Source of the DNA: Candidatus Latescibacterota bacterium
Lineage (GTDB): Bacteria; Latescibacterota; UBA2968; UBA8231
Assembly (NCBI GenBank): GCA_965223905.1
Contig: CBDCXV010000010.1
Coordinates: 960,001-1,024,000 of the forward strand
Direction of reading: 5' to 3'
DNA length: 64,000 nt
Made by a program: the position numbers and the translations under genes. Positions 1 through 64,000 of this stretch are shown one piece after another (position 1 is the stretch's first letter; each line of letters opens with the position of its first letter). Under the pieces are notes generated by a model, which was not told the DNA's origin, ran no database searches, and worked only from the letters and a program-made list of their open reading frames with translations.

Positions 1-2
1 AG

Positions 3-1013
3 GGAGAGGGCAAAACCCGTACTCTCGGGATCCCCAGCATACGAGACCGCGTGGTCCAAGGGGCGCTCAAGCTGATTCTGGAGCCTATCTTCGAGGCTGA
101 TTTCCAACTGGGGTCGTATGGGTACCGGCCGAAGCGCACGGCCCATCAGGCCATTCAGCGGGTGACGGCAGCAGTGGTTCGGAACAAGACCACGGTAATA
201 GACGTGGACTTGGCTTCGTACTTCGACAGGATCCGCCATGACATCCTGTCAGGGAAAGTGGCGGAACGGGTTGACGACAAGCACGTTCTGAGGCTGTTGA
301 AGTCCCTTCTCAAGACCAGCGGAAAACGCGGCGTTCCTCAAGGGGGTGTCATTTCCCCGCTGCTCAGCAACCTCTACCTCAACGAGGGGGACAAGATGCT
401 GGAGCGGGCGAAACGTGTCACTCAACGAGGGCGGTATACCTATATCGAGTACGTCCGGTTCGCCGATGATCTTGTGATCCTGGTCGACGGCTACCGACGG
501 TGGAAATGGCTCGCCGCGGCGGCCTATCGACGACTTCGGGAGGAATTGGCCAAGCTCGATGTACCGCTCAATCACGACAAGACGCGGCGAATCGACCTTA
601 CCCGGGGCGAGAACTTCGGTTCCCTGGGGTTTGACTTCCGTCGAACCAAGACGCTGCGGGGGATATGGGGCGTGCGCTACGTGCCGACGATGAAGGCACG
701 TACGGCGCTTCTGCGCAAGCTCAAGGAGCTCTTTCGACGTTTTCGCTCCCAACCGATCGATCGGGTCATCGGCCTGATCAACCCGGGGCTGCGCGGGTGG
801 GTCAACTACGTCCGTGTAGGGCAGTCGAGTCGATGCTTTGGGTACGTGAAAGACTGGGTCGAGAAGAAGGTCAGGCGCCATCTGATGCGCGCGCGCAAAG
901 GTCAGGGGTTTGGCTGGAAGAGGTGGAGCAGGCCGTGGCTCTACAAAGAACTCGGGCTCTTCTCCGAGTATCGGGCTGACTCCCACGGGCCGAAAGCCAC
1001 TCCGGTACAATAG
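3..1013 (+). CDS. ltrA: Group II intron reverse transcriptase/maturase, 5'-truncated by the window edge
   Basis: Frame is open from base 3 (GKTRTLGIPSIRDRVVQ). RT motifs SYGYRPKR, DVDLASYFD, GVPQGGVISPLL, YVRFADD and the maturase X region (NPxLRGWVNY) are present; no endonuclease domain. Several conserved residues look degenerate (NEGD, FGSLGF). Confidence 0.93.
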   Translation, partial: GEGKTRTLGIPSIRDRVVQGALKLILEPIFEADFQLGSYGYRPKRTAHQAIQRVTAAVVRNKTTVIDVDLASYFDRIRHDILSGKVAERVDDKHVLRLLKSLLKTSGKRGVPQGGVISPLLSNLYLNEGDKMLERAKRVTQRGRYTYIEYVRFADDLVILVDGYRRWKWLAAAAYRRLREELAKLDVPLNHDKTRRIDLTRGENFGSLGFDFRRTKTLRGIWGVRYVPTMKARTALLRKLKELFRRFRSQPIDRVIGLINPGLRGWVNYVRVGQSSRCFGYVKDWVEKKVRRHLMRARKGQGFGWKRWSRPWLYKELGLFSEYRADSHGPKATPVQ

Positions 1014-1044
1014 GTCCCATAACCCTTGAGAGGAAATCAACAGG

Positions 1045-1267
1045 AAAGCCCGGTGCCGGCAAACGGCACGCCGGGTTTGACGTGGCGGGAGGTGGAAACG
1101 TGACCACGGGAGCCGGACGGAGGCCCATCGCGAAAGCGGTGGTATCGCCACCGGACCCTACCGTCGGCGCGCCAGCTCTCGACCCTCACGGGAGCCGGAC
1201 GGAGGCCCATCGCGAAAGCGGTGGTATCGCCACCGGACCCTGTCGGCGCGCCAGCTCTCGACCCTAC
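1045..1267 (+). ncRNA. Group II intron domain V and extended domain VI (3' end), domain VI partly duplicated
   Basis: 34-nt domain V hairpin aaAGCccggtgccggcaaacggcacgccgggttt (1045-1078) with the AGC triad, then a domain VI stem ending ...ctcgAccctAC at 1267 with a bulged A. Confidence 0.88.
1105..1265. repeat. 82/79-bp tandem duplication within intron domain VI
   Basis: cacgggagccggacgg...ctcgaccct at 1105-1186 and 1187-1265; the second copy lacks 'acc'. Confidence 0.95.
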
Positions 1268-1268
1268 C

Positions 1269-1379
1269 GGAGGGCGGGATGTGGAAACAGAGCATGGGTC
1301 GGCTATCGAGGCACCGGCAGACGAAAGGGCCGGAAACAGATAGCCGAGCCTACACCACCGCGCCACATCCCGACTCTAC
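1269..1379 (+). ncRNA. Orphan domain VI / 3' end of a second, different group II intron
   Basis: gagggcgggatgtgg pairs with ccacatcccg[A]ctct, with internal stems including a GAAA-loop hairpin, ending ...gactctAC. Confidence 0.78.
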
Positions 1380-1511
1380 CCCCTCCAATCACGACGGCGG
1401 TCTTGCCGGTCAGATCGTACATCTCTTTGACGGCCATGAAATGCCTTCCCGCGACGCTACTGGCTCAGTTTGGGTAGAGCTTGACCAGATGCTGGTCCAA
1501 CGAAAAAACTA

Positions 1512-3515
1512 TCAATACATCCAGATCCATCTGCTGCCGCGCATTCCCGTAAAGCCGTCGACGACCATCCAGAATCCGCCCGCAACCACCTGTCCGAGGA
1601 TCAACCCGAGAAAGAACCAGCGGGTGATGCGGTAACCCCTGGGGCCGCTGTATTTCAGCACGCTGGCCTTCACAAGCCAAGCCACGAAAATACTAGACCA
1701 TACCGCTCCCAGGATCCAGGTGCCACCCGCCAGGAAGCCGATGGGGTGCAGCGGCCACCCAGGCAGTCGCTGCTTTGCCAGGATCAACAAGGCTGCCACA
1801 GCAGCTCCCACCCCGGTCCATATCCAGCCAGGCATATACGGCTCGGTCGGGGGAGAGAGCAGGCGGCTGGCGAGCTCCATCGGCTCGCTCGCCCAGCCGC
1901 CGGCGAAGTACCCCCCCAGATTGATGGCGCCGTATCGGTATCCCAACTGCAGCGTTGTGTAGAGCGATCCCACCAGAGAAATGGCCAGCGCCAGTGCCAT
2001 CATACACAGAATGCGGTAGCGGTACTTCTGTAATCCGTGCAGCATGCGAAGTCCGTTTGCCACCGGCGCCATCATGAATACGAGAAGATCACCAGCCCAT
2101 GCGAGAGTAAATCCGGTGGCGAGCATACCGGTCGTACCCAATGACGAGGCCCCCACGCCCGATACGAGAAAACCCGCTGCCGACACGCCAGCTACCGCAG
2201 AGGACAGTCCGGCCTCGACGATCACACGGGTCAGGGCCAGAAAAATGACAAAGGTACCAAAGAGGTACAGCGCCGTCGCCCAGGGCGGCATCCCACTGCG
2301 CCAGATCCACACCGCCATGACGGCGAGACCGGCCAGCAGACCGATGGCGGCGGCGCGATACGACAGGATTTCCCCGTGGTCGCGGTCCCTGACACCTCGT
2401 ACAACCTGCCTGAAGACGTTCCCCAGATGGGCCCGAGCCGTCCACAGGCCTACCGACACCACGACAATCATGGCCCCCATCGTCTGGTGGCTCAGAATCC
2501 CCATCGTGGGCGAATTATAGGTGTGACTGAACGCGTCGAGCCGTTCGGTGTTGTGGAGGCCAACAACGGAACAGACGGCTTCCTGCGATTTCGCCAGCAA
2601 GAAGAAGAGCCACATGCTGAAGGCGATCCCCGTGTTGATGAAGTAGGCCAGACCCATGATCATGAAGTTGGGCCGAATAAGGAGCTCCACCGTATTGGCG
2701 GCCATGAAGAATCGGTGCTCGATATTGAGTCTGGGCACGAACTCGTAATACCCGCTGAGGGCGTTGACGCTGTTGATCAGAAAAGGAACGGCAAACCCCG
2801 CCCACAGGACCGGATTCTTCATGAACGGCTTGATCCGTGATGACGATTCTTCCCCATCCTCGATCATTCCCAGGGGCACCTGAGTCAGGGGGTAGAGCAA
2901 CCGTTCGTTCTCCATCCATTGCCGCCGCATGATGACCATCGAACAGATGAGCACCGTGTAGAACGCTGCCATGAACAGCAACCACAGACTCAGGGGCTCG
3001 AGCCAGGCCGCCCAGGGAATGGCTTGGCCCGCAGCTATCCCCTCATGAAAGCTCCGTACCGATTCCGCATCGTGATTGACGACCCAGGTGGGGATATACG
3101 GGATGAGCTGCTCGGCCCAGTCGTTTTCCGGCGTGGCGTAGTAGATGGCGCCGGCCACCATTCCCAGGGTCGGTCCGCTGAACCCCCTGGAGGGGATGGC
3201 GCTAGCCAGCATCATCATCACAGTGACAAGGAGCAATTCTCCCCGAGTGAGCAGCCAACTTCGCCGGACCGTTCCCAGCACTGGTTGCACGATGACCACC
3301 AGTAAGAACAGCAAGAAGAGCGCGGCTGGGGTAGACGAGCTTAGCCCCAGGCGAGCTCCTTTGATCACGAATTCTCCGTAGGGAATACCGGCGGCGATCA
3401 CGCCGCTGAGCAGTACGCCCACCGCCATACCCCGAAAACGGATCGTGGAAGGCGAGATGTGTTTCTCTTCTTTCACGCGGAAAATGTTACTCAGAAAGAC
3501 AAACCTATTCAACAT
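1512..3515 (-). CDS. DUF6785/DUF6784-family polytopic membrane protein (putative transporter), paralog 1
   Basis: Many hydrophobic segments; family motifs RRQWxxxERLxYPL and WPLHPIG. True start may lie slightly downstream. Confidence 0.8.
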   Translation of the reverse strand: MLNRFVFLSNIFRVKEEKHISPSTIRFRGMAVGVLLSGVIAAGIPYGEFVIKGARLGLSSSTPAALFLLFLLVVIVQPVLGTVRRSWLLTRGELLLVTVMMMLASAIPSRGFSGPTLGMVAGAIYYATPENDWAEQLIPYIPTWVVNHDAESVRSFHEGIAAGQAIPWAAWLEPLSLWLLFMAAFYTVLICSMVIMRRQWMENERLLYPLTQVPLGMIEDGEESSSRIKPFMKNPVLWAGFAVPFLINSVNALSGYYEFVPRLNIEHRFFMAANTVELLIRPNFMIMGLAYFINTGIAFSMWLFFLLAKSQEAVCSVVGLHNTERLDAFSHTYNSPTMGILSHQTMGAMIVVVSVGLWTARAHLGNVFRQVVRGVRDRDHGEILSYRAAAIGLLAGLAVMAVWIWRSGMPPWATALYLFGTFVIFLALTRVIVEAGLSSAVAGVSAAGFLVSGVGASSLGTTGMLATGFTLAWAGDLLVFMMAPVANGLRMLHGLQKYRYRILCMMALALAISLVGSLYTTLQLGYRYGAINLGGYFAGGWASEPMELASRLLSPPTEPYMPGWIWTGVGAAVAALLILAKQRLPGWPLHPIGFLAGGTWILGAVWSSIFVAWLVKASVLKYSGPRGYRITRWFFLGLILGQVVAGGFWMVVDGFTGMRGSRWIWMY

Positions 3516-3708
3516 TTCAGAACGGCCTTAACCTCCCCTTTGATCACATTGCCCCAGTAGCCTCACTAGCAGATATTCGCCCGATGGAAATACGAACCCC
3601 GCGTTAGACCAAGCGGGTGCGCCGGGACCTGTGGGATCCACGCCAAAGAGGCTCTCATTCCGCAAGCGCTTCCGGACCACAACACATAACGATCGGATTG
3701 CAGAGCCG

Positions 3709-5619
3709 ATGACGGTCCCCGGATTGGTCGAGATCAGGGCAACTCAGGTATCGCCGCCCCCCGGATGGGCGCTCCTGGAACGCCAGTTGATGAAACTCAT
3801 GGAGGAAGCCGTTGCGCCGATGGTCGACAAATACGCGGAGAGAGGTGGAGCTTTCTACTACGCCGACGACGTAGACGACCTGTACGAAAGGGCATATAAC
3901 TGGGGCCTGTTCTACGCCATGGGGGCAGGCAGGCAGGTGCTCGACCTCGGGTTGCAGCAGTGGCACGCAACCACCCGTTTCTTCGCCGACGATATCGTCA
4001 GTCGCGTCCACCCCCGCTTCAAGCCTCAGATCCACAATGAATACTACAACTTGGCAACACCCGGTGGGAGTGAGTGGTACCACAAGGGCGAGGCCAACAT
4101 GGCTTTCTACCATTTCGGCCTGGCCGACCCCACCATTTCGGAAAACGTGCGCCGCGCCAGACGATTTGCAGCCTTCTACATGGACGAGGATCCCGATGCC
4201 CCCAACTACGATCCCCAACACAAGATCTTCCGCAGTCCCATGCAGTCGAGCATCGGCCCCTGGCGCCATACCAGTCTCGATAATGCGATCGGCTATCTTC
4301 AAGGAGGGGGCCAGAAGCCCCCCAAATATTACGGCGCACGGGCCACCCTTCGTCCGGTGGTTGAGGATCTAGAGCCGGACTGGTTTGAAAACCCCGAGCG
4401 TCGGGACGAAATACTAAAGCTATTCGACGAGATCGTCCTCAAAGGCGACGTCCCCCACAGCCTCGGTTCGACCGCCCTCATGACCAACGCCTACCTCTAC
4501 ACCGGCGAGGACAAGTACAGGCAGTGGGTGCTGGACTATACGGAAGCGTGGATGGAGCGCATGCAGCGCAACAACGGCATCATGCCCGACAACGTCGGAC
4601 CGACCGGCCAGATCGGCGAAAACCGTCAGGGCCAGTGGTGGGGCGGGCTCTACGGCTGGAACAGCTTCGTCGGTCACTACATAATATTCAGCTCGCTCAC
4701 CATCGCCGCCGAATGCGCCCTCCTGCTCACCGGCGACTTCAGCTATCTGGAGCTGCTGCGCTCGCAGATCAAGCTCCTCATGGACAACGCCATCACCCGC
4801 GAGGACGGCCAGCTCCTTCTGCCGGCCCGCTATGGCCCCGATGGCTGGGAGTACGCGATGGAGAATTACGACCATGAGAAGGGCCGGTTTGTACCGTACC
4901 GCATGCAGGAGCTGGCCCACCTCTACCACGCCTCCATGGCCGCCGAAGATTACGACCTCATCGTCAGAATTCGGGAGACCGACAAAATGCGCGATTGGAA
5001 CCACGTGCCGGTCCTCGGAGAAAAGAGCTACGCCGACACCGAACTGGCCCGCTTCCAGTACTACGACGGCAAGAACCCGGACTGGCCGATGAAGATCCTG
5101 CAGGCCGAGTACGAGAATGCCCAGACTGCCTTTGAGACGATACATAGTGAGACCCGCGACGCCCGGACCCTGATCGCGGACAACCCCGAATCCCCCAATC
5201 CGGTTTACACCAAGGGCTTGACGCAAGTGACGATGGGGGCACCGCAATCGGTGTACACTGGCGGGCTCCTGCGAGCGACCGTGCGTTATTTCGATTCAGA
5301 CCGAGTCCGGCCCGGCTTGCCCCCCGACGTGGCCGCTCTGGTCGACAGACTGGACGCCGAGAGTGCCGGCGTTCATCTGGTCAACTTGAACACCAGCGAG
5401 ACACGAAGTCTGATCGTACAGGCCGGGGCCTTCGCCGAGCACGAGTTTACTGAACTGACGCATGCCGATCAGACCATCCCCGTGGAGTCGAAGTACTTCG
5501 CGGTCCAGCTGCCACCCGCTGCATCCATCCGGCTGGATGTGGGGATGCGCCGCTTTGCACATCGTCCCACCTATGCCTTTCCTTGGCACGGGGACGAAAT
5601 ACCGGTGCCCTACCAGTAG
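3709..5619 (+). CDS. Conserved hypothetical protein, possibly an (alpha/alpha)-barrel carbohydrate-active enzyme
   Basis: Long ORF with strong codon bias, aromatic/acidic-rich motifs (DDVDDLYE, EWYHKGE, PDNVG, WWGGLYGW) and a beta-sandwich-like C terminus. Function is inferred only. Confidence 0.6.
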   Translation: MTVPGLVEIRATQVSPPPGWALLERQLMKLMEEAVAPMVDKYAERGGAFYYADDVDDLYERAYNWGLFYAMGAGRQVLDLGLQQWHATTRFFADDIVSRVHPRFKPQIHNEYYNLATPGGSEWYHKGEANMAFYHFGLADPTISENVRRARRFAAFYMDEDPDAPNYDPQHKIFRSPMQSSIGPWRHTSLDNAIGYLQGGGQKPPKYYGARATLRPVVEDLEPDWFENPERRDEILKLFDEIVLKGDVPHSLGSTALMTNAYLYTGEDKYRQWVLDYTEAWMERMQRNNGIMPDNVGPTGQIGENRQGQWWGGLYGWNSFVGHYIIFSSLTIAAECALLLTGDFSYLELLRSQIKLLMDNAITREDGQLLLPARYGPDGWEYAMENYDHEKGRFVPYRMQELAHLYHASMAAEDYDLIVRIRETDKMRDWNHVPVLGEKSYADTELARFQYYDGKNPDWPMKILQAEYENAQTAFETIHSETRDARTLIADNPESPNPVYTKGLTQVTMGAPQSVYTGGLLRATVRYFDSDRVRPGLPPDVAALVDRLDAESAGVHLVNLNTSETRSLIVQAGAFAEHEFTELTHADQTIPVESKYFAVQLPPAASIRLDVGMRRFAHRPTYAFPWHGDEIPVPYQ

Positions 5620-5775
5620 TGCAGATGTGCTACCTGCGGAAGGTGATCGAATCGATCGATGCTCTCACCACGCCTCCCCGCTTGCCTCCTGCCCGCGACC
5701 GCCTGAAAGCCGTCTCGACGTGACTTTCTCCGAGGAATCGCTTCTCGTGAGGGAACACATCCGCAAACGTGCCAG

Positions 5776-5987
5776 ATGGTCGGCATCCGCATCGCCGCCA
5801 TTGCCGAGCTCAATCCCGAAAAGGCGAAAACCGCCTACGAACGGGGTGGCATCGCCAGAGTCGTGGCTCTCCCAGACGGCCACTCGCCCGCGAATCGCTC
5901 GCTTTTACGATTTCTGCCGAGAGTAAAGTCGGCGAAGGGACGACGTTGATGCTGCGGATCAGGAACTACCGGCTTGAGGCTGGATAG
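5776..5987 (+). pseudogene. Chimeric gene remnants: NAD(P)-binding oxidoreductase fragment plus histidine-kinase HATPase C-terminal fragment
   Basis: MVGIRIAAIAELNPEKAKTAYERGG followed in another frame by FTISAESKVGEGTTLML. Confidence 0.45.
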
Positions 5988-6163
5988 GCTGGTCCTCTGC
6001 TCTGACTCTCACCTTTTCAGGTGTGAAAAGATTTCTATGTCATGGAACGAGAGGAAGCCCCGCTTTTCACAAAGCCGGATGACTCGGTGCGCCGTCGTTT
6101 CCATGATCTGCTGAAGTCGGGGGACGTTAGCGCGGCGAGCGCCGTCACCAGCTTTAGCTCGAG

Positions 6164-7876
6164 ATGACTGGTAACGGAATGCCATATCGCTGTTCCCCGC
6201 GTATCCTCTTCAACACGGACGGGTGCCAGGCCTTCAAATACCTGCGTCGCCGCGATCCGAGCGATGTCACTGAGTTGATGGTACCGCTCTCCGAGACTGC
6301 AGTCGATGTCGTCTGCGCCCTCGTGGGTATCAACGACGATCTCTCCTGGCGGGGCAGCCCCTACGGCGAAGTCTGGGGGGATACCATCGGTCACAGCATC
6401 GACGATCTGATCGCAGCAGACGGCAGTTTCCGCTCGAATCTGGCCTCCGGGATCGAGCCCAGCGACCTGCTGCAGATGGGCTTGCGGGCCATGATCGATG
6501 ACGGTCACGACGTCTTCCAGCTCTACGTGGATCGTGCGCGCGAACTGGGTCTGGGAATCTTTGCCTCGTTTCGCATGAATGCAGCTAATGCCAATACCGA
6601 GCACCGCGTGGCTGACGGCCGCCGTTCCGCCATGACATTGAACCGCCAGGATCTGCTTATCGGAGCGCCGGCGCTGAGCGGCAATGGCCGCGGCTTCAAT
6701 TTCTGCTGGCAATGGGATTACGCCCACGCAGAAGTGCGCGAGCGTTTTCTCGGTCGTTTCGACGAGGTTCTCACGCGCTACGACGTGGATGGGCTGGAGC
6801 TGGATTTCTGCCGCAACTTCCCTTTCTTCAAACGCTTTCAGGGATTCAAGCATATCGAGACCATGAACGGCTTCATGGGCCAGGTCAGGGAGATCGTACG
6901 CCGCCATGCCAAACGCAAAGCAACCGAGATCAAGCTGATGTGCCGGGTGGCTTCCAGCCTGGATGCCTGCGCCGAGCAGGGCCTGGACGCGGAACACTGG
7001 ATCCGGGAAGACCTCGTCGATATCGCCGCGATCTCGTCCATGGGTCACTGGCAATTGGATAACGACGTAGCCAGAGCTGTAGCCGCCGCGGAGAAAACCG
7101 GAGCCCTGATATACGTCGGATCTTCCATGGTCCCTCCAACCTCGCCGCAGGAGGGCTACGAGACCGGCCAACCTTCGGTTCGGCGGGCGATCGCCCTGAA
7201 TGCCTACCGGCAGGGGGCAGCTGGGGTGCACCTGTTCAACTACGACTACGCACACGAGCGGGCATTGCCGGAAGCTCCCGACGACCCCAGCGACCTGCCC
7301 GAGGTGGAGTATCCGCCCATATACAACGGACGTATGGGCCTGTACGCCTCGGACCGCTTCACACGCAAGGACCTGCAGCTGTTGCGCGATCTCGCCGATC
7401 CGGAGAGCCTTGCTCGGCTGGACCGCTGCTACAACCTTAACGCCAAGAAGCTTCCCGGTGATTTCGAGGCACAGATTCCGTTCAAGATCTCGCTTCGGGG
7501 CCGGGGCGCCGGCCCCCTTCACGGCCTGCGCTTGTGTCTCGAGGACGATGTTAAGGAGGGGCAGCACAGCGGCCGCATCCACAAGACTGAGTTGCGGCTG
7601 CAGCTGACTGAACACGAGGCGAACATACAACGCCTCTCTTGCGAGGTGAACGGCAAACGCGTCGATCTCGCGAACGCCCGGACCATAAGTAATTCAGCCG
7701 GCGAATTCTGGCTTGTGGTGGACGATCCGCCCCTGAAAAACGGCGAAAACACGGTATTGATCCTGCTGGAGGGCAGCCAGTCTCCGAACGGCTGGCACCG
7801 CACCGGGTCGGGCGTGGGGCCGAACTGGCCGACCCTGGAAAAGTGTGAATTGCTGGTGATCTGCGGCACTGAGTAA
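6164..7876 (+). CDS. Family 10 glycosylhydrolase-like (GHL10/DUF187-type TIM barrel) protein
   Basis: Motifs ILFNTDG, FASFRMN, WDYAHAEVRE, RYDVDGLELDF, GVHLFNY. Confidence 0.75.
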   Translation: MTGNGMPYRCSPRILFNTDGCQAFKYLRRRDPSDVTELMVPLSETAVDVVCALVGINDDLSWRGSPYGEVWGDTIGHSIDDLIAADGSFRSNLASGIEPSDLLQMGLRAMIDDGHDVFQLYVDRARELGLGIFASFRMNAANANTEHRVADGRRSAMTLNRQDLLIGAPALSGNGRGFNFCWQWDYAHAEVRERFLGRFDEVLTRYDVDGLELDFCRNFPFFKRFQGFKHIETMNGFMGQVREIVRRHAKRKATEIKLMCRVASSLDACAEQGLDAEHWIREDLVDIAAISSMGHWQLDNDVARAVAAAEKTGALIYVGSSMVPPTSPQEGYETGQPSVRRAIALNAYRQGAAGVHLFNYDYAHERALPEAPDDPSDLPEVEYPPIYNGRMGLYASDRFTRKDLQLLRDLADPESLARLDRCYNLNAKKLPGDFEAQIPFKISLRGRGAGPLHGLRLCLEDDVKEGQHSGRIHKTELRLQLTEHEANIQRLSCEVNGKRVDLANARTISNSAGEFWLVVDDPPLKNGENTVLILLEGSQSPNGWHRTGSGVGPNWPTLEKCELLVICGTE

Positions 7877-7880
7877 AGGA

Positions 7881-8236
7881 ATGGTCATGCCTGGCAAGCA
7901 GGTCGAAAAGCTCTCTACCAAACCCAATCTGCTCTTCATTTCCACCGACCAGCAACGGTTCGACACCCTGCGCTGTTACGGCAACGAGCTCATCCATACA
8001 CCCAATATGAACGCCCTGGCGGATGAGAGCTTCGTGTTCCAGAGCGCCTATGTGACGCAACCTCTGTGTTCGCCGGCGCGGTCCAGCATCATGACCGGGC
8101 TATATCCCCACACCAACGGCTGCATTCACCTCAACATCCCCCTGCAATCCAGTACGGCCACCCTGGCCGAGATGGTCTCGTCCGACTACGTCTGTGGCCA
8201 CTTCGGCAAGTGGCATTTGGGCGACGAGATTTTCCC
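7881..8236 (+). pseudogene. Sulfatase N-terminal fragment
   Basis: KPNLLFISTDQQR, CSPARSSIMTG (CxPxR formylglycine motif), GKWHLG; truncated after about 118 aa. Confidence 0.88.
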
Positions 8237-8521
8237 GTCGCTGGACATGTAGTTGAAGTCTTCGCCCAACAGGTCGGCACCGATGCCTTCGATGCGCTCG
8301 TCGTCGAGCAGGGCGCACAGGTAGGGGTGCTGGTCGATGAAGGGCACGAGCGATGAGCGCTGTTGCTGGTCGTGGGGACGATGGTAGTGGCCGCCGCCGT
8401 ACTCCGCCCACACGTCCTCGAAGGCCTGAGTGATGGCCTCGGCTTCAGCGGCGAGCAGACCTGGGAAACTCAAATAGCCGAAAGTTTCGAAGAAATTCAT
8501 CTGCTGTTCGGTCAGGGACAT
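8233..8521 (-). pseudogene. Phytanoyl-CoA dioxygenase (PhyH)-family N-terminal fragment
   Basis: MSLTEQQMNFFETFGYLSFPGLL...DLLGEDFNY; truncated before the HxD motif and abutting the sulfatase fragment. Confidence 0.8.
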
Positions 8522-8750
8522 CGACACCTCCGTCACAGGCACCGCAGTAGCTTGCTGCAGGCCTCACCGAGCGCCAACTTACCGGGCAGCAGACCGCTCG
8601 TCAATTCTCGCCAAAATGCACCACACACGCGCACCGATCGCCGAAGTGCGGTGACGAACCATGGACGATCCTCTCAAGTTTGCCATTCGGCTTCTGACAG
8701 CGCTCTTTCAAAACTGATATGAATCGACACCTGGACAGAAGGACAATCTG

Positions 8751-9830
8751 ATGAACTCGACGCAGACCAAGGCCCGCCTCGGCTTTATAGGCGCCGGCTG
8801 GTGGGCCACCAGCAACCACATGCCGCTCCTTGTCGTCCGCGACGACGTCGAACTGGTCGGCGTCTGTCGGCTGGGCAACAACGAACTCCAGCGAGTCAAA
8901 AACCGCTTCCTTCGGTTTCGGCTACGCCACGGAGGACTATCTGGAGCTTCTGGACAACTGCGAACTGGACGGTGTGATCGTCGCCTCGCCCCACACCCTG
9001 CACTACGAGCACGCGTCAGCCGCTCTGTCTAGAGGCCTGCACGTCATGTGCGAAAAACCCATGACCACCAGCGCCGACCACGCGCGACAGCTGGGGCGCC
9101 TGGCCGGCGAAAAGAACTGCCATCTCCTCGTCCCGTACGGTTGGCACTGCAAACCGTTCGTACAGCAGGCCAGAAAACTCATGGATGATTCGGCCGTCGG
9201 CCAGATCGAATTCGTCCTTTGCCACATGGCCTCCCCCATCCGCGGCCTGCTTTCGGGCGAAGGGATGCACATCGAAGCCGTATCCGGCCAGGAAGAAGCC
9301 AACCTCTTCGATCCCGACCCGGCCACCTGGGCCGATCCCGAGGTGGCCGACGGAGGATACGGCTACGCCCAGATCTCCCACTCCTCCGGCATGCTCTTCT
9401 GGCTCACCGGCCTGCGGGCAGAAAGCGTCTTCGCCGTTATGACCGCCCCCGGAGCACAGGCGATCTCTACAATGCCTTCAGCGTGCGATTCGAGGACAGC
9501 GTCATCGGCACTGTCAGCGGTGCGAGCTCGGTACCTGCCGACCAGACTTTCCAGGTCGATTTGCGCATCTTCGGCACCGAGGGCATGCTGCTGCTCGACT
9601 GCGAGCGCGCCCGTCTCCACCTTCGTCGCCACGATGGCAAGCACCACGTCGAGGAAGTAGCGGCAGACTCCGGCGGCTACGAGTGCAGTGGCCCGCCCAA
9701 CAACTTCGTCGACCTGATCTTACGAAAGACCGACGTCAATTGGGCACCTGGAGAGGCGGCCATGCGTGGCGTGGAAATGCTCGATGCCGCCTACCGCTCG
9801 GCAGCTTCAGGCCGCGAAGAGCACGTCTGA
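8751..9830 (+). pseudogene. Gfo/Idh/MocA oxidoreductase with two frameshifts
   Basis: LGFIGAGWWA, HVMCEKPM, SHSSG. A 4-bp cttc duplication at 8906-8913 and a 1-bp deletion near 9460 split it over three frames. Confidence 0.88.
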
Positions 9831-9980
9831 GATTACGTGTGGCACTGTAGAAATCGCGTGTGCCCGAACCGCGACTCTGCACAGGCCGTTAATCTGCTGT
9901 CGGTCACAAACGGACGGTCAGCCCGCGCGTCCACTCGTTTCGTGACCGCGACTGTTCACGCAGAGCGAGCCGCCGCACCA

Positions 9981-11978
9981 TCAATACACCCTGATATGAT
10001 TGCCTCTCATGCCCGTAAACGCGTCCACCAACAGCCAGAAACCGGCCGCCACGAACTGTCCCAGTATGATCCCTATAAAGAACGGTTTCGTCCGTTCGTA
10101 AAGGCTGGGCCCGCCGTAGTTCAATACGAGGAGTTTAATCAGCCAGGCGCCCAGAATCGACATCCAGGTGGCGTTCAACATCCACGAAGAGCTCACCGCA
10201 AAACCGATGGGATGAAACGGCCACCAAGCAAAGGTATGGCGCGCGATCATCAGGCCGACCATGACTACCGCCCCCACCCCGGTCCATATCCACCCACCCA
10301 TATGCGGCTCGGTCGGATTCACTAGATGATATTCGGCGAATCGAGACGCCGACATGGCGTAGGTCTGGTAGTATCTGCCATTCAGATTGAGACCCCCATG
10401 TTTGTAGCCCAGATGGATCTGAAACCACGTGGCGGCCACCATGGCGATTATTGCGGCCGCACCGATGGCGAGAAAAACGCCCCGCCGATGGCGGGTGATT
10501 TCCGAGCCCATGCGCAGCGCGTTGGCCATGGGAGCGGTGACAAACGTGATAAAAGTTCCCGCCCACACCAGGGTGTATCCGGCTGCGACTACGCCTTTGA
10601 TACCCATGGCGGTGGCGCCGATGCCAGACATCACAAAACTGGCCGGCGTCATGGCGGGGGTGATGGTGGGCACCCCAGTTTCCGCGATAACACGCGCCAG
10701 CCCGATCATGATCACGAAGGTTGCGAAGATGAAAACGGGAACGATCCAGGCCGGGATGCCCGATTGCCATAACCACAGAAAAACGAAGGTCGTGCCGCCC
10801 AGAAAACAGAGGACGGCAGCCCGGTACGATATGATCTCCCGCGAGTCATCCACTGGCGCATCTTTGTTCCACGCCTTGTGCAGAACCTCCTTGAGGTGAG
10901 GCCGTGCGGTCCACAGACCGAAGACGACTAGAACGATCAGCGCTCCCATCATTTGGTGCCCGAAAATGTCCCCCCCTACGCCCCTCGTCGCAGCTCCCGG
11001 ACCCAGGTCTTGCGCGAGGTGAATGTCGAGAATGGCAAAGATGCCGCCCTGGAGTACGCGAACGACATAGAAGAACCACATGCCGAAGGCGACGCCTGTA
11101 TTGATGAAGTATGCAAAACCGAGCATGAGGAAATTGATGCGAAAGGTCACCTCGATTTGGTCGCGAAAAATCATCGTTTCCACCTGTCCCATGACGGCGG
11201 GAATCCAGGGGAAATAGTTGTGCAGGATGTTGGTGCTGTTCATCAGAAAGGAGAAGATGAAGCCGGCCCACATGACCGGATTCTTGAAAAACGGCTTGAC
11301 AATCGAATCGGGGCTGCCGTTGTCCTGCAACATGGCCAGGGGCACTTGGGCCACTGGAAACGCCAGGCGTTCATGATCCACCCACTGGCGCCGGAGAATC
11401 ACCAGCGCGCTGAGCAGCATGAGGTGGTAGGCGAGGAAGAAGAGAAGCCAGCGCAGCAGGACCGGCATCCACAGGAGCCACGGAATGCGGTCGGCGCTTT
11501 CCCCAAGGTACAGGTCCCGGACCGCCTCGGGCTCGTCGAGTACGAGCCACTCCGCCAGAATGGGATGGATAAGCTCTGCCCAGTTGTTCTCGGGGCTGGC
11601 ATAGAAAGTACCCCCGGTGACCATCACCACGACCTTCTGCGCGACGCCGCGGTTGGGAATGTGCGTGGCTATCGCCATCATGATGAATATGACCACCAGC
11701 TCGCCGGGACGTAGATGCCAACCGCGGTTGAGCAGAGCGAGGAATACCTGGACCGTCAGGAGGAGGACGAAGAACAGAATGAAGGCGGCCGGCGTGCACG
11801 AGCTTAGGCCGATGCGCGACCCGTGGATGACGTTTATCGTGTAGGGCAGGATCAGCGCGATGCTCAACGCCGAGAGCGAGCCGATCACGAGGCTGCGGGG
11901 CGAAATCGCCCACCGATCGCCATGCTGCGATGAGCCGGTCGTCTCGCTGTGGCGCCCGTCAGAGATTATTGAAACCAC
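9981..11978 (-). CDS. DUF6785/DUF6784-family membrane protein, paralog 2
   Basis: RRQWVDHERLAFP and WWPFHPIG; collinear with paralog 1. Putative GTG start at 11978 directly after an AAGGGGG run. Confidence 0.82.
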   Translation of the reverse strand: MVSIISDGRHSETTGSSQHGDRWAISPRSLVIGSLSALSIALILPYTINVIHGSRIGLSSCTPAAFILFFVLLLTVQVFLALLNRGWHLRPGELVVIFIMMAIATHIPNRGVAQKVVVMVTGGTFYASPENNWAELIHPILAEWLVLDEPEAVRDLYLGESADRIPWLLWMPVLLRWLLFFLAYHLMLLSALVILRRQWVDHERLAFPVAQVPLAMLQDNGSPDSIVKPFFKNPVMWAGFIFSFLMNSTNILHNYFPWIPAVMGQVETMIFRDQIEVTFRINFLMLGFAYFINTGVAFGMWFFYVVRVLQGGIFAILDIHLAQDLGPGAATRGVGGDIFGHQMMGALIVLVVFGLWTARPHLKEVLHKAWNKDAPVDDSREIISYRAAVLCFLGGTTFVFLWLWQSGIPAWIVPVFIFATFVIMIGLARVIAETGVPTITPAMTPASFVMSGIGATAMGIKGVVAAGYTLVWAGTFITFVTAPMANALRMGSEITRHRRGVFLAIGAAAIIAMVAATWFQIHLGYKHGGLNLNGRYYQTYAMSASRFAEYHLVNPTEPHMGGWIWTGVGAVVMVGLMIARHTFAWWPFHPIGFAVSSSWMLNATWMSILGAWLIKLLVLNYGGPSLYERTKPFFIGIILGQFVAAGFWLLVDAFTGMRGNHIRVY

Positions 11979-11991
11979 CCCCCTTGAGTTT

Positions 11992-13990
11992 TCACCACCG
12001 GTGGAGCCAGTGCGACACCGGAAGCCATATTCGATCCACACCCCTCGCCAGGACGACGCCGAACACGTAACCTACTGTCAGCCCGTAGAACAGGGGCTTT
12101 CCGGCCGCGTAGAGTCGCACACCGCCGCAGCGCAGCAGATAGTACTTTGCTATCCACACCACCAGCAGGCTGAACCAGTAGAACCGCACACCTACGCTGT
12201 ACTGAAACGCAATTCCCACCGGATGGAAGGGAAACCAGTGAAAGCGCAGCCGCAGCCAGGCGATTCCTGCAGCTTCGAAGAAACCCGTTAGCCATACGGC
12301 CCACTTGTCCACCGCCGCCACAGCGGGTTGGCCGATCAGTCGCACCATGTCGTCGAGGCTTCGGTCGTTTCCGCCCGCACCCGTGTTCGTGAAACCGTAA
12401 ACATAGTCGATGGTGGTCCCCGCTATGGCGAGAAAGCAGATGCCAAAGGCGACGAGCAAGGAAGCCGTAACCCACACGGGCTGCCGTTTGATTGAAAAGA
12501 TCCGCAGGTGGTGTACGATCGCGGGCCAGCCCGGAATGCGTCCGCCGGAGCCCATGAACAAATTGCCGGTGATGAGTTTGAAGCCCACGACCGAGCGCGG
12601 CGACAGGTGCTTTGTGCCCACCAGGTGGAGAATGAAGGACTCTCCTTTGAGATGGGGGTGCGTGGGAATGAGATAAGCAAATCCGGTAGCCGCCATCAGC
12701 TTGACTGTGACGAAGTGGGCGAGGGTAACCAACAGCAGCAGACCCACTGCCAGAAGCGGGCTTGCCCCCAGTGCCATGATCCAGCCCGTGACATAGATTC
12801 CGGAAACCCCCAGCCCGAAGAGTGCCCTCGGTACTGCCTCGTGTCGCTCTGGTCTCCTTCTCCGGAGAATGCCTGTCGCCAGATGGCACGAAGATGCCCA
12901 CGTGCCAACCAGATGGACCAGAGGGCAATAAAGATGAGGGCCCCGTAGCCTTCCATTTTGAGGATATCGACAACACCCAGCTGGTCCGCTTCAGAGCCGC
13001 CGACCGTCAACCCGGTCCTGCTCATGATCCACTCTTTGGGCAGGGTCAGCCAGTAGAAAACAATCAAGCTGGCGAGAATATCCAGCGGGCACAGATAGGC
13101 GACGGCGAGAACGAGGGGCAACAAGCGAATCGAGATACCAATGTGTTCGTCCAGTTCGACGCTATACTCTTCGAAGAAGATTTTCGTTTTCGGCAGCCCG
13201 GGCAGAAAGTACCCCGCCGTGTTGTAGACGGCGGGCAAGAAAACGGCAACGACGCCCACCCAGAAGAGCCAGGATTTGAATATGTGGGGAACGCGTCCTG
13301 GCCCTTCGCAGCCAGTTGTGAGATCGAGCGGCATCTGGGCCAGAGGAAATGCCAGTTTTTCCCCTTCGGCCCAGTGGCGCTGAAAGAGCACGAAGATGCA
13401 AAATCCGAATACCATCATGCCCATGGAGACGCTGAACCACTGGCCAATGGCGCCAACCCATCCTCCCCACGGTACCGTCTCACCCTGATCGAGACCGTAC
13501 CAGAAACCATTGATGACCCTCGGCTCGGTGCTGGCGAACACGTGCCAGGGCAAGATGTCGAAGAGGACCTCTTCCCACCGGTTTTCAGGTCCCGCAAGGT
13601 GAGTCGGGAGCGGCAGCATTGTTACGACATCCACCATCCAGCCATTGAGGGGCATGGTGCCCGCTACCCATCCCGTGGTAAATATTGTCAGTAGCTCGCC
13701 CCTGCGTAGCGCCAGGCGGGGGACGAAGGTTCTGAGCAGGGAGTTGAAGAAGAGCCAGAAGACGAAGGAAATGAGGACCATCAACGGGAGCTGGGAACTC
13801 ACCGAAAGTAACAGTAGCTGCACCACTAACCAGAAGGAGACGACACCCAGCAGCACAGCTCGCAGGGGTAATGGCGGGACCGGACTCCTCCGCCTCTTCC
13901 CCCCGTAGGTCGAGTGTGCGCTCCTTCTGCTGGTGATGGTTCGCCGGGAACTGCGTCTGAAACTATTCTACGTCCTTCATCCGCCACCAT
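11992..13990 (-). pseudogene. DUF6785/DUF6784-family membrane protein, paralog 3 (frameshifted)
   Basis: QRHWAEGEKLAFPL (ORF 12696-13856) and WFPFHPVG (ORF 11992-12777) lie in different frames. Shifts at short G/C runs near 12826 and 13866; ATG at 13990. Confidence 0.78.
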
Positions 13991-14296
13991 GCCGGCGGCC
14001 CCCTTGAGTTTTCACTATCATCTGACATGTAATGCGTCCGGACCGAATCTCATTCACAGGCATTTGGTTCGGTGAGGGCGTCCGCTGTCGAGACAATCGC
14101 AGAGGTCATCGTCACGGCGGCCTGCCGTACTGGGTGAAGTCGACGAGGGCGCGAATGAAGAACGTCCAGGTGTCGAATTCCCTGAACCTTTGGAAGTCGT
14201 CGTCTGGAAGTCGTCGTCGTAATCCTGGTTGTCTACCGTCAGCGCCTGGTATCGCCGTCAGGCTCGCGCCATAGGGTACTCCCAATCCCGGTGCGT

Positions 14297-14540
14297 CTTG
14301 CGCCAGTGCAGCAGCTCGTCGTCTTCGGCGGTGGCGATCCACGTACCGGCCTTACAGCCGTGGTAGCTGATCGTCGTCACTCCCTCGTTATTGACAAACG
14401 CCCCGCCGCTCAAGATGCCGCCGGGCTTCCCAGCGCACCTGCCCCCACCGCGTAGCCCGACGGCGGACACCGCTGGCGGCACCGACCTGGTGCACTGGAC
14501 GTTCCACCGGCCGGCCCTGGTCCCGGCTCCGGGCGATCCT
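14297..14540. pseudogene. Scrambled GH32-family remnant with pieces on opposite strands
   Basis: Plus strand TDLVHWTFHRPALVP (14481-14540); minus strand SGGAFVNNEGVTTISYHG..WIATAEDDELLHWRK (about 14297-14420). Both match consecutive segments of the GH32 at 59.6-61.1 kb. Confidence 0.7.
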
Positions 14541-14642
14541 GGAGGTGCGGGTCAAATGGCCGTGGTCAAAGATCGGGTCCATCAAGTGGTGCCTGGATGC
14601 GCTTGGCTTGTCTGTCCCCTCAACACAACAAGGTAAAATCTC

Positions 14643-15593
14643 ATGAGCTCACACGACTTCAGACTCTCCATGTACCTTACCGAAACGCAATTGCCCTTTG
14701 AGGAAGCCCTGGACCTGGCCGCCGAACTCGGAGTCAAATACATCTGGTACATGTGCAACGGTGAGGTCAGCGGTAGGGCAGAAGACAAGGCCCTCGTCGA
14801 CATGAGTGACGCCGAGCTCGACGGGATGCAGGCGAAGGTGAAATCCCGAAACTTGGAGTTCTTTCTGCTTCTGAACAGGCCCCACTTTAAGGGCATCCAG
14901 CTCAACGAATTCGACCTCGACAACATGGAGGAGCATCCGACCTTCAAGCGGGATTTCGACGAACTGGTGCGCACCATGGAGATCGCTGGCTATCTCGGCG
15001 TTCCCGCCGTCAACATGTATTCCTTTCTGTGGCCCGGCGAGCTCGCTGGCAAGCAGACCTGGCCGATGCGCTGGATGACCCGCGGTGGTATCATCTCGGA
15101 TTTGGATATGGACAAGCTGGCAAAGGCGTTCTCGCTCGTAATGGAACAGGCTGAGCGCCACAACGTCGATGTCGCCCTATCCATGATGCCGTGGAACTAT
15201 ACCAACACCACCGGCAACTTTCGTCGCATCGCCGAGCGCGTCGGCTCCCCTCGCATGAAGGTGATGTGGGGCCCGGCCGACAACACCAACTGTGGTGAAT
15301 CGGACACGGCCACCGCCGGGTTTCACAATCTTCGACCGTATCTCTACGGCTTGCACATTAAGGACCTTCGCGTCAACGACGGCTTGAGCCTCGATTTCGA
15401 GTATTGTCCGTTTGGCGAAGGAGACACCGATTATCCGACCGTCTTCCGCAATCTGCGGGACCACGATTGCGACGTCTTCGTCTCCCTGGCAACCCATTTC
15501 CAACCACCGGGCGGCACCACCGTGGATGCCATGCGCATCAACGCGGCCAATGTCAAGAAGCTTCTCGAGCAGGTGGAGGACGGCGGAGACTGA
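14643..15593 (+). CDS. Sugar phosphate isomerase/epimerase (xylose-isomerase-like TIM barrel)
   Basis: EEALDLAAELGV, LHIKD, PFGEGDTDY motifs. Confidence 0.8.
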   Translation: MSSHDFRLSMYLTETQLPFEEALDLAAELGVKYIWYMCNGEVSGRAEDKALVDMSDAELDGMQAKVKSRNLEFFLLLNRPHFKGIQLNEFDLDNMEEHPTFKRDFDELVRTMEIAGYLGVPAVNMYSFLWPGELAGKQTWPMRWMTRGGIISDLDMDKLAKAFSLVMEQAERHNVDVALSMMPWNYTNTTGNFRRIAERVGSPRMKVMWGPADNTNCGESDTATAGFHNLRPYLYGLHIKDLRVNDGLSLDFEYCPFGEGDTDYPTVFRNLRDHDCDVFVSLATHFQPPGGTTVDAMRINAANVKKLLEQVEDGGD

Positions 15594-15957
15594 CTGTTCC
15601 AGCGCCATGTAAGAGCGGGTCGTCGATGATCGCACGGGGGCGGCAGATCTTCCTCGCGCATGCGCCCATCGCCAGTGGCGGGGGGAAGGTGGCCGGGTCC
15701 TGGTCGGCGATGTACGGGTAGACCCTGTGGTCGTGAATCCGAACACCGGCTGCGGTTGAGATCACGAACGCCAGAATCTCCGAGAGCCGAAACTCGAAGA
15801 CCAATCACTTCGATCGGGGTACTGTAACCAATGCTACCCATTAACGCGTCCAAGTTCTCACAGCAAACACCTGCGCCAAGAGATTCTCCGCCAAAAAGGG
15901 TCTTTGTAAGTCCTATCCGTCACTTTTTTCTGCTCCGTAAGCCCGGGGGTTATCTCG

Positions 15958-17160
15958 TCAATTTCTTTTGTGGAGTCCCCCCTCGTGTATATTCATAGCA
16001 AGATTTCGGAAGTCGCGGATACGATGGACCGTGCACAGGTCGGCATCGTGCTGGTTGCCCGCTTCATAGCTCGTACGGGACAACATGATGATGTCGTCGC
16101 CGGCGATCACGGGGCTTGGGTACATGAAACTCCGTTTGATGTGGCCGGGCCAACAAGCCACGCAACCGGCAGGAAACCAGTTGAGACAGTCGATGCTGTA
16201 ATGGAGAAAGAGCCAGCGGCGCTCGTTGCCGGGACCTCCCATGAAGCCCGACTCACGCATGCGATGGCCCCAGCCGAGAAGATCGTGGGAGTTGGTGGCC
16301 AGATTGCCCAGCAGCCAGTACATCTCGTTTGGCTGGTCGTGCATGACGAAAAACTTGCACTGACCTCCTGGCCAGGAAACAAATTGCTGGAATTCCAGCC
16401 GATCTGTATCCGGTTCGTATTCCAGCACGCCGGCAATATTCGTGCTGGCATAGTCGTCTATGGTGCAGCGGTTGAAAACGCGGATGCGCCCATTGACTTC
16501 CACTGTATTGGGTTCGACCCACCCGAACGCGCATGGCGGGTCGCGGGAGATCTGCGGGGTGCGACCCGGCGGAAAATGACTGCCCGTCAGCGAGTCGGGC
16601 AGTTCGGGCCGCGGCACGGCATTGGAGTAGCTCCAGGCGTCGGGATCCAGCGGCGAGCCGCTGCGGTCGTACTTCACCATTACCATGCAGTTGCGGCTTC
16701 TCTCGTCCATCTCGCCCTCGATGGCGTAGTCCATCGCCCAGTACAGCGCTTCCGGCCGGGCGACCATGGCGGTAGAGATGTTCCAGAAGGAGCCTTCCAG
16801 TACCATCTGCGCCGGGCTCCACGTGCGTCCACGGTCATCGCTGGACACGATATGAAAATCCCGATGACTGGTATGCTGGACGAACATCAGCAGCTGGCCG
16901 TCGAGAACGAAGGGTGTGGCCTCCTCGTACGGAAGGGGCGACAGTTCCTCCCAGGTTTGACCTTCGTCCCGGCTGAGCAGCATGCGAACGGTGCGCTCGA
17001 CCTCTGGCCGATCGCGACCCCACTGCGGCGCGGCAATCAGCAGGCTGTCGTCGTCCAGCCGGGTCATATTGGGGTCGTGAAAGAAGTAATTTTCCGGGTC
17101 GGGAACCCGGGCAGCTACGGTGTACTTCTGGGCAAGAGGTTCCACGTTTGGATTCGGCAT
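15958..17160 (-). CDS. Exo-alpha-sialidase-like BNR/Asp-box beta-propeller protein
   Basis: Asp boxes SRDEGQTW, SDDRGRTW, SIDCLNW; no RIP motif. Confidence 0.7.
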   Translation of the reverse strand: MPNPNVEPLAQKYTVAARVPDPENYFFHDPNMTRLDDDSLLIAAPQWGRDRPEVERTVRMLLSRDEGQTWEELSPLPYEEATPFVLDGQLLMFVQHTSHRDFHIVSSDDRGRTWSPAQMVLEGSFWNISTAMVARPEALYWAMDYAIEGEMDERSRNCMVMVKYDRSGSPLDPDAWSYSNAVPRPELPDSLTGSHFPPGRTPQISRDPPCAFGWVEPNTVEVNGRIRVFNRCTIDDYASTNIAGVLEYEPDTDRLEFQQFVSWPGGQCKFFVMHDQPNEMYWLLGNLATNSHDLLGWGHRMRESGFMGGPGNERRWLFLHYSIDCLNWFPAGCVACWPGHIKRSFMYPSPVIAGDDIIMLSRTSYEAGNQHDADLCTVHRIRDFRNLAMNIHEGGLHKRN

Positions 17161-17510
17161 GGAATTCAGGCCTTCACAGGACGGCCATCGAGACTTCCAA
17201 AGTACGACCGTTCAAAGGGACGGACCAGCATTCCAGATGCGACCGGCGGCCGCCGGAGATCGATGGCTGGGGGTCGACGAGCAGGTCGTCGGTCACATTT
17301 AGACGAAATGCCTCGACGCCGGCGGAGGTTGCCTGTCGTTGAGATCTTTTCCAGCCTCCCGTATGAAATGGTCGATGGGCTGTTTTCGGACTATCCTTAC
17401 TCTGACTAACGATTTTGGCCTATGCTACTGCTCGTGTCCCCGAGTTAGTGCTCTCTGCTCACAGTTTGCTGGCTGCCAGCCCTGGAAACCTCATCGCGGA
17501 AGGCCTCATC

Positions 17511-17650
17511 ATGGACCGTGAGAAATTGAATATCGGCATCATAGGGTACGGTTTCATGGGCCGCGTCCATTCCAATGCCTACCGTCAGGTCACGCGTTTC
17601 TTTGACGTGCCGTACGAGCCCGTCCTCAAGGTGGCTGCGGCGCGCTCGTC
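17511..17650 (+). pseudogene. Gfo/Idh/MocA oxidoreductase N-terminal fragment
   Basis: [24 protein letters not shown]; truncated and joined to the next gene. Confidence 0.75.
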
Positions 17651-18143
17651 GGAGCGATACTACGTCACCCCTGCGCATAGGGTTCGTCGGCTGCGGTCGT
17701 CACGGAGCCGAGCGCATCTATCCGTCGCTGAGCTCTGCCGGCCTGCAACTCATAGCTACCTGTGACCTCGACCGCGAGCGGGCAAGACTCTATGCCCGGA
17801 GATTCGCGCCCGAAGGCCGAGAGATCCCAACTGACTATTCCGACCATCGTGAGATGTGCGAAAGCGAGGAGCTCGACGCCGTGCTCGTCGTCACGGGCCC
17901 GCAGGGACATTACGAGATCACGAGAGAGGTCGTTGGGGCCGGCCTGCCTGTGTGAGAGGAAAAACCACCGGCTCCCACAGCAGCACAGGCGCTGGAGGTG
18001 GCCGCCGCAGCGGAGAAGGCCGGCGTTCACGTGCAGGTGGGTTTCAACTATCGGTATACGGCGGGTGTGCGCCGAGCGCGGGCACTCATAGACTCCGGCG
18101 AATTCTCGACACCGCGAGCCGTGGCGGTGCGCTGGTGGCTAGG

Positions 18144-19313
18144 CTAGTGTGGTGTCCGAGAAATAGGTTTCATTAACTGATTCCCCCGTATTATCTTTCC
18201 GGTATGGCCCGACCCATCTCCAAAGTGGACCTTACCGAACCGGAAAGACAAGAGCTGGAAGGCCGCGTCAAAGCGTCGACCGCGTCGCCGCGCGATAGCC
18301 TGCGCGCGGCGATTATCTTGCGTCGCGCCGAAGGGATCAAACAGGCGCAGGTGGCCCGGGAGCTTGGGGTCAGCGTGGCGTGTGTGAACAAGTGGTCGCA
18401 ACGCTTCGAACGCGACGGTTTGGACGGGTTGCAGGATGCGAAGGGCCGCGGGCGACCGCCCTCTCTTCCCTCCGATAAGGTCGAGCAGGTCATCACCGGT
18501 GCGACGCAGCCGCCGAAACCGCGTACGCGGTGGACGGTTCGCACCATGGCTCAAGCCGTGGGGATGTCGCCGGACAGCGTGCACCGCATCTGGCAGGCCA
18601 ACGACATCAAGCCCCATTTGACCAAGACCTTCAAGGTGTCTGATGACAAGCGCTTTGAAGAGAAGTTTTGGGATGTGATCGGACTGTATCTCGATCCCCC
18701 CGAAAAGGCCCTGGTCCTGTGTTGTGACGAGAAGTGCCCGTGTCAGGCGTTGGAGCGCAGTCAGCCGGGCTTGCCTTTGGGGGTGGGGGAGCTTCGCACC
18801 AGGACGCACGACTACAAACGCCACGGGACGATCACCCTGTTTGCCGCGTTGAACTACCTGGACGGCAAGCTCATCGCGCGCACCGAGGAGCAGCACACCC
18901 ACGTGGAGTGGCTGCGCTTCTTGAAACAGATCGACCGAGAAACCCCGAAGGAGTTGGATCTGCACCTGATCGTCGACAACTACAGCACGCACAAAGAAGA
19001 CAGGGTCAAACAGTGGCTGTCTCGGCACCGGCGCTTTCACCTCCATTTCACTCCGACCAGTTCGTCCTGGTTAAACCTGATCGAACGCTTCTTCGGCGAA
19101 CTGACGCAGGACGTGATCCGCGATGGCAGCTTCTCCAGCGTCAAAGCGCTGGTGAAAGACATCGAAAGCTATCTGGCCGAGAGGAACCGGAACCCCAAGC
19201 CCTACAAGTGGAAGGCGCGAGGCGAGGACATCCTGCGCAAGATCCAACGCGCCCGGCAGGCGCTGGAAGCCCAAGAATAGTTAATTCCATCCATTTAACG
19301 GACACTACACTAG
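18144..19313 (+). mobile_element. IS630-family insertion sequence (apparently intact)
   Basis: Ends ctagtgtggtgtccg and cggacactacactag form inverted repeats with 1 mismatch, including CTAG targets. Confidence 0.93.
18204..19280 (+). CDS. IS630-family transposase
   Basis: HTH, CCDEK, HDYKRHGT, LIVDNYSTHK, TPTSSSWLNLIERFF. Confidence 0.95.
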   Translation: MARPISKVDLTEPERQELEGRVKASTASPRDSLRAAIILRRAEGIKQAQVARELGVSVACVNKWSQRFERDGLDGLQDAKGRGRPPSLPSDKVEQVITGATQPPKPRTRWTVRTMAQAVGMSPDSVHRIWQANDIKPHLTKTFKVSDDKRFEEKFWDVIGLYLDPPEKALVLCCDEKCPCQALERSQPGLPLGVGELRTRTHDYKRHGTITLFAALNYLDGKLIARTEEQHTHVEWLRFLKQIDRETPKELDLHLIVDNYSTHKEDRVKQWLSRHRRFHLHFTPTSSSWLNLIERFFGELTQDVIRDGSFSSVKALVKDIESYLAERNRNPKPYKWKARGEDILRKIQRARQALEAQE

Positions 19314-19988
19314 GGGACCGGGACGGAAGTCATTACGTCGAACACTATCTCTGCCACGCGATCGACCTGCTCGCCTACCTCGCAGGCGGCCTGGACGGGA
19401 TGCATGTCCACAAGGCGGAGGGGGAAGACTGCTTCTACTATCTCACGACCTTTGACGGTCGAGGATGTACCGCGACTCTCGAGGCGAGCAACAATATGTA
19501 CATCGGCGCGACCTGGTGTCGGATAGACTGGCTCGGCAAGTCCGGGTTGCTCACCTGCGAAGGATTCGAGGAGCTGAGCCTGACGTCCGGGAAGGAGGAC
19601 GCAAAGAAAGCGGAGGGGCTTGGCGATGGCGGAGCTATAACTCGATGGGTGCCTCCAGGCAGCCTACCGCGGCCCGAGAGCTCCCTGCACGAGCGCTGGG
19701 GATACGTTCCCGAATTGAGGCTGTTCGCCGCCACCGTTCGCGGCGAGGCTGAGCCAGAGTCCACGATCGCCAAGGCAGCCGACGCAATGCGGATCGGCGA
19801 GGAGATTGTTTCAGTGAAAGCGTCATAAAAGGCAGCGCTGTTCGCGTACCGCGACTAGCTTCTGACCATGATTCCGGCGTCGCAGCGGTAAACGGGGTCA
19901 CGTGTCGCGCGACTACCTGACTTGCGGTTTCAGATACACTACCCAAACCGAGCCCCAGTAAACGGTAGCGGACTCAAGGGGAATCAAC

Positions 19989-21233
19989 ATGCGAGCACAG
20001 ATCACCCGGCACGCCCTCGATCGAGTTCCCCTATCCATCATCATCGACGACTCCACGGTACTGGTCAACGTCAACTACTTCTTCATGCGCGACCGGAATC
20101 GGGTCGATGATGGGGGACGCCGCTGGGAACACGTACCTGTGGTACACCCCGAGCATTTTACCCGAGAGTTCGCCGAGTACTGCCTGGATCACGGCGTGCG
20201 CGGGAAATTCAGCGTCGTGCCCTGTCCGGCAGGGCTGGGGCGCATAGACGAGGGCTTGCCGCTGTTCAGCACGGCGCAACAGGACAGCTGGCTGCAGATG
20301 TGCCGGGAACTGATCGCTCCGGCTTTCGATATCACGCCCGAGATGATCACTCACACAGTGGTCGTCGATCCGGTGACGATGGAGCCCGTGAAACCGCAGA
20401 TCTGGGAGCAGTATGATTGGGCCACGCTGCCCAAGGAGGAGGAGGAGGAGGAGATCGTCGAGTATGTGGCCACCGCATGCCGGATCCTGCAGAGCGTGGG
20501 CCTCTCACCACAGGGGGTCACTTCACCTGGCGAGTTCGGCAGCAAAACCCTGGAATTCTACGCCCGAGCGGTCGGCAAAGCGGTGCGTCAGGTCAGCCGT
20601 AACCCGGTACCGTTCTTCTTTCTGCGCACGAGTCGCGAAGGCGGGGTAGAGACCCCGGTATGGTATGCCGACCGCGAGGCCGGGACGGCGGTCGGGGAGA
20701 TCATAGCCTCGACGGGTGATTGCACCGGGTCCTGGACGGGCTACGGTGAAGTGGATGCGGATAGCTACATCACGGCCGATCTGCAGGGCGGACGGCTGCC
20801 CGCACTGATCGACGCTGGAGAGCCGGCGGTGATGATCAGCCACTGGCAAGGATTCTACGGGCTCCACGACGGTGACCGTCGCGGGTTCAAGGCCTTCAAG
20901 AAAGTGGTGGAGCGCTTGCGGGATCGAGACCCTCGCGGCGAGCGGACCCGGTGGCGGAGGTGCAGCGAGATTACCACCTACGCATGCGCCCGCACCATGG
21001 CGCAGCTGCACGTGGACGACGACTCGGTAACGCTGGACCTGCCCGTGCTGACCCGAGAGTTGACGCTCGAGCTGGCGGCCGTTGAGGTGCGCGGGATCTT
21101 GGTCGACGGTGAGGCTCTGAACCGGGCGTGCAGCCGTGCAACCTTCGAGAGCGGTACCTTTCTGAAGGAGGCGGATTCTACCTTGATCGCCTTCGATCCC
21201 CAGAGGCGCCGAACCGTCATACAGGTGGAATGA
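19989..21233 (+). CDS. Hypothetical protein, polysaccharide deacetylase/glycoside hydrolase-like barrel
   Basis: IIIDDS, RGKFSVVP, PEMITH, GVTSPG, ISHWQG resemble NodB/CE4-like metal-binding motifs; RBS upstream. Confidence 0.55.
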   Translation: MRAQITRHALDRVPLSIIIDDSTVLVNVNYFFMRDRNRVDDGGRRWEHVPVVHPEHFTREFAEYCLDHGVRGKFSVVPCPAGLGRIDEGLPLFSTAQQDSWLQMCRELIAPAFDITPEMITHTVVVDPVTMEPVKPQIWEQYDWATLPKEEEEEEIVEYVATACRILQSVGLSPQGVTSPGEFGSKTLEFYARAVGKAVRQVSRNPVPFFFLRTSREGGVETPVWYADREAGTAVGEIIASTGDCTGSWTGYGEVDADSYITADLQGGRLPALIDAGEPAVMISHWQGFYGLHDGDRRGFKAFKKVVERLRDRDPRGERTRWRRCSEITTYACARTMAQLHVDDDSVTLDLPVLTRELTLELAAVEVRGILVDGEALNRACSRATFESGTFLKEADSTLIAFDPQRRRTVIQVE

Positions 21234-22392
21234 GCTGGTCCTCTCCCTGGGTCAGCCACTCGAGGTTGAAGCGGGCCAAGGCGAGCTGATCGTACGGAAG
21301 ACCCTTCTCGCCGCGCTCGTACAGACAGTTGATGGTGCCGTCGGGAGCGACCGCCAGATCTGAATAGGCGGATGGCCCGTCGTGAATGAGCCGCGACACC
21401 GGCCAGGTGTGACATTCGTCGTACGTGAGCCGGACCGTGAGCCTCCTGCGCCCTCCGTGACCGCCCTCCGGTCCCTCCGTACAGGCGGGATTGGCGAACA
21501 GAATGCGATTCCGGTCCTGCACTCCCTCGCGAGTACAGCGCACCAGGCTGCCCTGGCAGGGCGGCTCGACCATGACCTCCTCCCGGCCGACTTCCCCAAA
21601 CGACTCGCCGCCGTCGTAGCTCCAGGCCCGGGCGCGGCGATAGGGAGCCAGGGAAGGCTCTCTCTTGTTGCGGCAGTTGATATAGACCCCACCGCCTGCT
21701 GTTTCCACGACGGCGCTCTCGTTGGTGCCCTCGTCGACGATGCCACCTATACGCCAGCTAGCTCCGCCGTCGTCACTGAGCATCACGTGCCCGTGGAAAA
21801 TGGCCGACGCCTCGTCGAAAGCGGGTGGAGTCTCGTCAGGACCCGGCCGAGCGCCATTCAGTCGCATGTGGTCGCAGGGGATGACGAGCCGGCCACTGCG
21901 CAGCTGTATCCCGTGGCCGGGTCCTGACGCGAACCAGGTCCAGGATGGGTCTTTCGCGGCGGCCGTGATCTCGACGGGCTCGGCCCAGGTCTGTCCCTCG
22001 TCCCGGCTGCTGGTGATCCAGACCGTGCGCTCCGCCTTGCCCTGAAAGATCGCATCAGTGCCTTCGTCGTCTCGCTCGTTCTTGCAGAAGGGCAGCCAGA
22101 TTGTTCCGCCGGACTGATCCACTACCGGACACGGATTTCCGCACGTCATGTCTCCATCTTCGACGGCGATACGCTCTTCCTCCCAGCTCTGTCCGTGGTC
22201 GTGACTGCGTTTCAACAACAGATCGATCTTGCCCGCATCGTGGGAGTGAAATTTCCGACCCTCGCAGAAGGCCAGAATCGTCCCTTTTGTCGTCACCACC
22301 ATGGCGGGAATTCGGTAGGTGTGGTACTCACCTTCTCCGGCCACCCATAAACCGGTCTGCTCGAAATACTCTCCTCCTTCGCCCATCGTCAT
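21217..22392 (-). CDS. Exo-alpha-sialidase (GH33 family)
   Basis: YRIP motif, Asp boxes SHDHGQSW, SRDEGQTW, SDDGGASW, SYDGGESF, plus TNE, YINCR, AYSD. Confidence 0.9.
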   Translation of the reverse strand: MTMGEGGEYFEQTGLWVAGEGEYHTYRIPAMVVTTKGTILAFCEGRKFHSHDAGKIDLLLKRSHDHGQSWEEERIAVEDGDMTCGNPCPVVDQSGGTIWLPFCKNERDDEGTDAIFQGKAERTVWITSSRDEGQTWAEPVEITAAAKDPSWTWFASGPGHGIQLRSGRLVIPCDHMRLNGARPGPDETPPAFDEASAIFHGHVMLSDDGGASWRIGGIVDEGTNESAVVETAGGGVYINCRNKREPSLAPYRRARAWSYDGGESFGEVGREEVMVEPPCQGSLVRCTREGVQDRNRILFANPACTEGPEGGHGGRRRLTVRLTYDECHTWPVSRLIHDGPSAYSDLAVAPDGTINCLYERGEKGLPYDQLALARFNLEWLTQGEDQLIPPV

Positions 22393-22411
22393 CCGTTCCT
22401 TTCCGGGAAGC

Positions 22412-23548
22412 TCACCCCAGGCGGTCTTCCCCTTCGCTGACCCACTCGATGTCGAACCGGGCCAGCGTCAGGTTCTTATAGGGAAGCCCGCTCTCACTGC
22501 GCTCGTACAGCAGGCAGATTGTCCTGTCGGAAGCGACCGCCATGTCCGAATAGGCGGAGGGTCCGGCGTGAACGAGCCTGGCTACCGGCTAAGTGCGACA
22601 CTCGTCGTAGCTCACCCGAACCGTCATCTTCCTGCGCCCTGAATGGCCTCCTTCGGGAGCCCTCCGTGGAGGCCGGATTGGCGAACAGGACCCGGTTCCT
22701 GTCGTCCCTTGCGGCTTTCGTGAAGCGGACGAAGCTCCCCTCGCAGCTCGGCTCGATGAGCGCATCCTCCCGGCCGAACTCGGAGAACGTCTCGCCCCCG
22801 TCGTGGCTCCAGGCCCGTGCCCGCCTGTACGGCATGAGGGATTCATCTCTCTGGTTGCGGCAGTTGATGTAGACCGCAGCCTCTGCCGTCTCTACGACCG
22901 CGCTTTCGCTGGTCCCCGCGTCCAGGATTCCGCCAATCCGCCAGCTTGAACCGTGGTCGTCGCTGAGCATCAGATGCGAATGACTCGGATCACTCCAGTC
23001 GAAATCCACCCCCACCATGTCATGTGATGGCAGGGTATGATGAGCCGGCCGCTGCTCAGCTGAATCCCGTGACCTGGCCCAGTGGCGACACTCGTCCACG
23101 ACAGATCCCTGACATCGCTCGTGATTTCGGTGGGCTCCGCCCAGGTTACACCGTCGTCTCTGCTGCAAGTGATCCAGTGAGTCCGCGACGACTTGCCCCA
23201 TACGATGAGGTCTCCTCCTGTTTCGTCGTCGCGCGGGCTCTTGCAAAAGGGCAGCCAGATCGTCCCGTCAGTCCTGTCTACGACAGGACAAGGGTTCCCA
23301 CACGTCATGTCCCCGTCATCCACGACCACGTCTGTGTCCGTCCAGGTCTGCCCGCAGTCCGAGCTTCGTTTGAGGAGCAGGTCGATCTTGCCCCCGTCGT
23401 GAGAGTGAAATTTTCGGCCCTCGCAGAAGGCCAGAATCGAGCCTGTGGTGGTAACGACCATGGCCGGAATTCGGTAGGTGTGATACTCCCCCTCTCCGGC
23501 GCTCCAGAGCTTTCGCTCCTCGAAATTCGCGCCCTCACGCTCCGGCAT
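22412..23548 (-). pseudogene. Second GH33 sialidase, tandem paralog, inactivated
   Basis: YRIP and Asp boxes; 5-bp catgt duplication (23016-23025), +1 insertion near 22658, and TAG at 22589-22591 where the paralog has Trp. Confidence 0.88.
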
Positions 23549-23739
23549 TGCCGCGACTCCTCCCTCGCAAGTGTGCTTCCAATGGCGGCACCGGCTCGAC
23601 GATCCCTGGCCCGTCCGGAGAAAGACCGATCCGTAATGCCCATCTCCACGGTGACGTCCGTACATGAGAACCGGGCAGGCGCCGTGGAAGCGGTGCCTGC
23701 CCGGTGGAAATGGATGAAAGTTGGGTTAGGAACGAATCC

Positions 23740-24645
23740 CTACTCGATGAATTGCCCTTTTATCCGACCCCAACTCTCAGCTTCAACAGATGTCTGAGCG
23801 CCCCAACCGATGGTATCATCGTCTGGCGCCAGAAATAGATCCTGGACCGTAGAGTCTGTTGGAGAAAGCGACCACATTCCGATCCGGGCGTTTGGCTCGT
23901 CCGCCGGGTTGTCCGCCTCGTTGATAAAGATGCCGATGTGCACCGTTCCGCCCACTTCCAGGTCGCCGATGATCACCTCGTCTTCCGTCGCGTTATCGTC
24001 AATCGGCATTGAGTCGATGGGGTGTAACCGGATTTCGTAGTGGTAGGTGCTCTCGCCGAACTCCTCGCCCTCGAAGCTCCACCCGATTTGCACCCACTTG
24101 CTGCCGTTCTTCATCCACGGAAGGTTGACGACCGGGCGGAAAAACTCGAAGGCACCTTGGAGGGGGGGGAGGGCGTACTTGTAGGCGAAGCCCCTCGCTA
24201 TCCCGTCCACAGAGCCGGCGTCTTCCGAGGATATGTGGGCGAACATCAAATAGAATTCCGGACCATCGTCGAAGAAGAAGAGGCCGGGTTCCTCACGGGC
24301 GGTCACGTGAATATCGTCGAAGACGCTCGTCAGGTAGTAGATATTATTAGACGTGTCGTTCCAGCCGAACTTGTGCCATATCTGCAGCGACGCCGGATCC
24401 GGCAGGTTGTTGTCCCCCACAGTCCCCCTATCCTGCGGGATTCCGTTCGAAGGAACGTGGTGCTCCGGTCCCGCCCCGTACACGTCCCTGTCCACGGCTT
24501 CCCAGTCATTAATCAACCCGTCGATCACCGGGCGGTGCGTATCCGGGAACTTGACGGCATTGAGGGGCGGGCTGCCGTCATGGGCGAGGGCACTGCTGGT
24601 GAGAGCGAACGCTATCGCACTCACGATCGCCAGGTATTTCTTCAT
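23740..24645 (-). CDS. Secreted CBM9/DOMON-like protein with C-terminal TSVEAESWGRIK tail
   Basis: Signal peptide MKKYLAIVSAIAFALTSSALA, PVIDGLINDW, GWNDTSNNIY, VFDD, DGPEF; GGAGG RBS. Confidence 0.7.
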   Translation of the reverse strand: MKKYLAIVSAIAFALTSSALAHDGSPPLNAVKFPDTHRPVIDGLINDWEAVDRDVYGAGPEHHVPSNGIPQDRGTVGDNNLPDPASLQIWHKFGWNDTSNNIYYLTSVFDDIHVTAREEPGLFFFDDGPEFYLMFAHISSEDAGSVDGIARGFAYKYALPPLQGAFEFFRPVVNLPWMKNGSKWVQIGWSFEGEEFGESTYHYEIRLHPIDSMPIDDNATEDEVIIGDLEVGGTVHIGIFINEADNPADEPNARIGMWSLSPTDSTVQDLFLAPDDDTIGWGAQTSVEAESWGRIKGQFIE

Positions 24646-24799
24646 CACACAAACACCTCCTGCTCGGTGGTCTCTGCCACTCATGGGGTGATCACTGCGA
24701 TTTCGCAATTGCGACCGCAGTGTGATTTGACTCCTGCCCTCGTAAAAACAACAAGTTATGTCACTCAGAGGGCTGGATCCTTGGCTCTATTAACTGCTT

Positions 24800-24828
24800 A
24801 CGGTACGAAATCCGTCACCGAATGTCAA
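24800..24828 (-). promoter_or_regulatory. Putative sigma70 promoter for the CBM9-like gene
   Basis: TTGACA, 17-bp spacer, TACCGT on the minus strand in the 189-bp intergenic gap. Confidence 0.5.
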
Positions 24829-24834
24829 ACGAAT

Positions 24835-27573
24835 TCAGAAGTACGCTCCTGGAGCCGACACCGGCTTCCCGAGTCCGGCGTAGACCGTTATGAAGGACTG
24901 CGTCGTCGTCGTCGCCTCCAGCCCTTCGAAATCCTTGCGCTCGATCACCGCGCCGGCGAGGGCCTGAATTCGATATCCCAGATACTCCGACGAGGTACTG
25001 AACTGGAGTCCGTAGCTGATCGAGTCGAAGTCCTCGGCATCCCGGTCCACATCGTTGAAGTAGACGTACTCCACCCCGGCCTGGAGCCGGCTCCGCCGCA
25101 GGACCGGCACGGTCACCAATCCCGAAACCAGCTCCATCAGACTGGTGTGCTCCTGGGCGGCGAACAATCCCCGCGTCTGCTTGCGGAACTCGCTCTTCCA
25201 GCGCGGCTCGAGAGTCAGCCGCGCGAGTCTGTACTGGTAGCTCGCCTTGTTGATGGCGCCGAAGAAGGAATCCGTCTCATCCAGATTGAATCGCTGCCTC
25301 CGAGATGTGCTCATGAGCTGCCGAAAGGACACCCAGTTGAGCTGGTTCGACACATTCAGGGAGCCGGTCTCGAAGCGGTGCCCCACGAACAGCTGATTGA
25401 CCCACGTATCCCGTGCCAGCAACGGATCGTCCACCGCGGTCAGCGCGCCGCCCCGTATCGTCGTATCAGGCACCCACTGCAGGAGCGGGTTGGCGATATC
25501 GTCCTCGACGAGTTTCGACATTTCGAACACGCGCAGCCGGCCGTAACGGGCTGACTCGCCGTCGTAGTTCACGACGGCGTAGGTGCTGTGGTTGTGCCTG
25601 TCGGTGGATATCGACTCTTCCCTCAAGGCCCCCACCGACAACCTGAGCCCCGATGCGGCATCGAGCCCGATGTACATGTTGGCGCCACGGTGATCAATGG
25701 GGTACGGGTAGTCGGGCTGGTCGTCATTTTCGTAGAGATCTACCCAGAAGTTGTTGTTCATGTCGACGCCGAAGAGGAACTCGGGCCGGTCCACCGAGAA
25801 CCTGAGAAAGGGTTCCTCGAAATCCGGGATCGAGTTCATCTTGACGCGGTTGTCGTTCTGGTTGAAATCCGGCACGAAGTCGAGGTTCCGGTCCCACCCG
25901 GGGAAGACCTGGCGGTCCCGCGTGAACCAGTCAGCGCGGAAACTGTCCGGAATGCGGTCTTGGTCGTCGTTGTCCTCCACGAAATCGACGCGGTACCGAT
26001 CTCGCTCGTAGTCTACGATCCCCGACTCGTCCGCGGTGACGAAGGTCTGGGTATTGTAGGCGGGGTCCATGCTGTACGCCTCGCTGAACAAAAACCAGGG
26101 ATCGGCGCGCTTCGACAGGTTGACCATCCAGGCCGGCGCTCGTCTGTCCCCGCGGATGCCGGAGGCTGCGTCGTGGGTCTCCCTGACACGGTTCGGGTAC
26201 TTCCGATAGCTCCAGCTCAGATCGTACTCCGCGTACAGGTGCGCTCCCAGCACGTCGCTCACCCGCACACTGCCTCCGAGTACGTGAGTGCCCGTGGGGA
26301 GTCCGTACTCGAAGCTGACCGTTCTGAGATTGGAAATATCCTGGACGTTTCCCTCCGCGCTCGTCACCTTGAGGAACACCGGAGCGCTAGACAGGTCCGT
26401 CTGTCGGTCCGAGGAAATCCAGATCTCGTAGTCGTTGGCCAGGACGAGGCGAAATTCCACCTCGACGATCTCGGCCTTGTCGTTCTGGGCGCGGTTCACG
26501 AAGGCCGGGTCCTCGAAGTCGTAAGTCAGCCGGATCTCTTCTGTACCGTCGGCGACGATGAAGCCCTGCCTCCGTCGTCCTCCCTGGATCAGGGGTGCGA
26601 AGCGCAGCTCGTCGCCGGTGTCCACCGTGCCGTCCCGGTAGGTGACGATCACATCGGAGCCGGCCGGGAAGTACACGGCTCCACCAATGCCGTCCTCCGG
26701 CGAGTCGTCGCGCAGGATGACCTCGATGGTGGATACCGTCCGGTTCTGGCCCTCTGTGAGTGAGCCGGTCAGGAGATCCCCTAAAGGCTTGTCGACATTC
26801 GAGTTGGACTGATGGCCGTGAACGGTGTGGACTCCCAGTTCCACGAAGTCGCCGACCTGCGCCGTCAGCCGGCCACCGAGCAAAGTCGTGCTGTTCGTCA
26901 GTCGCCGCTCCCCCCCTTCCGTTTCTCGCGTTTGGTTGAACTCCGATTCGGTTCCTCTCGACGCGGTGAGTTGGGAGTAGATCAGGGTCGCCCGGTACTT
27001 GTCTGTGGCCAGATCGAGCTGCACGCCGTTGAGGCGCGGTTTGGACAGTACCATCGGAGTGAGCGTGGTGCGCAGATCGCTGCTCGCCGTCAGGGCGTAG
27101 CGGTATTGACCTTTCCCTTCCGAGGCCACGACCACGTTGTTGAACCATCCCTGGAACCTCACATCCCGGAAAATGGACGTGCCGGAGCCCTGGTTGTTCG
27201 CCTGTGACACGTTGTATACGAGCCATCCTCGATCCAGGAGGCGGCCGTACAGGTCGTAGAAGTAGTGTCCCTCGATGTCGGTGGGTACGTAACGCTCGTA
27301 GTTTCTTCTGGCGTAATTGGTGGACGCCCACTGCTGCCATCGGTGCTCCTCGAACAGCTCTTGCGGCACGTACCAGTTGCGCACCGCGGGATCGAGGGCG
27401 CCCATGCTCACGTAAGGCCCCTGGGCGAGAAAGTGTGTCATTCCCGCCTGCTGGAGGCCCAGTCTCCGGCCGTAATCCGGCTGACCGGCAGCCTCCGTCG
27501 TCATCCCGCCTACGCAGGCGGTGAGGAAGAGGAGACCGGAAACGGACCTGATTCTCGATTTCATCACAGACAC
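24835..27573 (-). CDS. ~900-aa secreted protein, predicted outer-membrane beta-barrel with Ca-binding-like loops (paralog B)
   Basis: Signal peptide, many alternating amphipathic beta-strands ending SFITVYAGL, DxNxD-type loops; clearly homologous to 31999-34665. Confidence 0.65.
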   Translation of the reverse strand: MSVMKSRIRSVSGLLFLTACVGGMTTEAAGQPDYGRRLGLQQAGMTHFLAQGPYVSMGALDPAVRNWYVPQELFEEHRWQQWASTNYARRNYERYVPTDIEGHYFYDLYGRLLDRGWLVYNVSQANNQGSGTSIFRDVRFQGWFNNVVVASEGKGQYRYALTASSDLRTTLTPMVLSKPRLNGVQLDLATDKYRATLIYSQLTASRGTESEFNQTRETEGGERRLTNSTTLLGGRLTAQVGDFVELGVHTVHGHQSNSNVDKPLGDLLTGSLTEGQNRTVSTIEVILRDDSPEDGIGGAVYFPAGSDVIVTYRDGTVDTGDELRFAPLIQGGRRRQGFIVADGTEEIRLTYDFEDPAFVNRAQNDKAEIVEVEFRLVLANDYEIWISSDRQTDLSSAPVFLKVTSAEGNVQDISNLRTVSFEYGLPTGTHVLGGSVRVSDVLGAHLYAEYDLSWSYRKYPNRVRETHDAASGIRGDRRAPAWMVNLSKRADPWFLFSEAYSMDPAYNTQTFVTADESGIVDYERDRYRVDFVEDNDDQDRIPDSFRADWFTRDRQVFPGWDRNLDFVPDFNQNDNRVKMNSIPDFEEPFLRFSVDRPEFLFGVDMNNNFWVDLYENDDQPDYPYPIDHRGANMYIGLDAASGLRLSVGALREESISTDRHNHSTYAVVNYDGESARYGRLRVFEMSKLVEDDIANPLLQWVPDTTIRGGALTAVDDPLLARDTWVNQLFVGHRFETGSLNVSNQLNWVSFRQLMSTSRRQRFNLDETDSFFGAINKASYQYRLARLTLEPRWKSEFRKQTRGLFAAQEHTSLMELVSGLVTVPVLRRSRLQAGVEYVYFNDVDRDAEDFDSISYGLQFSTSSEYLGYRIQALAGAVIERKDFEGLEATTTTQSFITVYAGLGKPVSAPGAYF

Positions 27574-27609
27574 CTTCGGGCGTCCTTCAGCGACATCCTG
27601 AAAAGGGCC

Positions 27610-29748
27610 TCAGTACGCGAGGGAAACCACGCCGGTAGCCACCTGGCGCTCCTCGTCCGCATCGACATCGACGGCGAAGAGGTAAATACCCGGCGGCACC
27701 GGGCGGGCGGCAGCGTCCTTCCCGTCCCAGGATTGCTTTCCGGGTAGCTCCACGACGAGTTGGCCCGACAGCGTGTAGATCTTCAACGCGGCCTGTGTTT
27801 CGACGTTGCGCAGATTATATGAAAAGGTCACCTCGTCGTTGATCCCGTCCCCGTTCGGCGTGAATACGGCCGGGGTCGCTGGCAGCCCCAGAATCAGGTC
27901 GCCGCCGATGGGGGTCTTCACAGTGAGAACATCTCCGCCGACATCGACCGTGGCATTCCCCTCGTTGATCCGCTGCTTCACAAAGGGCGCATCGCTGTCG
28001 TAGACCCAGCCGGCGAATTCCGCGCCGTAGCGCAGTACCTTCGCGTCGAACACCACCTTTACGATCTTGAAATTGTCCCGCCCCGGATCCCCCCCCAGGG
28101 GGTCGAAACCCACGATGATGCGGTCGTCCTGGATGTCATACGGTACTCCCTGACGGAACTCCACTCCGGCCAGGTCTTTTTCCAGGTCTTCCTCCGGCCA
28201 CGCACCGATCAACTCCGCCCCTCCCACGTTCACCGAGTCCACCCGCCCCGCCCGGACTCCGGTGAGGATCTCGAGTCGGTCGAACCCCGTGACCTCAGAG
28301 TCAGAGCCCGGACGGCCGAAATAAGGGCTTATGAAGTAAGTGAACGTGTGCGGCTCGAAACTGTCCGTCTCGATCGGCCAGATCTCTCCGGTCACGTCCT
28401 GCGCTGCCGGCTGGTCGCTGAACAGAATCGACAGTTCGTCCAGCCGTGGGGGGTCGCCGCCGCGATCCGCGATCATGACGATCTCGAACTGGAGGAACCG
28501 ACTCGGACTGGGGGAGAGTACGGGTGTCCCGTCGGACCACTCCTCGGCCGGCACGGCCGGATCGCGCAGTCCGGCCTCGAAGTCGTAGGGCTCTGACCAG
28601 AACGCCCAATTGTCCACATCGGGGGAACTCTTCAGATGAGCGAACGCTTCCCCTCCAATTCTGTCGGTTGTGTAAGGTTGGACACCCCTCCACTGCTGCA
28701 GGTAATCTTCGGCAGTCACCGGCTCGAACGTGCCGGTATTCCCGAGTGCGAAGTACAGGTTCGGATCGTCCGTCTTCCCGGTGCGGGTTCGGAAAAGCAC
28801 GCTCGTGCCTGGAGGCTGCTCGCCATCCCAGCGTATCTTGCTCCAGGCGACGGGCCTGTCGGAATCCCCGCCGAAATCCAGAATCCCGCTGCGGTAGAGT
28901 GTCCGGGTCACGAACCCTTCGCCGTAAACCTCCAATTCGGCGACCTCCCAGTCGCGCTCCGGATCCAATGGACGCAGCGCGACCCAGCGCACGTCCCGCG
29001 TGGGAAAGGTGAGGTCCACATCCGCATCCAGGTTCTCCCGCGTGCTCGCCAGGATGTCGAGAGACGGATCGTTGGGCTCACCGATGGGGATGCTGTCGAA
29101 GATCCTGCCGCCGATGTGGCGATACCAGTGCCTCGTGGGGCTCACCTCGCGGTGCGAACGCACGAGAGGCGCCGAATCGGCGGCAACCCCGATCTCGTAC
29201 CACTGGAGATAGTTGTCTTCGAAGCCTGGCCGCGGGTAGAAGCGAATTCGATTCACCGGCAGTTCGACGCCGAGGTTGAGCACACTGTTCTGGATCCACG
29301 CATTGTTGATTCCGTCTACGAACGGAGAGACCGGCACCGGCCTGAACATGGCCGTCGTCGGATCGCCGTCGATCATATCCCGGAGCGTCTTCGACTCCTC
29401 TTGTACGTACGCGCGGTGGCTACTCGGCATCAGATGGCCTCCCCGCCCCTCTGCGGAGAGAGCGAGGTTTTCGTCGGGAAAGATTTCCAACGGCCGGATG
29501 GAACCGCCCGAATAGTCGAGCACGGTGGCTTCGCCCGGGTAGGCTTCGCCCGGGTGCTCGGGTACGGTGGTGACCTCCACGGATTTCAGGACTCCCCCCT
29601 CCTCATCGACGAGGACATAAGTGCCCGTATGCTCTTCCATGAACTCCCGCCACCCGATGCCGTCTCCACCCAGTCTGAATTCAGCGCGCCCTCCCCATAC
29701 AGCGGTGTGAAAGGCGATTACGACCAACAAGCCGAGAAATAGTGCCAT
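27610..29748 (-). CDS. Secreted discoidin-like protein with C-terminal CHU_C/FlgD-Ig domain (paralog 3)
   Basis: Signal peptide; MIDGDPTT, LNLGVELPVNRIRFYPR, RTRTG, GEIWP, FTPNGDGIND, WDGKD..VPPGIY; ends SLAY. Confidence 0.8.
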   Translation of the reverse strand: MALFLGLLVVIAFHTAVWGGRAEFRLGGDGIGWREFMEEHTGTYVLVDEEGGVLKSVEVTTVPEHPGEAYPGEATVLDYSGGSIRPLEIFPDENLALSAEGRGGHLMPSSHRAYVQEESKTLRDMIDGDPTTAMFRPVPVSPFVDGINNAWIQNSVLNLGVELPVNRIRFYPRPGFEDNYLQWYEIGVAADSAPLVRSHREVSPTRHWYRHIGGRIFDSIPIGEPNDPSLDILASTRENLDADVDLTFPTRDVRWVALRPLDPERDWEVAELEVYGEGFVTRTLYRSGILDFGGDSDRPVAWSKIRWDGEQPPGTSVLFRTRTGKTDDPNLYFALGNTGTFEPVTAEDYLQQWRGVQPYTTDRIGGEAFAHLKSSPDVDNWAFWSEPYDFEAGLRDPAVPAEEWSDGTPVLSPSPSRFLQFEIVMIADRGGDPPRLDELSILFSDQPAAQDVTGEIWPIETDSFEPHTFTYFISPYFGRPGSDSEVTGFDRLEILTGVRAGRVDSVNVGGAELIGAWPEEDLEKDLAGVEFRQGVPYDIQDDRIIVGFDPLGGDPGRDNFKIVKVVFDAKVLRYGAEFAGWVYDSDAPFVKQRINEGNATVDVGGDVLTVKTPIGGDLILGLPATPAVFTPNGDGINDEVTFSYNLRNVETQAALKIYTLSGQLVVELPGKQSWDGKDAAARPVPPGIYLFAVDVDADEERQVATGVVSLAY

Positions 29749-29771
29749 GATATGTGCTCCTGCTTCGTCGC

Positions 29772-31967
29772 TCAGTACGCGACTGCTATGGTGCGCATGA
29801 CCTCGCTCGAGCGGGAGTCGCCGTCTACGGCGACGCGGATCAGATACAGTCCGGGCGGGACGACCCCACCCTGCTCATCCGTGCCGTCCCACGCCAGCTC
29901 GGGGAAGAGGTCCGAGGTGTACAACCCGTTCTGATCATCCAGCTCGAGAAGCTGACGCACCCGTCGACCGGACAGGTCGAACACCTCCACGGCGATGACG
30001 GATGTGCCGACGACCTGCAGCACCTCGAACTCCAGATCGAGGCCGTCGTTGACCAGATCGCCGTTCGGAGTCACCACCGGCGAGCCGAGTGCTAAGTTGG
30101 CGATGAGATTTTCGCCGGCCACCGACGGACTCAACACCGTGGCCCCTGATTCGGTGGAGATATCGGCCTCGTGCAGCTGTGTCGCGTCACCGGAAACGGC
30201 GCTCTGGAAAGCGTCCTCTGCCCGCAGGATGGCGCGGCTGTCGAAAACAGAGCTGTAGGCCAGCGCGCGGGCCACGAAGTGCAACTTGATGACGGTCCCG
30301 GATTCTCGGATGTGGGGAAAGCTGACGGCAAACCCCCTCGCCGTGAACGACGTGATCATCGGCTCCCCTTCCTCGCCATCAATCGTAGGACCGTCCTGAG
30401 TTTCAAAGACGTGGTCGATGTCCTTGCTGCTATCCCGATAGAGGATTTCGATGCGCTCCAGCCTGCTCACTGGAGCGCCGGTGAACAGCTCCAAGCCGTC
30501 AAACCCCTGAAGCCCTTCGCTATCCATCTCCGTCCGCAGCGCGTAGACGAAGGAAACATCAGTCGCCGGACTCACTCGACGGGGGAAAATTTCCCCTACG
30601 AGCGCGCCGGCCAGGGCCGGTGTTGTAAAATCGAAAGCCAGATTCCGCAGGATGTGGGTCGATTCCAGATCGGTCGTCAGAAAATCGACCCGCACATGAA
30701 AGTATCGGCGCGGTCCCGGTGAGACGATCCTCGCCCCGGTGGGACTCGTGCCTTGTTCGGACCGGTACGGGGGCGACCACGGGCTCCAGTTTTCCAGATC
30801 GTCTCTCACGGAGCCGCGCTCCCATTCGTCGTCCGACCTCCCCTCACCCCTCGGGGAAAGTCTACGGTATTCACTCCGCTCGAGCGGTTCGTCGGGACTT
30901 TCTACAGATTCGGAAAACTCGGGCGCGTCCTTGAGCCCGACTTGCTTCCTCGTATAGGAAAGGGGGGTCTCGTCCCGTCCCGTGCGCGTGCGGATTTCCA
31001 GCCTGGCCTGTCTCGGATCGCCTATCGTCTCCTGCTCCCATCTGAGCTGGCCCCAGGCCGCCGAAGCGGTCTTTATCTCGATGATCGGTGAGTAATACCG
31101 GGCCGCCGGGAAGTACCCTTCGCCGAACACCTGCAGCTTCTCGATCTCGAAGGGGATGGAGGACGTGGCCTGTAAACGGATGAAGCGGATGAGGCGAGGC
31201 GGGTCGATGTCGACTACGGCAACCGGGTCGGGATTGTCCGTGACGCTTGCGTAAGTCTCCCAGATCGGGTTGCCCGCAGCCGTCAAGTTCACACCGTCGT
31301 TGATCCTGAGGTCGAAATTCCTCAGAAAGTCGTCGTGAAACGGAGCGAGGGGATTGGGGAACTCCGTGTTGCGCGGAAAGAATCGGACTGCATTGACGCC
31401 CACACGGCTGCCCAGGTCGAGGATGAGATGGGCACCGTTGATGGGATACGCTTTGCGTTCGAAAGCCACTCCGGTACCGGTTACGTCGGCTTCCGGGGAG
31501 ATCACCTGTTCGAGAAGCCTCTCGAGCCTGTCTCGCTCGCTCCCCGACGCCACGCCGGCGAAACTGCTCGGAGAGGTAATCCCGCCTCCCCGGTTTTGGA
31601 TTTCGGCGGCCAGATTCTGACCCTCCCCTACTCGTTTGGGCAGGATGCCCTCGGGAAAATCAGCGCTCTCGAAATCGATCAGCGGCTCGACGAAAGGACG
31701 GTCGCTGGCGGACCGCGGCAGGGTGTACCCTACCTGCGAGAAGTTCGGGTCGACGGGTGAGCGGTACTCGGGCTCGATGGCCGCGATCGCGTCGTCGGCG
31801 ACCTCGCCTCTCCAGGTGGTCCGACCACTTGGCCCGAAGGTCACGACTTCACGAGCGCCCAGAATCTGCAGCGACAGGAGGACCAGGAGGAGACTGCCCG
31901 CCAAGACGCTCTCGGGAAAACACCGCCTCGAGCGCTGGCCGAAGAGCATGGGAACGCGGCTTTTCAT
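29772..31967 (-). CDS. Secreted discoidin-like protein with C-terminal CHU_C/FlgD-Ig domain (paralog 2)
   Basis: ATG at 31967 with GGAGG; LDLGSRVGVNAVRFFPR, RTRTG, WSPWS, GEIFP, VTPNGDLVND, WDGTD..VVPPGLY; ends AVAY. Confidence 0.8.
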   Translation of the reverse strand: MKSRVPMLFGQRSRRCFPESVLAGSLLLVLLSLQILGAREVVTFGPSGRTTWRGEVADDAIAAIEPEYRSPVDPNFSQVGYTLPRSASDRPFVEPLIDFESADFPEGILPKRVGEGQNLAAEIQNRGGGITSPSSFAGVASGSERDRLERLLEQVISPEADVTGTGVAFERKAYPINGAHLILDLGSRVGVNAVRFFPRNTEFPNPLAPFHDDFLRNFDLRINDGVNLTAAGNPIWETYASVTDNPDPVAVVDIDPPRLIRFIRLQATSSIPFEIEKLQVFGEGYFPAARYYSPIIEIKTASAAWGQLRWEQETIGDPRQARLEIRTRTGRDETPLSYTRKQVGLKDAPEFSESVESPDEPLERSEYRRLSPRGEGRSDDEWERGSVRDDLENWSPWSPPYRSEQGTSPTGARIVSPGPRRYFHVRVDFLTTDLESTHILRNLAFDFTTPALAGALVGEIFPRRVSPATDVSFVYALRTEMDSEGLQGFDGLELFTGAPVSRLERIEILYRDSSKDIDHVFETQDGPTIDGEEGEPMITSFTARGFAVSFPHIRESGTVIKLHFVARALAYSSVFDSRAILRAEDAFQSAVSGDATQLHEADISTESGATVLSPSVAGENLIANLALGSPVVTPNGDLVNDGLDLEFEVLQVVGTSVIAVEVFDLSGRRVRQLLELDDQNGLYTSDLFPELAWDGTDEQGGVVPPGLYLIRVAVDGDSRSSEVMRTIAVAY

Positions 31968-31998
31968 ATTCCTCCGTCTCCTCAGGAATAACGCGACA

Positions 31999-34665
31999 CT
32001 AGAGACCCGCGTAGATGGTGATGAACGATCGGAATGTCGTGCGCGCTTCCGTCTCCTTGAAATCCGTGCGCTCGAGGGCGACTCCCGCAAGTGCGTTGAT
32101 CTCGTAGCCCACATAGTGTGACCGATTGGAGAGCTGGAGGGCCACGGTCGCCGAATCGAAGTCGTTCCCCTTCACATCGAAGTCGTTGAACAAGGCATAC
32201 TCGATGCCGGCCTGAAGGCGACTCGATCGGAGGACGGGTGTCTCAGCGAGGCCCGAAAACAGTTCCATCAGACTCTCACGAGTGTCGAGCGAGAAGAGGC
32301 CGCGGGTCTGCCGCCGATACTCGCTTTTCCAGCGCGGCTCCACGGTCCAGCGTCCGAGCTGATAGCGGTAGCTGGCTTTGTTGACGATTCCGAAAAAGTA
32401 GTCGGATGCATCCAGTCCGAATTCCTCGCGCCGGGACTTTTTCATCAGTTGGTGATAGAGCACCCAGTTGAGTTTCGATTGGATAAGCAGCGACCGCCCC
32501 TGCAGATTGTGACCGAGGAAGATCTGGTTCACCCATGTCTCCCGTGCGAGGAGGGGGTCTTCCACCCTGGTGAGCTCCCCACCCGACAAGGTGTTGTCCG
32601 GCGCCCACTGCAGCAGCGGGTCAGCTATGTCGTCCTCGACCAGTTTGGTCATTTCGAACATCCGCACGCGGCCGAGCTGCGGCAGGTCCTTCGTCATCGA
32701 CACCATGGCGTACGACGCGCGGTTCTCCTCGTGCCCGGAGATCAACGCTTGCCGCAAAACCCCCACGGTCAGGCGCAACTCCGGCGTCAGCTCGGCCCCG
32801 CCGTATAGGTTGAACCCCTCGTGGCCCCGCTTATAGGGATAGTCCGGTTCCTCGTCGTTCTCGTACTGGTCGACCCAGAAATTGTTGTTCATGTCCATGC
32901 CGAACAGGAATTCTGGCCGGTCGGCGTGAAACCGCAGGAAGGGTTCGTCGTGGTCGGGAACTGTGTTGGAGCTGACCACATTGTCATTCTGGTTGATGTC
33001 GGGGACGAAGTCTCCGTTCTGATCCCATCCGGGGAAGACCCTCAAGTCCCCGGCACGCCAGTCAAAGCGGATGTTGTCCGGCCGCGAATCGAGATCGTCG
33101 TTGTCGTCCACCAGCTCCACCCGGCCCTCACGCGCGCTTTCGTAGTCGATACTCCCCGTCGACGACGTCACGAAGGTGCTCGTGTTGTAGGCCGGATCCA
33201 TATGAAAGACCTCGCCGAAGACGAACCACGGATGATTCTTTTTCGAGACGTTGATCATCCAGGCCGGTGCGCTCCGCTGACTTGCGATGCCCGACGATGT
33301 CTTGTGGGTCTCCTTTGCCGCGTTGGGGTATTTCCGGTAACTCCAGCTTCTGTCATATTCGCCGTACAGGTCGAACCCGCGCGCATCGCGCACCTCGATG
33401 CTCGCCCCGAGGACATTCGTGGCCGTGGGCAGGCCATAGGCGAAGCGCACGGTCCGCAGGTTGGTGACGTCCTGCACATTCCCCTTCGCCTGGGTCACCA
33501 GCAGAAGCACCGACCGCTCGTCTTTGTTCGTCTGTCGGTTGGATGTCATCCATACCTGGTAGTCGTTCGCAAGGACCAGCTCGAACTCTACCTTGACGAT
33601 GTCTTCCTTCTGGAACTGCGCCGCATCCACGAATGAAGGACTGTCGAAATCGTAGAGCAGCCGGATCTCCTCTGTCCCGTTAGCGGCGATGAACCCCTGT
33701 TCGACGAATCCGCCCTCTATGATCGGCTCGAATTGAAAGTCCTTTCCCCGTTGCACACTACCGTCCCGATAGGTGATGATGATGTCCGAGTCGGCGGGGA
33801 AGTAGGCAGCGCCACCGACGCCGTCCTCAGGGGAGTCATCCCGCAGGGCGACTTCGACGAGTGAGATGGTCCTGTTCTGCTGCACCGTCATCAGCCCCGA
33901 AAAGGGGTTCCCGGCGAGCTTGTCGGTCAACGTGTTCGATTGGTGGGCGTTGACCATGTGGACCCCGAGCTCGACGAAGTCGCTCACCTGAGCCGTCAGA
34001 CGTCCACCGAAAAGAGCGGTGCTGTTCGTGTGCTGTGACTCGAGATCACGGGTCGAAAGGCCGCCCGGGCTGCTGATCCTTGAGTAGATGAGGGTTCCTT
34101 CATAGCGGTCGGCGGCGAAGTCGAACTGCACACCGTCCCAGCGCGGTTTGGAAAAGACCATAGGGGTCAGCACCGTGCGCAGCCGATTGCTGAGCGTCAG
34201 GGCGAAGGAGTACTGGCCGCCGGCGTCGGCGGCCACGACCACTCCTGAAAACCACTGGGAGAACTTATCCGATTTGAATAGCGTGTTACCGAACTGGAGC
34301 GGCCGGGTCTGGGCGTTGTTGTAGATGAGCCAACCCCGGGTCACCAGGTTGCCGTACAGATCGTAGAAGGTGTCCCCCTCAAGGCTGATATCGACATACC
34401 GCTGGTAGTGGTCTCTGGCGTAGTTGGTGTATTCCCACTGACGCCAGCGGTAGTCCGTGAACAGCTCCTGCGGCACGTACCACTTGCGCACTGCCGGGTC
34501 CATGACTGCCAACAGGACCCCGGGACCCTGTGGTACGAAACTGGCCTCTGGCCCCCGCTGCAGACCGAGGCGCGTAGCGTAGTCCTCTTGACCGTACGCC
34601 GGCTGTGCGCTCAGGCCCTCCAGGACGATGACGAGACCGGCCAAGAATAGAACCCTTGGTCTCAC
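31999..34665 (-). CDS. ~900-aa secreted protein, predicted outer-membrane beta-barrel (paralog A)
   Basis: Signal peptide MRPRVLFLAGLVIVLEGLSAQPAYG; shares DPAVRxWYVPQELF, LRDDSPEDG, RKYPN, DMNNNFWVD, EPRWKSE with paralog B; ends FITIYAGL. Confidence 0.65.
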   Translation of the reverse strand: MRPRVLFLAGLVIVLEGLSAQPAYGQEDYATRLGLQRGPEASFVPQGPGVLLAVMDPAVRKWYVPQELFTDYRWRQWEYTNYARDHYQRYVDISLEGDTFYDLYGNLVTRGWLIYNNAQTRPLQFGNTLFKSDKFSQWFSGVVVAADAGGQYSFALTLSNRLRTVLTPMVFSKPRWDGVQFDFAADRYEGTLIYSRISSPGGLSTRDLESQHTNSTALFGGRLTAQVSDFVELGVHMVNAHQSNTLTDKLAGNPFSGLMTVQQNRTISLVEVALRDDSPEDGVGGAAYFPADSDIIITYRDGSVQRGKDFQFEPIIEGGFVEQGFIAANGTEEIRLLYDFDSPSFVDAAQFQKEDIVKVEFELVLANDYQVWMTSNRQTNKDERSVLLLVTQAKGNVQDVTNLRTVRFAYGLPTATNVLGASIEVRDARGFDLYGEYDRSWSYRKYPNAAKETHKTSSGIASQRSAPAWMINVSKKNHPWFVFGEVFHMDPAYNTSTFVTSSTGSIDYESAREGRVELVDDNDDLDSRPDNIRFDWRAGDLRVFPGWDQNGDFVPDINQNDNVVSSNTVPDHDEPFLRFHADRPEFLFGMDMNNNFWVDQYENDEEPDYPYKRGHEGFNLYGGAELTPELRLTVGVLRQALISGHEENRASYAMVSMTKDLPQLGRVRMFEMTKLVEDDIADPLLQWAPDNTLSGGELTRVEDPLLARETWVNQIFLGHNLQGRSLLIQSKLNWVLYHQLMKKSRREEFGLDASDYFFGIVNKASYRYQLGRWTVEPRWKSEYRRQTRGLFSLDTRESLMELFSGLAETPVLRSSRLQAGIEYALFNDFDVKGNDFDSATVALQLSNRSHYVGYEINALAGVALERTDFKETEARTTFRSFITIYAGL

Positions 34666-34704
34666 TGTTCCCTCCCTTCCTCGGCCAGCCGGGTACGGCC
34701 CCGG

Positions 34705-34755
34705 CTGATCCGGGCACTCATGATCCAGGTACTCAGCTCATGATCCAGGTACTCA
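34705..34755. repeat. Short tandem repeats overlapping the stop codon of the 1086-aa gene
   Basis: ctcatgatccaggtactca at 34717-34735 and 34737-34755, plus a degenerate tgatccgggcactca upstream. Confidence 0.85.
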
Positions 34756-37700
34756 ATACACGAGGGCGACGACGTGCGTGCGTTTTTCGCTGGCGGCGTC
34801 CGCCTCGATGTCGATCTGACAGGCGTAGAGGCCGGGCGGCAGCAAGCGCCCGCTGTCGTCCTCTCCGTTCCAGTCGAAGGTCTGCGGGCCTGCCAATGCC
34901 CGCCGCTCGGGGAGAGTGCGCACCAGCCGTCCGTCCAGGGAGAAAATCCAGACTGTCACAGGCCGTAGCGCCTGTACCCTGAACACGGAAAACCCGATGT
35001 GGACGACATCGTTTACGCCGTCCCCGTTCGGCGTAAACGGATTCGGGGTGATCGCCACATCCTCGATGACCTCGTCGGCGCCCGATACGCCGATGGACAG
35101 CCTCTGTCCCGGCGTCAGATTCGTCGCGTCTCCCGAATCGGCCGGCAGCCAGGGCGACGCCGTGCCGCCCTCCCGAACCGCCACTTCGAGCTCAGTCCCG
35201 TGTCGGTACACGGTGCCGGAGAGGCGTACGCGGACCAGCCTGCCCCGCCCCACTCTCCATCCCCTGTCCCCTCGCCGAAGCCTGGTGTACTCGCTCGCGC
35301 TGAGTGAATCACCCTGGTCGTTGAAGGCGGCTTGCTCACCTGCCGCGGTGACTCTGCGAAAATAACGGATGGGCCCCTTTTCTTTTTCAGACAGCTCCCC
35401 GTACTCGTCGGCGTCGACTTTCTCCAGTCGGGCTTCCTCCCCCTCGCCTGATATGCGGAAATAGCGCGTCGCCCCGAGCTGGTCTGGAGACTCTTCAGCC
35501 AAGCGCGCATAGGAGGTGGCCGTCAGGATCCGGCCGTCCGTTCCCACCGGCACCTGTAACGTGTCTGTGTCACTGGGTGAGACGTCCCGGTAGTAGATCT
35601 GTGGCAGCACATCGGCCGATGCGGCCTCGACGAGCACCGGGAAGCGCAGCAACAGCGAGTCGCCCCCGTCCCCCGCGACGGCGAGGACACTGCCCGCCGA
35701 GCTCGCGAGCCCGTCGGCGTGAGCCAGGTCGAACAGCTGCTCCGGCTCCCCGCGCGCCAGCTCCTCCTCGGTGCCCACCGCCACCTCGACTATGGACAGG
35801 TCGATGTGCGGTTGCGACGAGACCAGCACCTCGTCGAACCCCGGGGTCTTCACATCATCGGGTTCCTCGATGAACGTGGGCGCCAGATAGACCGCGAAGG
35901 TGTCGAGCAACCCCGCGCGGGTCTGCTCGGGCCAGATCTCTGCGGCCAGGCTCCGGACCACGGGAGTGTGAAACTGCACCTCGAGGCGCTCCAGCGCCGG
36001 CACGGCATCCGGCCCGGGGAGGAGACGCGCCTGGACCATCATGTACTTTCGCAGACCTGGCGAACTCGCCTGCTGCCCGGAGACGGTGTGCTTCCTGCTC
36101 CACGGGCTCCACCCCGCTCCCGTCACGAGCGAGGTGTCGATGGGCCCCTTCTGGAAGCTCTTCTTGTACGCCGCAGCGCTTCCCAGGTCGAGTCCGGCTT
36201 TGGAGTAGTAGGTCACGACCTGCCTGATCTGATCACCTGTGCGCGTGCGGATCTCGACCGCCGACGCGCCCGGCGTCTGCGCCTCCCAGCTCACCTCTCC
36301 CAGAGTGACCGCTCCAGGCAGCTCGATCAGATCCGACTCGAGCACGACCTCGGCCGGGGCCCGCGTGGAGAAGGCCATGATCTCCTGTATTCCTACCTTG
36401 AAGAAGTATGCGCTCTCCGGGCTCCCGGGGTTGTTCATAAGCGTCACCAGCTGCAAAAACCTCAATTGACGCGCCGGTGTGACCGGGTCCATGATATAAG
36501 GAGGCAAGAATCCGCCCTCCTGTTGCGCGCATATGGCCTGCGGCGGACACACTCCTGCCGTTCCCCCGCCGAGCCGATCCAGAGAGCTGATCTGCTCCCA
36601 CACCAATTCGCCGCTCACGTCCCGCGCACCGGAGGATCCCCGGAGGCTGTATCCACGCAACCGGGACCCGCATTCCGGTGGGCACTCCGTCGTTACACCA
36701 GCGGTCAGGCGGATGTGATCCACCCAGACATCGGCACCCAGATCGATTTCCACCACCCCTCGATCCGGGTCCCTGCTGTACTGCGATAGATGTTCGTAAT
36801 GAGTACTCAGGTTGCCGTCAAAAGCCTCCTCAGGCTTGCCACGGGATTCGTCATCTGGGTCGGCGAAGCCGACAGATCCCCCCCCCTTCGCCAGATTCAT
36901 GGCCACATTGTCTCCCCAGCCCCAGGCCTCGACCTCGGCCAATCGGGGTAACTCCCGCCGATAATACTCCCGCCGTCCTTTGCGCTCATCGTCGAGGTCC
37001 GCCCACGCGTCCGCCGGGCTCGCCTCCCCGTCCGCCGGGATGGGCTCCTCTCGACCAGCGATATCCCTGACGAAATAGACGATGTCACCCCGGTCGGCGA
37101 CGACGATGTCATCCCGCTTATCGGGAAGGGCCTCCCATTCCTCCTGGGAGATGCGCTCGGCCCGACCGGCGCGCGTGTCCGTGACGACGATGCGGATCGT
37201 CTCGATCACCTTGCCTGTCCAGTCCTCGTTCGACTCCTGCTGAACGAGCCGCTCTTCCTCTGGCTGCGTGGTCCCCTCAAAGCTCGCCGACTGCCGTTCA
37301 CTGACGAATTCGAACTCCCGTTGCGCCGTGTTGGGTGCGTCCAGCGGCGCCAATGTCTCGAATGCCAGCCCCTCTCTCCGAAAAAGCTTGACCGCCGGCG
37401 CCTCCGTAGCTGCCTGAGCTCCCGACAGCCGCAGGATGTAGTTGTAAAAGGGGTCGCCGAGCGCCGCGTCCACGAACTGGAGCCGCAGCCGTTCGACCGG
37501 TACCGGACGACCCAGGTCCACCTCGACCCACCAGCTGCTCAGCGGATCGCTCGGGTCCGGCTCCCAGAACGTGTCGGGATCATCATCCACCAGGTATTTC
37601 GCCAGATGCGGATTGGAGCCGGCTCGGCTCGCACCCGGTCTGACGAAGTAGTCGTAGCCCACGAGGATGCCCTTCAGCAACTTCTCGGTGCTGTCGACGT

Positions 37701-38013
37701 TCATGATGCGCGGGCTCTCGCCCGAGATATCGACCCGGCGCTCGATGCTCGTGTCCGAAAAAATCTCGTACACGCCCCGCAGTTTCCGAGGCCGAACCAC
37801 TATCCGGGACGCATCCTCCTCGGTCTCGCCGATGCTGACGAAGTTCGCCGGATAGGTCCACTGCTCCCAGGCGCGCCCCTCCACAACAACTTTGGTGCGA
37901 CTCACGTCGTGGCCCTTCTGCGCGGCCGCGGGACCCACATCCGTCGCACACCACAACCAGCAACAGGCCGACATCAACGCAACCCGAGAATCGTCTATCT
38001 TCAGCCTCGCCAT
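34753..38013 (-). CDS. Large secreted protein with two discoidin-like domains and a CHU_C/FlgD-Ig C terminus (paralog 1)
   Basis: LVDDDPDTFW..WWVEVDLG, AFDGN..VVEIDLG, RTRTG, WSPWS, AEIWP, FTPNGDGVND, WNGED..LLPPGLY; ends ALVY. Confidence 0.82.
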   Translation of the reverse strand: MARLKIDDSRVALMSACCWLWCATDVGPAAAQKGHDVSRTKVVVEGRAWEQWTYPANFVSIGETEEDASRIVVRPRKLRGVYEIFSDTSIERRVDISGESPRIMNVDSTEKLLKGILVGYDYFVRPGASRAGSNPHLAKYLVDDDPDTFWEPDPSDPLSSWWVEVDLGRPVPVERLRLQFVDAALGDPFYNYILRLSGAQAATEAPAVKLFRREGLAFETLAPLDAPNTAQREFEFVSERQSASFEGTTQPEEERLVQQESNEDWTGKVIETIRIVVTDTRAGRAERISQEEWEALPDKRDDIVVADRGDIVYFVRDIAGREEPIPADGEASPADAWADLDDERKGRREYYRRELPRLAEVEAWGWGDNVAMNLAKGGGSVGFADPDDESRGKPEEAFDGNLSTHYEHLSQYSRDPDRGVVEIDLGADVWVDHIRLTAGVTTECPPECGSRLRGYSLRGSSGARDVSGELVWEQISSLDRLGGGTAGVCPPQAICAQQEGGFLPPYIMDPVTPARQLRFLQLVTLMNNPGSPESAYFFKVGIQEIMAFSTRAPAEVVLESDLIELPGAVTLGEVSWEAQTPGASAVEIRTRTGDQIRQVVTYYSKAGLDLGSAAAYKKSFQKGPIDTSLVTGAGWSPWSRKHTVSGQQASSPGLRKYMMVQARLLPGPDAVPALERLEVQFHTPVVRSLAAEIWPEQTRAGLLDTFAVYLAPTFIEEPDDVKTPGFDEVLVSSQPHIDLSIVEVAVGTEEELARGEPEQLFDLAHADGLASSAGSVLAVAGDGGDSLLLRFPVLVEAASADVLPQIYYRDVSPSDTDTLQVPVGTDGRILTATSYARLAEESPDQLGATRYFRISGEGEEARLEKVDADEYGELSEKEKGPIRYFRRVTAAGEQAAFNDQGDSLSASEYTRLRRGDRGWRVGRGRLVRVRLSGTVYRHGTELEVAVREGGTASPWLPADSGDATNLTPGQRLSIGVSGADEVIEDVAITPNPFTPNGDGVNDVVHIGFSVFRVQALRPVTVWIFSLDGRLVRTLPERRALAGPQTFDWNGEDDSGRLLPPGLYACQIDIEADAASEKRTHVVALVY

Positions 38014-38025
38014 GGCGTTACCTCC

Positions 38026-39704
38026 TTACCCGAGACGGTCGGCGTAGAGCACGACCTCCTCTTCGTATTTTTCGCGCAGTCCCTTTATGAGTTCGCTGAT
38101 GAGCTCGGTCTCGCGCCGCTGCCGCAGCATCCCTGCGGCCCGCCTGCGGACCTGCTCGAACGGCTGAAGTTCCCCTCCCTCGCGCCTGAGCAGGCGAAAG
38201 ACGGCGTATCCATCATAGCTCTTGATCGGACCGATGAGCTCGCCCTCTTGCGCCTCGAATGCGGCCTCTACGAGCTGCGGATGACGGGCGCGCAGGAGGC
38301 GTATCACCTGCATCTCTCCGGTCTCGTGGTCTCCGTGAGTCCTGACGCCGTCGCGGCGCAGGAGCTCCGGGATGTCGACGCCCCGCTCGATCTCTGAGCG
38401 CAACCCCTCGGCCTCTCCTTCGCTGCCGGCCACGACCTCGCGAATATACACCTTTTCCTGGCTCACGAAACGGTGCTTGTTCGCGAGATAGTACTCCCGG
38501 ACCTCTTCCTCGGAGGGACTGGTATGTCCGGCAGTCTCCATTTTCGTGAGATTCGTGAGAATGACCTGCGTCCTCTTGAGCTCGTACCACTCGGTGAACG
38601 CGGGTTCCCGGTCCCATCCCCTCTCCTTGGCGGCCAGGGAAAATACGAGTGGATGGAGGAGTAAGCTCTCGGCAGTCTCCACGAGATAGGCGCTGTCTGT
38701 GAACGCTATCCCTCCGAGCCCCTCGTCGTGCAGGTTCGCCACCAGATCGCCCACTGTGGTTTCGCCGCCGGCGAGACTGTACACCATCCGGTCGGCATCA
38801 TCAGCCGACAGCTCGAGCTCGCGAAGCGGACCGGTCTGGGTCAACAACACCCCTAGCCCCTCTTCGTGCAAACGCAGGTCATACCGGTGGCTCAGCAGTT
38901 CGAATTCCTCGACCACCGCTGCATGCCCCTTCTCCTGTCCGAGCAACCGCCGGATGTCCTTTTCGTATCTCTCCAGCTCGGCGGCCCGGCTGTCGAGGAA
39001 GCGATATACCTGCCAGGCACCTGGGTGCCGTACAGGCTCTGCCCGTTCACCATCTGCGAGTGAGAGGAAAACCCACTTCGGTATCTGGAAGTTCCTCTGG
39101 GCCGCAGGAAGCCCGATCCATCCCACGAGGCCGGATTTGTCGGCAAACAGGTCGTTGTCATCGTAGTGCTCGGCGATCGCCTCGAATGCGTCCCCCTCGT
39201 CGAGCCGTCGCAAAACATCATCGAGCTCGTCACGTCGACGGACCACGATGCGACTGAACAGTCGCTCGCGGTTGAATCCTTTCTCTATGAAGGCGCGCTC
39301 GACCTCTTGCTGAGTAGCCTGCGTTCGGGGCGCGATCATTTCGTCGCGGTAGCGGCCCGTCAGACGCTCCCTGACCAACCTCTCGAGCTTCCGCCTCACG
39401 GTGGAGCTGGTGTCCACCCCCCGGGCCCGTGCCTCCAACAGCATCAACTCCTGGTCCACCGCGGACCGCAGGTGCTCCAGGTCGGCCTCCCGTCCCTCCT
39501 TGCCACTGAGAAGTCCGGAAGGCAATCGATCAACGAAACGCTTGAACTCCGATGCCGTGATGGCGGCGTCTCCGACCTTCGCCACGATTTGCTCTCGGGG
39601 CTCGCATCCGGACGACACCAAGAGACCTGCCGCTAGACACAGTAGGAGCGTATTCAAAAGGGAGGAATTTGAACGCAATGCGAGGAATTTGAACGCAATG
39701 CCAT
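38026..39704 (-). CDS. SurA/PrsA-like parvulin-domain lipoprotein chaperone; native ATG put out of frame by a 20-bp duplication
   Basis: Lipobox-like LLVSSG-C, VAKVGDAAIT, two parvulin-like domains (FEAIAEHY..GLVGWI; AAFEAQEGELIGPIKSYDGYAVF). ATG 39704 is out of frame; an in-frame TTG lies at 39678. Confidence 0.8.
39662..39701. repeat. Perfect 20-bp tandem duplication
   Basis: gaggaatttgaacgcaatgc at 39662-39681 and 39682-39701. Confidence 0.95.
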
Positions 39705-39712
39705 GAGTGGGA

Positions 39713-40199
39713 GAGGTATTGTCAAATGTTGTGGATGAGGTGGATTCATTCCCAGGCTGACGGGGCCGCGGAAAGGGAGCGTCGGTAACCTTGGGATCAT
39801 TCAGGCCGCCTCTTTGAGGATCCGCTCTCCCTCGCTGAAGGTTTCCCCCTGCAGCAAGTGGGTGGTCAGCGGATAGCCGATGAGACGGCGCCAGTGTTTC
39901 TCCGTCTCGGTAGCCAGCTTGAAGACCATCGTCAGGGTCGTGATTCGGGATCCACAACCCTTGGTCTGACTAGTGCGGTGGCGCACCGGGGCAAAAAGGC
40001 CGACTCGATCGGGTTGGTAGTGCACAGGTGCCGCCACTGGGCGGCCGGGAAGTCGTAAAACGTGAACAACACCTCCTCGTCCTTCTCCCCCTCCAGGGGG
40101 TTGTTGGGTTATGGGTTACCTGAGGATACGCTCCTTTCCTTTGTATCGTCTACCCGGAATTCTTCGACCTCGCGATCCACAACTTTCTAAAATAGCTCC
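39713..40199 (-). mobile_element. Internally deleted IS256-family element
   Basis: Imperfect IRs gaggtattgtcaaatgttgtggat and gagctattttagaaagttgtggat; flanking agtggga at 39706-39712 and 40201-40207. Only the transposase C terminus remains (FYDFPAAQWRHL.TTNPIES..VRHRT..TKGCGS). Confidence 0.82.
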
Positions 40200-40290
40200 A
40201 AGTGGGAACAGCTTGCGGTCCAGCGACACCATCTATCCCACGCGCTGCAGAGATCCTGCAATATAATGTATACAATATATAGCCATATAG

Positions 40291-42968
40291 CCTGAATTAT
40301 TCATAAAATAAGGTGTACCCCGTCAACTGGGGCAGAAAATGGGGTGAAAAAAGGTACATTTCTCATGTTTCCTGGATCGGGGTTGTTCCCCGTACCGAAG
40401 TACCGGTACGGGCGGGAGGATCGTCCTTCTCCAGAGTGGCCTTTTTGGCCTGACTGAGAAGGCGAGTACGAGCATGGATGTGCGACCCCATCAGGCCGAC
40501 CGGTAGACTTGGGCCGGCGTGGCATACCCCAACCCCAGGTGAAAGCGGGCCTGGGTATAAAACTCGAAATAACGATCCACCTCATGCCGGATTTCGGTAA
40601 CCCTCTCGTAGCTTTCAATTCATTTGGGTGTAGCCTCCATCCAATCCGTTTGGAGGTGAAAGATTGAGACTGGTTTCGTGTCAAACTACGCAGGGCGAAA
40701 AAGCGCTGACTTCGCATTCGGGGTTGGCCTTGATCGGCGCCTTGATGGGACGCACGCGCTTGGCAGCGCGGGTTGGTGAAATCACCTTGCCGGAGGGACC
40801 CCAGCCCGACATCCCTCACGGCGACGTGATGACGTCGATGATCGGCTTGCTGGCGCTGGGCAAGCCGGATTTCGAAGCGGCGGAAGCGTTTCGCACCGAT
40901 CCCTTCTTCGCCCGGGCGCTGGGCCTGAATGCGGTGCCGTCGGCGGCCACCCTGCCGGCAGCGGCTCGAATGGCTTGGCCGGACAGGTGGAAAGCGCGAT
41001 TCGAGAGGAGTCGGCCGACCTGGTGGCCCGTCGCGCACGGCCGATCACGCCCTGTTACGAAGTCGCCGACGGGCGCTACGGTCCCTGGATGGCGCTCGAT
41101 ATCGACGTGTCGGTGTTCGACAATTCGGACACCCAGAAACAAGGGGTGTCGTGGACCTACAAGAAGGTCGGCGGCTTTGCCCCGATCTTCGCCTACCTGG
41201 GTCAGGAAGTGTATCTGCTCAACGGCCAGTTGCGCGAAGGCAGCCGGCATTCCCAGGAAGGGACCCCGGACTTTATTCGAGACACGCTGCGGCTGGCGCG
41301 CATGGACAGCGTTCATGACGACATCGCCACCGTACGGCGGTTGCGCCGCACGCCCAAGACCGACTTTATCGTCGAGCGCAACCTGCGCATCGAATCGAAG
41401 CAGACCTGGCTCGAGGAGGCCCTCGAAGAGCGCGGGCAGCGACCCGACGAGCTGGTCGCCGACACCGCCTTCGGCTCCGGCGACAATGCCATCAACGCCG
41501 AACGCCTGGGCACCGAGTTGGTCAGCCCGGTCAAAGGCCCCCAGGTCGACGTCGAGGAGCGGCCCGATACGGTGACCGAGGCCGACTTCCTCGTCGATGC
41601 CCGTCTCCGGGATCCGGCCATCTGCCCGGCCGGATACTTGGCCCGGGAGCAGACGCCGTGTGAAGGCAGGTCCCATCATGTGGCCCTGACCTTCGAGCGC
41701 GCCGGCTGTGAGAGCTGCGCCCTGCTTGCGGTTTGTCCGGTGCGGTTGAACCAGGACGGGGACGGCTACGCCGTGACCGTGGACCTGAAAGCCGTCAACC
41801 TCGAACGCCGCCGCCGCGCCATGGCCAGCGGCGCCTTCCGGGAGCGCTATCGTATTCGCGCCGGCATCGAGGCCACGGTTTCGGAGCTGAAACGAAGACA
41901 CGGGCTGGGCGCCCTGCGCGTGCGCGGGCGTTGGCGCGTGGAGTTGGCCGTCTACCTGAAAGCGCTGGCCTGCAATATCAAGAGAATGGTGCGGGCGCTT
42001 GCGCCCAAATCCGGAGCCTGGAACCCGGCAAGGGGCTGAAAAGGGGCGGGGGACGCATTCGGCGCCGAAAAAAGGCCCTGCAAGCCCCGATTCGGGCTAA
42101 CGCGCCGATAGAGCGCTGAGGCCGCTTCAACGCAGCGCATCCCCGATTCTTTTCATAGTGGTGAAACTTAAGTTTCAAGCAAAATCTCTGTCTGTGAAAG
42201 CGGGGTTTTTACGGGGGAGTCAAGGAAATCTTCACCGGCTCGCGGGTAGAGGAACGAAAGGAAGTCTTCGAACGGATCGTTTCCGAGGTCGTGCTGCGCA
42301 GGATCAGCGCCGAGGGGCAGGCGCTGCGTGATCCCCGAGATCGAGTACGGACCTGGTGGACGAACCTGGGCAGCGCCCCCCGAGGACGTGATCCGCCTCT
42401 ACCGCGAGCACAGCACCTGCGAGAAATTCCACTCCGAGTTGAAGACGGACATGGATCTGGAACGCCTGCCCTCGGTCAAGTTCGCCACCAATGCCCCGGT
42501 GCTGCTGCTGGGCATGATGGCCTACAACGGCCTGCGCCTGTGCGACCAGGCGAGCCTGCCCCAAGAGCGCCATCTGCCCCCCCGAAATGGTGGCTCTTCG
42601 TAAAAGGCCGGCCGTCCGCCGTCTCCGCACCGTCATTCTGGATCTCATGTACCAAGTCGCCCGCTGGGTCCGCCATGAGCGCGGTTTCGGGCTGAGCTTC
42701 GGGTATTTCAACCCCTGGTTCGATGTCTGGAGGCGGACCTACCTTTGGGTGTGTGCATATGAAGGGAGCGATCTCACCGGCGCCCTCGAATTTCGTGCCT
42801 GCGTAGGGATCGGTATGCCTGCTGTGACAATTCCTGCCAACCTGAAGAGGGCGGAAGTTTCAACGGTGACGGCCTCTTGGAAACGCCCCGAATCATGGGT
42901 TGACAAATACAGGATTAGCATAAATATCAAACTTGACCATTTGCTATAGGAACGTTAACGGACTCAGG
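40291..42968 (+). mobile_element. Degenerate IS1380-family element containing an IS1182-like fragment
   Basis: Ends cctgaatt and actcagg; LTSHSGLALIG, LDIDVSVFDNS..KQGVSWTYK, YREHSTCEKFHSELKTDMDLERLPS; multiple frameshifts. Confidence 0.8.
41425..42221 (+). mobile_element. 3' fragment of an IS1182/IS5-like transposase with its right end
   Basis: LVADTAFGSGDN, ICPAG, CESCALLAVCP, YRIRAGIEATVSELKR..LRVRG; end ...acgggggagtc, after which IS1380 sequence resumes. Confidence 0.72.
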
Positions 42969-42974
42969 CGTTAA

Positions 42975-43901
42975 GTCACCCTGCAGTTGTAGTTTGAGCA
43001 TATAAAGAAATACCCTGCAGGTTTTCGGGTTCGTTGGTATCTTGGGATTGGTTGTGTGTTGCAGATTTCTCTAGATTCTGGCGACCCCATGAAAAGAAAC
43101 CCATCAGGCTCCGATATCCGACAGCGACTTGCGCAAGCGCATTGTCCAGCTTGAGCAGATCGTGGAACAACAGGAGGCGCGCATCGTCGAGCTGAACCAG
43201 GAATTTGCCCGCCGCAAGGGAGAGCAAGCGCAACATCCAGGCGCTGTTTTCCCACGCCTTCGGCCTCGAGGTGTCGCTGGTGCCGTAAGCCGACTGGAAC
43301 AGGAGGTGGCCGCGGCCCTGGCGGGTCCGGGCGAGGAGGCGCGCGCCTTCGTTCGCCGACGGGCCCATAGTCAACGTCGACAAGACCGCTGTCGGCAGCG
43401 CCGCGCCAGGGCCTGTTTGTGGACCGCGGTGACGGAGGGCCTCTCGGTGTTCGCCATTCGAAAAATCCGGGGACGGGGTCGATGAGGTGCTGGGTGCGGA
43501 TAACCGGGCGGTGGTCGGCTCCGATCACTATTCGGCCTACGGGCATCTGCCGCTTCGACGCCGGCAAGTGTGCTGGGCTCATCTGGGGCGCACCTTCCAG
43601 GTCTACGTCAGCGGCTTGCGTTGGCGGTTTCATAATTACTTGGGGAATGGGCATCAGTTCGACGACGCCCGCACGGTGGCCACCTGCGCTAACCTCCTCG
43701 ACCTCGGGCCGGCCTTGCGGACCTTCGTGCGCAGAGAAGGCGTCGAGCCGACCAACAACGACCCCGAACGAGCCCTTCGTCATCGGGTGTTGTGGCGTCA
43801 CACCAAGCTTCGGCACCCACAGTGCCCAAGGCAGGCGCTTCCTAGAGCGCTGCTCACGGTGCGCGATACCCTGCGCCAGCAACAGCGGAACTTCCTCACC
43901 T
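42975..43901 (+). mobile_element. IS66-family element, left part (degenerate tnpC)
   Basis: Left IR gtcaccctgcagtt; VNVDKT, SDHYSAY, RQVCWAHL, VEPTNNDPERALR; cut by IS4 at 43902. Confidence 0.8.
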
Positions 43902-44082
43902 CAGTAGTGTCCCGTTGTTGTCTGAAGATTTTTCCGTAAAGCATTAATTTCGTTGATGTTACAGCATTTTGTGAGTTGAATCGACCTGAAATCGTCTCGT
44001 TATTTGGGCCCTCCCCTTGCCCGCCTTTCGACAATGCGTTCAGCGGTACCGGGGCCATTACAAGGTGCAACGGTTCTCCTGT
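43902..44082 (+). mobile_element. IS4-family element, left end and transposase N-terminal remnant
   Basis: IR cagtagtgtcccgt; FRQCVQRYRGHYKVQRFSC (DUF4372-type N terminus); preceded by the target duplication tcctcacct. Confidence 0.8.
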
Positions 44083-44396
44083 ACAGAATAGTCCGGCAAC
44101 ATGGTGTACAGTTTCCGGCGAGCGGCTTTACCCAAAGCGTCGGTGATGGTGAGCTGTCGTTCGTCCATGCGACCCCGTCTAAGGGGACCGAACCACACCT
44201 CCCAGACTCCGTCGTCAATGGGTTCCAAGCCGATGGGTTGTTGACGCAAGGCGTTACTGACGGCTACTCGATGGGTCTTCCATCGGATGCCTCCGTTAGT
44301 ACTGACCCGCCGAACTTCCCAGTGCGCAGGGTAGTTGGAGTTGACCCGATTTCGTGGACACTTCATTTCTTGGAGAAAGAAAGGAGATGTCCGACC

Positions 44397-44711
44397 ATGC
44401 CCAAATCACATGGCCCGTATCCGCCGGAATTCCGACAACAGATGGTGGAGCTCGTACGGGCGGGTCGTAGCCCGGAGGCGCTGGCCAAGGAATTCGAGCC
44501 GTCCGGGCAGACGATCCGCAACTGGGTGATCCAGGCCGAACGCGATGAGGGGGTGCGCCGCGACGGGCCGAGCCGCCCGGAGCAGGAGGAGCTGCGGCGG
44601 CTCCGCCGTGAGAACAAGCAACTGCGTATCGAACGGGGGATCCTGGCAAAAGCCACGGCCTGGTTCGCTCGCGAGGCCGAGTCGGGGTCCGGCCCGTCTA
44701 CGAGTTCATGA
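44397..44711 (+). CDS. IS3 OrfA
   Basis: YPPEFRQQMVELV, TIRNWV, ELRRLRRENKQLRIER..LAKA; ATGA overlap with OrfB. Confidence 0.9.
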   Translation: MPKSHGPYPPEFRQQMVELVRAGRSPEALAKEFEPSGQTIRNWVIQAERDEGVRRDGPSRPEQEELRRLRRENKQLRIERGILAKATAWFAREAESGSGPSTSS

Positions 44712-45592
44712 GAGCGCACCAGGCCGACTTTCCGGTGTTCACGATGTGCCGCGTGCTGAAGGTGTCCCCCAGCGGCTACTACGCCTGGTTGAAGCGCCCG
44801 CCGTCGGGTCGCACTCGGGCCGATGCGGTGCTCAAGGCGCGCGTCGAGCAGATCCACCAACGCTCCCGAGGCACTTACGGGGCGCCGAGGATCCGGGCCG
44901 AACTGGCCGAGGAGGGGCGCGGCGTCAGTCGCAAGCGCATCGCCCGATTGATGCTCGAGCTCGGCGTGCGTGGGGTATGCGGGCGGCGCCGGATCTCCAC
45001 GACCCGCCGCAGCCGGCAGGGCCGGGTCGCCTCCGACCTGGTCAACCGGGTGTTTTCGGCCTCGGGCCCGAATCTGCTGTGGGTTGCCGACATCACCTAC
45101 CTGCCCACCGCTTCGGGTTTTTTGTATCTGAGCGTGGTGGTCGACGCCTGGAGCCGCCGGGTGGTGGGCTGGGCCATGGCGAGCCATCTGCGTACGCAGC
45201 TGGTGCTCGACGCCCTTGACATGGCCCTGTACCGGCGTCGCCCCCACTCGGTAATCCACCACTCCGATCACGGCAGTCAGTATACGGCCCTGGCCTTCGG
45301 GCAACGCTGTCGCCAGGCCGGGGTGCGCCCGTCGATGGGATCGGTCGGTGACTGCTACGACAATGCCCTGTGCGAAAGCTTTTTCGCCACGCTGGAAAGG
45401 GAGTTGTTGGATCGTCATCGGTTTGCTACTCATGCCGAGGCCCGGCTAGCTGTTTTCGAGTACCTGGAAGGCGGGTACAATCGCCAGCGGCGGCATTCCG
45501 CCCTGGGACAACGGTCTCCCGTCAACTACGAGAGATATCACCAATCAGAGAGTGTAGATCCAAACGCAAAACTGTCCGTGAAATCGGGGTAA
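44708..45592 (+). CDS. IS3 OrfB DDE transposase
   Basis: MCRVLKVSPSGYY, YGAPRI, WVADITY, HHSDHGSQY, DNALCESFF. Confidence 0.92.
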   Translation: MRAHQADFPVFTMCRVLKVSPSGYYAWLKRPPSGRTRADAVLKARVEQIHQRSRGTYGAPRIRAELAEEGRGVSRKRIARLMLELGVRGVCGRRRISTTRRSRQGRVASDLVNRVFSASGPNLLWVADITYLPTASGFLYLSVVVDAWSRRVVGWAMASHLRTQLVLDALDMALYRRRPHSVIHHSDHGSQYTALAFGQRCRQAGVRPSMGSVGDCYDNALCESFFATLERELLDRHRFATHAEARLAVFEYLEGGYNRQRRHSALGQRSPVNYERYHQSESVDPNAKLSVKSG

Positions 45593-47074
45593 GCCCAAGT
45601 GTAGGGGCGGCAGCTTTCTGGGAAAAGGACGTGGCGAAGGCTGGTAGAACTCGACCGGAGGTCTTTGTCCCAAGGCCTCGTGGGGTCGTTCCTGGTTGTA
45701 TTCGTGACGGAAGCGGGTAAAGCGGTATTGCTGTCCGAAGCGGGACGCGGCGGGGGGAATCGTCGCCTCCCGCTTGAGCGTGCCATGCATGCGTTCGTGG
45801 CGCCCATTCTGCTGCGGGCAGCCGGGCTGGATGCGCTCGGGCAAGATGCCGAGCCGGATCCACCAGACCGACAGTTGGGAGAGCCGTCCCAGCGCCTGGG
45901 AGGAGGCGAAGGGGGCGCCGTTGTCGGTGCGGAGGATGCGGGGCAGGCCGTAGGTGCGGAAGAGCCGGTGGAAGACCGGCCGGCTCAGTTGCCCCTGGGG
46001 CGCGTCGAGGGCTTGGCACCCCAGCAGGAAGCGGCTGTAGCCGTCGCGACGGTCAGCGGGTAGCAGTAGCGGCCATCCAGGGTCTTGAACTGCCCCTTGA
46101 AGTCGGCGGTCCAGACGTGATTGGGCGCGCTCAGGGGGGTCTGGGGTGGCCCCGCAGAGCCCGGCCGGCGCCGCGTCCGCGGCGTCGGCACCAGGCCATG
46201 GCGTTTGAGGATGTCGCAGACGGTGTGCGTGCCGGCCAGGGGCGATGCGGCTGCGATCGCCAGAGGAGAGCCAGCAGCTTCTTGGCCCCCCACGTCGGGT
46301 GTGTGCGGCGCGCCCGAGAATCGCCTCTACGAGGTCGGAAGACGTAGCGTGCGGGCAACGGACCGGTCTACGCGACTGCGCCATCAAGCCGGCAGCGCCT
46401 GTGTCGACATACCGCTGCACCCACTTGTAGCCGGTGGGACGGCTGATGCCGTAGCGACGGCACAGCTCGGAAAAGGGGAAGTAGTCCTCGAGGTAATCGG
46501 CGATGAAATGCATTCGTTGGTCCATGGCTGAGGTTTCGTTCCAGGGCATGTGAGCACCTCCTTGAGGTGCCCAAAGGTGGGCGAAACTGTAAACCATGTA
46601 CCTGGACTGATCTGTAAAACCATGTACCTGGACCGTACCCTCGCTGAGCGAATCGGCCTAAGGAGCAGCAGATACAGCGTTACGAGGCCACCGACAACGC
46701 TTCGGCCAGTCTGTCCCGGATCAGAGAGGTCGATAGTGGGTTGAGCGCGGAGACCGTCCAGCAGGACAAGGATTAGAGTGTCAGGGCCCTGCCGACCCAC
46801 CTCGAGGCCGTGCAAACGGTGATCCGCGACGCAAGGCTCTAAAATGTACAGGGCCCAGAAATTGGGAAAGCTCGATCTGGGACCCAAGCGACCTCAGCAC
46901 GCTATTCCGCCCTTACCTGGGAGGTGCCACTAGGAGGCAAACGCAGGCGGTCATCGCGGACACTGTGTTGTTTTTTCGATTAGGTTAGTTAGGATACAAT
47001 CGCATGTTTTCCTCAGATCAAGGACATTTCCGCGATATGGAAATGCATGCATCAAGGCAGGAAGGAATGTGTGG

Positions 47075-47520
47075 AGGAGCATTGGCTTCGTTCATTTATC
47101 GGACATTCACTTCGGGCAAGAAAGGGGCGGAAGGATCCGAATCCACCAGGACGTCAAGGACCGTCTTATCGAGGAGTGAGATGAGTTGTAAAAACTTTGG
47201 AGTCCGGCCATTCCGCAGGCATCATTTTTACAGGTGACATCGCATTTGGAGGACGTGAATGCGAATCCAGGGCAGCGGCTGATTGGCTCGACAAGGTTGC
47301 AGACGCAGCCGGTTGTTCTATACAGTACTCTTCTCGAATTCGATCTGGCGCGGGTGATCTGTCGTCAGGAGGAAGATCCGCTCGCAGTCCCTGGCAGCAT
47401 CGGCGGGCGAAGCAGGCTGCGAAAAGTCGCCCACAACGAGTTCAGATCGAGGTCGGTGAACAGGCGGCGCGCACGTTCGACATTGCGAACCATCACCCGA
47501 ACGGGGAAACGGCCACGGCG
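47075..47520 (+). pseudogene. Calcineurin-like metallophosphoesterase remnant
   Basis: SDIHFGQE, IIFTGDIAF and a VPG remnant spread over several frames. Confidence 0.6.
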
Positions 47521-47648
47521 GTCAGCGAGAATGGAAGCAGGTAGCGGCCCCCAGTGCCTGTGGCGTCGGTGACAAGTACGGTTGCACTCATTTATCACAA
47601 GATAGCGGCCTCGGCGTGGTCAACTCACACCGGCTGGCCCGATGACAC

Positions 47649-49691
47649 CTACTCTAAGATACTGCCGATCTCGAACTGGATGCGCTCTTCAATCTCTCCC
47701 CTGCGCTTCTGCCTATGGTACGTGGCGAGGGCTCTCCTCGCCTCATCTTCCCGGCCCAGCTCGCCGTACAATTTGCTGAGGAACAGGTGCACGCGCGGCC
47801 CGATCAACTCGATTTCGCGCAGCGGCTCGACGTAGGCGAGCGCCTCCTCGTGTCGGCCCATGCGGTACAAAACGGCTCCCAGCTGCCACCTGACGGGATC
47901 TGATTCCGTATCCATGGCGATGGCCTCTCGCAGTAAATCCTCCGCATCGTCGAGCCGACCCTGTTCCTTCAGAATCCGGGCCAGCCGCCACCTCGACTCT
48001 ACGTACCACGTCGAGTCAGTCAGGAGCAGTTCGTATTCCTCCTGGGCAGCATCGTCCAGTCCCTGGATATCGTACATCTGCGCCAGTTGGAACCGCACGC
48101 TGCTGTTGCGGGGTTGCATCTGCAGAGCCTGCCGGTAGGCGTCTATGGCGCCCCGCACGTCACCCGAGAAAAAGCGCGCTTCTCCCAGTCGGGTCAGCAA
48201 ATCCCTTCGCTCATCCTCTTCCTCGCCACCTGCCGCGAGCAGCTGTTCATAGGTCCTGGCCGCCGCTCGCGGTCGCTCCGCCCGCATGAAGTGATGGGCG
48301 AGCGCCCTGTGCGCGGAGCGCAGATCCGGTTCCCGAGATGTGAGTCTCTGTAATAGTCCAATGGATTTCTCGTAGTTCTCCACCTGCTCGTAAAGCGATA
48401 CTAGGGTGAAGTACGTCTCGTTAGATGCCGGTCCCGACTCGACGGCGCGCTCGTATTCGCGAATTGCGTTGGCCCTCATGCCCAAGTTCTGGTAGCCTTT
48501 TCCCAGTACGCGGTGGTGCCGGACTACCGCTTGCGCCCCCAACTCCTTCGCATCCCAGTTGACGACTGCCAGCAGTACGGCGATGAGGCACCCCACAGCC
48601 ACTCCCTGCCTGTCGAACCGCAGTCGAGTGAGTGCGCTCAGACTGACTGCCGCGAACAGGAGCAGCATCGCCACGGCAGGCAGACGTGAGTTTCCGGACA
48701 CCCCGATCCACAGAGCTCCCGCCATCCAGCTCGCGACGAACAGGAGAAGCAGGGTGACCGGTTGACCGCGCTGGGACGAGCGCAGGGTGATGATTACTCC
48801 CAGCACTGCCAGTGGAGCTACGATGCCGAAGGGAAAGGCCACGCCTCGAACCCACATCGACACTGCCAACAACGCGGAACTGCCGCGCGCCTGATACGGA
48901 TCGAGCGTCTCCGTGAACTCAGTACCGTGCCAGAAGCGATAGAATCGGTGGCTGAGCTCCGTGAGGGGCGAGACGCCCTCCGATCCGACCCACGGTGACG
49001 GCATCAGGGCCTGCCAACCCACCCCGGCCGCTGCTGCCAGGAGCACGACACCGCAGCCCACGCCCATCAACCGTGCACCGTGCCCCGCTCCTTTGCCTTT
49101 GTTCATCCACATCCACGCGATAGCGACTACCGCGAAGACCCAATTGCGAGTATCCGCCGCGATCGCCAACCCGAGGACTAACCCGGCCAACCCGAATCGC
49201 ACCCAGTCCTTTCCAACAGCGGCGGCGTTCTTAACGCCGTCGTTGACGCCCGACAGGAGCCACAGGGCGAGCATTCCCAGAAAGACGGTCAGGGCGGCTG
49301 GCAGCAACTCCGTGTCGAAGTAAATGAACGGGCCGTACAGAGCCGCAGCGAATGCCGCGATGATTGCGACTCGGTTGGAGAATACAGTTCGGCCTATATG
49401 CCAGATCAGGACACAGCTGGCGGCGCCCAGCAAGGCCTGCACGAGTCGGGCTGCGGTGTGGCCGTCGCTGAAAAGCTTGAATAAGCCGGCCAGAAGCAGC
49501 GGGTACAATACTGAATCCCCGCTCGCTGCCATTCCCACCGGCCCAGGCGACCCTCCGAATTCGACGACCTGACTCGCATAGCCCCCGCTCGCCAGCATCT
49601 CCGCTTCCACGCCTGGTCCCCTGCTCGTCTGCCAGATGTGGACCAGGCGGGTCCCCAGGGCCAGTAGGCCGAATCCGAGTCCCCACCTCAT
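47649..49691 (-). CDS. ArnT/PMT-like (GT-C) membrane glycosyltransferase with C-terminal TPR repeats
   Basis: LYPLLLA..ARLVQALLG, ALYGPFIYFDTELL, multiple TM helices, then TPR motifs (AIREYERAV, AIDAYRQALQMQP). ATG 49691; the upstream ORF extension is ISL3 sequence. Confidence 0.8.
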   Translation of the reverse strand: MRWGLGFGLLALGTRLVHIWQTSRGPGVEAEMLASGGYASQVVEFGGSPGPVGMAASGDSVLYPLLLAGLFKLFSDGHTAARLVQALLGAASCVLIWHIGRTVFSNRVAIIAAFAAALYGPFIYFDTELLPAALTVFLGMLALWLLSGVNDGVKNAAAVGKDWVRFGLAGLVLGLAIAADTRNWVFAVVAIAWMWMNKGKGAGHGARLMGVGCGVVLLAAAAGVGWQALMPSPWVGSEGVSPLTELSHRFYRFWHGTEFTETLDPYQARGSSALLAVSMWVRGVAFPFGIVAPLAVLGVIITLRSSQRGQPVTLLLLFVASWMAGALWIGVSGNSRLPAVAMLLLFAAVSLSALTRLRFDRQGVAVGCLIAVLLAVVNWDAKELGAQAVVRHHRVLGKGYQNLGMRANAIREYERAVESGPASNETYFTLVSLYEQVENYEKSIGLLQRLTSREPDLRSAHRALAHHFMRAERPRAAARTYEQLLAAGGEEEDERRDLLTRLGEARFFSGDVRGAIDAYRQALQMQPRNSSVRFQLAQMYDIQGLDDAAQEEYELLLTDSTWYVESRWRLARILKEQGRLDDAEDLLREAIAMDTESDPVRWQLGAVLYRMGRHEEALAYVEPLREIELIGPRVHLFLSKLYGELGREDEARRALATYHRQKRRGEIEERIQFEIGSILE

Positions 49692-49743
49692 TCTCTGCCT
49701 TCCGATGCCCGGGATTGGCCGCCACCAGCGAATTAAAATTTCA

Positions 49744-51182
49744 GGCTCGTCAGTAGAATTGGTGGGTGAATTGTGGCTCGGGTAAATCGCCAAGCTGATG
49801 AAATGAAGCGATTTGGAGTGCCTTGAAGGTGCGGAATCCGAATGCTTTTCTCACCGTCAGATTCCATTTCAGGTTCAAGCCCTCGACCATGCCGTTGTTG
49901 CTGCTTCCTGGCCCTGAACCAATTGAGGATGAGCTCTTGATGACGCCGCAGCATCCTGGCGATGTCTTTCATCGGTTCGATGTTGCTTCTCATCGTACGG
50001 ACAACACCAGCGCTGGAGAAACTTCTCTGCCCACGCGGGGTAGGTGTAGTTCCAGAAGCGCTGGAAGTCCTCCTTGAGCAGGTAGGCTTTGACCGTCCGC
50101 AGGTTCATCTTCAATAGCTCGGACAGCTTCAAGCCCTGGGGGTCGCTGAGGTTCTCCTTGCGCTTCAGGAAGCACCAGCGGCTCTTGCTCAGGACCGGAT
50201 CCTGGCCCTGTTCTTTGAGTCTGCGGGCCTCTTCGGCACGGACGTTGTCGAGAGCCTTGCTGAAGTGCTGCATGATGTGAAAGCGGTCGAGAATAGGTAC
50301 CGCGCTGGGGAGCCGCTTGCTGATAACGTTGAGGTAGGCTTTCCAGATATCAGAGCAGATGACGGTAATCTGGTCGAGGAAACGGGTCGGCTCCTGCTCG
50401 CCGGCCGCTTCCTGCTTGCGCCGGTGCTCTTGCTCCCGTTCGGTAAAGCCGTCGTTCAAGGCCTTCTTCGTCCGCTTCTCGCCCATCCACAACAGGCGGC
50501 GGCGGTGGGGGTCGATCTGATACAGCAACGTCAGATAATGATGCCCCTTACGATACTGGATTTCATCCACGCCGAGGGCCGTGACCTGGTCGAGGCGGCG
50601 ATGAGCGAGCCCATAGTCCACCACATACTGGACGGAGTGGTACCTTGTCCCAACGGGTCCGGAAGGAACGCGCCACCTCGAGCCACGACAGCTTTTTGGC
50701 CCACTGGGCCAGGAAGCAGCGGTAGAGGTCGGTCAGGTGGTGCTTGCCCGTGCTCCAGGGGACCTTCTCGACGACCACCCGGCCGCAGGCTTTGCAGGCA
50801 ACCCGGCGCATGCCATACACCAGAAAGACCGGGAAACCCCAGAGGGGAACAAACTCGAACAGCCGGGCTTCGGTGGCCGTGTCATAGGTGGGGGCCAAGT
50901 GACCGCAGCCGCGGCACGCGCCCCGGGAATTTTTCCGTGGTCTGATCCGCACCATCACCCTTCCGTGCCGGTCAAAATGACTGCCCTCAAACACAAACCG
51001 CTTGAACGTCGTGCACCGGTTGAGTACCGTGATCAGGCGCATCATTCCCTCCACAGGTAGTTGGGATCGGTCTTGGTGGACTGTCCCAACATACCGGGGA
51101 TGATGCGCCTGTGCTACCTTGGCCTCCTCTATGCCCATCGCCGCAGCGTCCCCTCCTCACCCACAGATTCTCCAGAGGAGCC
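49744..51182 (-). mobile_element. ISL3-family element with frameshifted transposase
   Basis: IRs ggctcgtcagtagaattggtgggtga and ggctcctctggagaatctgtgggtga; perfect 8-bp target duplication aaatttca (49736-49743, 51183-51190); CRGCG, LGVDE, SDIWKAY, LDRFHI. Confidence 0.93.
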
Positions 51183-51430
51183 AAATTTCAGCATTAGAGG
51201 AGTCGTTACGGAGATAATATTACCCTCCCAACAGTGAGGCAAGGTCGCTTACCCCGAACGGCGACCGCAGCTGGTGGGACAAGCGCTTCATGCGCGAAGA
51301 ATCGAATTAACAGGGCGACAGGAGTTCAAACCAAGATGAGCTTTCTTGTTACAATGGATCCGGTCTAATTGGATGCCGAGATCTTCCCACACCTGCCCCC
51401 AAACCGGGTCGGGGAGGCGGAAGGCGCTAT

Positions 51431-51590
51431 ATGAATGAGGTCCTGGAGGATGGCTTCGGTAACCGGGCGTCTGCCGATATGCTCGGGCGCTTCGAACTGG
51501 CGTTCGCGGACAAGTTCGGCGTGCCATTCGCCAGCTCACGCAGCTCGGGCTCCGAGACGATGTTGTCCTGTCTCCTAGCGATCCGCACAA
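51431..51590 (+). pseudogene. DegT/DnrJ/EryC1/StrS aminotransferase N-terminal remnant
   Basis: EVLEDG...RFELAFADKFGVPFA..SSGSETM.SCLLA. Confidence 0.55.
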
Positions 51591-51718
51591 TGGTGACGGA
51601 GATCTTTTGCAAGAACAGAAAGTACCTGCCACAGTTCAAGGTGTGAGGTGTGAGTGACCGCAGCGACAATCTCCGCGACGTTGTCGTTGCTATTGGACAG
51701 CGGCTGCGTAGCACCATA

Positions 51719-52672
51719 TCACGGCCTGAAGTTCTTGACATACGAGTCCAGTTTGTAGAGCTCGCGGTACCCCAGCGACTCGTAGAGCGATACGGCGGCT
51801 GCATTGCCGCTATCGGTCGACAGAATTGCCGCGTCATTCCCGTGTCGTTTCAGTCGATGCAGTGCCTCGACGATGAGAGCCCTTGCCAGGCCCTTCCGTC
51901 GGTGCTCTTCTCGGGTCCCAATCGGGTCGGTCCACCCTTCCTTGAGACCGTTCCACTTCGGCTCCGTCTTGTCGAAAGCGCACCAACAGTACGCCGCATA
52001 AGATCCATCATCGTGTACGGCGGCAAGGTCGAACTCTCTGACATATTCTGTTGCCAGTGTGCGGCTGCGGTAATTTTCAGCGGTCATGGAGTTGCTTCCC
52101 GAGACGTCGTTCGCCATTCCAGCATACGTCTCTGGATCATGTGGTCCGTGCACGATAAAGTACCCCGGCGGGATTGGTGCAGAGGGAATCGCCTCATCGA
52201 GGGGCCGGATCATGCGGAGAGTGGGCGGATTTGTCCTCTCGAAGCCAGACGTCTCCAGGAGCTTGCCGAGATCCGGGTTATCGCGGCGGATTTTCGTGCA
52301 CGCGAGGGTGACCCGTTCGCCTCTTTCATGAGCGATTTCTGCAGCCCGGGCGCTGGCCCAGGCGATTATGTCGTCATACAGGGGTTTTTCTTCCCGATGG
52401 GGATGGACGTAGAACAACAGGCCCCATTTGGACAGAGCGACAAAGGCCACCGCGGTAGGGCGATCACATGCGTCCAACCAGATGCGGCTGTCGCGCTCTA
52501 TGTCCAGTTCCGCCGGCGCCAGATATGATCCCGGTGTGAGGGCCCGCGACAGATGAAAGGGAAGAAACCTGTCCGCTGTTTCGGCTTTACGGCAGCCGAG
52601 AAGCAAACTGACCGCGACCTGCCGGTCAGATGCGGTAGCGCACGGCCTGAATCTATAGGATGCTCGTGTCAA
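51719..52672 (-). CDS. GNAT-family N-acetyltransferase (tandem GNAT)
   Basis: DPIGTREEHRRKGLARAL, NAAAVSLYESLGY; start uncertain (TTG 52672). Confidence 0.8.
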   Translation of the reverse strand: MTRASYRFRPCATASDRQVAVSLLLGCRKAETADRFLPFHLSRALTPGSYLAPAELDIERDSRIWLDACDRPTAVAFVALSKWGLLFYVHPHREEKPLYDDIIAWASARAAEIAHERGERVTLACTKIRRDNPDLGKLLETSGFERTNPPTLRMIRPLDEAIPSAPIPPGYFIVHGPHDPETYAGMANDVSGSNSMTAENYRSRTLATEYVREFDLAAVHDDGSYAAYCWCAFDKTEPKWNGLKEGWTDPIGTREEHRRKGLARALIVEALHRLKRHGNDAAILSTDSGNAAAVSLYESLGYRELYKLDSYVKNFRP

Positions 52673-52722
52673 AGGGTGTGGGGCGAGGACCATATCGAGT
52701 TCAGCACTACCGAAATTTGGAT

Positions 52723-52872
52723 GTAACCCTTCAGTTCCTTGGCAGCTTGGGGCCGGGGGCGGAATGGTCCCAGGTTGAATTTAACGAATGGCGGAGTGGG
52801 TTGAAGGCGACAGCGAGGGCGCCGGCTGCTGACACACGGCGGCGTGACAGGCCATCCTGAGATAGGTGAGGA
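52723..52872 (-). mobile_element. IS66 right part, continuation of 42975-43901, inverted
   Basis: Reads on from RNFLT as YLRMACHAAVCQQPAPSL*; IR gtaacccttcagtt at 52723 matches the left IR. Confidence 0.8.
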
Positions 52873-53064
52873 CAGTAGTGTCCCGTCATAAGTCGAATAA
52901 ATTCAATTGGTTACAAGGATGCTCTGATCGTTTTGGAGATGGGCTTCTGTAAGTACCTGTAAAATATCGACTTTCTCGAAAAGCGAAACGGTGAGAATTT
53001 GCAGGATTTCGGAGAGACTGCGGTCGACTTGCAGCTGCTTCTTCACGATGGCCACGAGCACGTA
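52873..53064 (-). mobile_element. IS4 right end and transposase C-terminal remnant, inverted
   Basis: IR cagtagtgtcccgt; YVLVAIVKKQLQVDRSLSEILQILTVSLFEK; flank aggtgagga is the reverse complement of the target duplication. Confidence 0.85.
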
Positions 53065-54328
53065 CAGTTTCGCCCACCTTTGGGCACCTCAAGGAGGTGC
53101 CCACATGCCCTGGAACGAAACCTCAGCCATGGACCAACGAATGCATTTCATCGCCGATTACCTCGAGGACTACTTCCCCTTTTCCGAGCTGTGCCGTCGC
53201 TACGGCATCAGCCGTCCCACCGGCTACAAGTGGGTGCAGCGGTATGTCGACACAGGCGCTGCCGGCTTGATGGCGCAGTCGCGTAGACCGGTCCGTTGCC
53301 CGCACGCTACGTCTTCCGACCTCGTAGAGGCGATTCTCGGGCGCGCCGCACACACCCGACGTGGGGGGCCAAGAAGCTGCTGGCTCTCCTCTGGCGATCG
53401 CAGCCGCATCGCCCCTGGCCGGCACGCACACCGTCTGCGACATCCTCAAACGCCATGGCCTGGTGCCGACGCCGCGGACGCGGCGCCGGCCGGGCTCTGC
53501 GGGGCCACCCCAGACCCCCCTGAGCGCGCCCAATCACGTCTGGACCGCCGACTTCAAGGGGCAGTTCAAGACCCTGGATGGCCGCTACTGCTACCCGCTG
53601 ACCGTCGCGACGGCTACAGCCGCTTCCTGCTGGGGTGCCAAGCCCTCGACGCGCCCCAGGGGCAACTGAGCCGGCCGGTCTTCCACCGGCTCTTCCGCAC
53701 CTACGGCCTGCCCCGCATCCTCCGCACCGACAACGGCGCCCCCTTCGCCTCCTCCCAGGCGCTGGGACGGCTCTCCCAACTGTCGGTCTGGTGGATCCGG
53801 CTCGGCATCTTGCCCGAGCGCATCCAGCCCGGCTGCCCGCCGCAGAATGGGCGCCACGAACGCATGCATGGCACGCTCAAGCGGGAGGCGACGATTCCCC
53901 CCGCCGCGTCCCGCTTCGGACAGCAATACCGCTTTACCCGCTTCCGTCACGAATACAACCAGGAACGACCCCACGAGGCCTTGGGACAAAGACCTCCGGT
54001 CGAGTTCTACCAGCCTTCGCCACGTCCTTTTCCCAGAAAGCTGCCGCCCCTACACTACCCTGCGCACTGGGAAGTTCGGCGGGTCAGTACTAACGGAGGC
54101 ATCCGATGGAAGACCCATCGAGTAGCCGTCAGTAACGCCTTGCGTCAACAACCCATCGGCTTGGAACCCATTGACGACGGGGTCTGGGAGGTGTGGTTCG
54201 GTCCCCTCAGACTGGGTCGCATGGACGAACGACAGCTCACCATCACCGACGCTTTGGGTAAAGCCGCTCGCCGGAAACTGTACACCATGTTGCCGGACTA
54301 TTCTGTACAGGATGTACCCGACCGCTCG
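53063..54328 (+). mobile_element. IS481-family element, copy 2 (left end truncated)
   Basis: Transposase from ATG 53105; right-end repeats ctgtacaccatgtt and ctgtacaggatgtacc. Confidence 0.9.
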
Positions 54329-54374
54329 CGTTGCCTGCCGCCTTCCATCCTCCAACCGGGTTAAAAGAGAAGGA

Positions 54375-56249
54375 TCAGTCTTTCCTCACGGGAAGCTCGA
54401 CGAAGCTGGCCGCCCCGCGGTCGTGGTGGATGGCGTGGGTCGCCTTGCGGAAGTCCCCCGGCCGTGCCCAGGCGATCTCCTCCACGAAGGTCTGCGGGTT
54501 GCGGTCGTAGACCGGGAACCACGAGCTCTGCACCTGCACGAGGATGCGGTGCCCGGGCAGGAAGGTGTGGTTCACGTGGGGCATGGTTATGCGGTAGGGC
54601 AGCACCTGCCCGGGCGGGATCGGCCCCGCCTTCTCGAAGCTCTCGCGGTAGCGGCCGCGCAGGATGTCGCCGGAGATCATCAGCTGGTAGCCGCCCATTG
54701 CCGGCTCTGCCGGGACCTCGTCGGGGTAGAGGTCGATGAGCTTGACGACCCAGTCGGCGTCGGTGCCGGTGGTCGAGGCGAAGAGCGTCGCCGACGGCTC
54801 GCCGCTCAGGGTGAGGGGCTCCCGCAGGCGCGCGCCGGCGAAGACGAGCACGTCGGTGCGGTCGGAGAAGGGCCGCTGATCGTCGACCAGCCACCGGGAC
54901 CAGGTCGACTCCCCGCCGAAAGCCGTGGGGATCGGGCGCACCCGGTAGGGCACCGGCTTGGCCGGGTCCGAGACGTACTCGGTGCGGCTGTCCCCGGCCC
55001 GGGGGGCCTTGAAGGAGAGGTCCCCCTCAGGCTGCAGGTAGAGCCGGCGGGATTCCGTCTCCTTCACCGGCGGCCAGCTCGAGTACTGCCGCCAGCGGTT
55101 GGCGCCGGTCTCGAAGGCGAGCACCCGCGGCAGCGGCTCGGCCGGCCTCCTTCTCTTGAGGTGGTGGTCCCAGAAGGGCTTGAGCATCTCGCGGCGGAAG
55201 CGCAGGGAGGTGTCCTCCCCCCACTTCAGGCTCCCGAGCTCCGATCCTTCCTTGCTCATCTGTCCGTGGGCCCAGGGCCCGATTGCCAGGTGCGTGCGCG
55301 TGCCCCTGCGGTCGCTGCGGGCCATGGCCTCGTGGCTGAGCACGGGGCCGTAGAGGTCCTCGGCGTCGAACAGGCTGTGCACGGTGAGCACGGGGACCCG
55401 CCGTGGCGCCCGGGCCAGCTGCTCCTGCAGGGCCTGGTCCTTCCAGTAGTCGTCGTAGGCAGGATGCGCCAGGAGGCGCTTCCAGGCCGGCAGCCGGTCG
55501 GCCCCGTAGCGGCGCCCCAGCTCGCCGATGGAACCGGCCTCGAGCACGGCCTGGTAGTTGTCGTAGCAGCCCCATGGGACGGAGCGGCTGGCCTCGCGGG
55601 ACGAGGTCTGCCGGTATACGTACTGCAGCATGACGGTGCGAAAGGCCCCGTGCCGGTAGAAGTCGTCCCCGAGCCAGGAGTCGACCATGGCGTTGACGGG
55701 GACCGCGGCCTTCAGCGCCGGGTGCGGGTCGAGGAGCGCCATCAGGGTGAGCAGGCCGTCGTAGGAAGCGCCGGTGATGCCGACGCGGCCGTTGTTCCCC
55801 TCGACGTTCTCCACCAGCCACTCGACGGTGTCCCAGGCGTCGGTGACCTGGTCGATCCCGCTCTCGTTGAAGGGTCCGCGCACCGGCATGGTCATGGTGT
55901 ATCGGCCCCTGGAGCCGAAGCGGCCGCGCACGTCCTGGTAGACGCGGATGTAACCGTCGCGCACGAGGGCCTCGTCGGCGGCGGGCAGGACCATGGCAAT
56001 GTCGGGGCTGTGGCTGCGCGAGGCGCGGTTCTTGGCGTTGTAGGGGGTCCGCGTCAGCACGACCGGCATCTTCCCCGCCGCGCCCTCCGGAATCAGGATC
56101 AGCGTGAACAGTTTCACGCCGTCGCGCATGGGCACCATCGACTCGAGGCGCTTGTAGTTGAAGGCCCCGGTCCTCGACTCGAAGGTGCGGGGAACGTCTC
56201 CCCCGCGGGTCACGTCACGCGACCCGGACCTGCTCTTGCGTTTGGCCAT
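54375..56249 (-). CDS. CocE/NonD-family hydrolase (alpha-amino acid ester hydrolase / glutaryl-7-ACA acylase-like)
   Basis: VPMRDGVKL, LTRTPY, QDVRGRFGS, GASYDG nucleophile elbow, GPWAHG, SSWFPVYDRNPQ. Confidence 0.92.
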   Translation of the reverse strand: MAKRKSRSGSRDVTRGGDVPRTFESRTGAFNYKRLESMVPMRDGVKLFTLILIPEGAAGKMPVVLTRTPYNAKNRASRSHSPDIAMVLPAADEALVRDGYIRVYQDVRGRFGSRGRYTMTMPVRGPFNESGIDQVTDAWDTVEWLVENVEGNNGRVGITGASYDGLLTLMALLDPHPALKAAVPVNAMVDSWLGDDFYRHGAFRTVMLQYVYRQTSSREASRSVPWGCYDNYQAVLEAGSIGELGRRYGADRLPAWKRLLAHPAYDDYWKDQALQEQLARAPRRVPVLTVHSLFDAEDLYGPVLSHEAMARSDRRGTRTHLAIGPWAHGQMSKEGSELGSLKWGEDTSLRFRREMLKPFWDHHLKRRRPAEPLPRVLAFETGANRWRQYSSWPPVKETESRRLYLQPEGDLSFKAPRAGDSRTEYVSDPAKPVPYRVRPIPTAFGGESTWSRWLVDDQRPFSDRTDVLVFAGARLREPLTLSGEPSATLFASTTGTDADWVVKLIDLYPDEVPAEPAMGGYQLMISGDILRGRYRESFEKAGPIPPGQVLPYRITMPHVNHTFLPGHRILVQVQSSWFPVYDRNPQTFVEEIAWARPGDFRKATHAIHHDRGAASFVELPVRKD

Positions 56250-56571
56250 GGAGTTTCCTGGGCGTTTGCAGCGAAAGGTTCTGGTTATTGGCTGAAAGAC
56301 TGACGCAGCGCTAATCCGGGCTCTGGAACGGAGGGATTCGCAATGCCCCCATCTTTCCACAGTCCATCGCTTCATGCCGACAGTCCGTGCGCTTCCGGTT
56401 GAAAGATACGGGTGCAGGGTCCGGTTTCATCGCGGGGTCCTTATTTTGCAGAGTGATTCCGTTGCACCCGGGCTCTTGCTGGACCGGGGCGACTTCCCCC
56501 AGACCCCAGATGCCAAGGCCTGGTAACGGAGCCGATTCCCTGTTTGGAAAACGGATGGATGGAGGTGCGCT

Positions 56572-57093
56572 ATGCCGATAGATGTCCCCCGCGGACCCGG
56601 GGGTGCGGACCGCGGAAAGACCCCTGTTCCCGGCGACCCCTGCTACCTGTGCCAGGTCATCGAAGGACGCGCGGACAAGGGTGTCGTCGAAGAGACCGAG
56701 CTGACGCTGACCCTGGTGAACTGGGCCCAGTTCGAGCTCGGGCAGGTCTACGTCCTCCCCAGGCGTCACGCTCCCACCCTGTTCGACCTGATGGACGCAG
56801 AGGCCGAGGCGGTTATCCATGCTGTCCGCAGGACCGCCGATGCCCTGGTCCGGGCTTACGAGCCCGACGGACTCAACCTGATCCAGAACAACGGTGTTGT
56901 CGCCGGCCAGAGCGTGCCCCACTTCCATATGCACGTTGTTCCGCGCCGCAGGTCCGGCAGCGACTGGGGAAACGGCCCACCCCATATCGCCGTGCTCGAG
57001 GGAAAGACGCCGACGAGGCCTGGCCGCGACGTCAAATTCAGCCTGGAGCAGGAGCACGAGATCGCCGGCCATATCAGGCAGTTCCTTCAGTGA
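56572..57093 (+). CDS. HIT-family hydrolase
   Basis: CYLC, NNGVVAGQSVPHFHMHVVPR histidine triad. Confidence 0.9.
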   Translation: MPIDVPRGPGGADRGKTPVPGDPCYLCQVIEGRADKGVVEETELTLTLVNWAQFELGQVYVLPRRHAPTLFDLMDAEAEAVIHAVRRTADALVRAYEPDGLNLIQNNGVVAGQSVPHFHMHVVPRRRSGSDWGNGPPHIAVLEGKTPTRPGRDVKFSLEQEHEIAGHIRQFLQ

Positions 57094-57224
57094 GACTGAC
57101 GGGCTGCACTCCCGCCGCGTCTTCCTGATCCACGTCACCACCTGTTTCCGACTGCAGCCGGGCCAGAAATCACGACAACAGGTTTGGGCTATCGCTGAAT
57201 CGGTACGGACGCTAACCGAGGGCC

Positions 57225-57998
57225 ATGCAATTGAGCGAATCCGTTAAACAGTTTTACGATGATCTGGCTGCGGAATACCATCACGTGTATGCAGACTGGG
57301 AAGCGGCAATCGAACGGCAGTCGTCCGCGCTGGATCAGTTGATCAGACGCGAGTCTTCAGCGAGCGGACCGGTTGTCCTGGACTGTTCATGCGGAACAGG
57401 AACCCAGGCAATCGGCCTGGCACAGCGAGGGTACGAAGTTTTCGCCTCCGACCTCAGTCCCAAGGCGGTCGCGAGGGCGCAATCGGAAGCAGCCAGGCGG
57501 GACCCGAACATTCGATTCGCCGTTGCGGATGTTCGCGAGTTGGAAAGCGCATTCGGCCAGGGGTTCGATGTTGTGATCAGCTGTGACAATTCCCTGCCGC
57601 ATCTATTGACTGACGAAGACCTGACTCTCGCTCTCCGAAACATCCGGAACCTCCTTACTGACAATGGCCTGTTCATTGCCAGCATTCGCGATTACGACCG
57701 GCTGCTCCTCGAGAGGCCGTCCTCAATGGCTCCGATTCTCAGCGGTGCACCGGGGGAAGAAACCATAACCTTTCAGATCTGGGACTGGTCCGAGGACTCG
57801 GACACCTATCTGTTGCGGCTTTTCATATTGGGTCAGGCCTCGGGTGGATGGCGAGTGAAGGAGATCAGGACTGGTTACAGGGCAGTAAGGCGCCAGGAGC
57901 TTGCTTCGGCCCTGGGGTCGGCCGGATTTACAGGAATCGCTTGGCATGCACCTGAGCAGTCCGGCTATCATCAACCCATTATGACGGCGCGGGCCTGA
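57225..57998 (+). CDS. Class I SAM-dependent methyltransferase (glycine/sarcosine N-methyltransferase-like)
   Basis: VLDCSCGTGTQ, SDLS, FDVVISCDNSLPHL. Confidence 0.88.
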   Translation: MQLSESVKQFYDDLAAEYHHVYADWEAAIERQSSALDQLIRRESSASGPVVLDCSCGTGTQAIGLAQRGYEVFASDLSPKAVARAQSEAARRDPNIRFAVADVRELESAFGQGFDVVISCDNSLPHLLTDEDLTLALRNIRNLLTDNGLFIASIRDYDRLLLERPSSMAPILSGAPGEETITFQIWDWSEDSDTYLLRLFILGQASGGWRVKEIRTGYRAVRRQELASALGSAGFTGIAWHAPEQSGYHQPIMTARA

Positions 57999-58112
57999 CA
58001 TCGAAATGACCAACGGGCAGGGATTATCCCGCCGACCTCGCTGCCTACCTTCGAAAATTGATTTTTATCAATCGATACATCACCGGCATCCGCCGGTTCG
58101 GCTGGAGATTCG

Positions 58113-58680
58113 ATGCGCGACCTCGACACGAACAGTGACAACCTGCTTCCCGACGGTGCGGAACCCGCCCGAACGTGGGCCGACTATCGCGGCATCCTGA
58201 CTGCAAGCGGGGCGGGGCAGGTAGAGCTGGAGCAGTTCGACCGGGTCACGCGGCGGGGCTTCCTGACCCCCCTCGGCAAGGGCGCCCTCGCCCTGGGCGT
58301 GTTCGGCGCCGGGCCATTGCCAACGGCACCGATTCCCGCAGTGATCATTCCCGATCTCCGGGGCCGCCTCGAGGGAGGCCACGAAAGGCCCTCCCCCCCG
58401 TGACCACCATCGCCGCGGTCATTCTCCCCTGCTCTTCGCGCTCGGATGGCTCGTGCTGATTCGCGCCGGGGCCGTGGAGCTGACCATCCCCTCTCCGACC
58501 ATTCTCGACATCGTCTACTTCTCCGGGTCGGTCTTCACCTCCCTCGGCTTCGGCGACGTCGTGCCCCGGCGCGGCGGCCAGCTCCTGGTGGTGCTGGAGG
58601 TCGTGCTGATCGCCTGGACCGCGTCCTTCACGCTCTTCCAGATGCGCGAGCGCTGGGGTGACGGTGACACCGAGATTTGA
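58113..58680 (+). pseudogene. Remnants: Tat-signal-bearing fragment and potassium-channel (two-TM pore) fragment
   Basis: TRRGFL..LGKGALALG; VYFSGSVFTSLGFGDVVP pore-loop-like segment. Confidence 0.55.
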
Positions 58681-58721
58681 AGGGGAATCCCCTGATTTCC
58701 CGATGGTTTCCCGCTCACCTT

Positions 58722-59507
58722 CTACCCCCGCTGCTTCCGCGCCTCGAACAGGCCGGTCTCCTTGGTGATGGCAAACCGGCCGTTCCTGGCTATCTCATCC
58801 TCCACGAGCTCCGCCAACCTGGATGCCCTGTCTCCCGACAGGTCGCGGTCGGTCGACAGCCCGTAAGCGACCACCGGCCCGGCCTCCGTTACCTCCAGGG
58901 AGTCGTCCCGCGGCGTCATGGCAACCTCGGTGAACCACTCCCCGAGCAGGTCGGCGCCGTTCTGCAGGCTGAACCTTCCCTCGACTGCGACGAGCCTGCT
59001 TTTGGTGCCGGGACTCACCCGGTCCAGCATTTGAAACAGCTCCCGCATGTGGGACAGGCCGTTAGTGGCCGCCATCAACCTGCCTCCCGGTTTCAGCACC
59101 CTCCATATCTCTCCCAGCCCGCGCCGGCGGTCCGCAACGTGGTAGAGCATGTGGTTGGCCACAACCAGGTCGAGGGTCTCTTCCGGGAACGGCAGTGCCT
59201 GCGCGTCGCACACGCAGGTCATGAACCGCGGGTCCGCCGCCAGTCTGTCACGCGCCTCGGTCGCCATGCCGGGGGACAGGTCCGACAGCACGACCTCGCA
59301 TCCCGGCGGCACATCCGGCAGATTGCGCTTCCAGAGCTCCCCGGTCCCGCACCCCAACTCCAGAACACGGCTGTCCGCTTTCAGGCCGAGGCGCTCGAAG
59401 ACCCACCTCGGCCAGTCGAGCTTGTTGGTGCTGAATCGGACGTGGAGGCTGAGGCGCGCCCTCAGGTTCCTGGAATCCTTGTACTGGCGGGACACGTCCG
59501 TGGTCAT
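58722..59507 (-). CDS. Class I SAM-dependent methyltransferase
   Basis: VLELGCGTG, SDLSPGM, DAQALPF, ANHMLYHV, RVLKPGG; ATG 59507. Confidence 0.88.
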   Translation of the reverse strand: MTTDVSRQYKDSRNLRARLSLHVRFSTNKLDWPRWVFERLGLKADSRVLELGCGTGELWKRNLPDVPPGCEVVLSDLSPGMATEARDRLAADPRFMTCVCDAQALPFPEETLDLVVANHMLYHVADRRRGLGEIWRVLKPGGRLMAATNGLSHMRELFQMLDRVSPGTKSRLVAVEGRFSLQNGADLLGEWFTEVAMTPRDDSLEVTEAGPVVAYGLSTDRDLSGDRASRLAELVEDEIARNGRFAITKETGLFEARKQRG

Positions 59508-59621
59508 TTCCCAACCCGCCGCTCCCGGTGTTCCGGGATTCTTCCGTTTTGGGTGGAGATGGCCCGGGAGCGGCGACCTGCACGGATTGCCCCGGGAAAC
59601 CCGTTCCAATGCAAAACGATG

Positions 59622-61117
59622 CTATTCAATGGGCCAGATTGCCCCCATCTTCCATACGTCCAGGGAACGCACACTCGCCTTTCCCCTCGCGCAAAAAGCT
59701 GTACGCCGAGACTGTCCGGGCGGGCGGGATATATGCGCTTCGCCAGATAATGGCGGTCATCGGCGAAGACCTCCACCACGCTCCGGTCCACGAACACCCG
59801 CAGTTCCATCGGCTTGCCGTAAGGGTGGTCGAATGCGCACCGCTGTGATTCGCGATTGCTCACCTCCGGACTGATGCTGGAGCGGCTTACGTCCAGAATC
59901 AACTCCCTGAGCGGCCTGATCTCTTGCGGCGCACGGTTGGCAGACCATGGATTGAGGTTTAAACGAATCAGGGTTTGCTCTTCGCCGCCGGGAGAACAGC
60001 AGACTTTCAGACCGAATTCCTCGGCGCTCTCCCATTCGAGCAACGCTCGGATTTCCAGCCGGTTTCCACCGATTCCATCAAGCCGGCAATCTTCCTCCGC
60101 GTTCAACTGGATGTCGGAAAAGTGCGTGTGCTCACCGCGCAACGCCTCCAGTTCCGGGACCGGTTCCATGAGCAGATCGCCGTCGTCGGACAACGACAGC
60201 ACCATCGGGAGGGCGAATATCCCCGCCCAGCCGGAGGCGCGTTGGACGTAACTGTAGCGCCCTTCGTGCAGGCGCCCGAACAGAATGCGCCGGCCCTTGT
60301 CGTCCAGCAGCGTCAGACCCTCGTTGTAGACACCGGGGCGGCCTGTCTCGCCGAGGGCCAATCGTTTGTGACGTTCAGGAGTGAACCTGCGGTCGGCGTA
60401 GGTTCCGATGTAGAATTGCGCCCCGCGCGGGTGACTGGTGAAGGACAGCACATGCTTGTCCCCCAGACCGAAGAAGTCGGGACAGCCGCAATCCTCCCCC
60501 CACTCGGTGAAACGGCCTCCCTCGTAGAAGGAATGCAGATACTCCCAGTGAGCGAGGTCCTTCGAGGCAAATAAGTACGCCGCGTCCGGAGGAGCGTCGC
60601 CGCTGTTTCCGGTCAGCGCGTAGCAGGTATCCCCTTCGACCCAGGCGCACGGGGCGCCGCCGATCCGGTATTCATCCCCGGCCTGCGGATTGGGTATGAC
60701 CGGGTTCGCCGGATGCTTCACCCAATGGACAAGCAAATCGTCGTCGCTCGTGGCGAGACAGATGCCGTCCGGCAAGCCGTGATAGATGAACGTGGGCACT
60801 CCCTCCTTGTTGATGAACGCCGCACCGCTGTAGCACTGGTCCCGGTCTGCCCCCTCCGGACCGGGAGGCAGCGCAATCGGGTGGTCGGTCCAGTGAACCA
60901 GATCCTCACTGGAGGCGTGGCCCCAATGTATGGTCCCGTGGAAAGCCCCATTTGGATTGTACTGGTAAAAGATGTGGTACCTGCCTTTCCAGAAGAGGGT
61001 TCCGTTCGGATCGTTCATCCAGTTGACCGGTGCCAGAAAATGGTATGCCGGACGGTACGGGTCGGACGCCATTTTGAGGCGTCGTGGATCAATGGCGCTA
61101 TTCTTGGATTCATTCAT
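59622..61117 (-). CDS. GH32-family protein with atypical catalytic motifs; 1-bp shift near the C terminus
   Basis: WMNDPNG, HWGHASSEDLVHW, LRVFVDRSVVEVF. Restoring one G near 59683 gives the usual ..VRSLDVWKM..IWPIE* end at 59622. Confidence 0.85.
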
Positions 61118-61142
61118 CAATTTGTCCCCGCATTGAATTGCT

Positions 61143-62630
61143 TTGAGAACAGGGAGAACAGTTTTGGAAGATCGAGCTGACATCACCCTGACAGACCGGC
61201 GAACCGGCACCATAGCACCCGAGCTGTTCGGATGCCTGATCGAGAACTACGGAGCCCTCCTCGACGGCATCTGGGTAGGAGAAGACCCGTCGATTCCGAA
61301 CGACGAGGGACTGCGGCTCGACACCATTGCCGCCCTGCGCGAGCTCGGGATCGGCGCGATCCGTTTCCCCGGCGGCACCCCCGCCGACTACTACCGCTGG
61401 CGGGACGGCGTAAGCCCGGACAGGACACGGACGTGGAATTTCTTCTTCGGCGGCGAAGAGACCAACGAGTTCGGCACCCACGAGTTCGTCCGGCTGTGCA
61501 GGAAGGTGGGAGCCGCACCCTCCATAAAGCTCAACCCGATCAGCGGCACGCTGCACGAAGCGCTCGAGTGGATGCAGTACTGCAACCACGACGGCGACAC
61601 CTACCTCACCGCGGAACGGCGCGCCAACGGCGAACCGGAACCCCTGGGAGTGCGCTCGTGGATCATCGGAAACGAAACCGCCGACGCCTGGTCCCCCGAA
61701 GGGTACGCCGAGCTGGTGTTCAGGTGGACGTTCTTCATGCGCCAGGTCGACCCGGCCTCCCGCATCGTCGCCGAGGGCTGGAATGCCGACTGGAACGAGC
61801 GTTTCCTGAAGCGGTTCTCGACGCTTTCGAAAGCGGGGGGCGTCATCAGCAACGACGTCGCCTCGGCGTCGGAACAGGGAATGGATATCGAACCCGGGGG
61901 CAAGCTGCACATGCTGGGTCTCAAATACCCCAAGGAGCAGGACCTGCGCGATACGATCGCCATGATCGACGAGCACTTCGACGGCGGTCTCGAGCTGTGT
62001 GTCGAGGAATGGGAGGGACAGACGCGGTTCACCTGCGGATGGCCGCAGGAATGGCGCGACACCATGTCGGTTTTCGAGATCGTCCTGCACCAGGGCCGCG
62101 CCAATCTGACATACGAAAACGAGGCCCGGCTCGACGGCGGGCTCAAGGTCGCCGAGCGCATGCACTGGTGGATGCGGCATGCCGATCGCGTGAAGATGGC
62201 GACCTACCTGTATCCGACCAACACCTGGGCGCCTCTGCTCAAAACCAGCGGCGGGGAGCTCCTGCGCACCCCGCAATACCACGCCATGTCGATGCTGGCC
62301 GCGCACAGGAACGCGGAGAGTGTGGGCGTGGAAACCGCAGGTGACCGGATCGATGCCGTAGCCTCGGTCGACGGCGGCAAGCTGACAGTATCCCTGCTCA
62401 ACAAGGAGGAGCGCCCTGTCCGGACAGCGGTACGTGCCGGCGCCGTCGGGCACCCGCGGGTCACTGCCGCGACCGCGCTGACGGGGGATCCCGGCGACGA
62501 GAACTCCTTCGAGGCCCCCGACCGTATCCTTCCGCGCGGCGCGGAGATCTCGTCCGAAGAAGATGGTACGCTCACCGTCTCCTGCGAGCCGCACTCGTTG
62601 ACGGTGATCCAGTGTGAGCTGAAGCCGTGA
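61143..62630 (+). CDS. GH51-family alpha-L-arabinofuranosidase-like protein
   Basis: GIWVGE, IRFPGG..DYYRWRDG, TNEFGTHEF, WIIGNE (acid/base), VEEW (nucleophile), RHADRVKMA. Confidence 0.88.
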   Translation: MRTGRTVLEDRADITLTDRRTGTIAPELFGCLIENYGALLDGIWVGEDPSIPNDEGLRLDTIAALRELGIGAIRFPGGTPADYYRWRDGVSPDRTRTWNFFFGGEETNEFGTHEFVRLCRKVGAAPSIKLNPISGTLHEALEWMQYCNHDGDTYLTAERRANGEPEPLGVRSWIIGNETADAWSPEGYAELVFRWTFFMRQVDPASRIVAEGWNADWNERFLKRFSTLSKAGGVISNDVASASEQGMDIEPGGKLHMLGLKYPKEQDLRDTIAMIDEHFDGGLELCVEEWEGQTRFTCGWPQEWRDTMSVFEIVLHQGRANLTYENEARLDGGLKVAERMHWWMRHADRVKMATYLYPTNTWAPLLKTSGGELLRTPQYHAMSMLAAHRNAESVGVETAGDRIDAVASVDGGKLTVSLLNKEERPVRTAVRAGAVGHPRVTAATALTGDPGDENSFEAPDRILPRGAEISSEEDGTLTVSCEPHSLTVIQCELKP

Positions 62631-62676
62631 CGGCCGGGTGCTTGCGAACCTTCCCTCGGACCCGGTTCGCAGCGAT

Positions 62677-62948
62677 CCCGCCGCTGCCTGTCGCGGGATA
62701 CCGGCGCGGCCTTCGAACTGAACCGGCCATAGGGGAAATCCTGGGTTGCCGGCTGAGTCCTGCGCTCCGCGGCCCTACTAAGACAGCTCCTCCGCTGCAC
62801 AAGCCCGCGCCACTACCTGTCGCGAGAACCCGCCGCGGTCTTCGAACTGAAATACTTCCCTGACGGGGGAATCCCCCGAACTGCCGGGTCGAGCCTGTGC
62901 GCTCCGCGGCAGTACTAAGACAGCTCCTCCGCTGCATAGGCCCGCGCC
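62677..62948. repeat. Diverged ~130-137 bp tandem duplication including the 3' end of the Gfo/Idh/MocA gene
   Basis: cctgtcgcg..ttcgaactgaa and tgcgctccgcggc..tactaagacagctcctccgctgca..gcccgcgcc each occur twice. Confidence 0.85.
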
Positions 62949-64000
62949 GCGGACAGGAACCCCTGCACATCGACAGGGCCTCCGGTCCGGCAGCTCTCGA
63001 TGGCGGCGAAGATCATCGCCACCGACTGCAGGTTGGCCTCGACGTGGGTCTCCATCGGCTCCCCGCCGTCGAGCCATTGCGCGAACTGCTCCACCAGCCA
63101 GGCGTCCCTCCACTTGCGCTGCTGCAACAGGGGAACGGCTTCTCCGGCGCCGTGGCGGGTGTGAACCGAACCTGCCTCGCGGTCGTGGCCGAACCGCTCT
63201 ATCTCGCGGTGGTCCATGATCAGGGTAGCCGACTCGCACTCGGCGCGCAGGTACTCGTGCCCCCAGCCGTTGAGCCCGACGGCGTTGGTTTTCGCCCCCT
63301 CGTAGAAGGCGCGGACGCCGTTGTCGAGCTGCATCGTCACCAGCGCCTGCGAGTCGCCGCCGTACACGCCCCACCCCGGATTCCATGTCTGGGCGTAGAT
63401 GGTGCGACAGTCGGCCCCACCCATGTCGGCGAGGATATCGAGGTGATGGACTGATCCTTCGATCATCAGCGGGTCCTTCATCTCGTTGCGAAACGCCGCC
63501 CCCCAGTCGCCGCGCTCGCGCATGTCGCAGGTGAAGCGCATGACCAGGTAGTCGACGGCGCCGCAGCGGCCCGACCTGAGGGCCTGGCGGAGGGTCGTCT
63601 TGTCCTGGTCGAAGCGGTGGCTCATGGTGACGCCCATCTTCTTTCCCGCCCGCCGCACCTTTTCGGCGATGCGGCAGGACGCAAGGAGCGTGTCGGCGAT
63701 CGGTTTCTCCGACAGGACGTGCATGCCGTGTGCCAGGGCCGCGTCGACGACGTCCTCGTGAAAAGCCGGCGGCACGACGACCGTGCAGAAGTCGGAGTCG
63801 TTTTCGGCGAATGCTCGCCGAAGGTCGGTGTAGCACCTCTCGCGAGGCAGGCCGAGATACGTCTGGGCGTTCACCAGCACGTCCGGGTTGGTGTCCACCG
63901 CGGCGACCACCTCGATCAGCCCGTCCTCCATGTTGGGAGGCAGTATGCGCTCGCACCAGGCGCGGCCCCGTCCGCCGGTTCCCACCTGGATCATCCTGTA
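62915..64000 (-). CDS. Gfo/Idh/MocA oxidoreductase (5' end at or beyond the window edge)
   Basis: IQVGTGGRG, HVLSEKPIA, EGSVHHLD. Confidence 0.9.
   Translation of the reverse strand, partial: YRMIQVGTGGRGRAWCERILPPNMEDGLIEVVAAVDTNPDVLVNAQTYLGLPRERCYTDLRRAFAENDSDFCTVVVPPAFHEDVVDAALAHGMHVLSEKPIADTLLASCRIAEKVRRAGKKMGVTMSHRFDQDKTTLRQALRSGRCGAVDYLVMRFTCDMRERGDWGAAFRNEMKDPLMIEGSVHHLDILADMGGADCRTIYAQTWNPGWGVYGGDSQALVTMQLDNGVRAFYEGAKTNAVGLNGWGHEYLRAECESATLIMDHREIERFGHDREAGSVHTRHGAGEAVPLLQQRKWRDAWLVEQFAQWLDGGEPMETHVEANLQSVAMIFAAIESCRTGGPVDVQGFLSAARAYAAEELS

Follow-up and report, generated by a model that had tools for sequence, protein, structure and literature searches.

The locus analysed here, which lies in a 64,000-nucleotide stretch of DNA from a Candidatus Latescibacterota bacterium (hereafter the window), represents a surface module that is conserved in Latescibacterota and of which it is a single copy. 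The module is probably the bacterium's own means of holding sugar-binding proteins on its surface, and perhaps of taking up their catch. The module joins a PPIase, three cargo proteins with type-B-like tails, two predicted outer-membrane barrels and a CBM9-like protein (Table 1). Our literature search found no paper on the module. The same genome holds 35 barrels in 21 clusters, which make up 3.4% of it, and every cluster has at least one cargo-like gene; the gene immediately before a barrel is a cargo gene in 19 of the 35 cases and another barrel in 9. In related Latescibacterota, a cargo-like gene lies beside the barrel in 73 of 76 loci, and the seven-gene order is identical in 24 of these 76. 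Copy number per genome is about 20-50. This association of barrel and cargo (35/35 paralogues of the genome and 73/76 loci) is far beyond chance. A pairing of one cargo with one barrel, as originally envisaged, was not borne out: modules contain one or two barrels for their three kinds of cargo, and in a distant clade three barrels accompany a single cargo.

Table 1 Features of the module and its surroundings, in positions of the window.
Feature	Position	Strand	Description
PPIase ORF	38026-39957	-	parvulin-type, SurA/PrsA-like, probable lipoprotein (LLVSSGC)
Cargo 1	34753-38013	-	1086 aa; discoidin N-terminus, type-B-like CTD, final Tyr
Barrel A	31999-34665	-	888 aa; predicted outer-membrane beta-barrel
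Cargo 2	29772-31970	-	732 aa from Met at 31970; type-B-like CTD, final Tyr
Cargo 3	27610-29748	-	712 aa; type-B-like CTD, final Tyr
Barrel B	24835-27573	-	912 aa; no family match
CBM9-like protein	23740-24708	-	301 aa from Met at 24645; exported
First sialidase gene (BNR_2)	22494-23665	-	broken, at least 2 frames; Pfam match on both pieces
Second sialidase (BNR_2)	21217-22392	-	intact, 391 aa
PMT_2 (GT-C-like) + TPR membrane protein	47649-49793	-	Pfam TPR families, PMT_2 9.7e-9
20-bp tandem duplication	39701-39682 and 39681-39662	-	directly after ATG 39704; read from sequence

All seven genes are co-oriented on the minus strand between 23740 and 39957, in the order and with the spacing that the original prediction had described (gaps of 12, 87, 28, 23 and 36 bp among the first six), and each barrel gene of the window directly follows a cargo gene. 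Module proteins carry hydrophobic, signal-like N-terminal stretches, as judged only by reading the sequences, and the same reading finds none on the intact sialidase. Both genes predicted to be sialidases downstream are indeed BNR_2 by Pfam (the intact one at 1e-34, with BNR_3 at 7e-21), but the first is broken; its pieces align to the intact paralogue at 72.5% identity over residues 7-176 and 69% over residues 200-307, and then diverge. Sugar-related neighbours in the window further include GFO/IDH/MocA, a xylose-isomerase-like TIM barrel, DUF6785/6784 membrane proteins and GH32. An eighth gene, which encodes a PMT_2/TPR membrane protein, comes after the first barrel in 55 of the 76 related loci; it is absent from that position in the window, where a paralogue is set apart from the module by transposase genes. 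Near-identical DNA occurs in sequencing runs labelled sponge metagenome and seawater metagenome.

The first gene had been described as that of a SurA-like lipoprotein. Its PPIase domain is clear (Pfam Rotamase_2, 62 bits, 1e-16; Rotamase, 1.3e-7), whereas the match to SurA_N_3 is weak at 16.6 bits; against the NCBIfam PPIase, EpsD and PrsA models every score falls below the cut-off. The frame is open from 39957 and its expected ATG is at 39704, which is out of frame with it because the 20-bp tandem duplication follows. An in-frame TTG at 39678 could provide an alternative start that still allows a signal peptide. A DNA search of two congeners returned no match. That a PPIase gene belongs to the set is upheld by its presence in 57 of the 76 related loci and by 19 paralogues in the genome, mostly inside modules. 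For the CBM9-like protein Pfam gives nothing, even with the threshold relaxed to E ≤ 10; in its three nearest ESM Atlas clusters, which score 0.98, 0.96 and 0.93, PF06452 (CBM9_1) is found in 13%, 37% and 100% of members, respectively. The CBM9-like protein is present in 56 of the 76 related loci and has nine paralogues in the genome.

As described before, the three cargo proteins share RTRTG (at 589, 327 and 320 in cargo 1, 2 and 3), EI(W/F)P (EIWP at 692, EIFP at 460 and EIWP at 455), TPNGDxxND and a final Tyr, the first two motifs of cargo 1 lying in its conserved middle region. The discoidin domain thought to be common to them is found in cargo 1 (F5_F8_type_C_2, 3.3e-10), whereas cargo 2 and cargo 3 have no Pfam-significant discoidin domain. 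Cargo 1 also matches CHU_C (7.2e-6) and FlgD_ig (7.9e-6), its CTD searched alone scores 32.2 bits against CHU_C, and its aligned orthologues, used as a profile, matched FlgD Ig domains in the PDB. Cargo 2 as a whole protein matches FlgD_ig (3.6e-4). Cargo 3 matches CHU_C at 2.7e-10 (40.7 bits, cut-off 27) and scores 32.5 bits against TIGR04131, under the cut-off of 35. All 34 module CTDs compared, that of cargo 2 among them, matched CHU_C at E ≤ 0.01 (best 1.7e-14), and 29 matched the NCBIfam type B model TIGR04131. Within the genome, PNGDxx(N/D)D occurs in 46 of 56 module cargo proteins and a final Tyr in 53, as against 0 of 96 other CTD-like proteins for the motif; 86 of these 96 end in Arg or Lys. 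The cargo tail (class-2 CTD) is thus related to the type B signal of the T9SS but distinct from it. A search of the genome for sprA and porU/V found SprA, PorU and an adjacent PorV-like gene, and these genes and the type-B-related tail make it more likely that the system elaborates on type 9 secretion than that it stands apart. The original view of it as non-homologous therefore fails on the cargo side.

Neither barrel matches a Pfam or NCBIfam family, including the PorP/SprF models PF11751 and TIGR03519 and the TonB Plug and barrel models, in keeping with the earlier remark that no TonB plug was evident; the family has no sequence match in the PDB. In an AlphaFold2 model of barrel A (90 sequences, pLDDT 84.7, pTM 0.82), a signal peptide and an aromatic-rich stretch (~22-92, modelled at low confidence) precede a barrel of roughly 24 strands, interrupted by a beta-sandwich (~269-375) and by an Asp/Asn-rich insert (~496-610) that is the most conserved part. 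Barrel B is 58% identical to barrel A, and the two are sisters in a quick tree of the 35 paralogues of the genome (SH-aLRT 100). From the model we are confident that these are outer-membrane beta-barrels with roughly 24 strands and two inserted domains. Fold searches returned only outer-membrane barrels in general. Of the matches to whole barrels, SlpA gave the longest alignment (7zgx_A, Z 13.1, 443 aligned, rmsd 8.1) and was also first by Foldseek E-value at a TM-score of about 0.18; porins matched at Z 12-13, the matches to ushers were FimD (3rfz_E, Z 12.3, 338 aligned, rmsd 5.9), 9bog_D (Z 11.8, 346 aligned) and PapC (2vqi_A, Z 10.7, 316 aligned), and the match to SprA was weak (6h3i_A, Z 10.3, rmsd 18.2). 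The nearest Atlas cluster having a family is the TonB-receptor-like barrel DUF6029, which at 0.88 is a lead only.

Across 168 genomes of the phylum the barrel was found in 105 and the class-2 CTD in 106, with both in 104, neither in 61 and discordance in 3, counts that come from related, non-independent genomes and reflect few independent gains and losses. Cargo and barrel families thus adjoin in 73 of 76 related loci and are concordant in 165 of 168 genomes, in support of the original prediction. SprA is more widespread, in 163 of the 168 genomes, including 60 of the 61 with neither; among barrel-positive genomes it was found in 101 of 105, and one of the four without a match is 96% complete and holds both the barrel and the class-2 CTD. 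PorP/SprF had no match in the genome of the window and none above the family cut-off in any of the 168. GldM was likewise not found in this genome, where the controls were equally silent, so the T9SS energy chain is unconfirmed there. Type B substrates are reported to exit the translocon on alternative carriers encoded beside them (PMC12618676; PMC9143113; PMC10994853).

We tentatively propose, at just short of an even chance, that the barrels take the place of PorP/SprF, carrying and anchoring lectins that the T9SS delivers, in a complex that captures glycans. Three paralogous lectin-like proteins (discoidin domain, conserved middle, C-terminal Ig-like domain) with type-B-related tails would be exported by Sec and cross the outer membrane via the type 9 translocon SprA. 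The adjacent barrel would then take them over and hold them at the surface, standing in for the Bacteroidota carriers that are missing from the phylum. The PPIase lipoprotein may help to fold, dock or modify barrel or cargo in the periplasm, a helper role that the TPR/GT-C membrane protein of most relatives may share, and the CBM9-like protein would be an additional sugar-binding subunit. The assembled complex would capture glycans or glycoconjugates, plausibly sialylated ones here; the F5/8 type C domain of cargo 1, the CBM9-like protein and the adjoining sialidase genes favour capture. We infer passage through SprA, contact of the CTD with the barrel, the part played by the chaperone and the capture of glycans and, less firmly, that the large insert-bearing barrel also passes captured material. 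Several observations count against parts of this proposal. The two conserved inserts are not obviously needed by an anchor, and the barrel is about three times the size of PorP/SprF. Cargo-to-barrel ratios vary (3:2, 3:1, 1:3), whereas Flavobacterium substrate/carrier pairs are mostly one-to-one. The four barrel-positive genomes without a SprA match also weigh against the proposal, and glycan capture has to be set against the lack of any glycoside hydrolase among 37 ORFs flanking or interspersed with modules in 12 related loci. Distant barrel paralogues adjoin genes for ExbB, ExbD and a TonB_C protein, together with a giant TPR protein, which suggests a role in energised transport and not in anchoring.

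Such surroundings would suit a barrel that is chiefly an energised import channel, like SusC and TonB-dependent transporters, with the lectins and the CBM9-like protein as surface substrate-binding partners; the CTD would then only export the lectins via T9SS, and they would be retained at the surface by other means. The size of the barrel is consistent with this, as is its most conserved insert, which could gate or plug the pore. The number of clusters and their share of the genome resemble polysaccharide utilisation loci, and the sugar-related neighbours, the signal-less intact sialidase and the DUF6029 lead point the same way. We nevertheless consider such a channel unlikely, since the barrels have no Plug, TonB_dep_Rec or TonB-box match, genes for ExbBD or TonB are missing from the window module, other loci of the genome already encode about 25 ordinary TonB-dependent receptors, and the surveyed flanks have no glycoside hydrolases. 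Nor would it account for the precision with which a special class of CTD follows the barrel.

The usher is a further model, in which the module would be a self-contained export and assembly pathway with the barrel as dedicated pore and platform, the PPIase keeping subunits competent in the periplasm and the class-2 CTD targeting the barrel rather than SprA. Ushers rank high among the fold matches, and the usher plug is located after the sixth barrel strand, where the beta-sandwich of the module barrel is inserted by the count of DSSP strands. The periplasmic folding factor encoded in most loci, the hydrophobic C-terminal cargo strand with its terminal aromatic residue, and the 96%-complete genome in which SprA is unmatched would fit as well. 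However, the usher scores tie with those of many unrelated barrels (SlpA, porins), no Usher or PapD-like family matches, the chaperone is a parvulin and not an Ig-fold protein, the cargo are multi-domain proteins of 700-1100 aa, and the tail is homologous to T9SS CTDs in a phylum where nearly all barrel-positive genomes have SprA, which makes this pathway quite improbable. Slightly less probable still is an adhesive or protective coat, with the barrels as abundant structural anchors, as in Deinococcus SlpA, and discoidins binding the matrix of the sponge host or other cells. The SlpA match, the sponge and seawater runs and the many module flanks without degradative enzymes speak for it, as does a report that sponge-associated Latescibacterota abound in attachment-type and eukaryote-like proteins (PMC8163846). 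The SlpA similarity is generic, though, and has no SLH-type match beside it; the twenty-odd diverged copies in a genome are easier to reconcile with many specificities than with a single coat, and the window neighbours are catabolic.

The proposed carrier and anchor can be compared with four known systems. Like chaperone-usher systems (FimC-FimD, PapD-PapC), the module groups the gene of a periplasmic folding factor with those of a large barrel and of several paralogous subunits, and usher barrels are among its best whole-barrel fold matches; it differs in its parvulin in place of a PapD-like protein, in a barrel unmatched by the Usher family and in large subunits with T9SS-type tails. SprA, whose barrel has 36 strands and which is about 2,000 or more residues long, occurs once in the genome, whereas the smaller module barrel is present in 35 copies and shares no sequence match with it. 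The combination of giant barrel, PPIase and TPR protein nevertheless recalls the SprA translocon, which is reported to include a PPIase subunit and a TPR lipoprotein (PMC10994853). The TPR lipoprotein is SprE, and a Skp-like chaperone also belongs to that system. With the SusC/SusD loci of Bacteroidota the module shares a large barrel encoded beside surface glycan-binding proteins, many diverged copies per genome and, in the window, adjoining genes for glycan-degrading enzymes. Unlike those loci, its barrel lacks Plug and TonB-dependent receptor domains, the scanned module proteins have no SusD-like match, its partners bear T9SS-type tails and not lipoprotein signals, surveyed flanks in relatives are without glycoside hydrolases, and the ordinary TonB-dependent receptors of the genome sit elsewhere. 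From T9SS type B systems with PorP/SprF, such as SprB-SprF of Flavobacterium johnsoniae and PG1035-PorP-PorE of Porphyromonas gingivalis, the module is set apart by barrels of 888-912 aa with two inserted domains and no match to PF11751 or TIGR03519, by a separate CTD subclass with terminal Tyr, by one or two barrels common to three substrate types, by its PPIase, CBM9-like and often PMT_2/TPR proteins, and by its many copies per genome. It resembles them in a CTD that matches the type B signal CHU_C throughout, in an outer-membrane barrel gene directly adjoining a substrate gene, in a genome that encodes the T9SS translocon and PorU/PorV-like proteins, and in substrates that resemble surface adhesins and lectins.

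The module consists of seven ORFs running in the same direction on the minus strand (23740-39957), the first six of which are separated by 12-87 bp. The ORF map, the Pfam matches and the motifs bear out how the original prediction described them, namely as a PPIase, three cargo proteins (discoidin proteins ending in a C-terminal domain, CTD), two barrels and a CBM9-like protein, save for two small assembly-level defects. RTRTG, EI(W/F)P, TPNGDxxND and a terminal Tyr are common to cargo 1, 2 and 3. The first defect is a perfect 20-bp tandem duplication (39662-39701, minus strand) right behind the expected PPIase ATG at 39704, which it throws out of the PPIase frame; the signal peptide could nevertheless begin at a TTG at 39678, which is in frame. 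The duplication may be genuine variation or an artefact of assembly, and a search for its DNA in two same-genus genomes gave no match. The second is a frameshifted sialidase gene 3′ of the module, now in at least two reading frames, whose fragments align at ~70% identity to the intact neighbouring sialidase (residues 7-176 and 200-307). The N-terminus of that intact neighbour, by reading, has no signal-like stretch.

Positions of the module genes and of other features discussed in the text (nucleotides of the window, except where a contig of the same genome, C, is named)
Feature	Position	Strand	Length	Family matches or content
PPIase	38026-39957	-	ORF 643 aa	Pfam Rotamase_2 62.2 bits; SurA_N_3 16.6 bits
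Cargo 1	34753-38013	-	1086 aa	Pfam F5/8 type C, CHU_C, FlgD_ig
Barrel A	31999-34665	-	888 aa	no Pfam family
Cargo 2	29772-31970	-	732 aa	Pfam FlgD_ig, weak
Cargo 3	27610-29748	-	712 aa	Pfam CHU_C 40.7 bits
Barrel B	24835-27573	-	912 aa	no Pfam family
CBM9-like	23740-24645	-	301 aa	no Pfam family
Frameshifted sialidase	22494-23665	-		
Intact sialidase	21217-22392			
PMT_2/TPR paralogue	47649-49793			
Insertion-sequence genes	40664-46597, 49875-51138, 52991-54364			DDE transposase, two IS481-like integrases, split ISL3 transposase
DUF6785/DUF6784 genes	1512-3515, 9981-12041, 11992-13856			one copy split into two ORFs
Group II intron reverse transcriptase/maturase	51-1013			RVT_1, GIIM
Distant barrel triplets (loci L077-L084)	C10:2096001-2130000, C1:1486001-1520000, C2:270001-308000, C11:896001-930000			

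The PPIase carries a lipoprotein-like LLVSSGC motif. Its parvulin domains are clear; the SurA_N_3 score lies under the cut-off of 27.2 bits, and the NCBIfam SurA model gives an E value of 0.046. The CBM9-like protein had no match in Pfam, PF06452 (CBM9_1) included, at E<=10, and CBM9_1 is present in 13%, 37% and 100% of the members of its nearest Atlas clusters.

The arrangement recurs throughout the genome of origin (GCA_965223905.1; 7.9 Mb, 93.6% complete), where 35 barrel paralogues form 21 clusters, none of them lacking a cargo-like gene. Together with 60 cargo-like, 19 PPIase-like and 9 CBM9-like paralogues, they make up 123 ORFs, or 3.4% of the genome. The gene directly before a barrel is a cargo in 19 of the 35 cases and another barrel in 9. 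Built only as a quick tree, the barrel phylogeny separates a clade of 21, from modules like that of the window and with barrels A and B as sisters, from a clade of 14. These 14 distant paralogues (~30% identity) lie in tandem triplets with position-specific orthology, and their neighbours are a cargo-like gene, a ~1,100-aa TPR/YfiO-like protein, DUF4159, a TonB_C protein, ExbB, ExbD and a PPIase.

Beyond this genome, we compared 76 related public loci (L-numbers), almost all labelled Latescibacterota; three records labelled 'Gemmatimonadetes' were checked and correspond to genomes from the family to which the window belongs. The exact order PPIase, cargo 1, barrel, cargo 2, cargo 3, barrel, CBM9-like on one strand is found in 24 of the 76 loci, and a frequent variant has one barrel only. 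A cargo-like gene adjoins a barrel in 73 of the 76, the three exceptions being interrupted by contig ends. The proposed coupling of cargo and barrel is real and conserved. In 55 of the 76 loci, the first barrel is directly followed by a gene for a PMT_2 (GT-C-like) and TPR membrane protein (e.g. L003:12593-14536), which hints at glycosylation of cargo or barrel. The window has no such gene behind its first barrel; a paralogue is encoded 7.7 kb away on the upstream side of the module, past several transposase genes. These and other insertion-sequence genes upstream may account for the rearranged module. A group II intron reverse transcriptase/maturase ORF is located at the window start. FG-GAP/UnbV_ASPIC proteins recur beside modules in several genomes (L045:200-5069, L051:18087-21128, L065:3186-6920, L080, L081), often with or near TPR proteins.

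The system had been proposed to be analogous to, yet non-homologous with, the cargo/barrel systems of Bacteroidota. This was not borne out for the cargo side, as the tail is homologous to type B CTDs: all 34 CTDs taken from modules match Pfam CHU_C (PF13585) with E<=0.01 and a best value of 1.7e-14. Type B CTDs were defined by a C-terminal domain of ~80-100 aa matching CHU_C (cut-off 27 bits), a score that both cargo 3 and the CTD of cargo 1 (32.2 bits) exceed. FlgD_ig matches nearly as often (33/34). At E<=0.01, the NCBIfam type B model TIGR04131 matches 29 of the 34 and the type A model 25, mostly under the curated cut-offs. On the window cargo, TIGR04131 stays below its 35-bit cut-off for cargo 1 (18.7 bits; CTD alone 24.4) and cargo 3 (32.5 bits), and gave no match to the whole cargo 2 protein at E<=0.1.

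A CTD-like domain terminates 152 ORFs of the genome. PNGDxx(N/D)D is present in 46 of the 56 module cargo proteins and in 0 of the 96 other CTD-like proteins; the last residue is Tyr in 53 of the former and Arg or Lys in 86 of the latter. The cargo tail is therefore a separate class (class-2 CTD), and it tracks the barrel. Among 168 genomes of the phylum, the barrel was found in 105, the class-2 CTD in 106, both in 104 and neither in 61, leaving three discordant genomes that are 68%, 75% and 94% complete. Per family, the tallies of barrel and class-2 CTD are equal except in one (0/5 versus 1/5). Since relatives share ancestry, few independent gains or losses lie behind this co-occurrence.

A search for type 9 secretion genes, which the original prediction had called for, succeeded in part. 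SprA (607.6 bits, summed over one frame) and PorU (617 bits) were recovered from the same genome, with a PorV-like gene directly behind PorU (91 bits, under its cut-off). GldM was not found there, and the control genomes were equally silent, so its absence is unproven; the same holds for PorP/SprF (TIGR03519, PF11751), which had no match in this 93.6%-complete genome or in the controls. Across the phylum, 0 of the 168 genomes reached the PorP family cut-off (best 52.7 versus 90.55 bits), sub-threshold PorP-like matches were scattered over 25, and PorP and barrel showed no complementary distribution. SprA is present in 163 of the 168, including 60 of the 61 that have neither barrel nor class-2 CTD, which indicates that type 9 secretion is phylum-wide and that the module is an addition in some lineages. 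Most likely, the cargo-barrel system is an extension of type 9 secretion and not an apparatus apart from it.

The barrels form a large family. A word-indexed search identified 914 relatives among 8000 scored candidates, and an exhaustive search of cluster representatives yielded 714 barrel clusters at E<=0.001. Among the 120 relatives listed, nearly all have 830-930 aa and no Pfam family, and those with a name are called 'hypothetical protein'. When 30 members were compared with Pfam at E<=5, no family appeared in more than one and PF11751 in none. Barrels A and B had no match in NCBIfam, TIGR03519 included, at E<=0.1, and single-sequence and profile comparisons with PDB sequences gave chance-level matches only (E 0.55 and 0.027). 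Membership in the PorP/SprF family was rejected, as the PF11751 and TIGR03519 models give no match. By sequence, the barrels are likewise not assigned to the TonB-dependent transporters of the SusC kind: Plug (PF07715) and TonB_dep_Rec (PF00593) match neither of the two barrels nor 30 relatives, in agreement with the original prediction, to which no TonB plug was evident. An outer-membrane usher (PF00577) has no Pfam support by sequence, and the folding factor of the module is a parvulin PPIase, not PapD-like. DUF6029, with an Atlas score of 0.88, was under the trustworthy level.

The structure of barrel A was predicted by AlphaFold2 from 90 sequences down to 25% identity (pLDDT 84.7, pTM 0.82); this model replaced a first one from 30 close sequences, in which the N-terminal third was unmodelled (pLDDT 61.8). 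It comprises ~24 long antiparallel strands, as counted from DSSP, and a beta-sandwich inserted at ~269-375, behind the sixth strand if that count is right. A second insert (~496-610) has little regular structure and is rich in Asp and Asn (VDDNDDxD..., NQN..., ENDxxPDYPY). No part of the family is more conserved than this insert, which is calcium-site-like. Residues 22-92 are aromatic-rich and modelled with low confidence. At ~60-110 (window ~34336-34488), aromatics stand one or two residues apart, as in WYVPQELF and YRWRQWEYTNY, motifs that we take to be of the SurA-binding type. This aromatic N-terminal stretch might be a docking place for the module PPIase.

Foldseek and two VIA-align searches with the barrel model returned outer-membrane barrels only. 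The matches were SlpA (Z 13.1, 443 aligned), FimD (Z 12.3, 338 aligned, level with unrelated barrels) and PapC (Z 10.7, 316 aligned), with partial matches to LptD, MtrB, TonB-dependent receptors and porins at Z about 8-13 (8-12 for the receptors). TonB-dependent transporters have 22 strands and a plug inside the lumen; ushers have 24 strands, with the plug domain inserted after the sixth. The fold searches of both models were generic with none outstanding, and assignment to any fold family was dropped. A characterised family of other function, which would have spoken against the original prediction, did not emerge from Pfam, NCBIfam, PDB or Foldseek; the barrel is real and lies outside every described family detectable here.

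The window neighbours of the module are sugar-related and include sialidases, GFO/IDH/MocA, a xylose-isomerase-like TIM barrel, DUF6785/6784 membrane proteins, GH32 and an arabinofuranosidase C-terminal domain. DUF6785/DUF6784, found three times in the window, also occurs on the upstream side of the orthologous module of two relatives (L003:873-2819; L009:2141-4084). The Latescibacterota, widespread and uncultured, comprise degraders as well as symbionts of sponges. Near-identical DNA was detected in runs of 11 studies, some labelled seawater or sponge metagenome. Contigs of three RNA libraries from a single sponge study, most of them 99% or more alike, cover parts of every module gene. This is compatible with expression, although neither transcription nor its strand nor the extent of an operon can be read from contigs; none falls on 21000-22300, which proves nothing. 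In one study, sponge-associated Latescibacterota are described as rich in glycoside hydrolases, with GH33 sialidases among the sponge-enriched families (PMC8163846).

Type B substrates of Bacteroidota leave the translocon on PorP/SprF-like carriers encoded by neighbouring genes, which afterwards keep the substrates attached to the cell surface (PMC12618676, PMC9143113, PMC10994853). The SprA translocon itself bears a TPR lipoprotein and a Skp-like chaperone as well as a PPIase subunit with no known function (PMC10994853). The simplest reading of our sequences is that the barrel would be the carrier and surface anchor of the cargo, because the tail is type-B-like, no PorP was found, and the barrel is always adjacent and co-distributed. 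In the periplasm, the module PPIase and the TPR protein would serve the barrel. We infer that cargo binds barrel, that the PPIase acts as a chaperone and that the apparatus captures glycans. A complex prediction of barrel A 22-888 with cargo 1 960-1086, both with alignments, scored 0.00 without control pairs and is weightless either way.

The barrel may instead import captured material as an energised channel, or may work as an usher-like exporter; its large size and calcium-site-like insert, the distant paralogues linked to ExbB and ExbD, and the sugar-related neighbours keep both readings alive. A strict analogy with a PUL is opposed by the lack of either TonB-receptor domain in the barrels, whereas the same two models do find ~25 ordinary TonB-dependent receptors elsewhere in the genome. 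It is also opposed by the content of the related loci: none of 37 flanking or interspersed ORFs at 12 of them has a glycoside hydrolase, lyase or esterase domain at E<=1e-6, in flanks that mostly stop at the last module gene and leave out the downstream side, which is the sialidase side in the window. The boldest form of the import reading is in our view improbable. It would make the ~900-aa barrels a third outer-membrane nutrient machine beside TonB-dependent transporters and porins, that is, calcium-gated channels of ~24 strands with T9SS-delivered lectin lids docked by a dedicated CTD class, an older branch with its own ExbB-ExbD-TonB-like motor, and a Latescibacterota equivalent of SusCD with 20-50 specificities per genome.

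We found no literature linking Latescibacterota with type IX secretion or T9SS, and publications on the outer membrane and polysaccharides of Latescibacteria, judged by title or abstract, contained nothing on the module. It fills 3.4% of the studied genome, although the protein at its core bears no family name and figures in no publication that we could find. The barrel family merits a domain-database model either way, and barrel copy number is a candidate marker for substrate range in Latescibacterota. If the barrels also import, they would provide a new route of polymer uptake over the outer membrane. If, as in the carrier and anchor reading, they carry the type-B-like cargo, then T9SS outside Bacteroidota uses a different and far larger class of shuttle, and the rule by which type B cargo depends on a neighbouring cognate barrel would predate the PorP/SprF family and extend beyond it.
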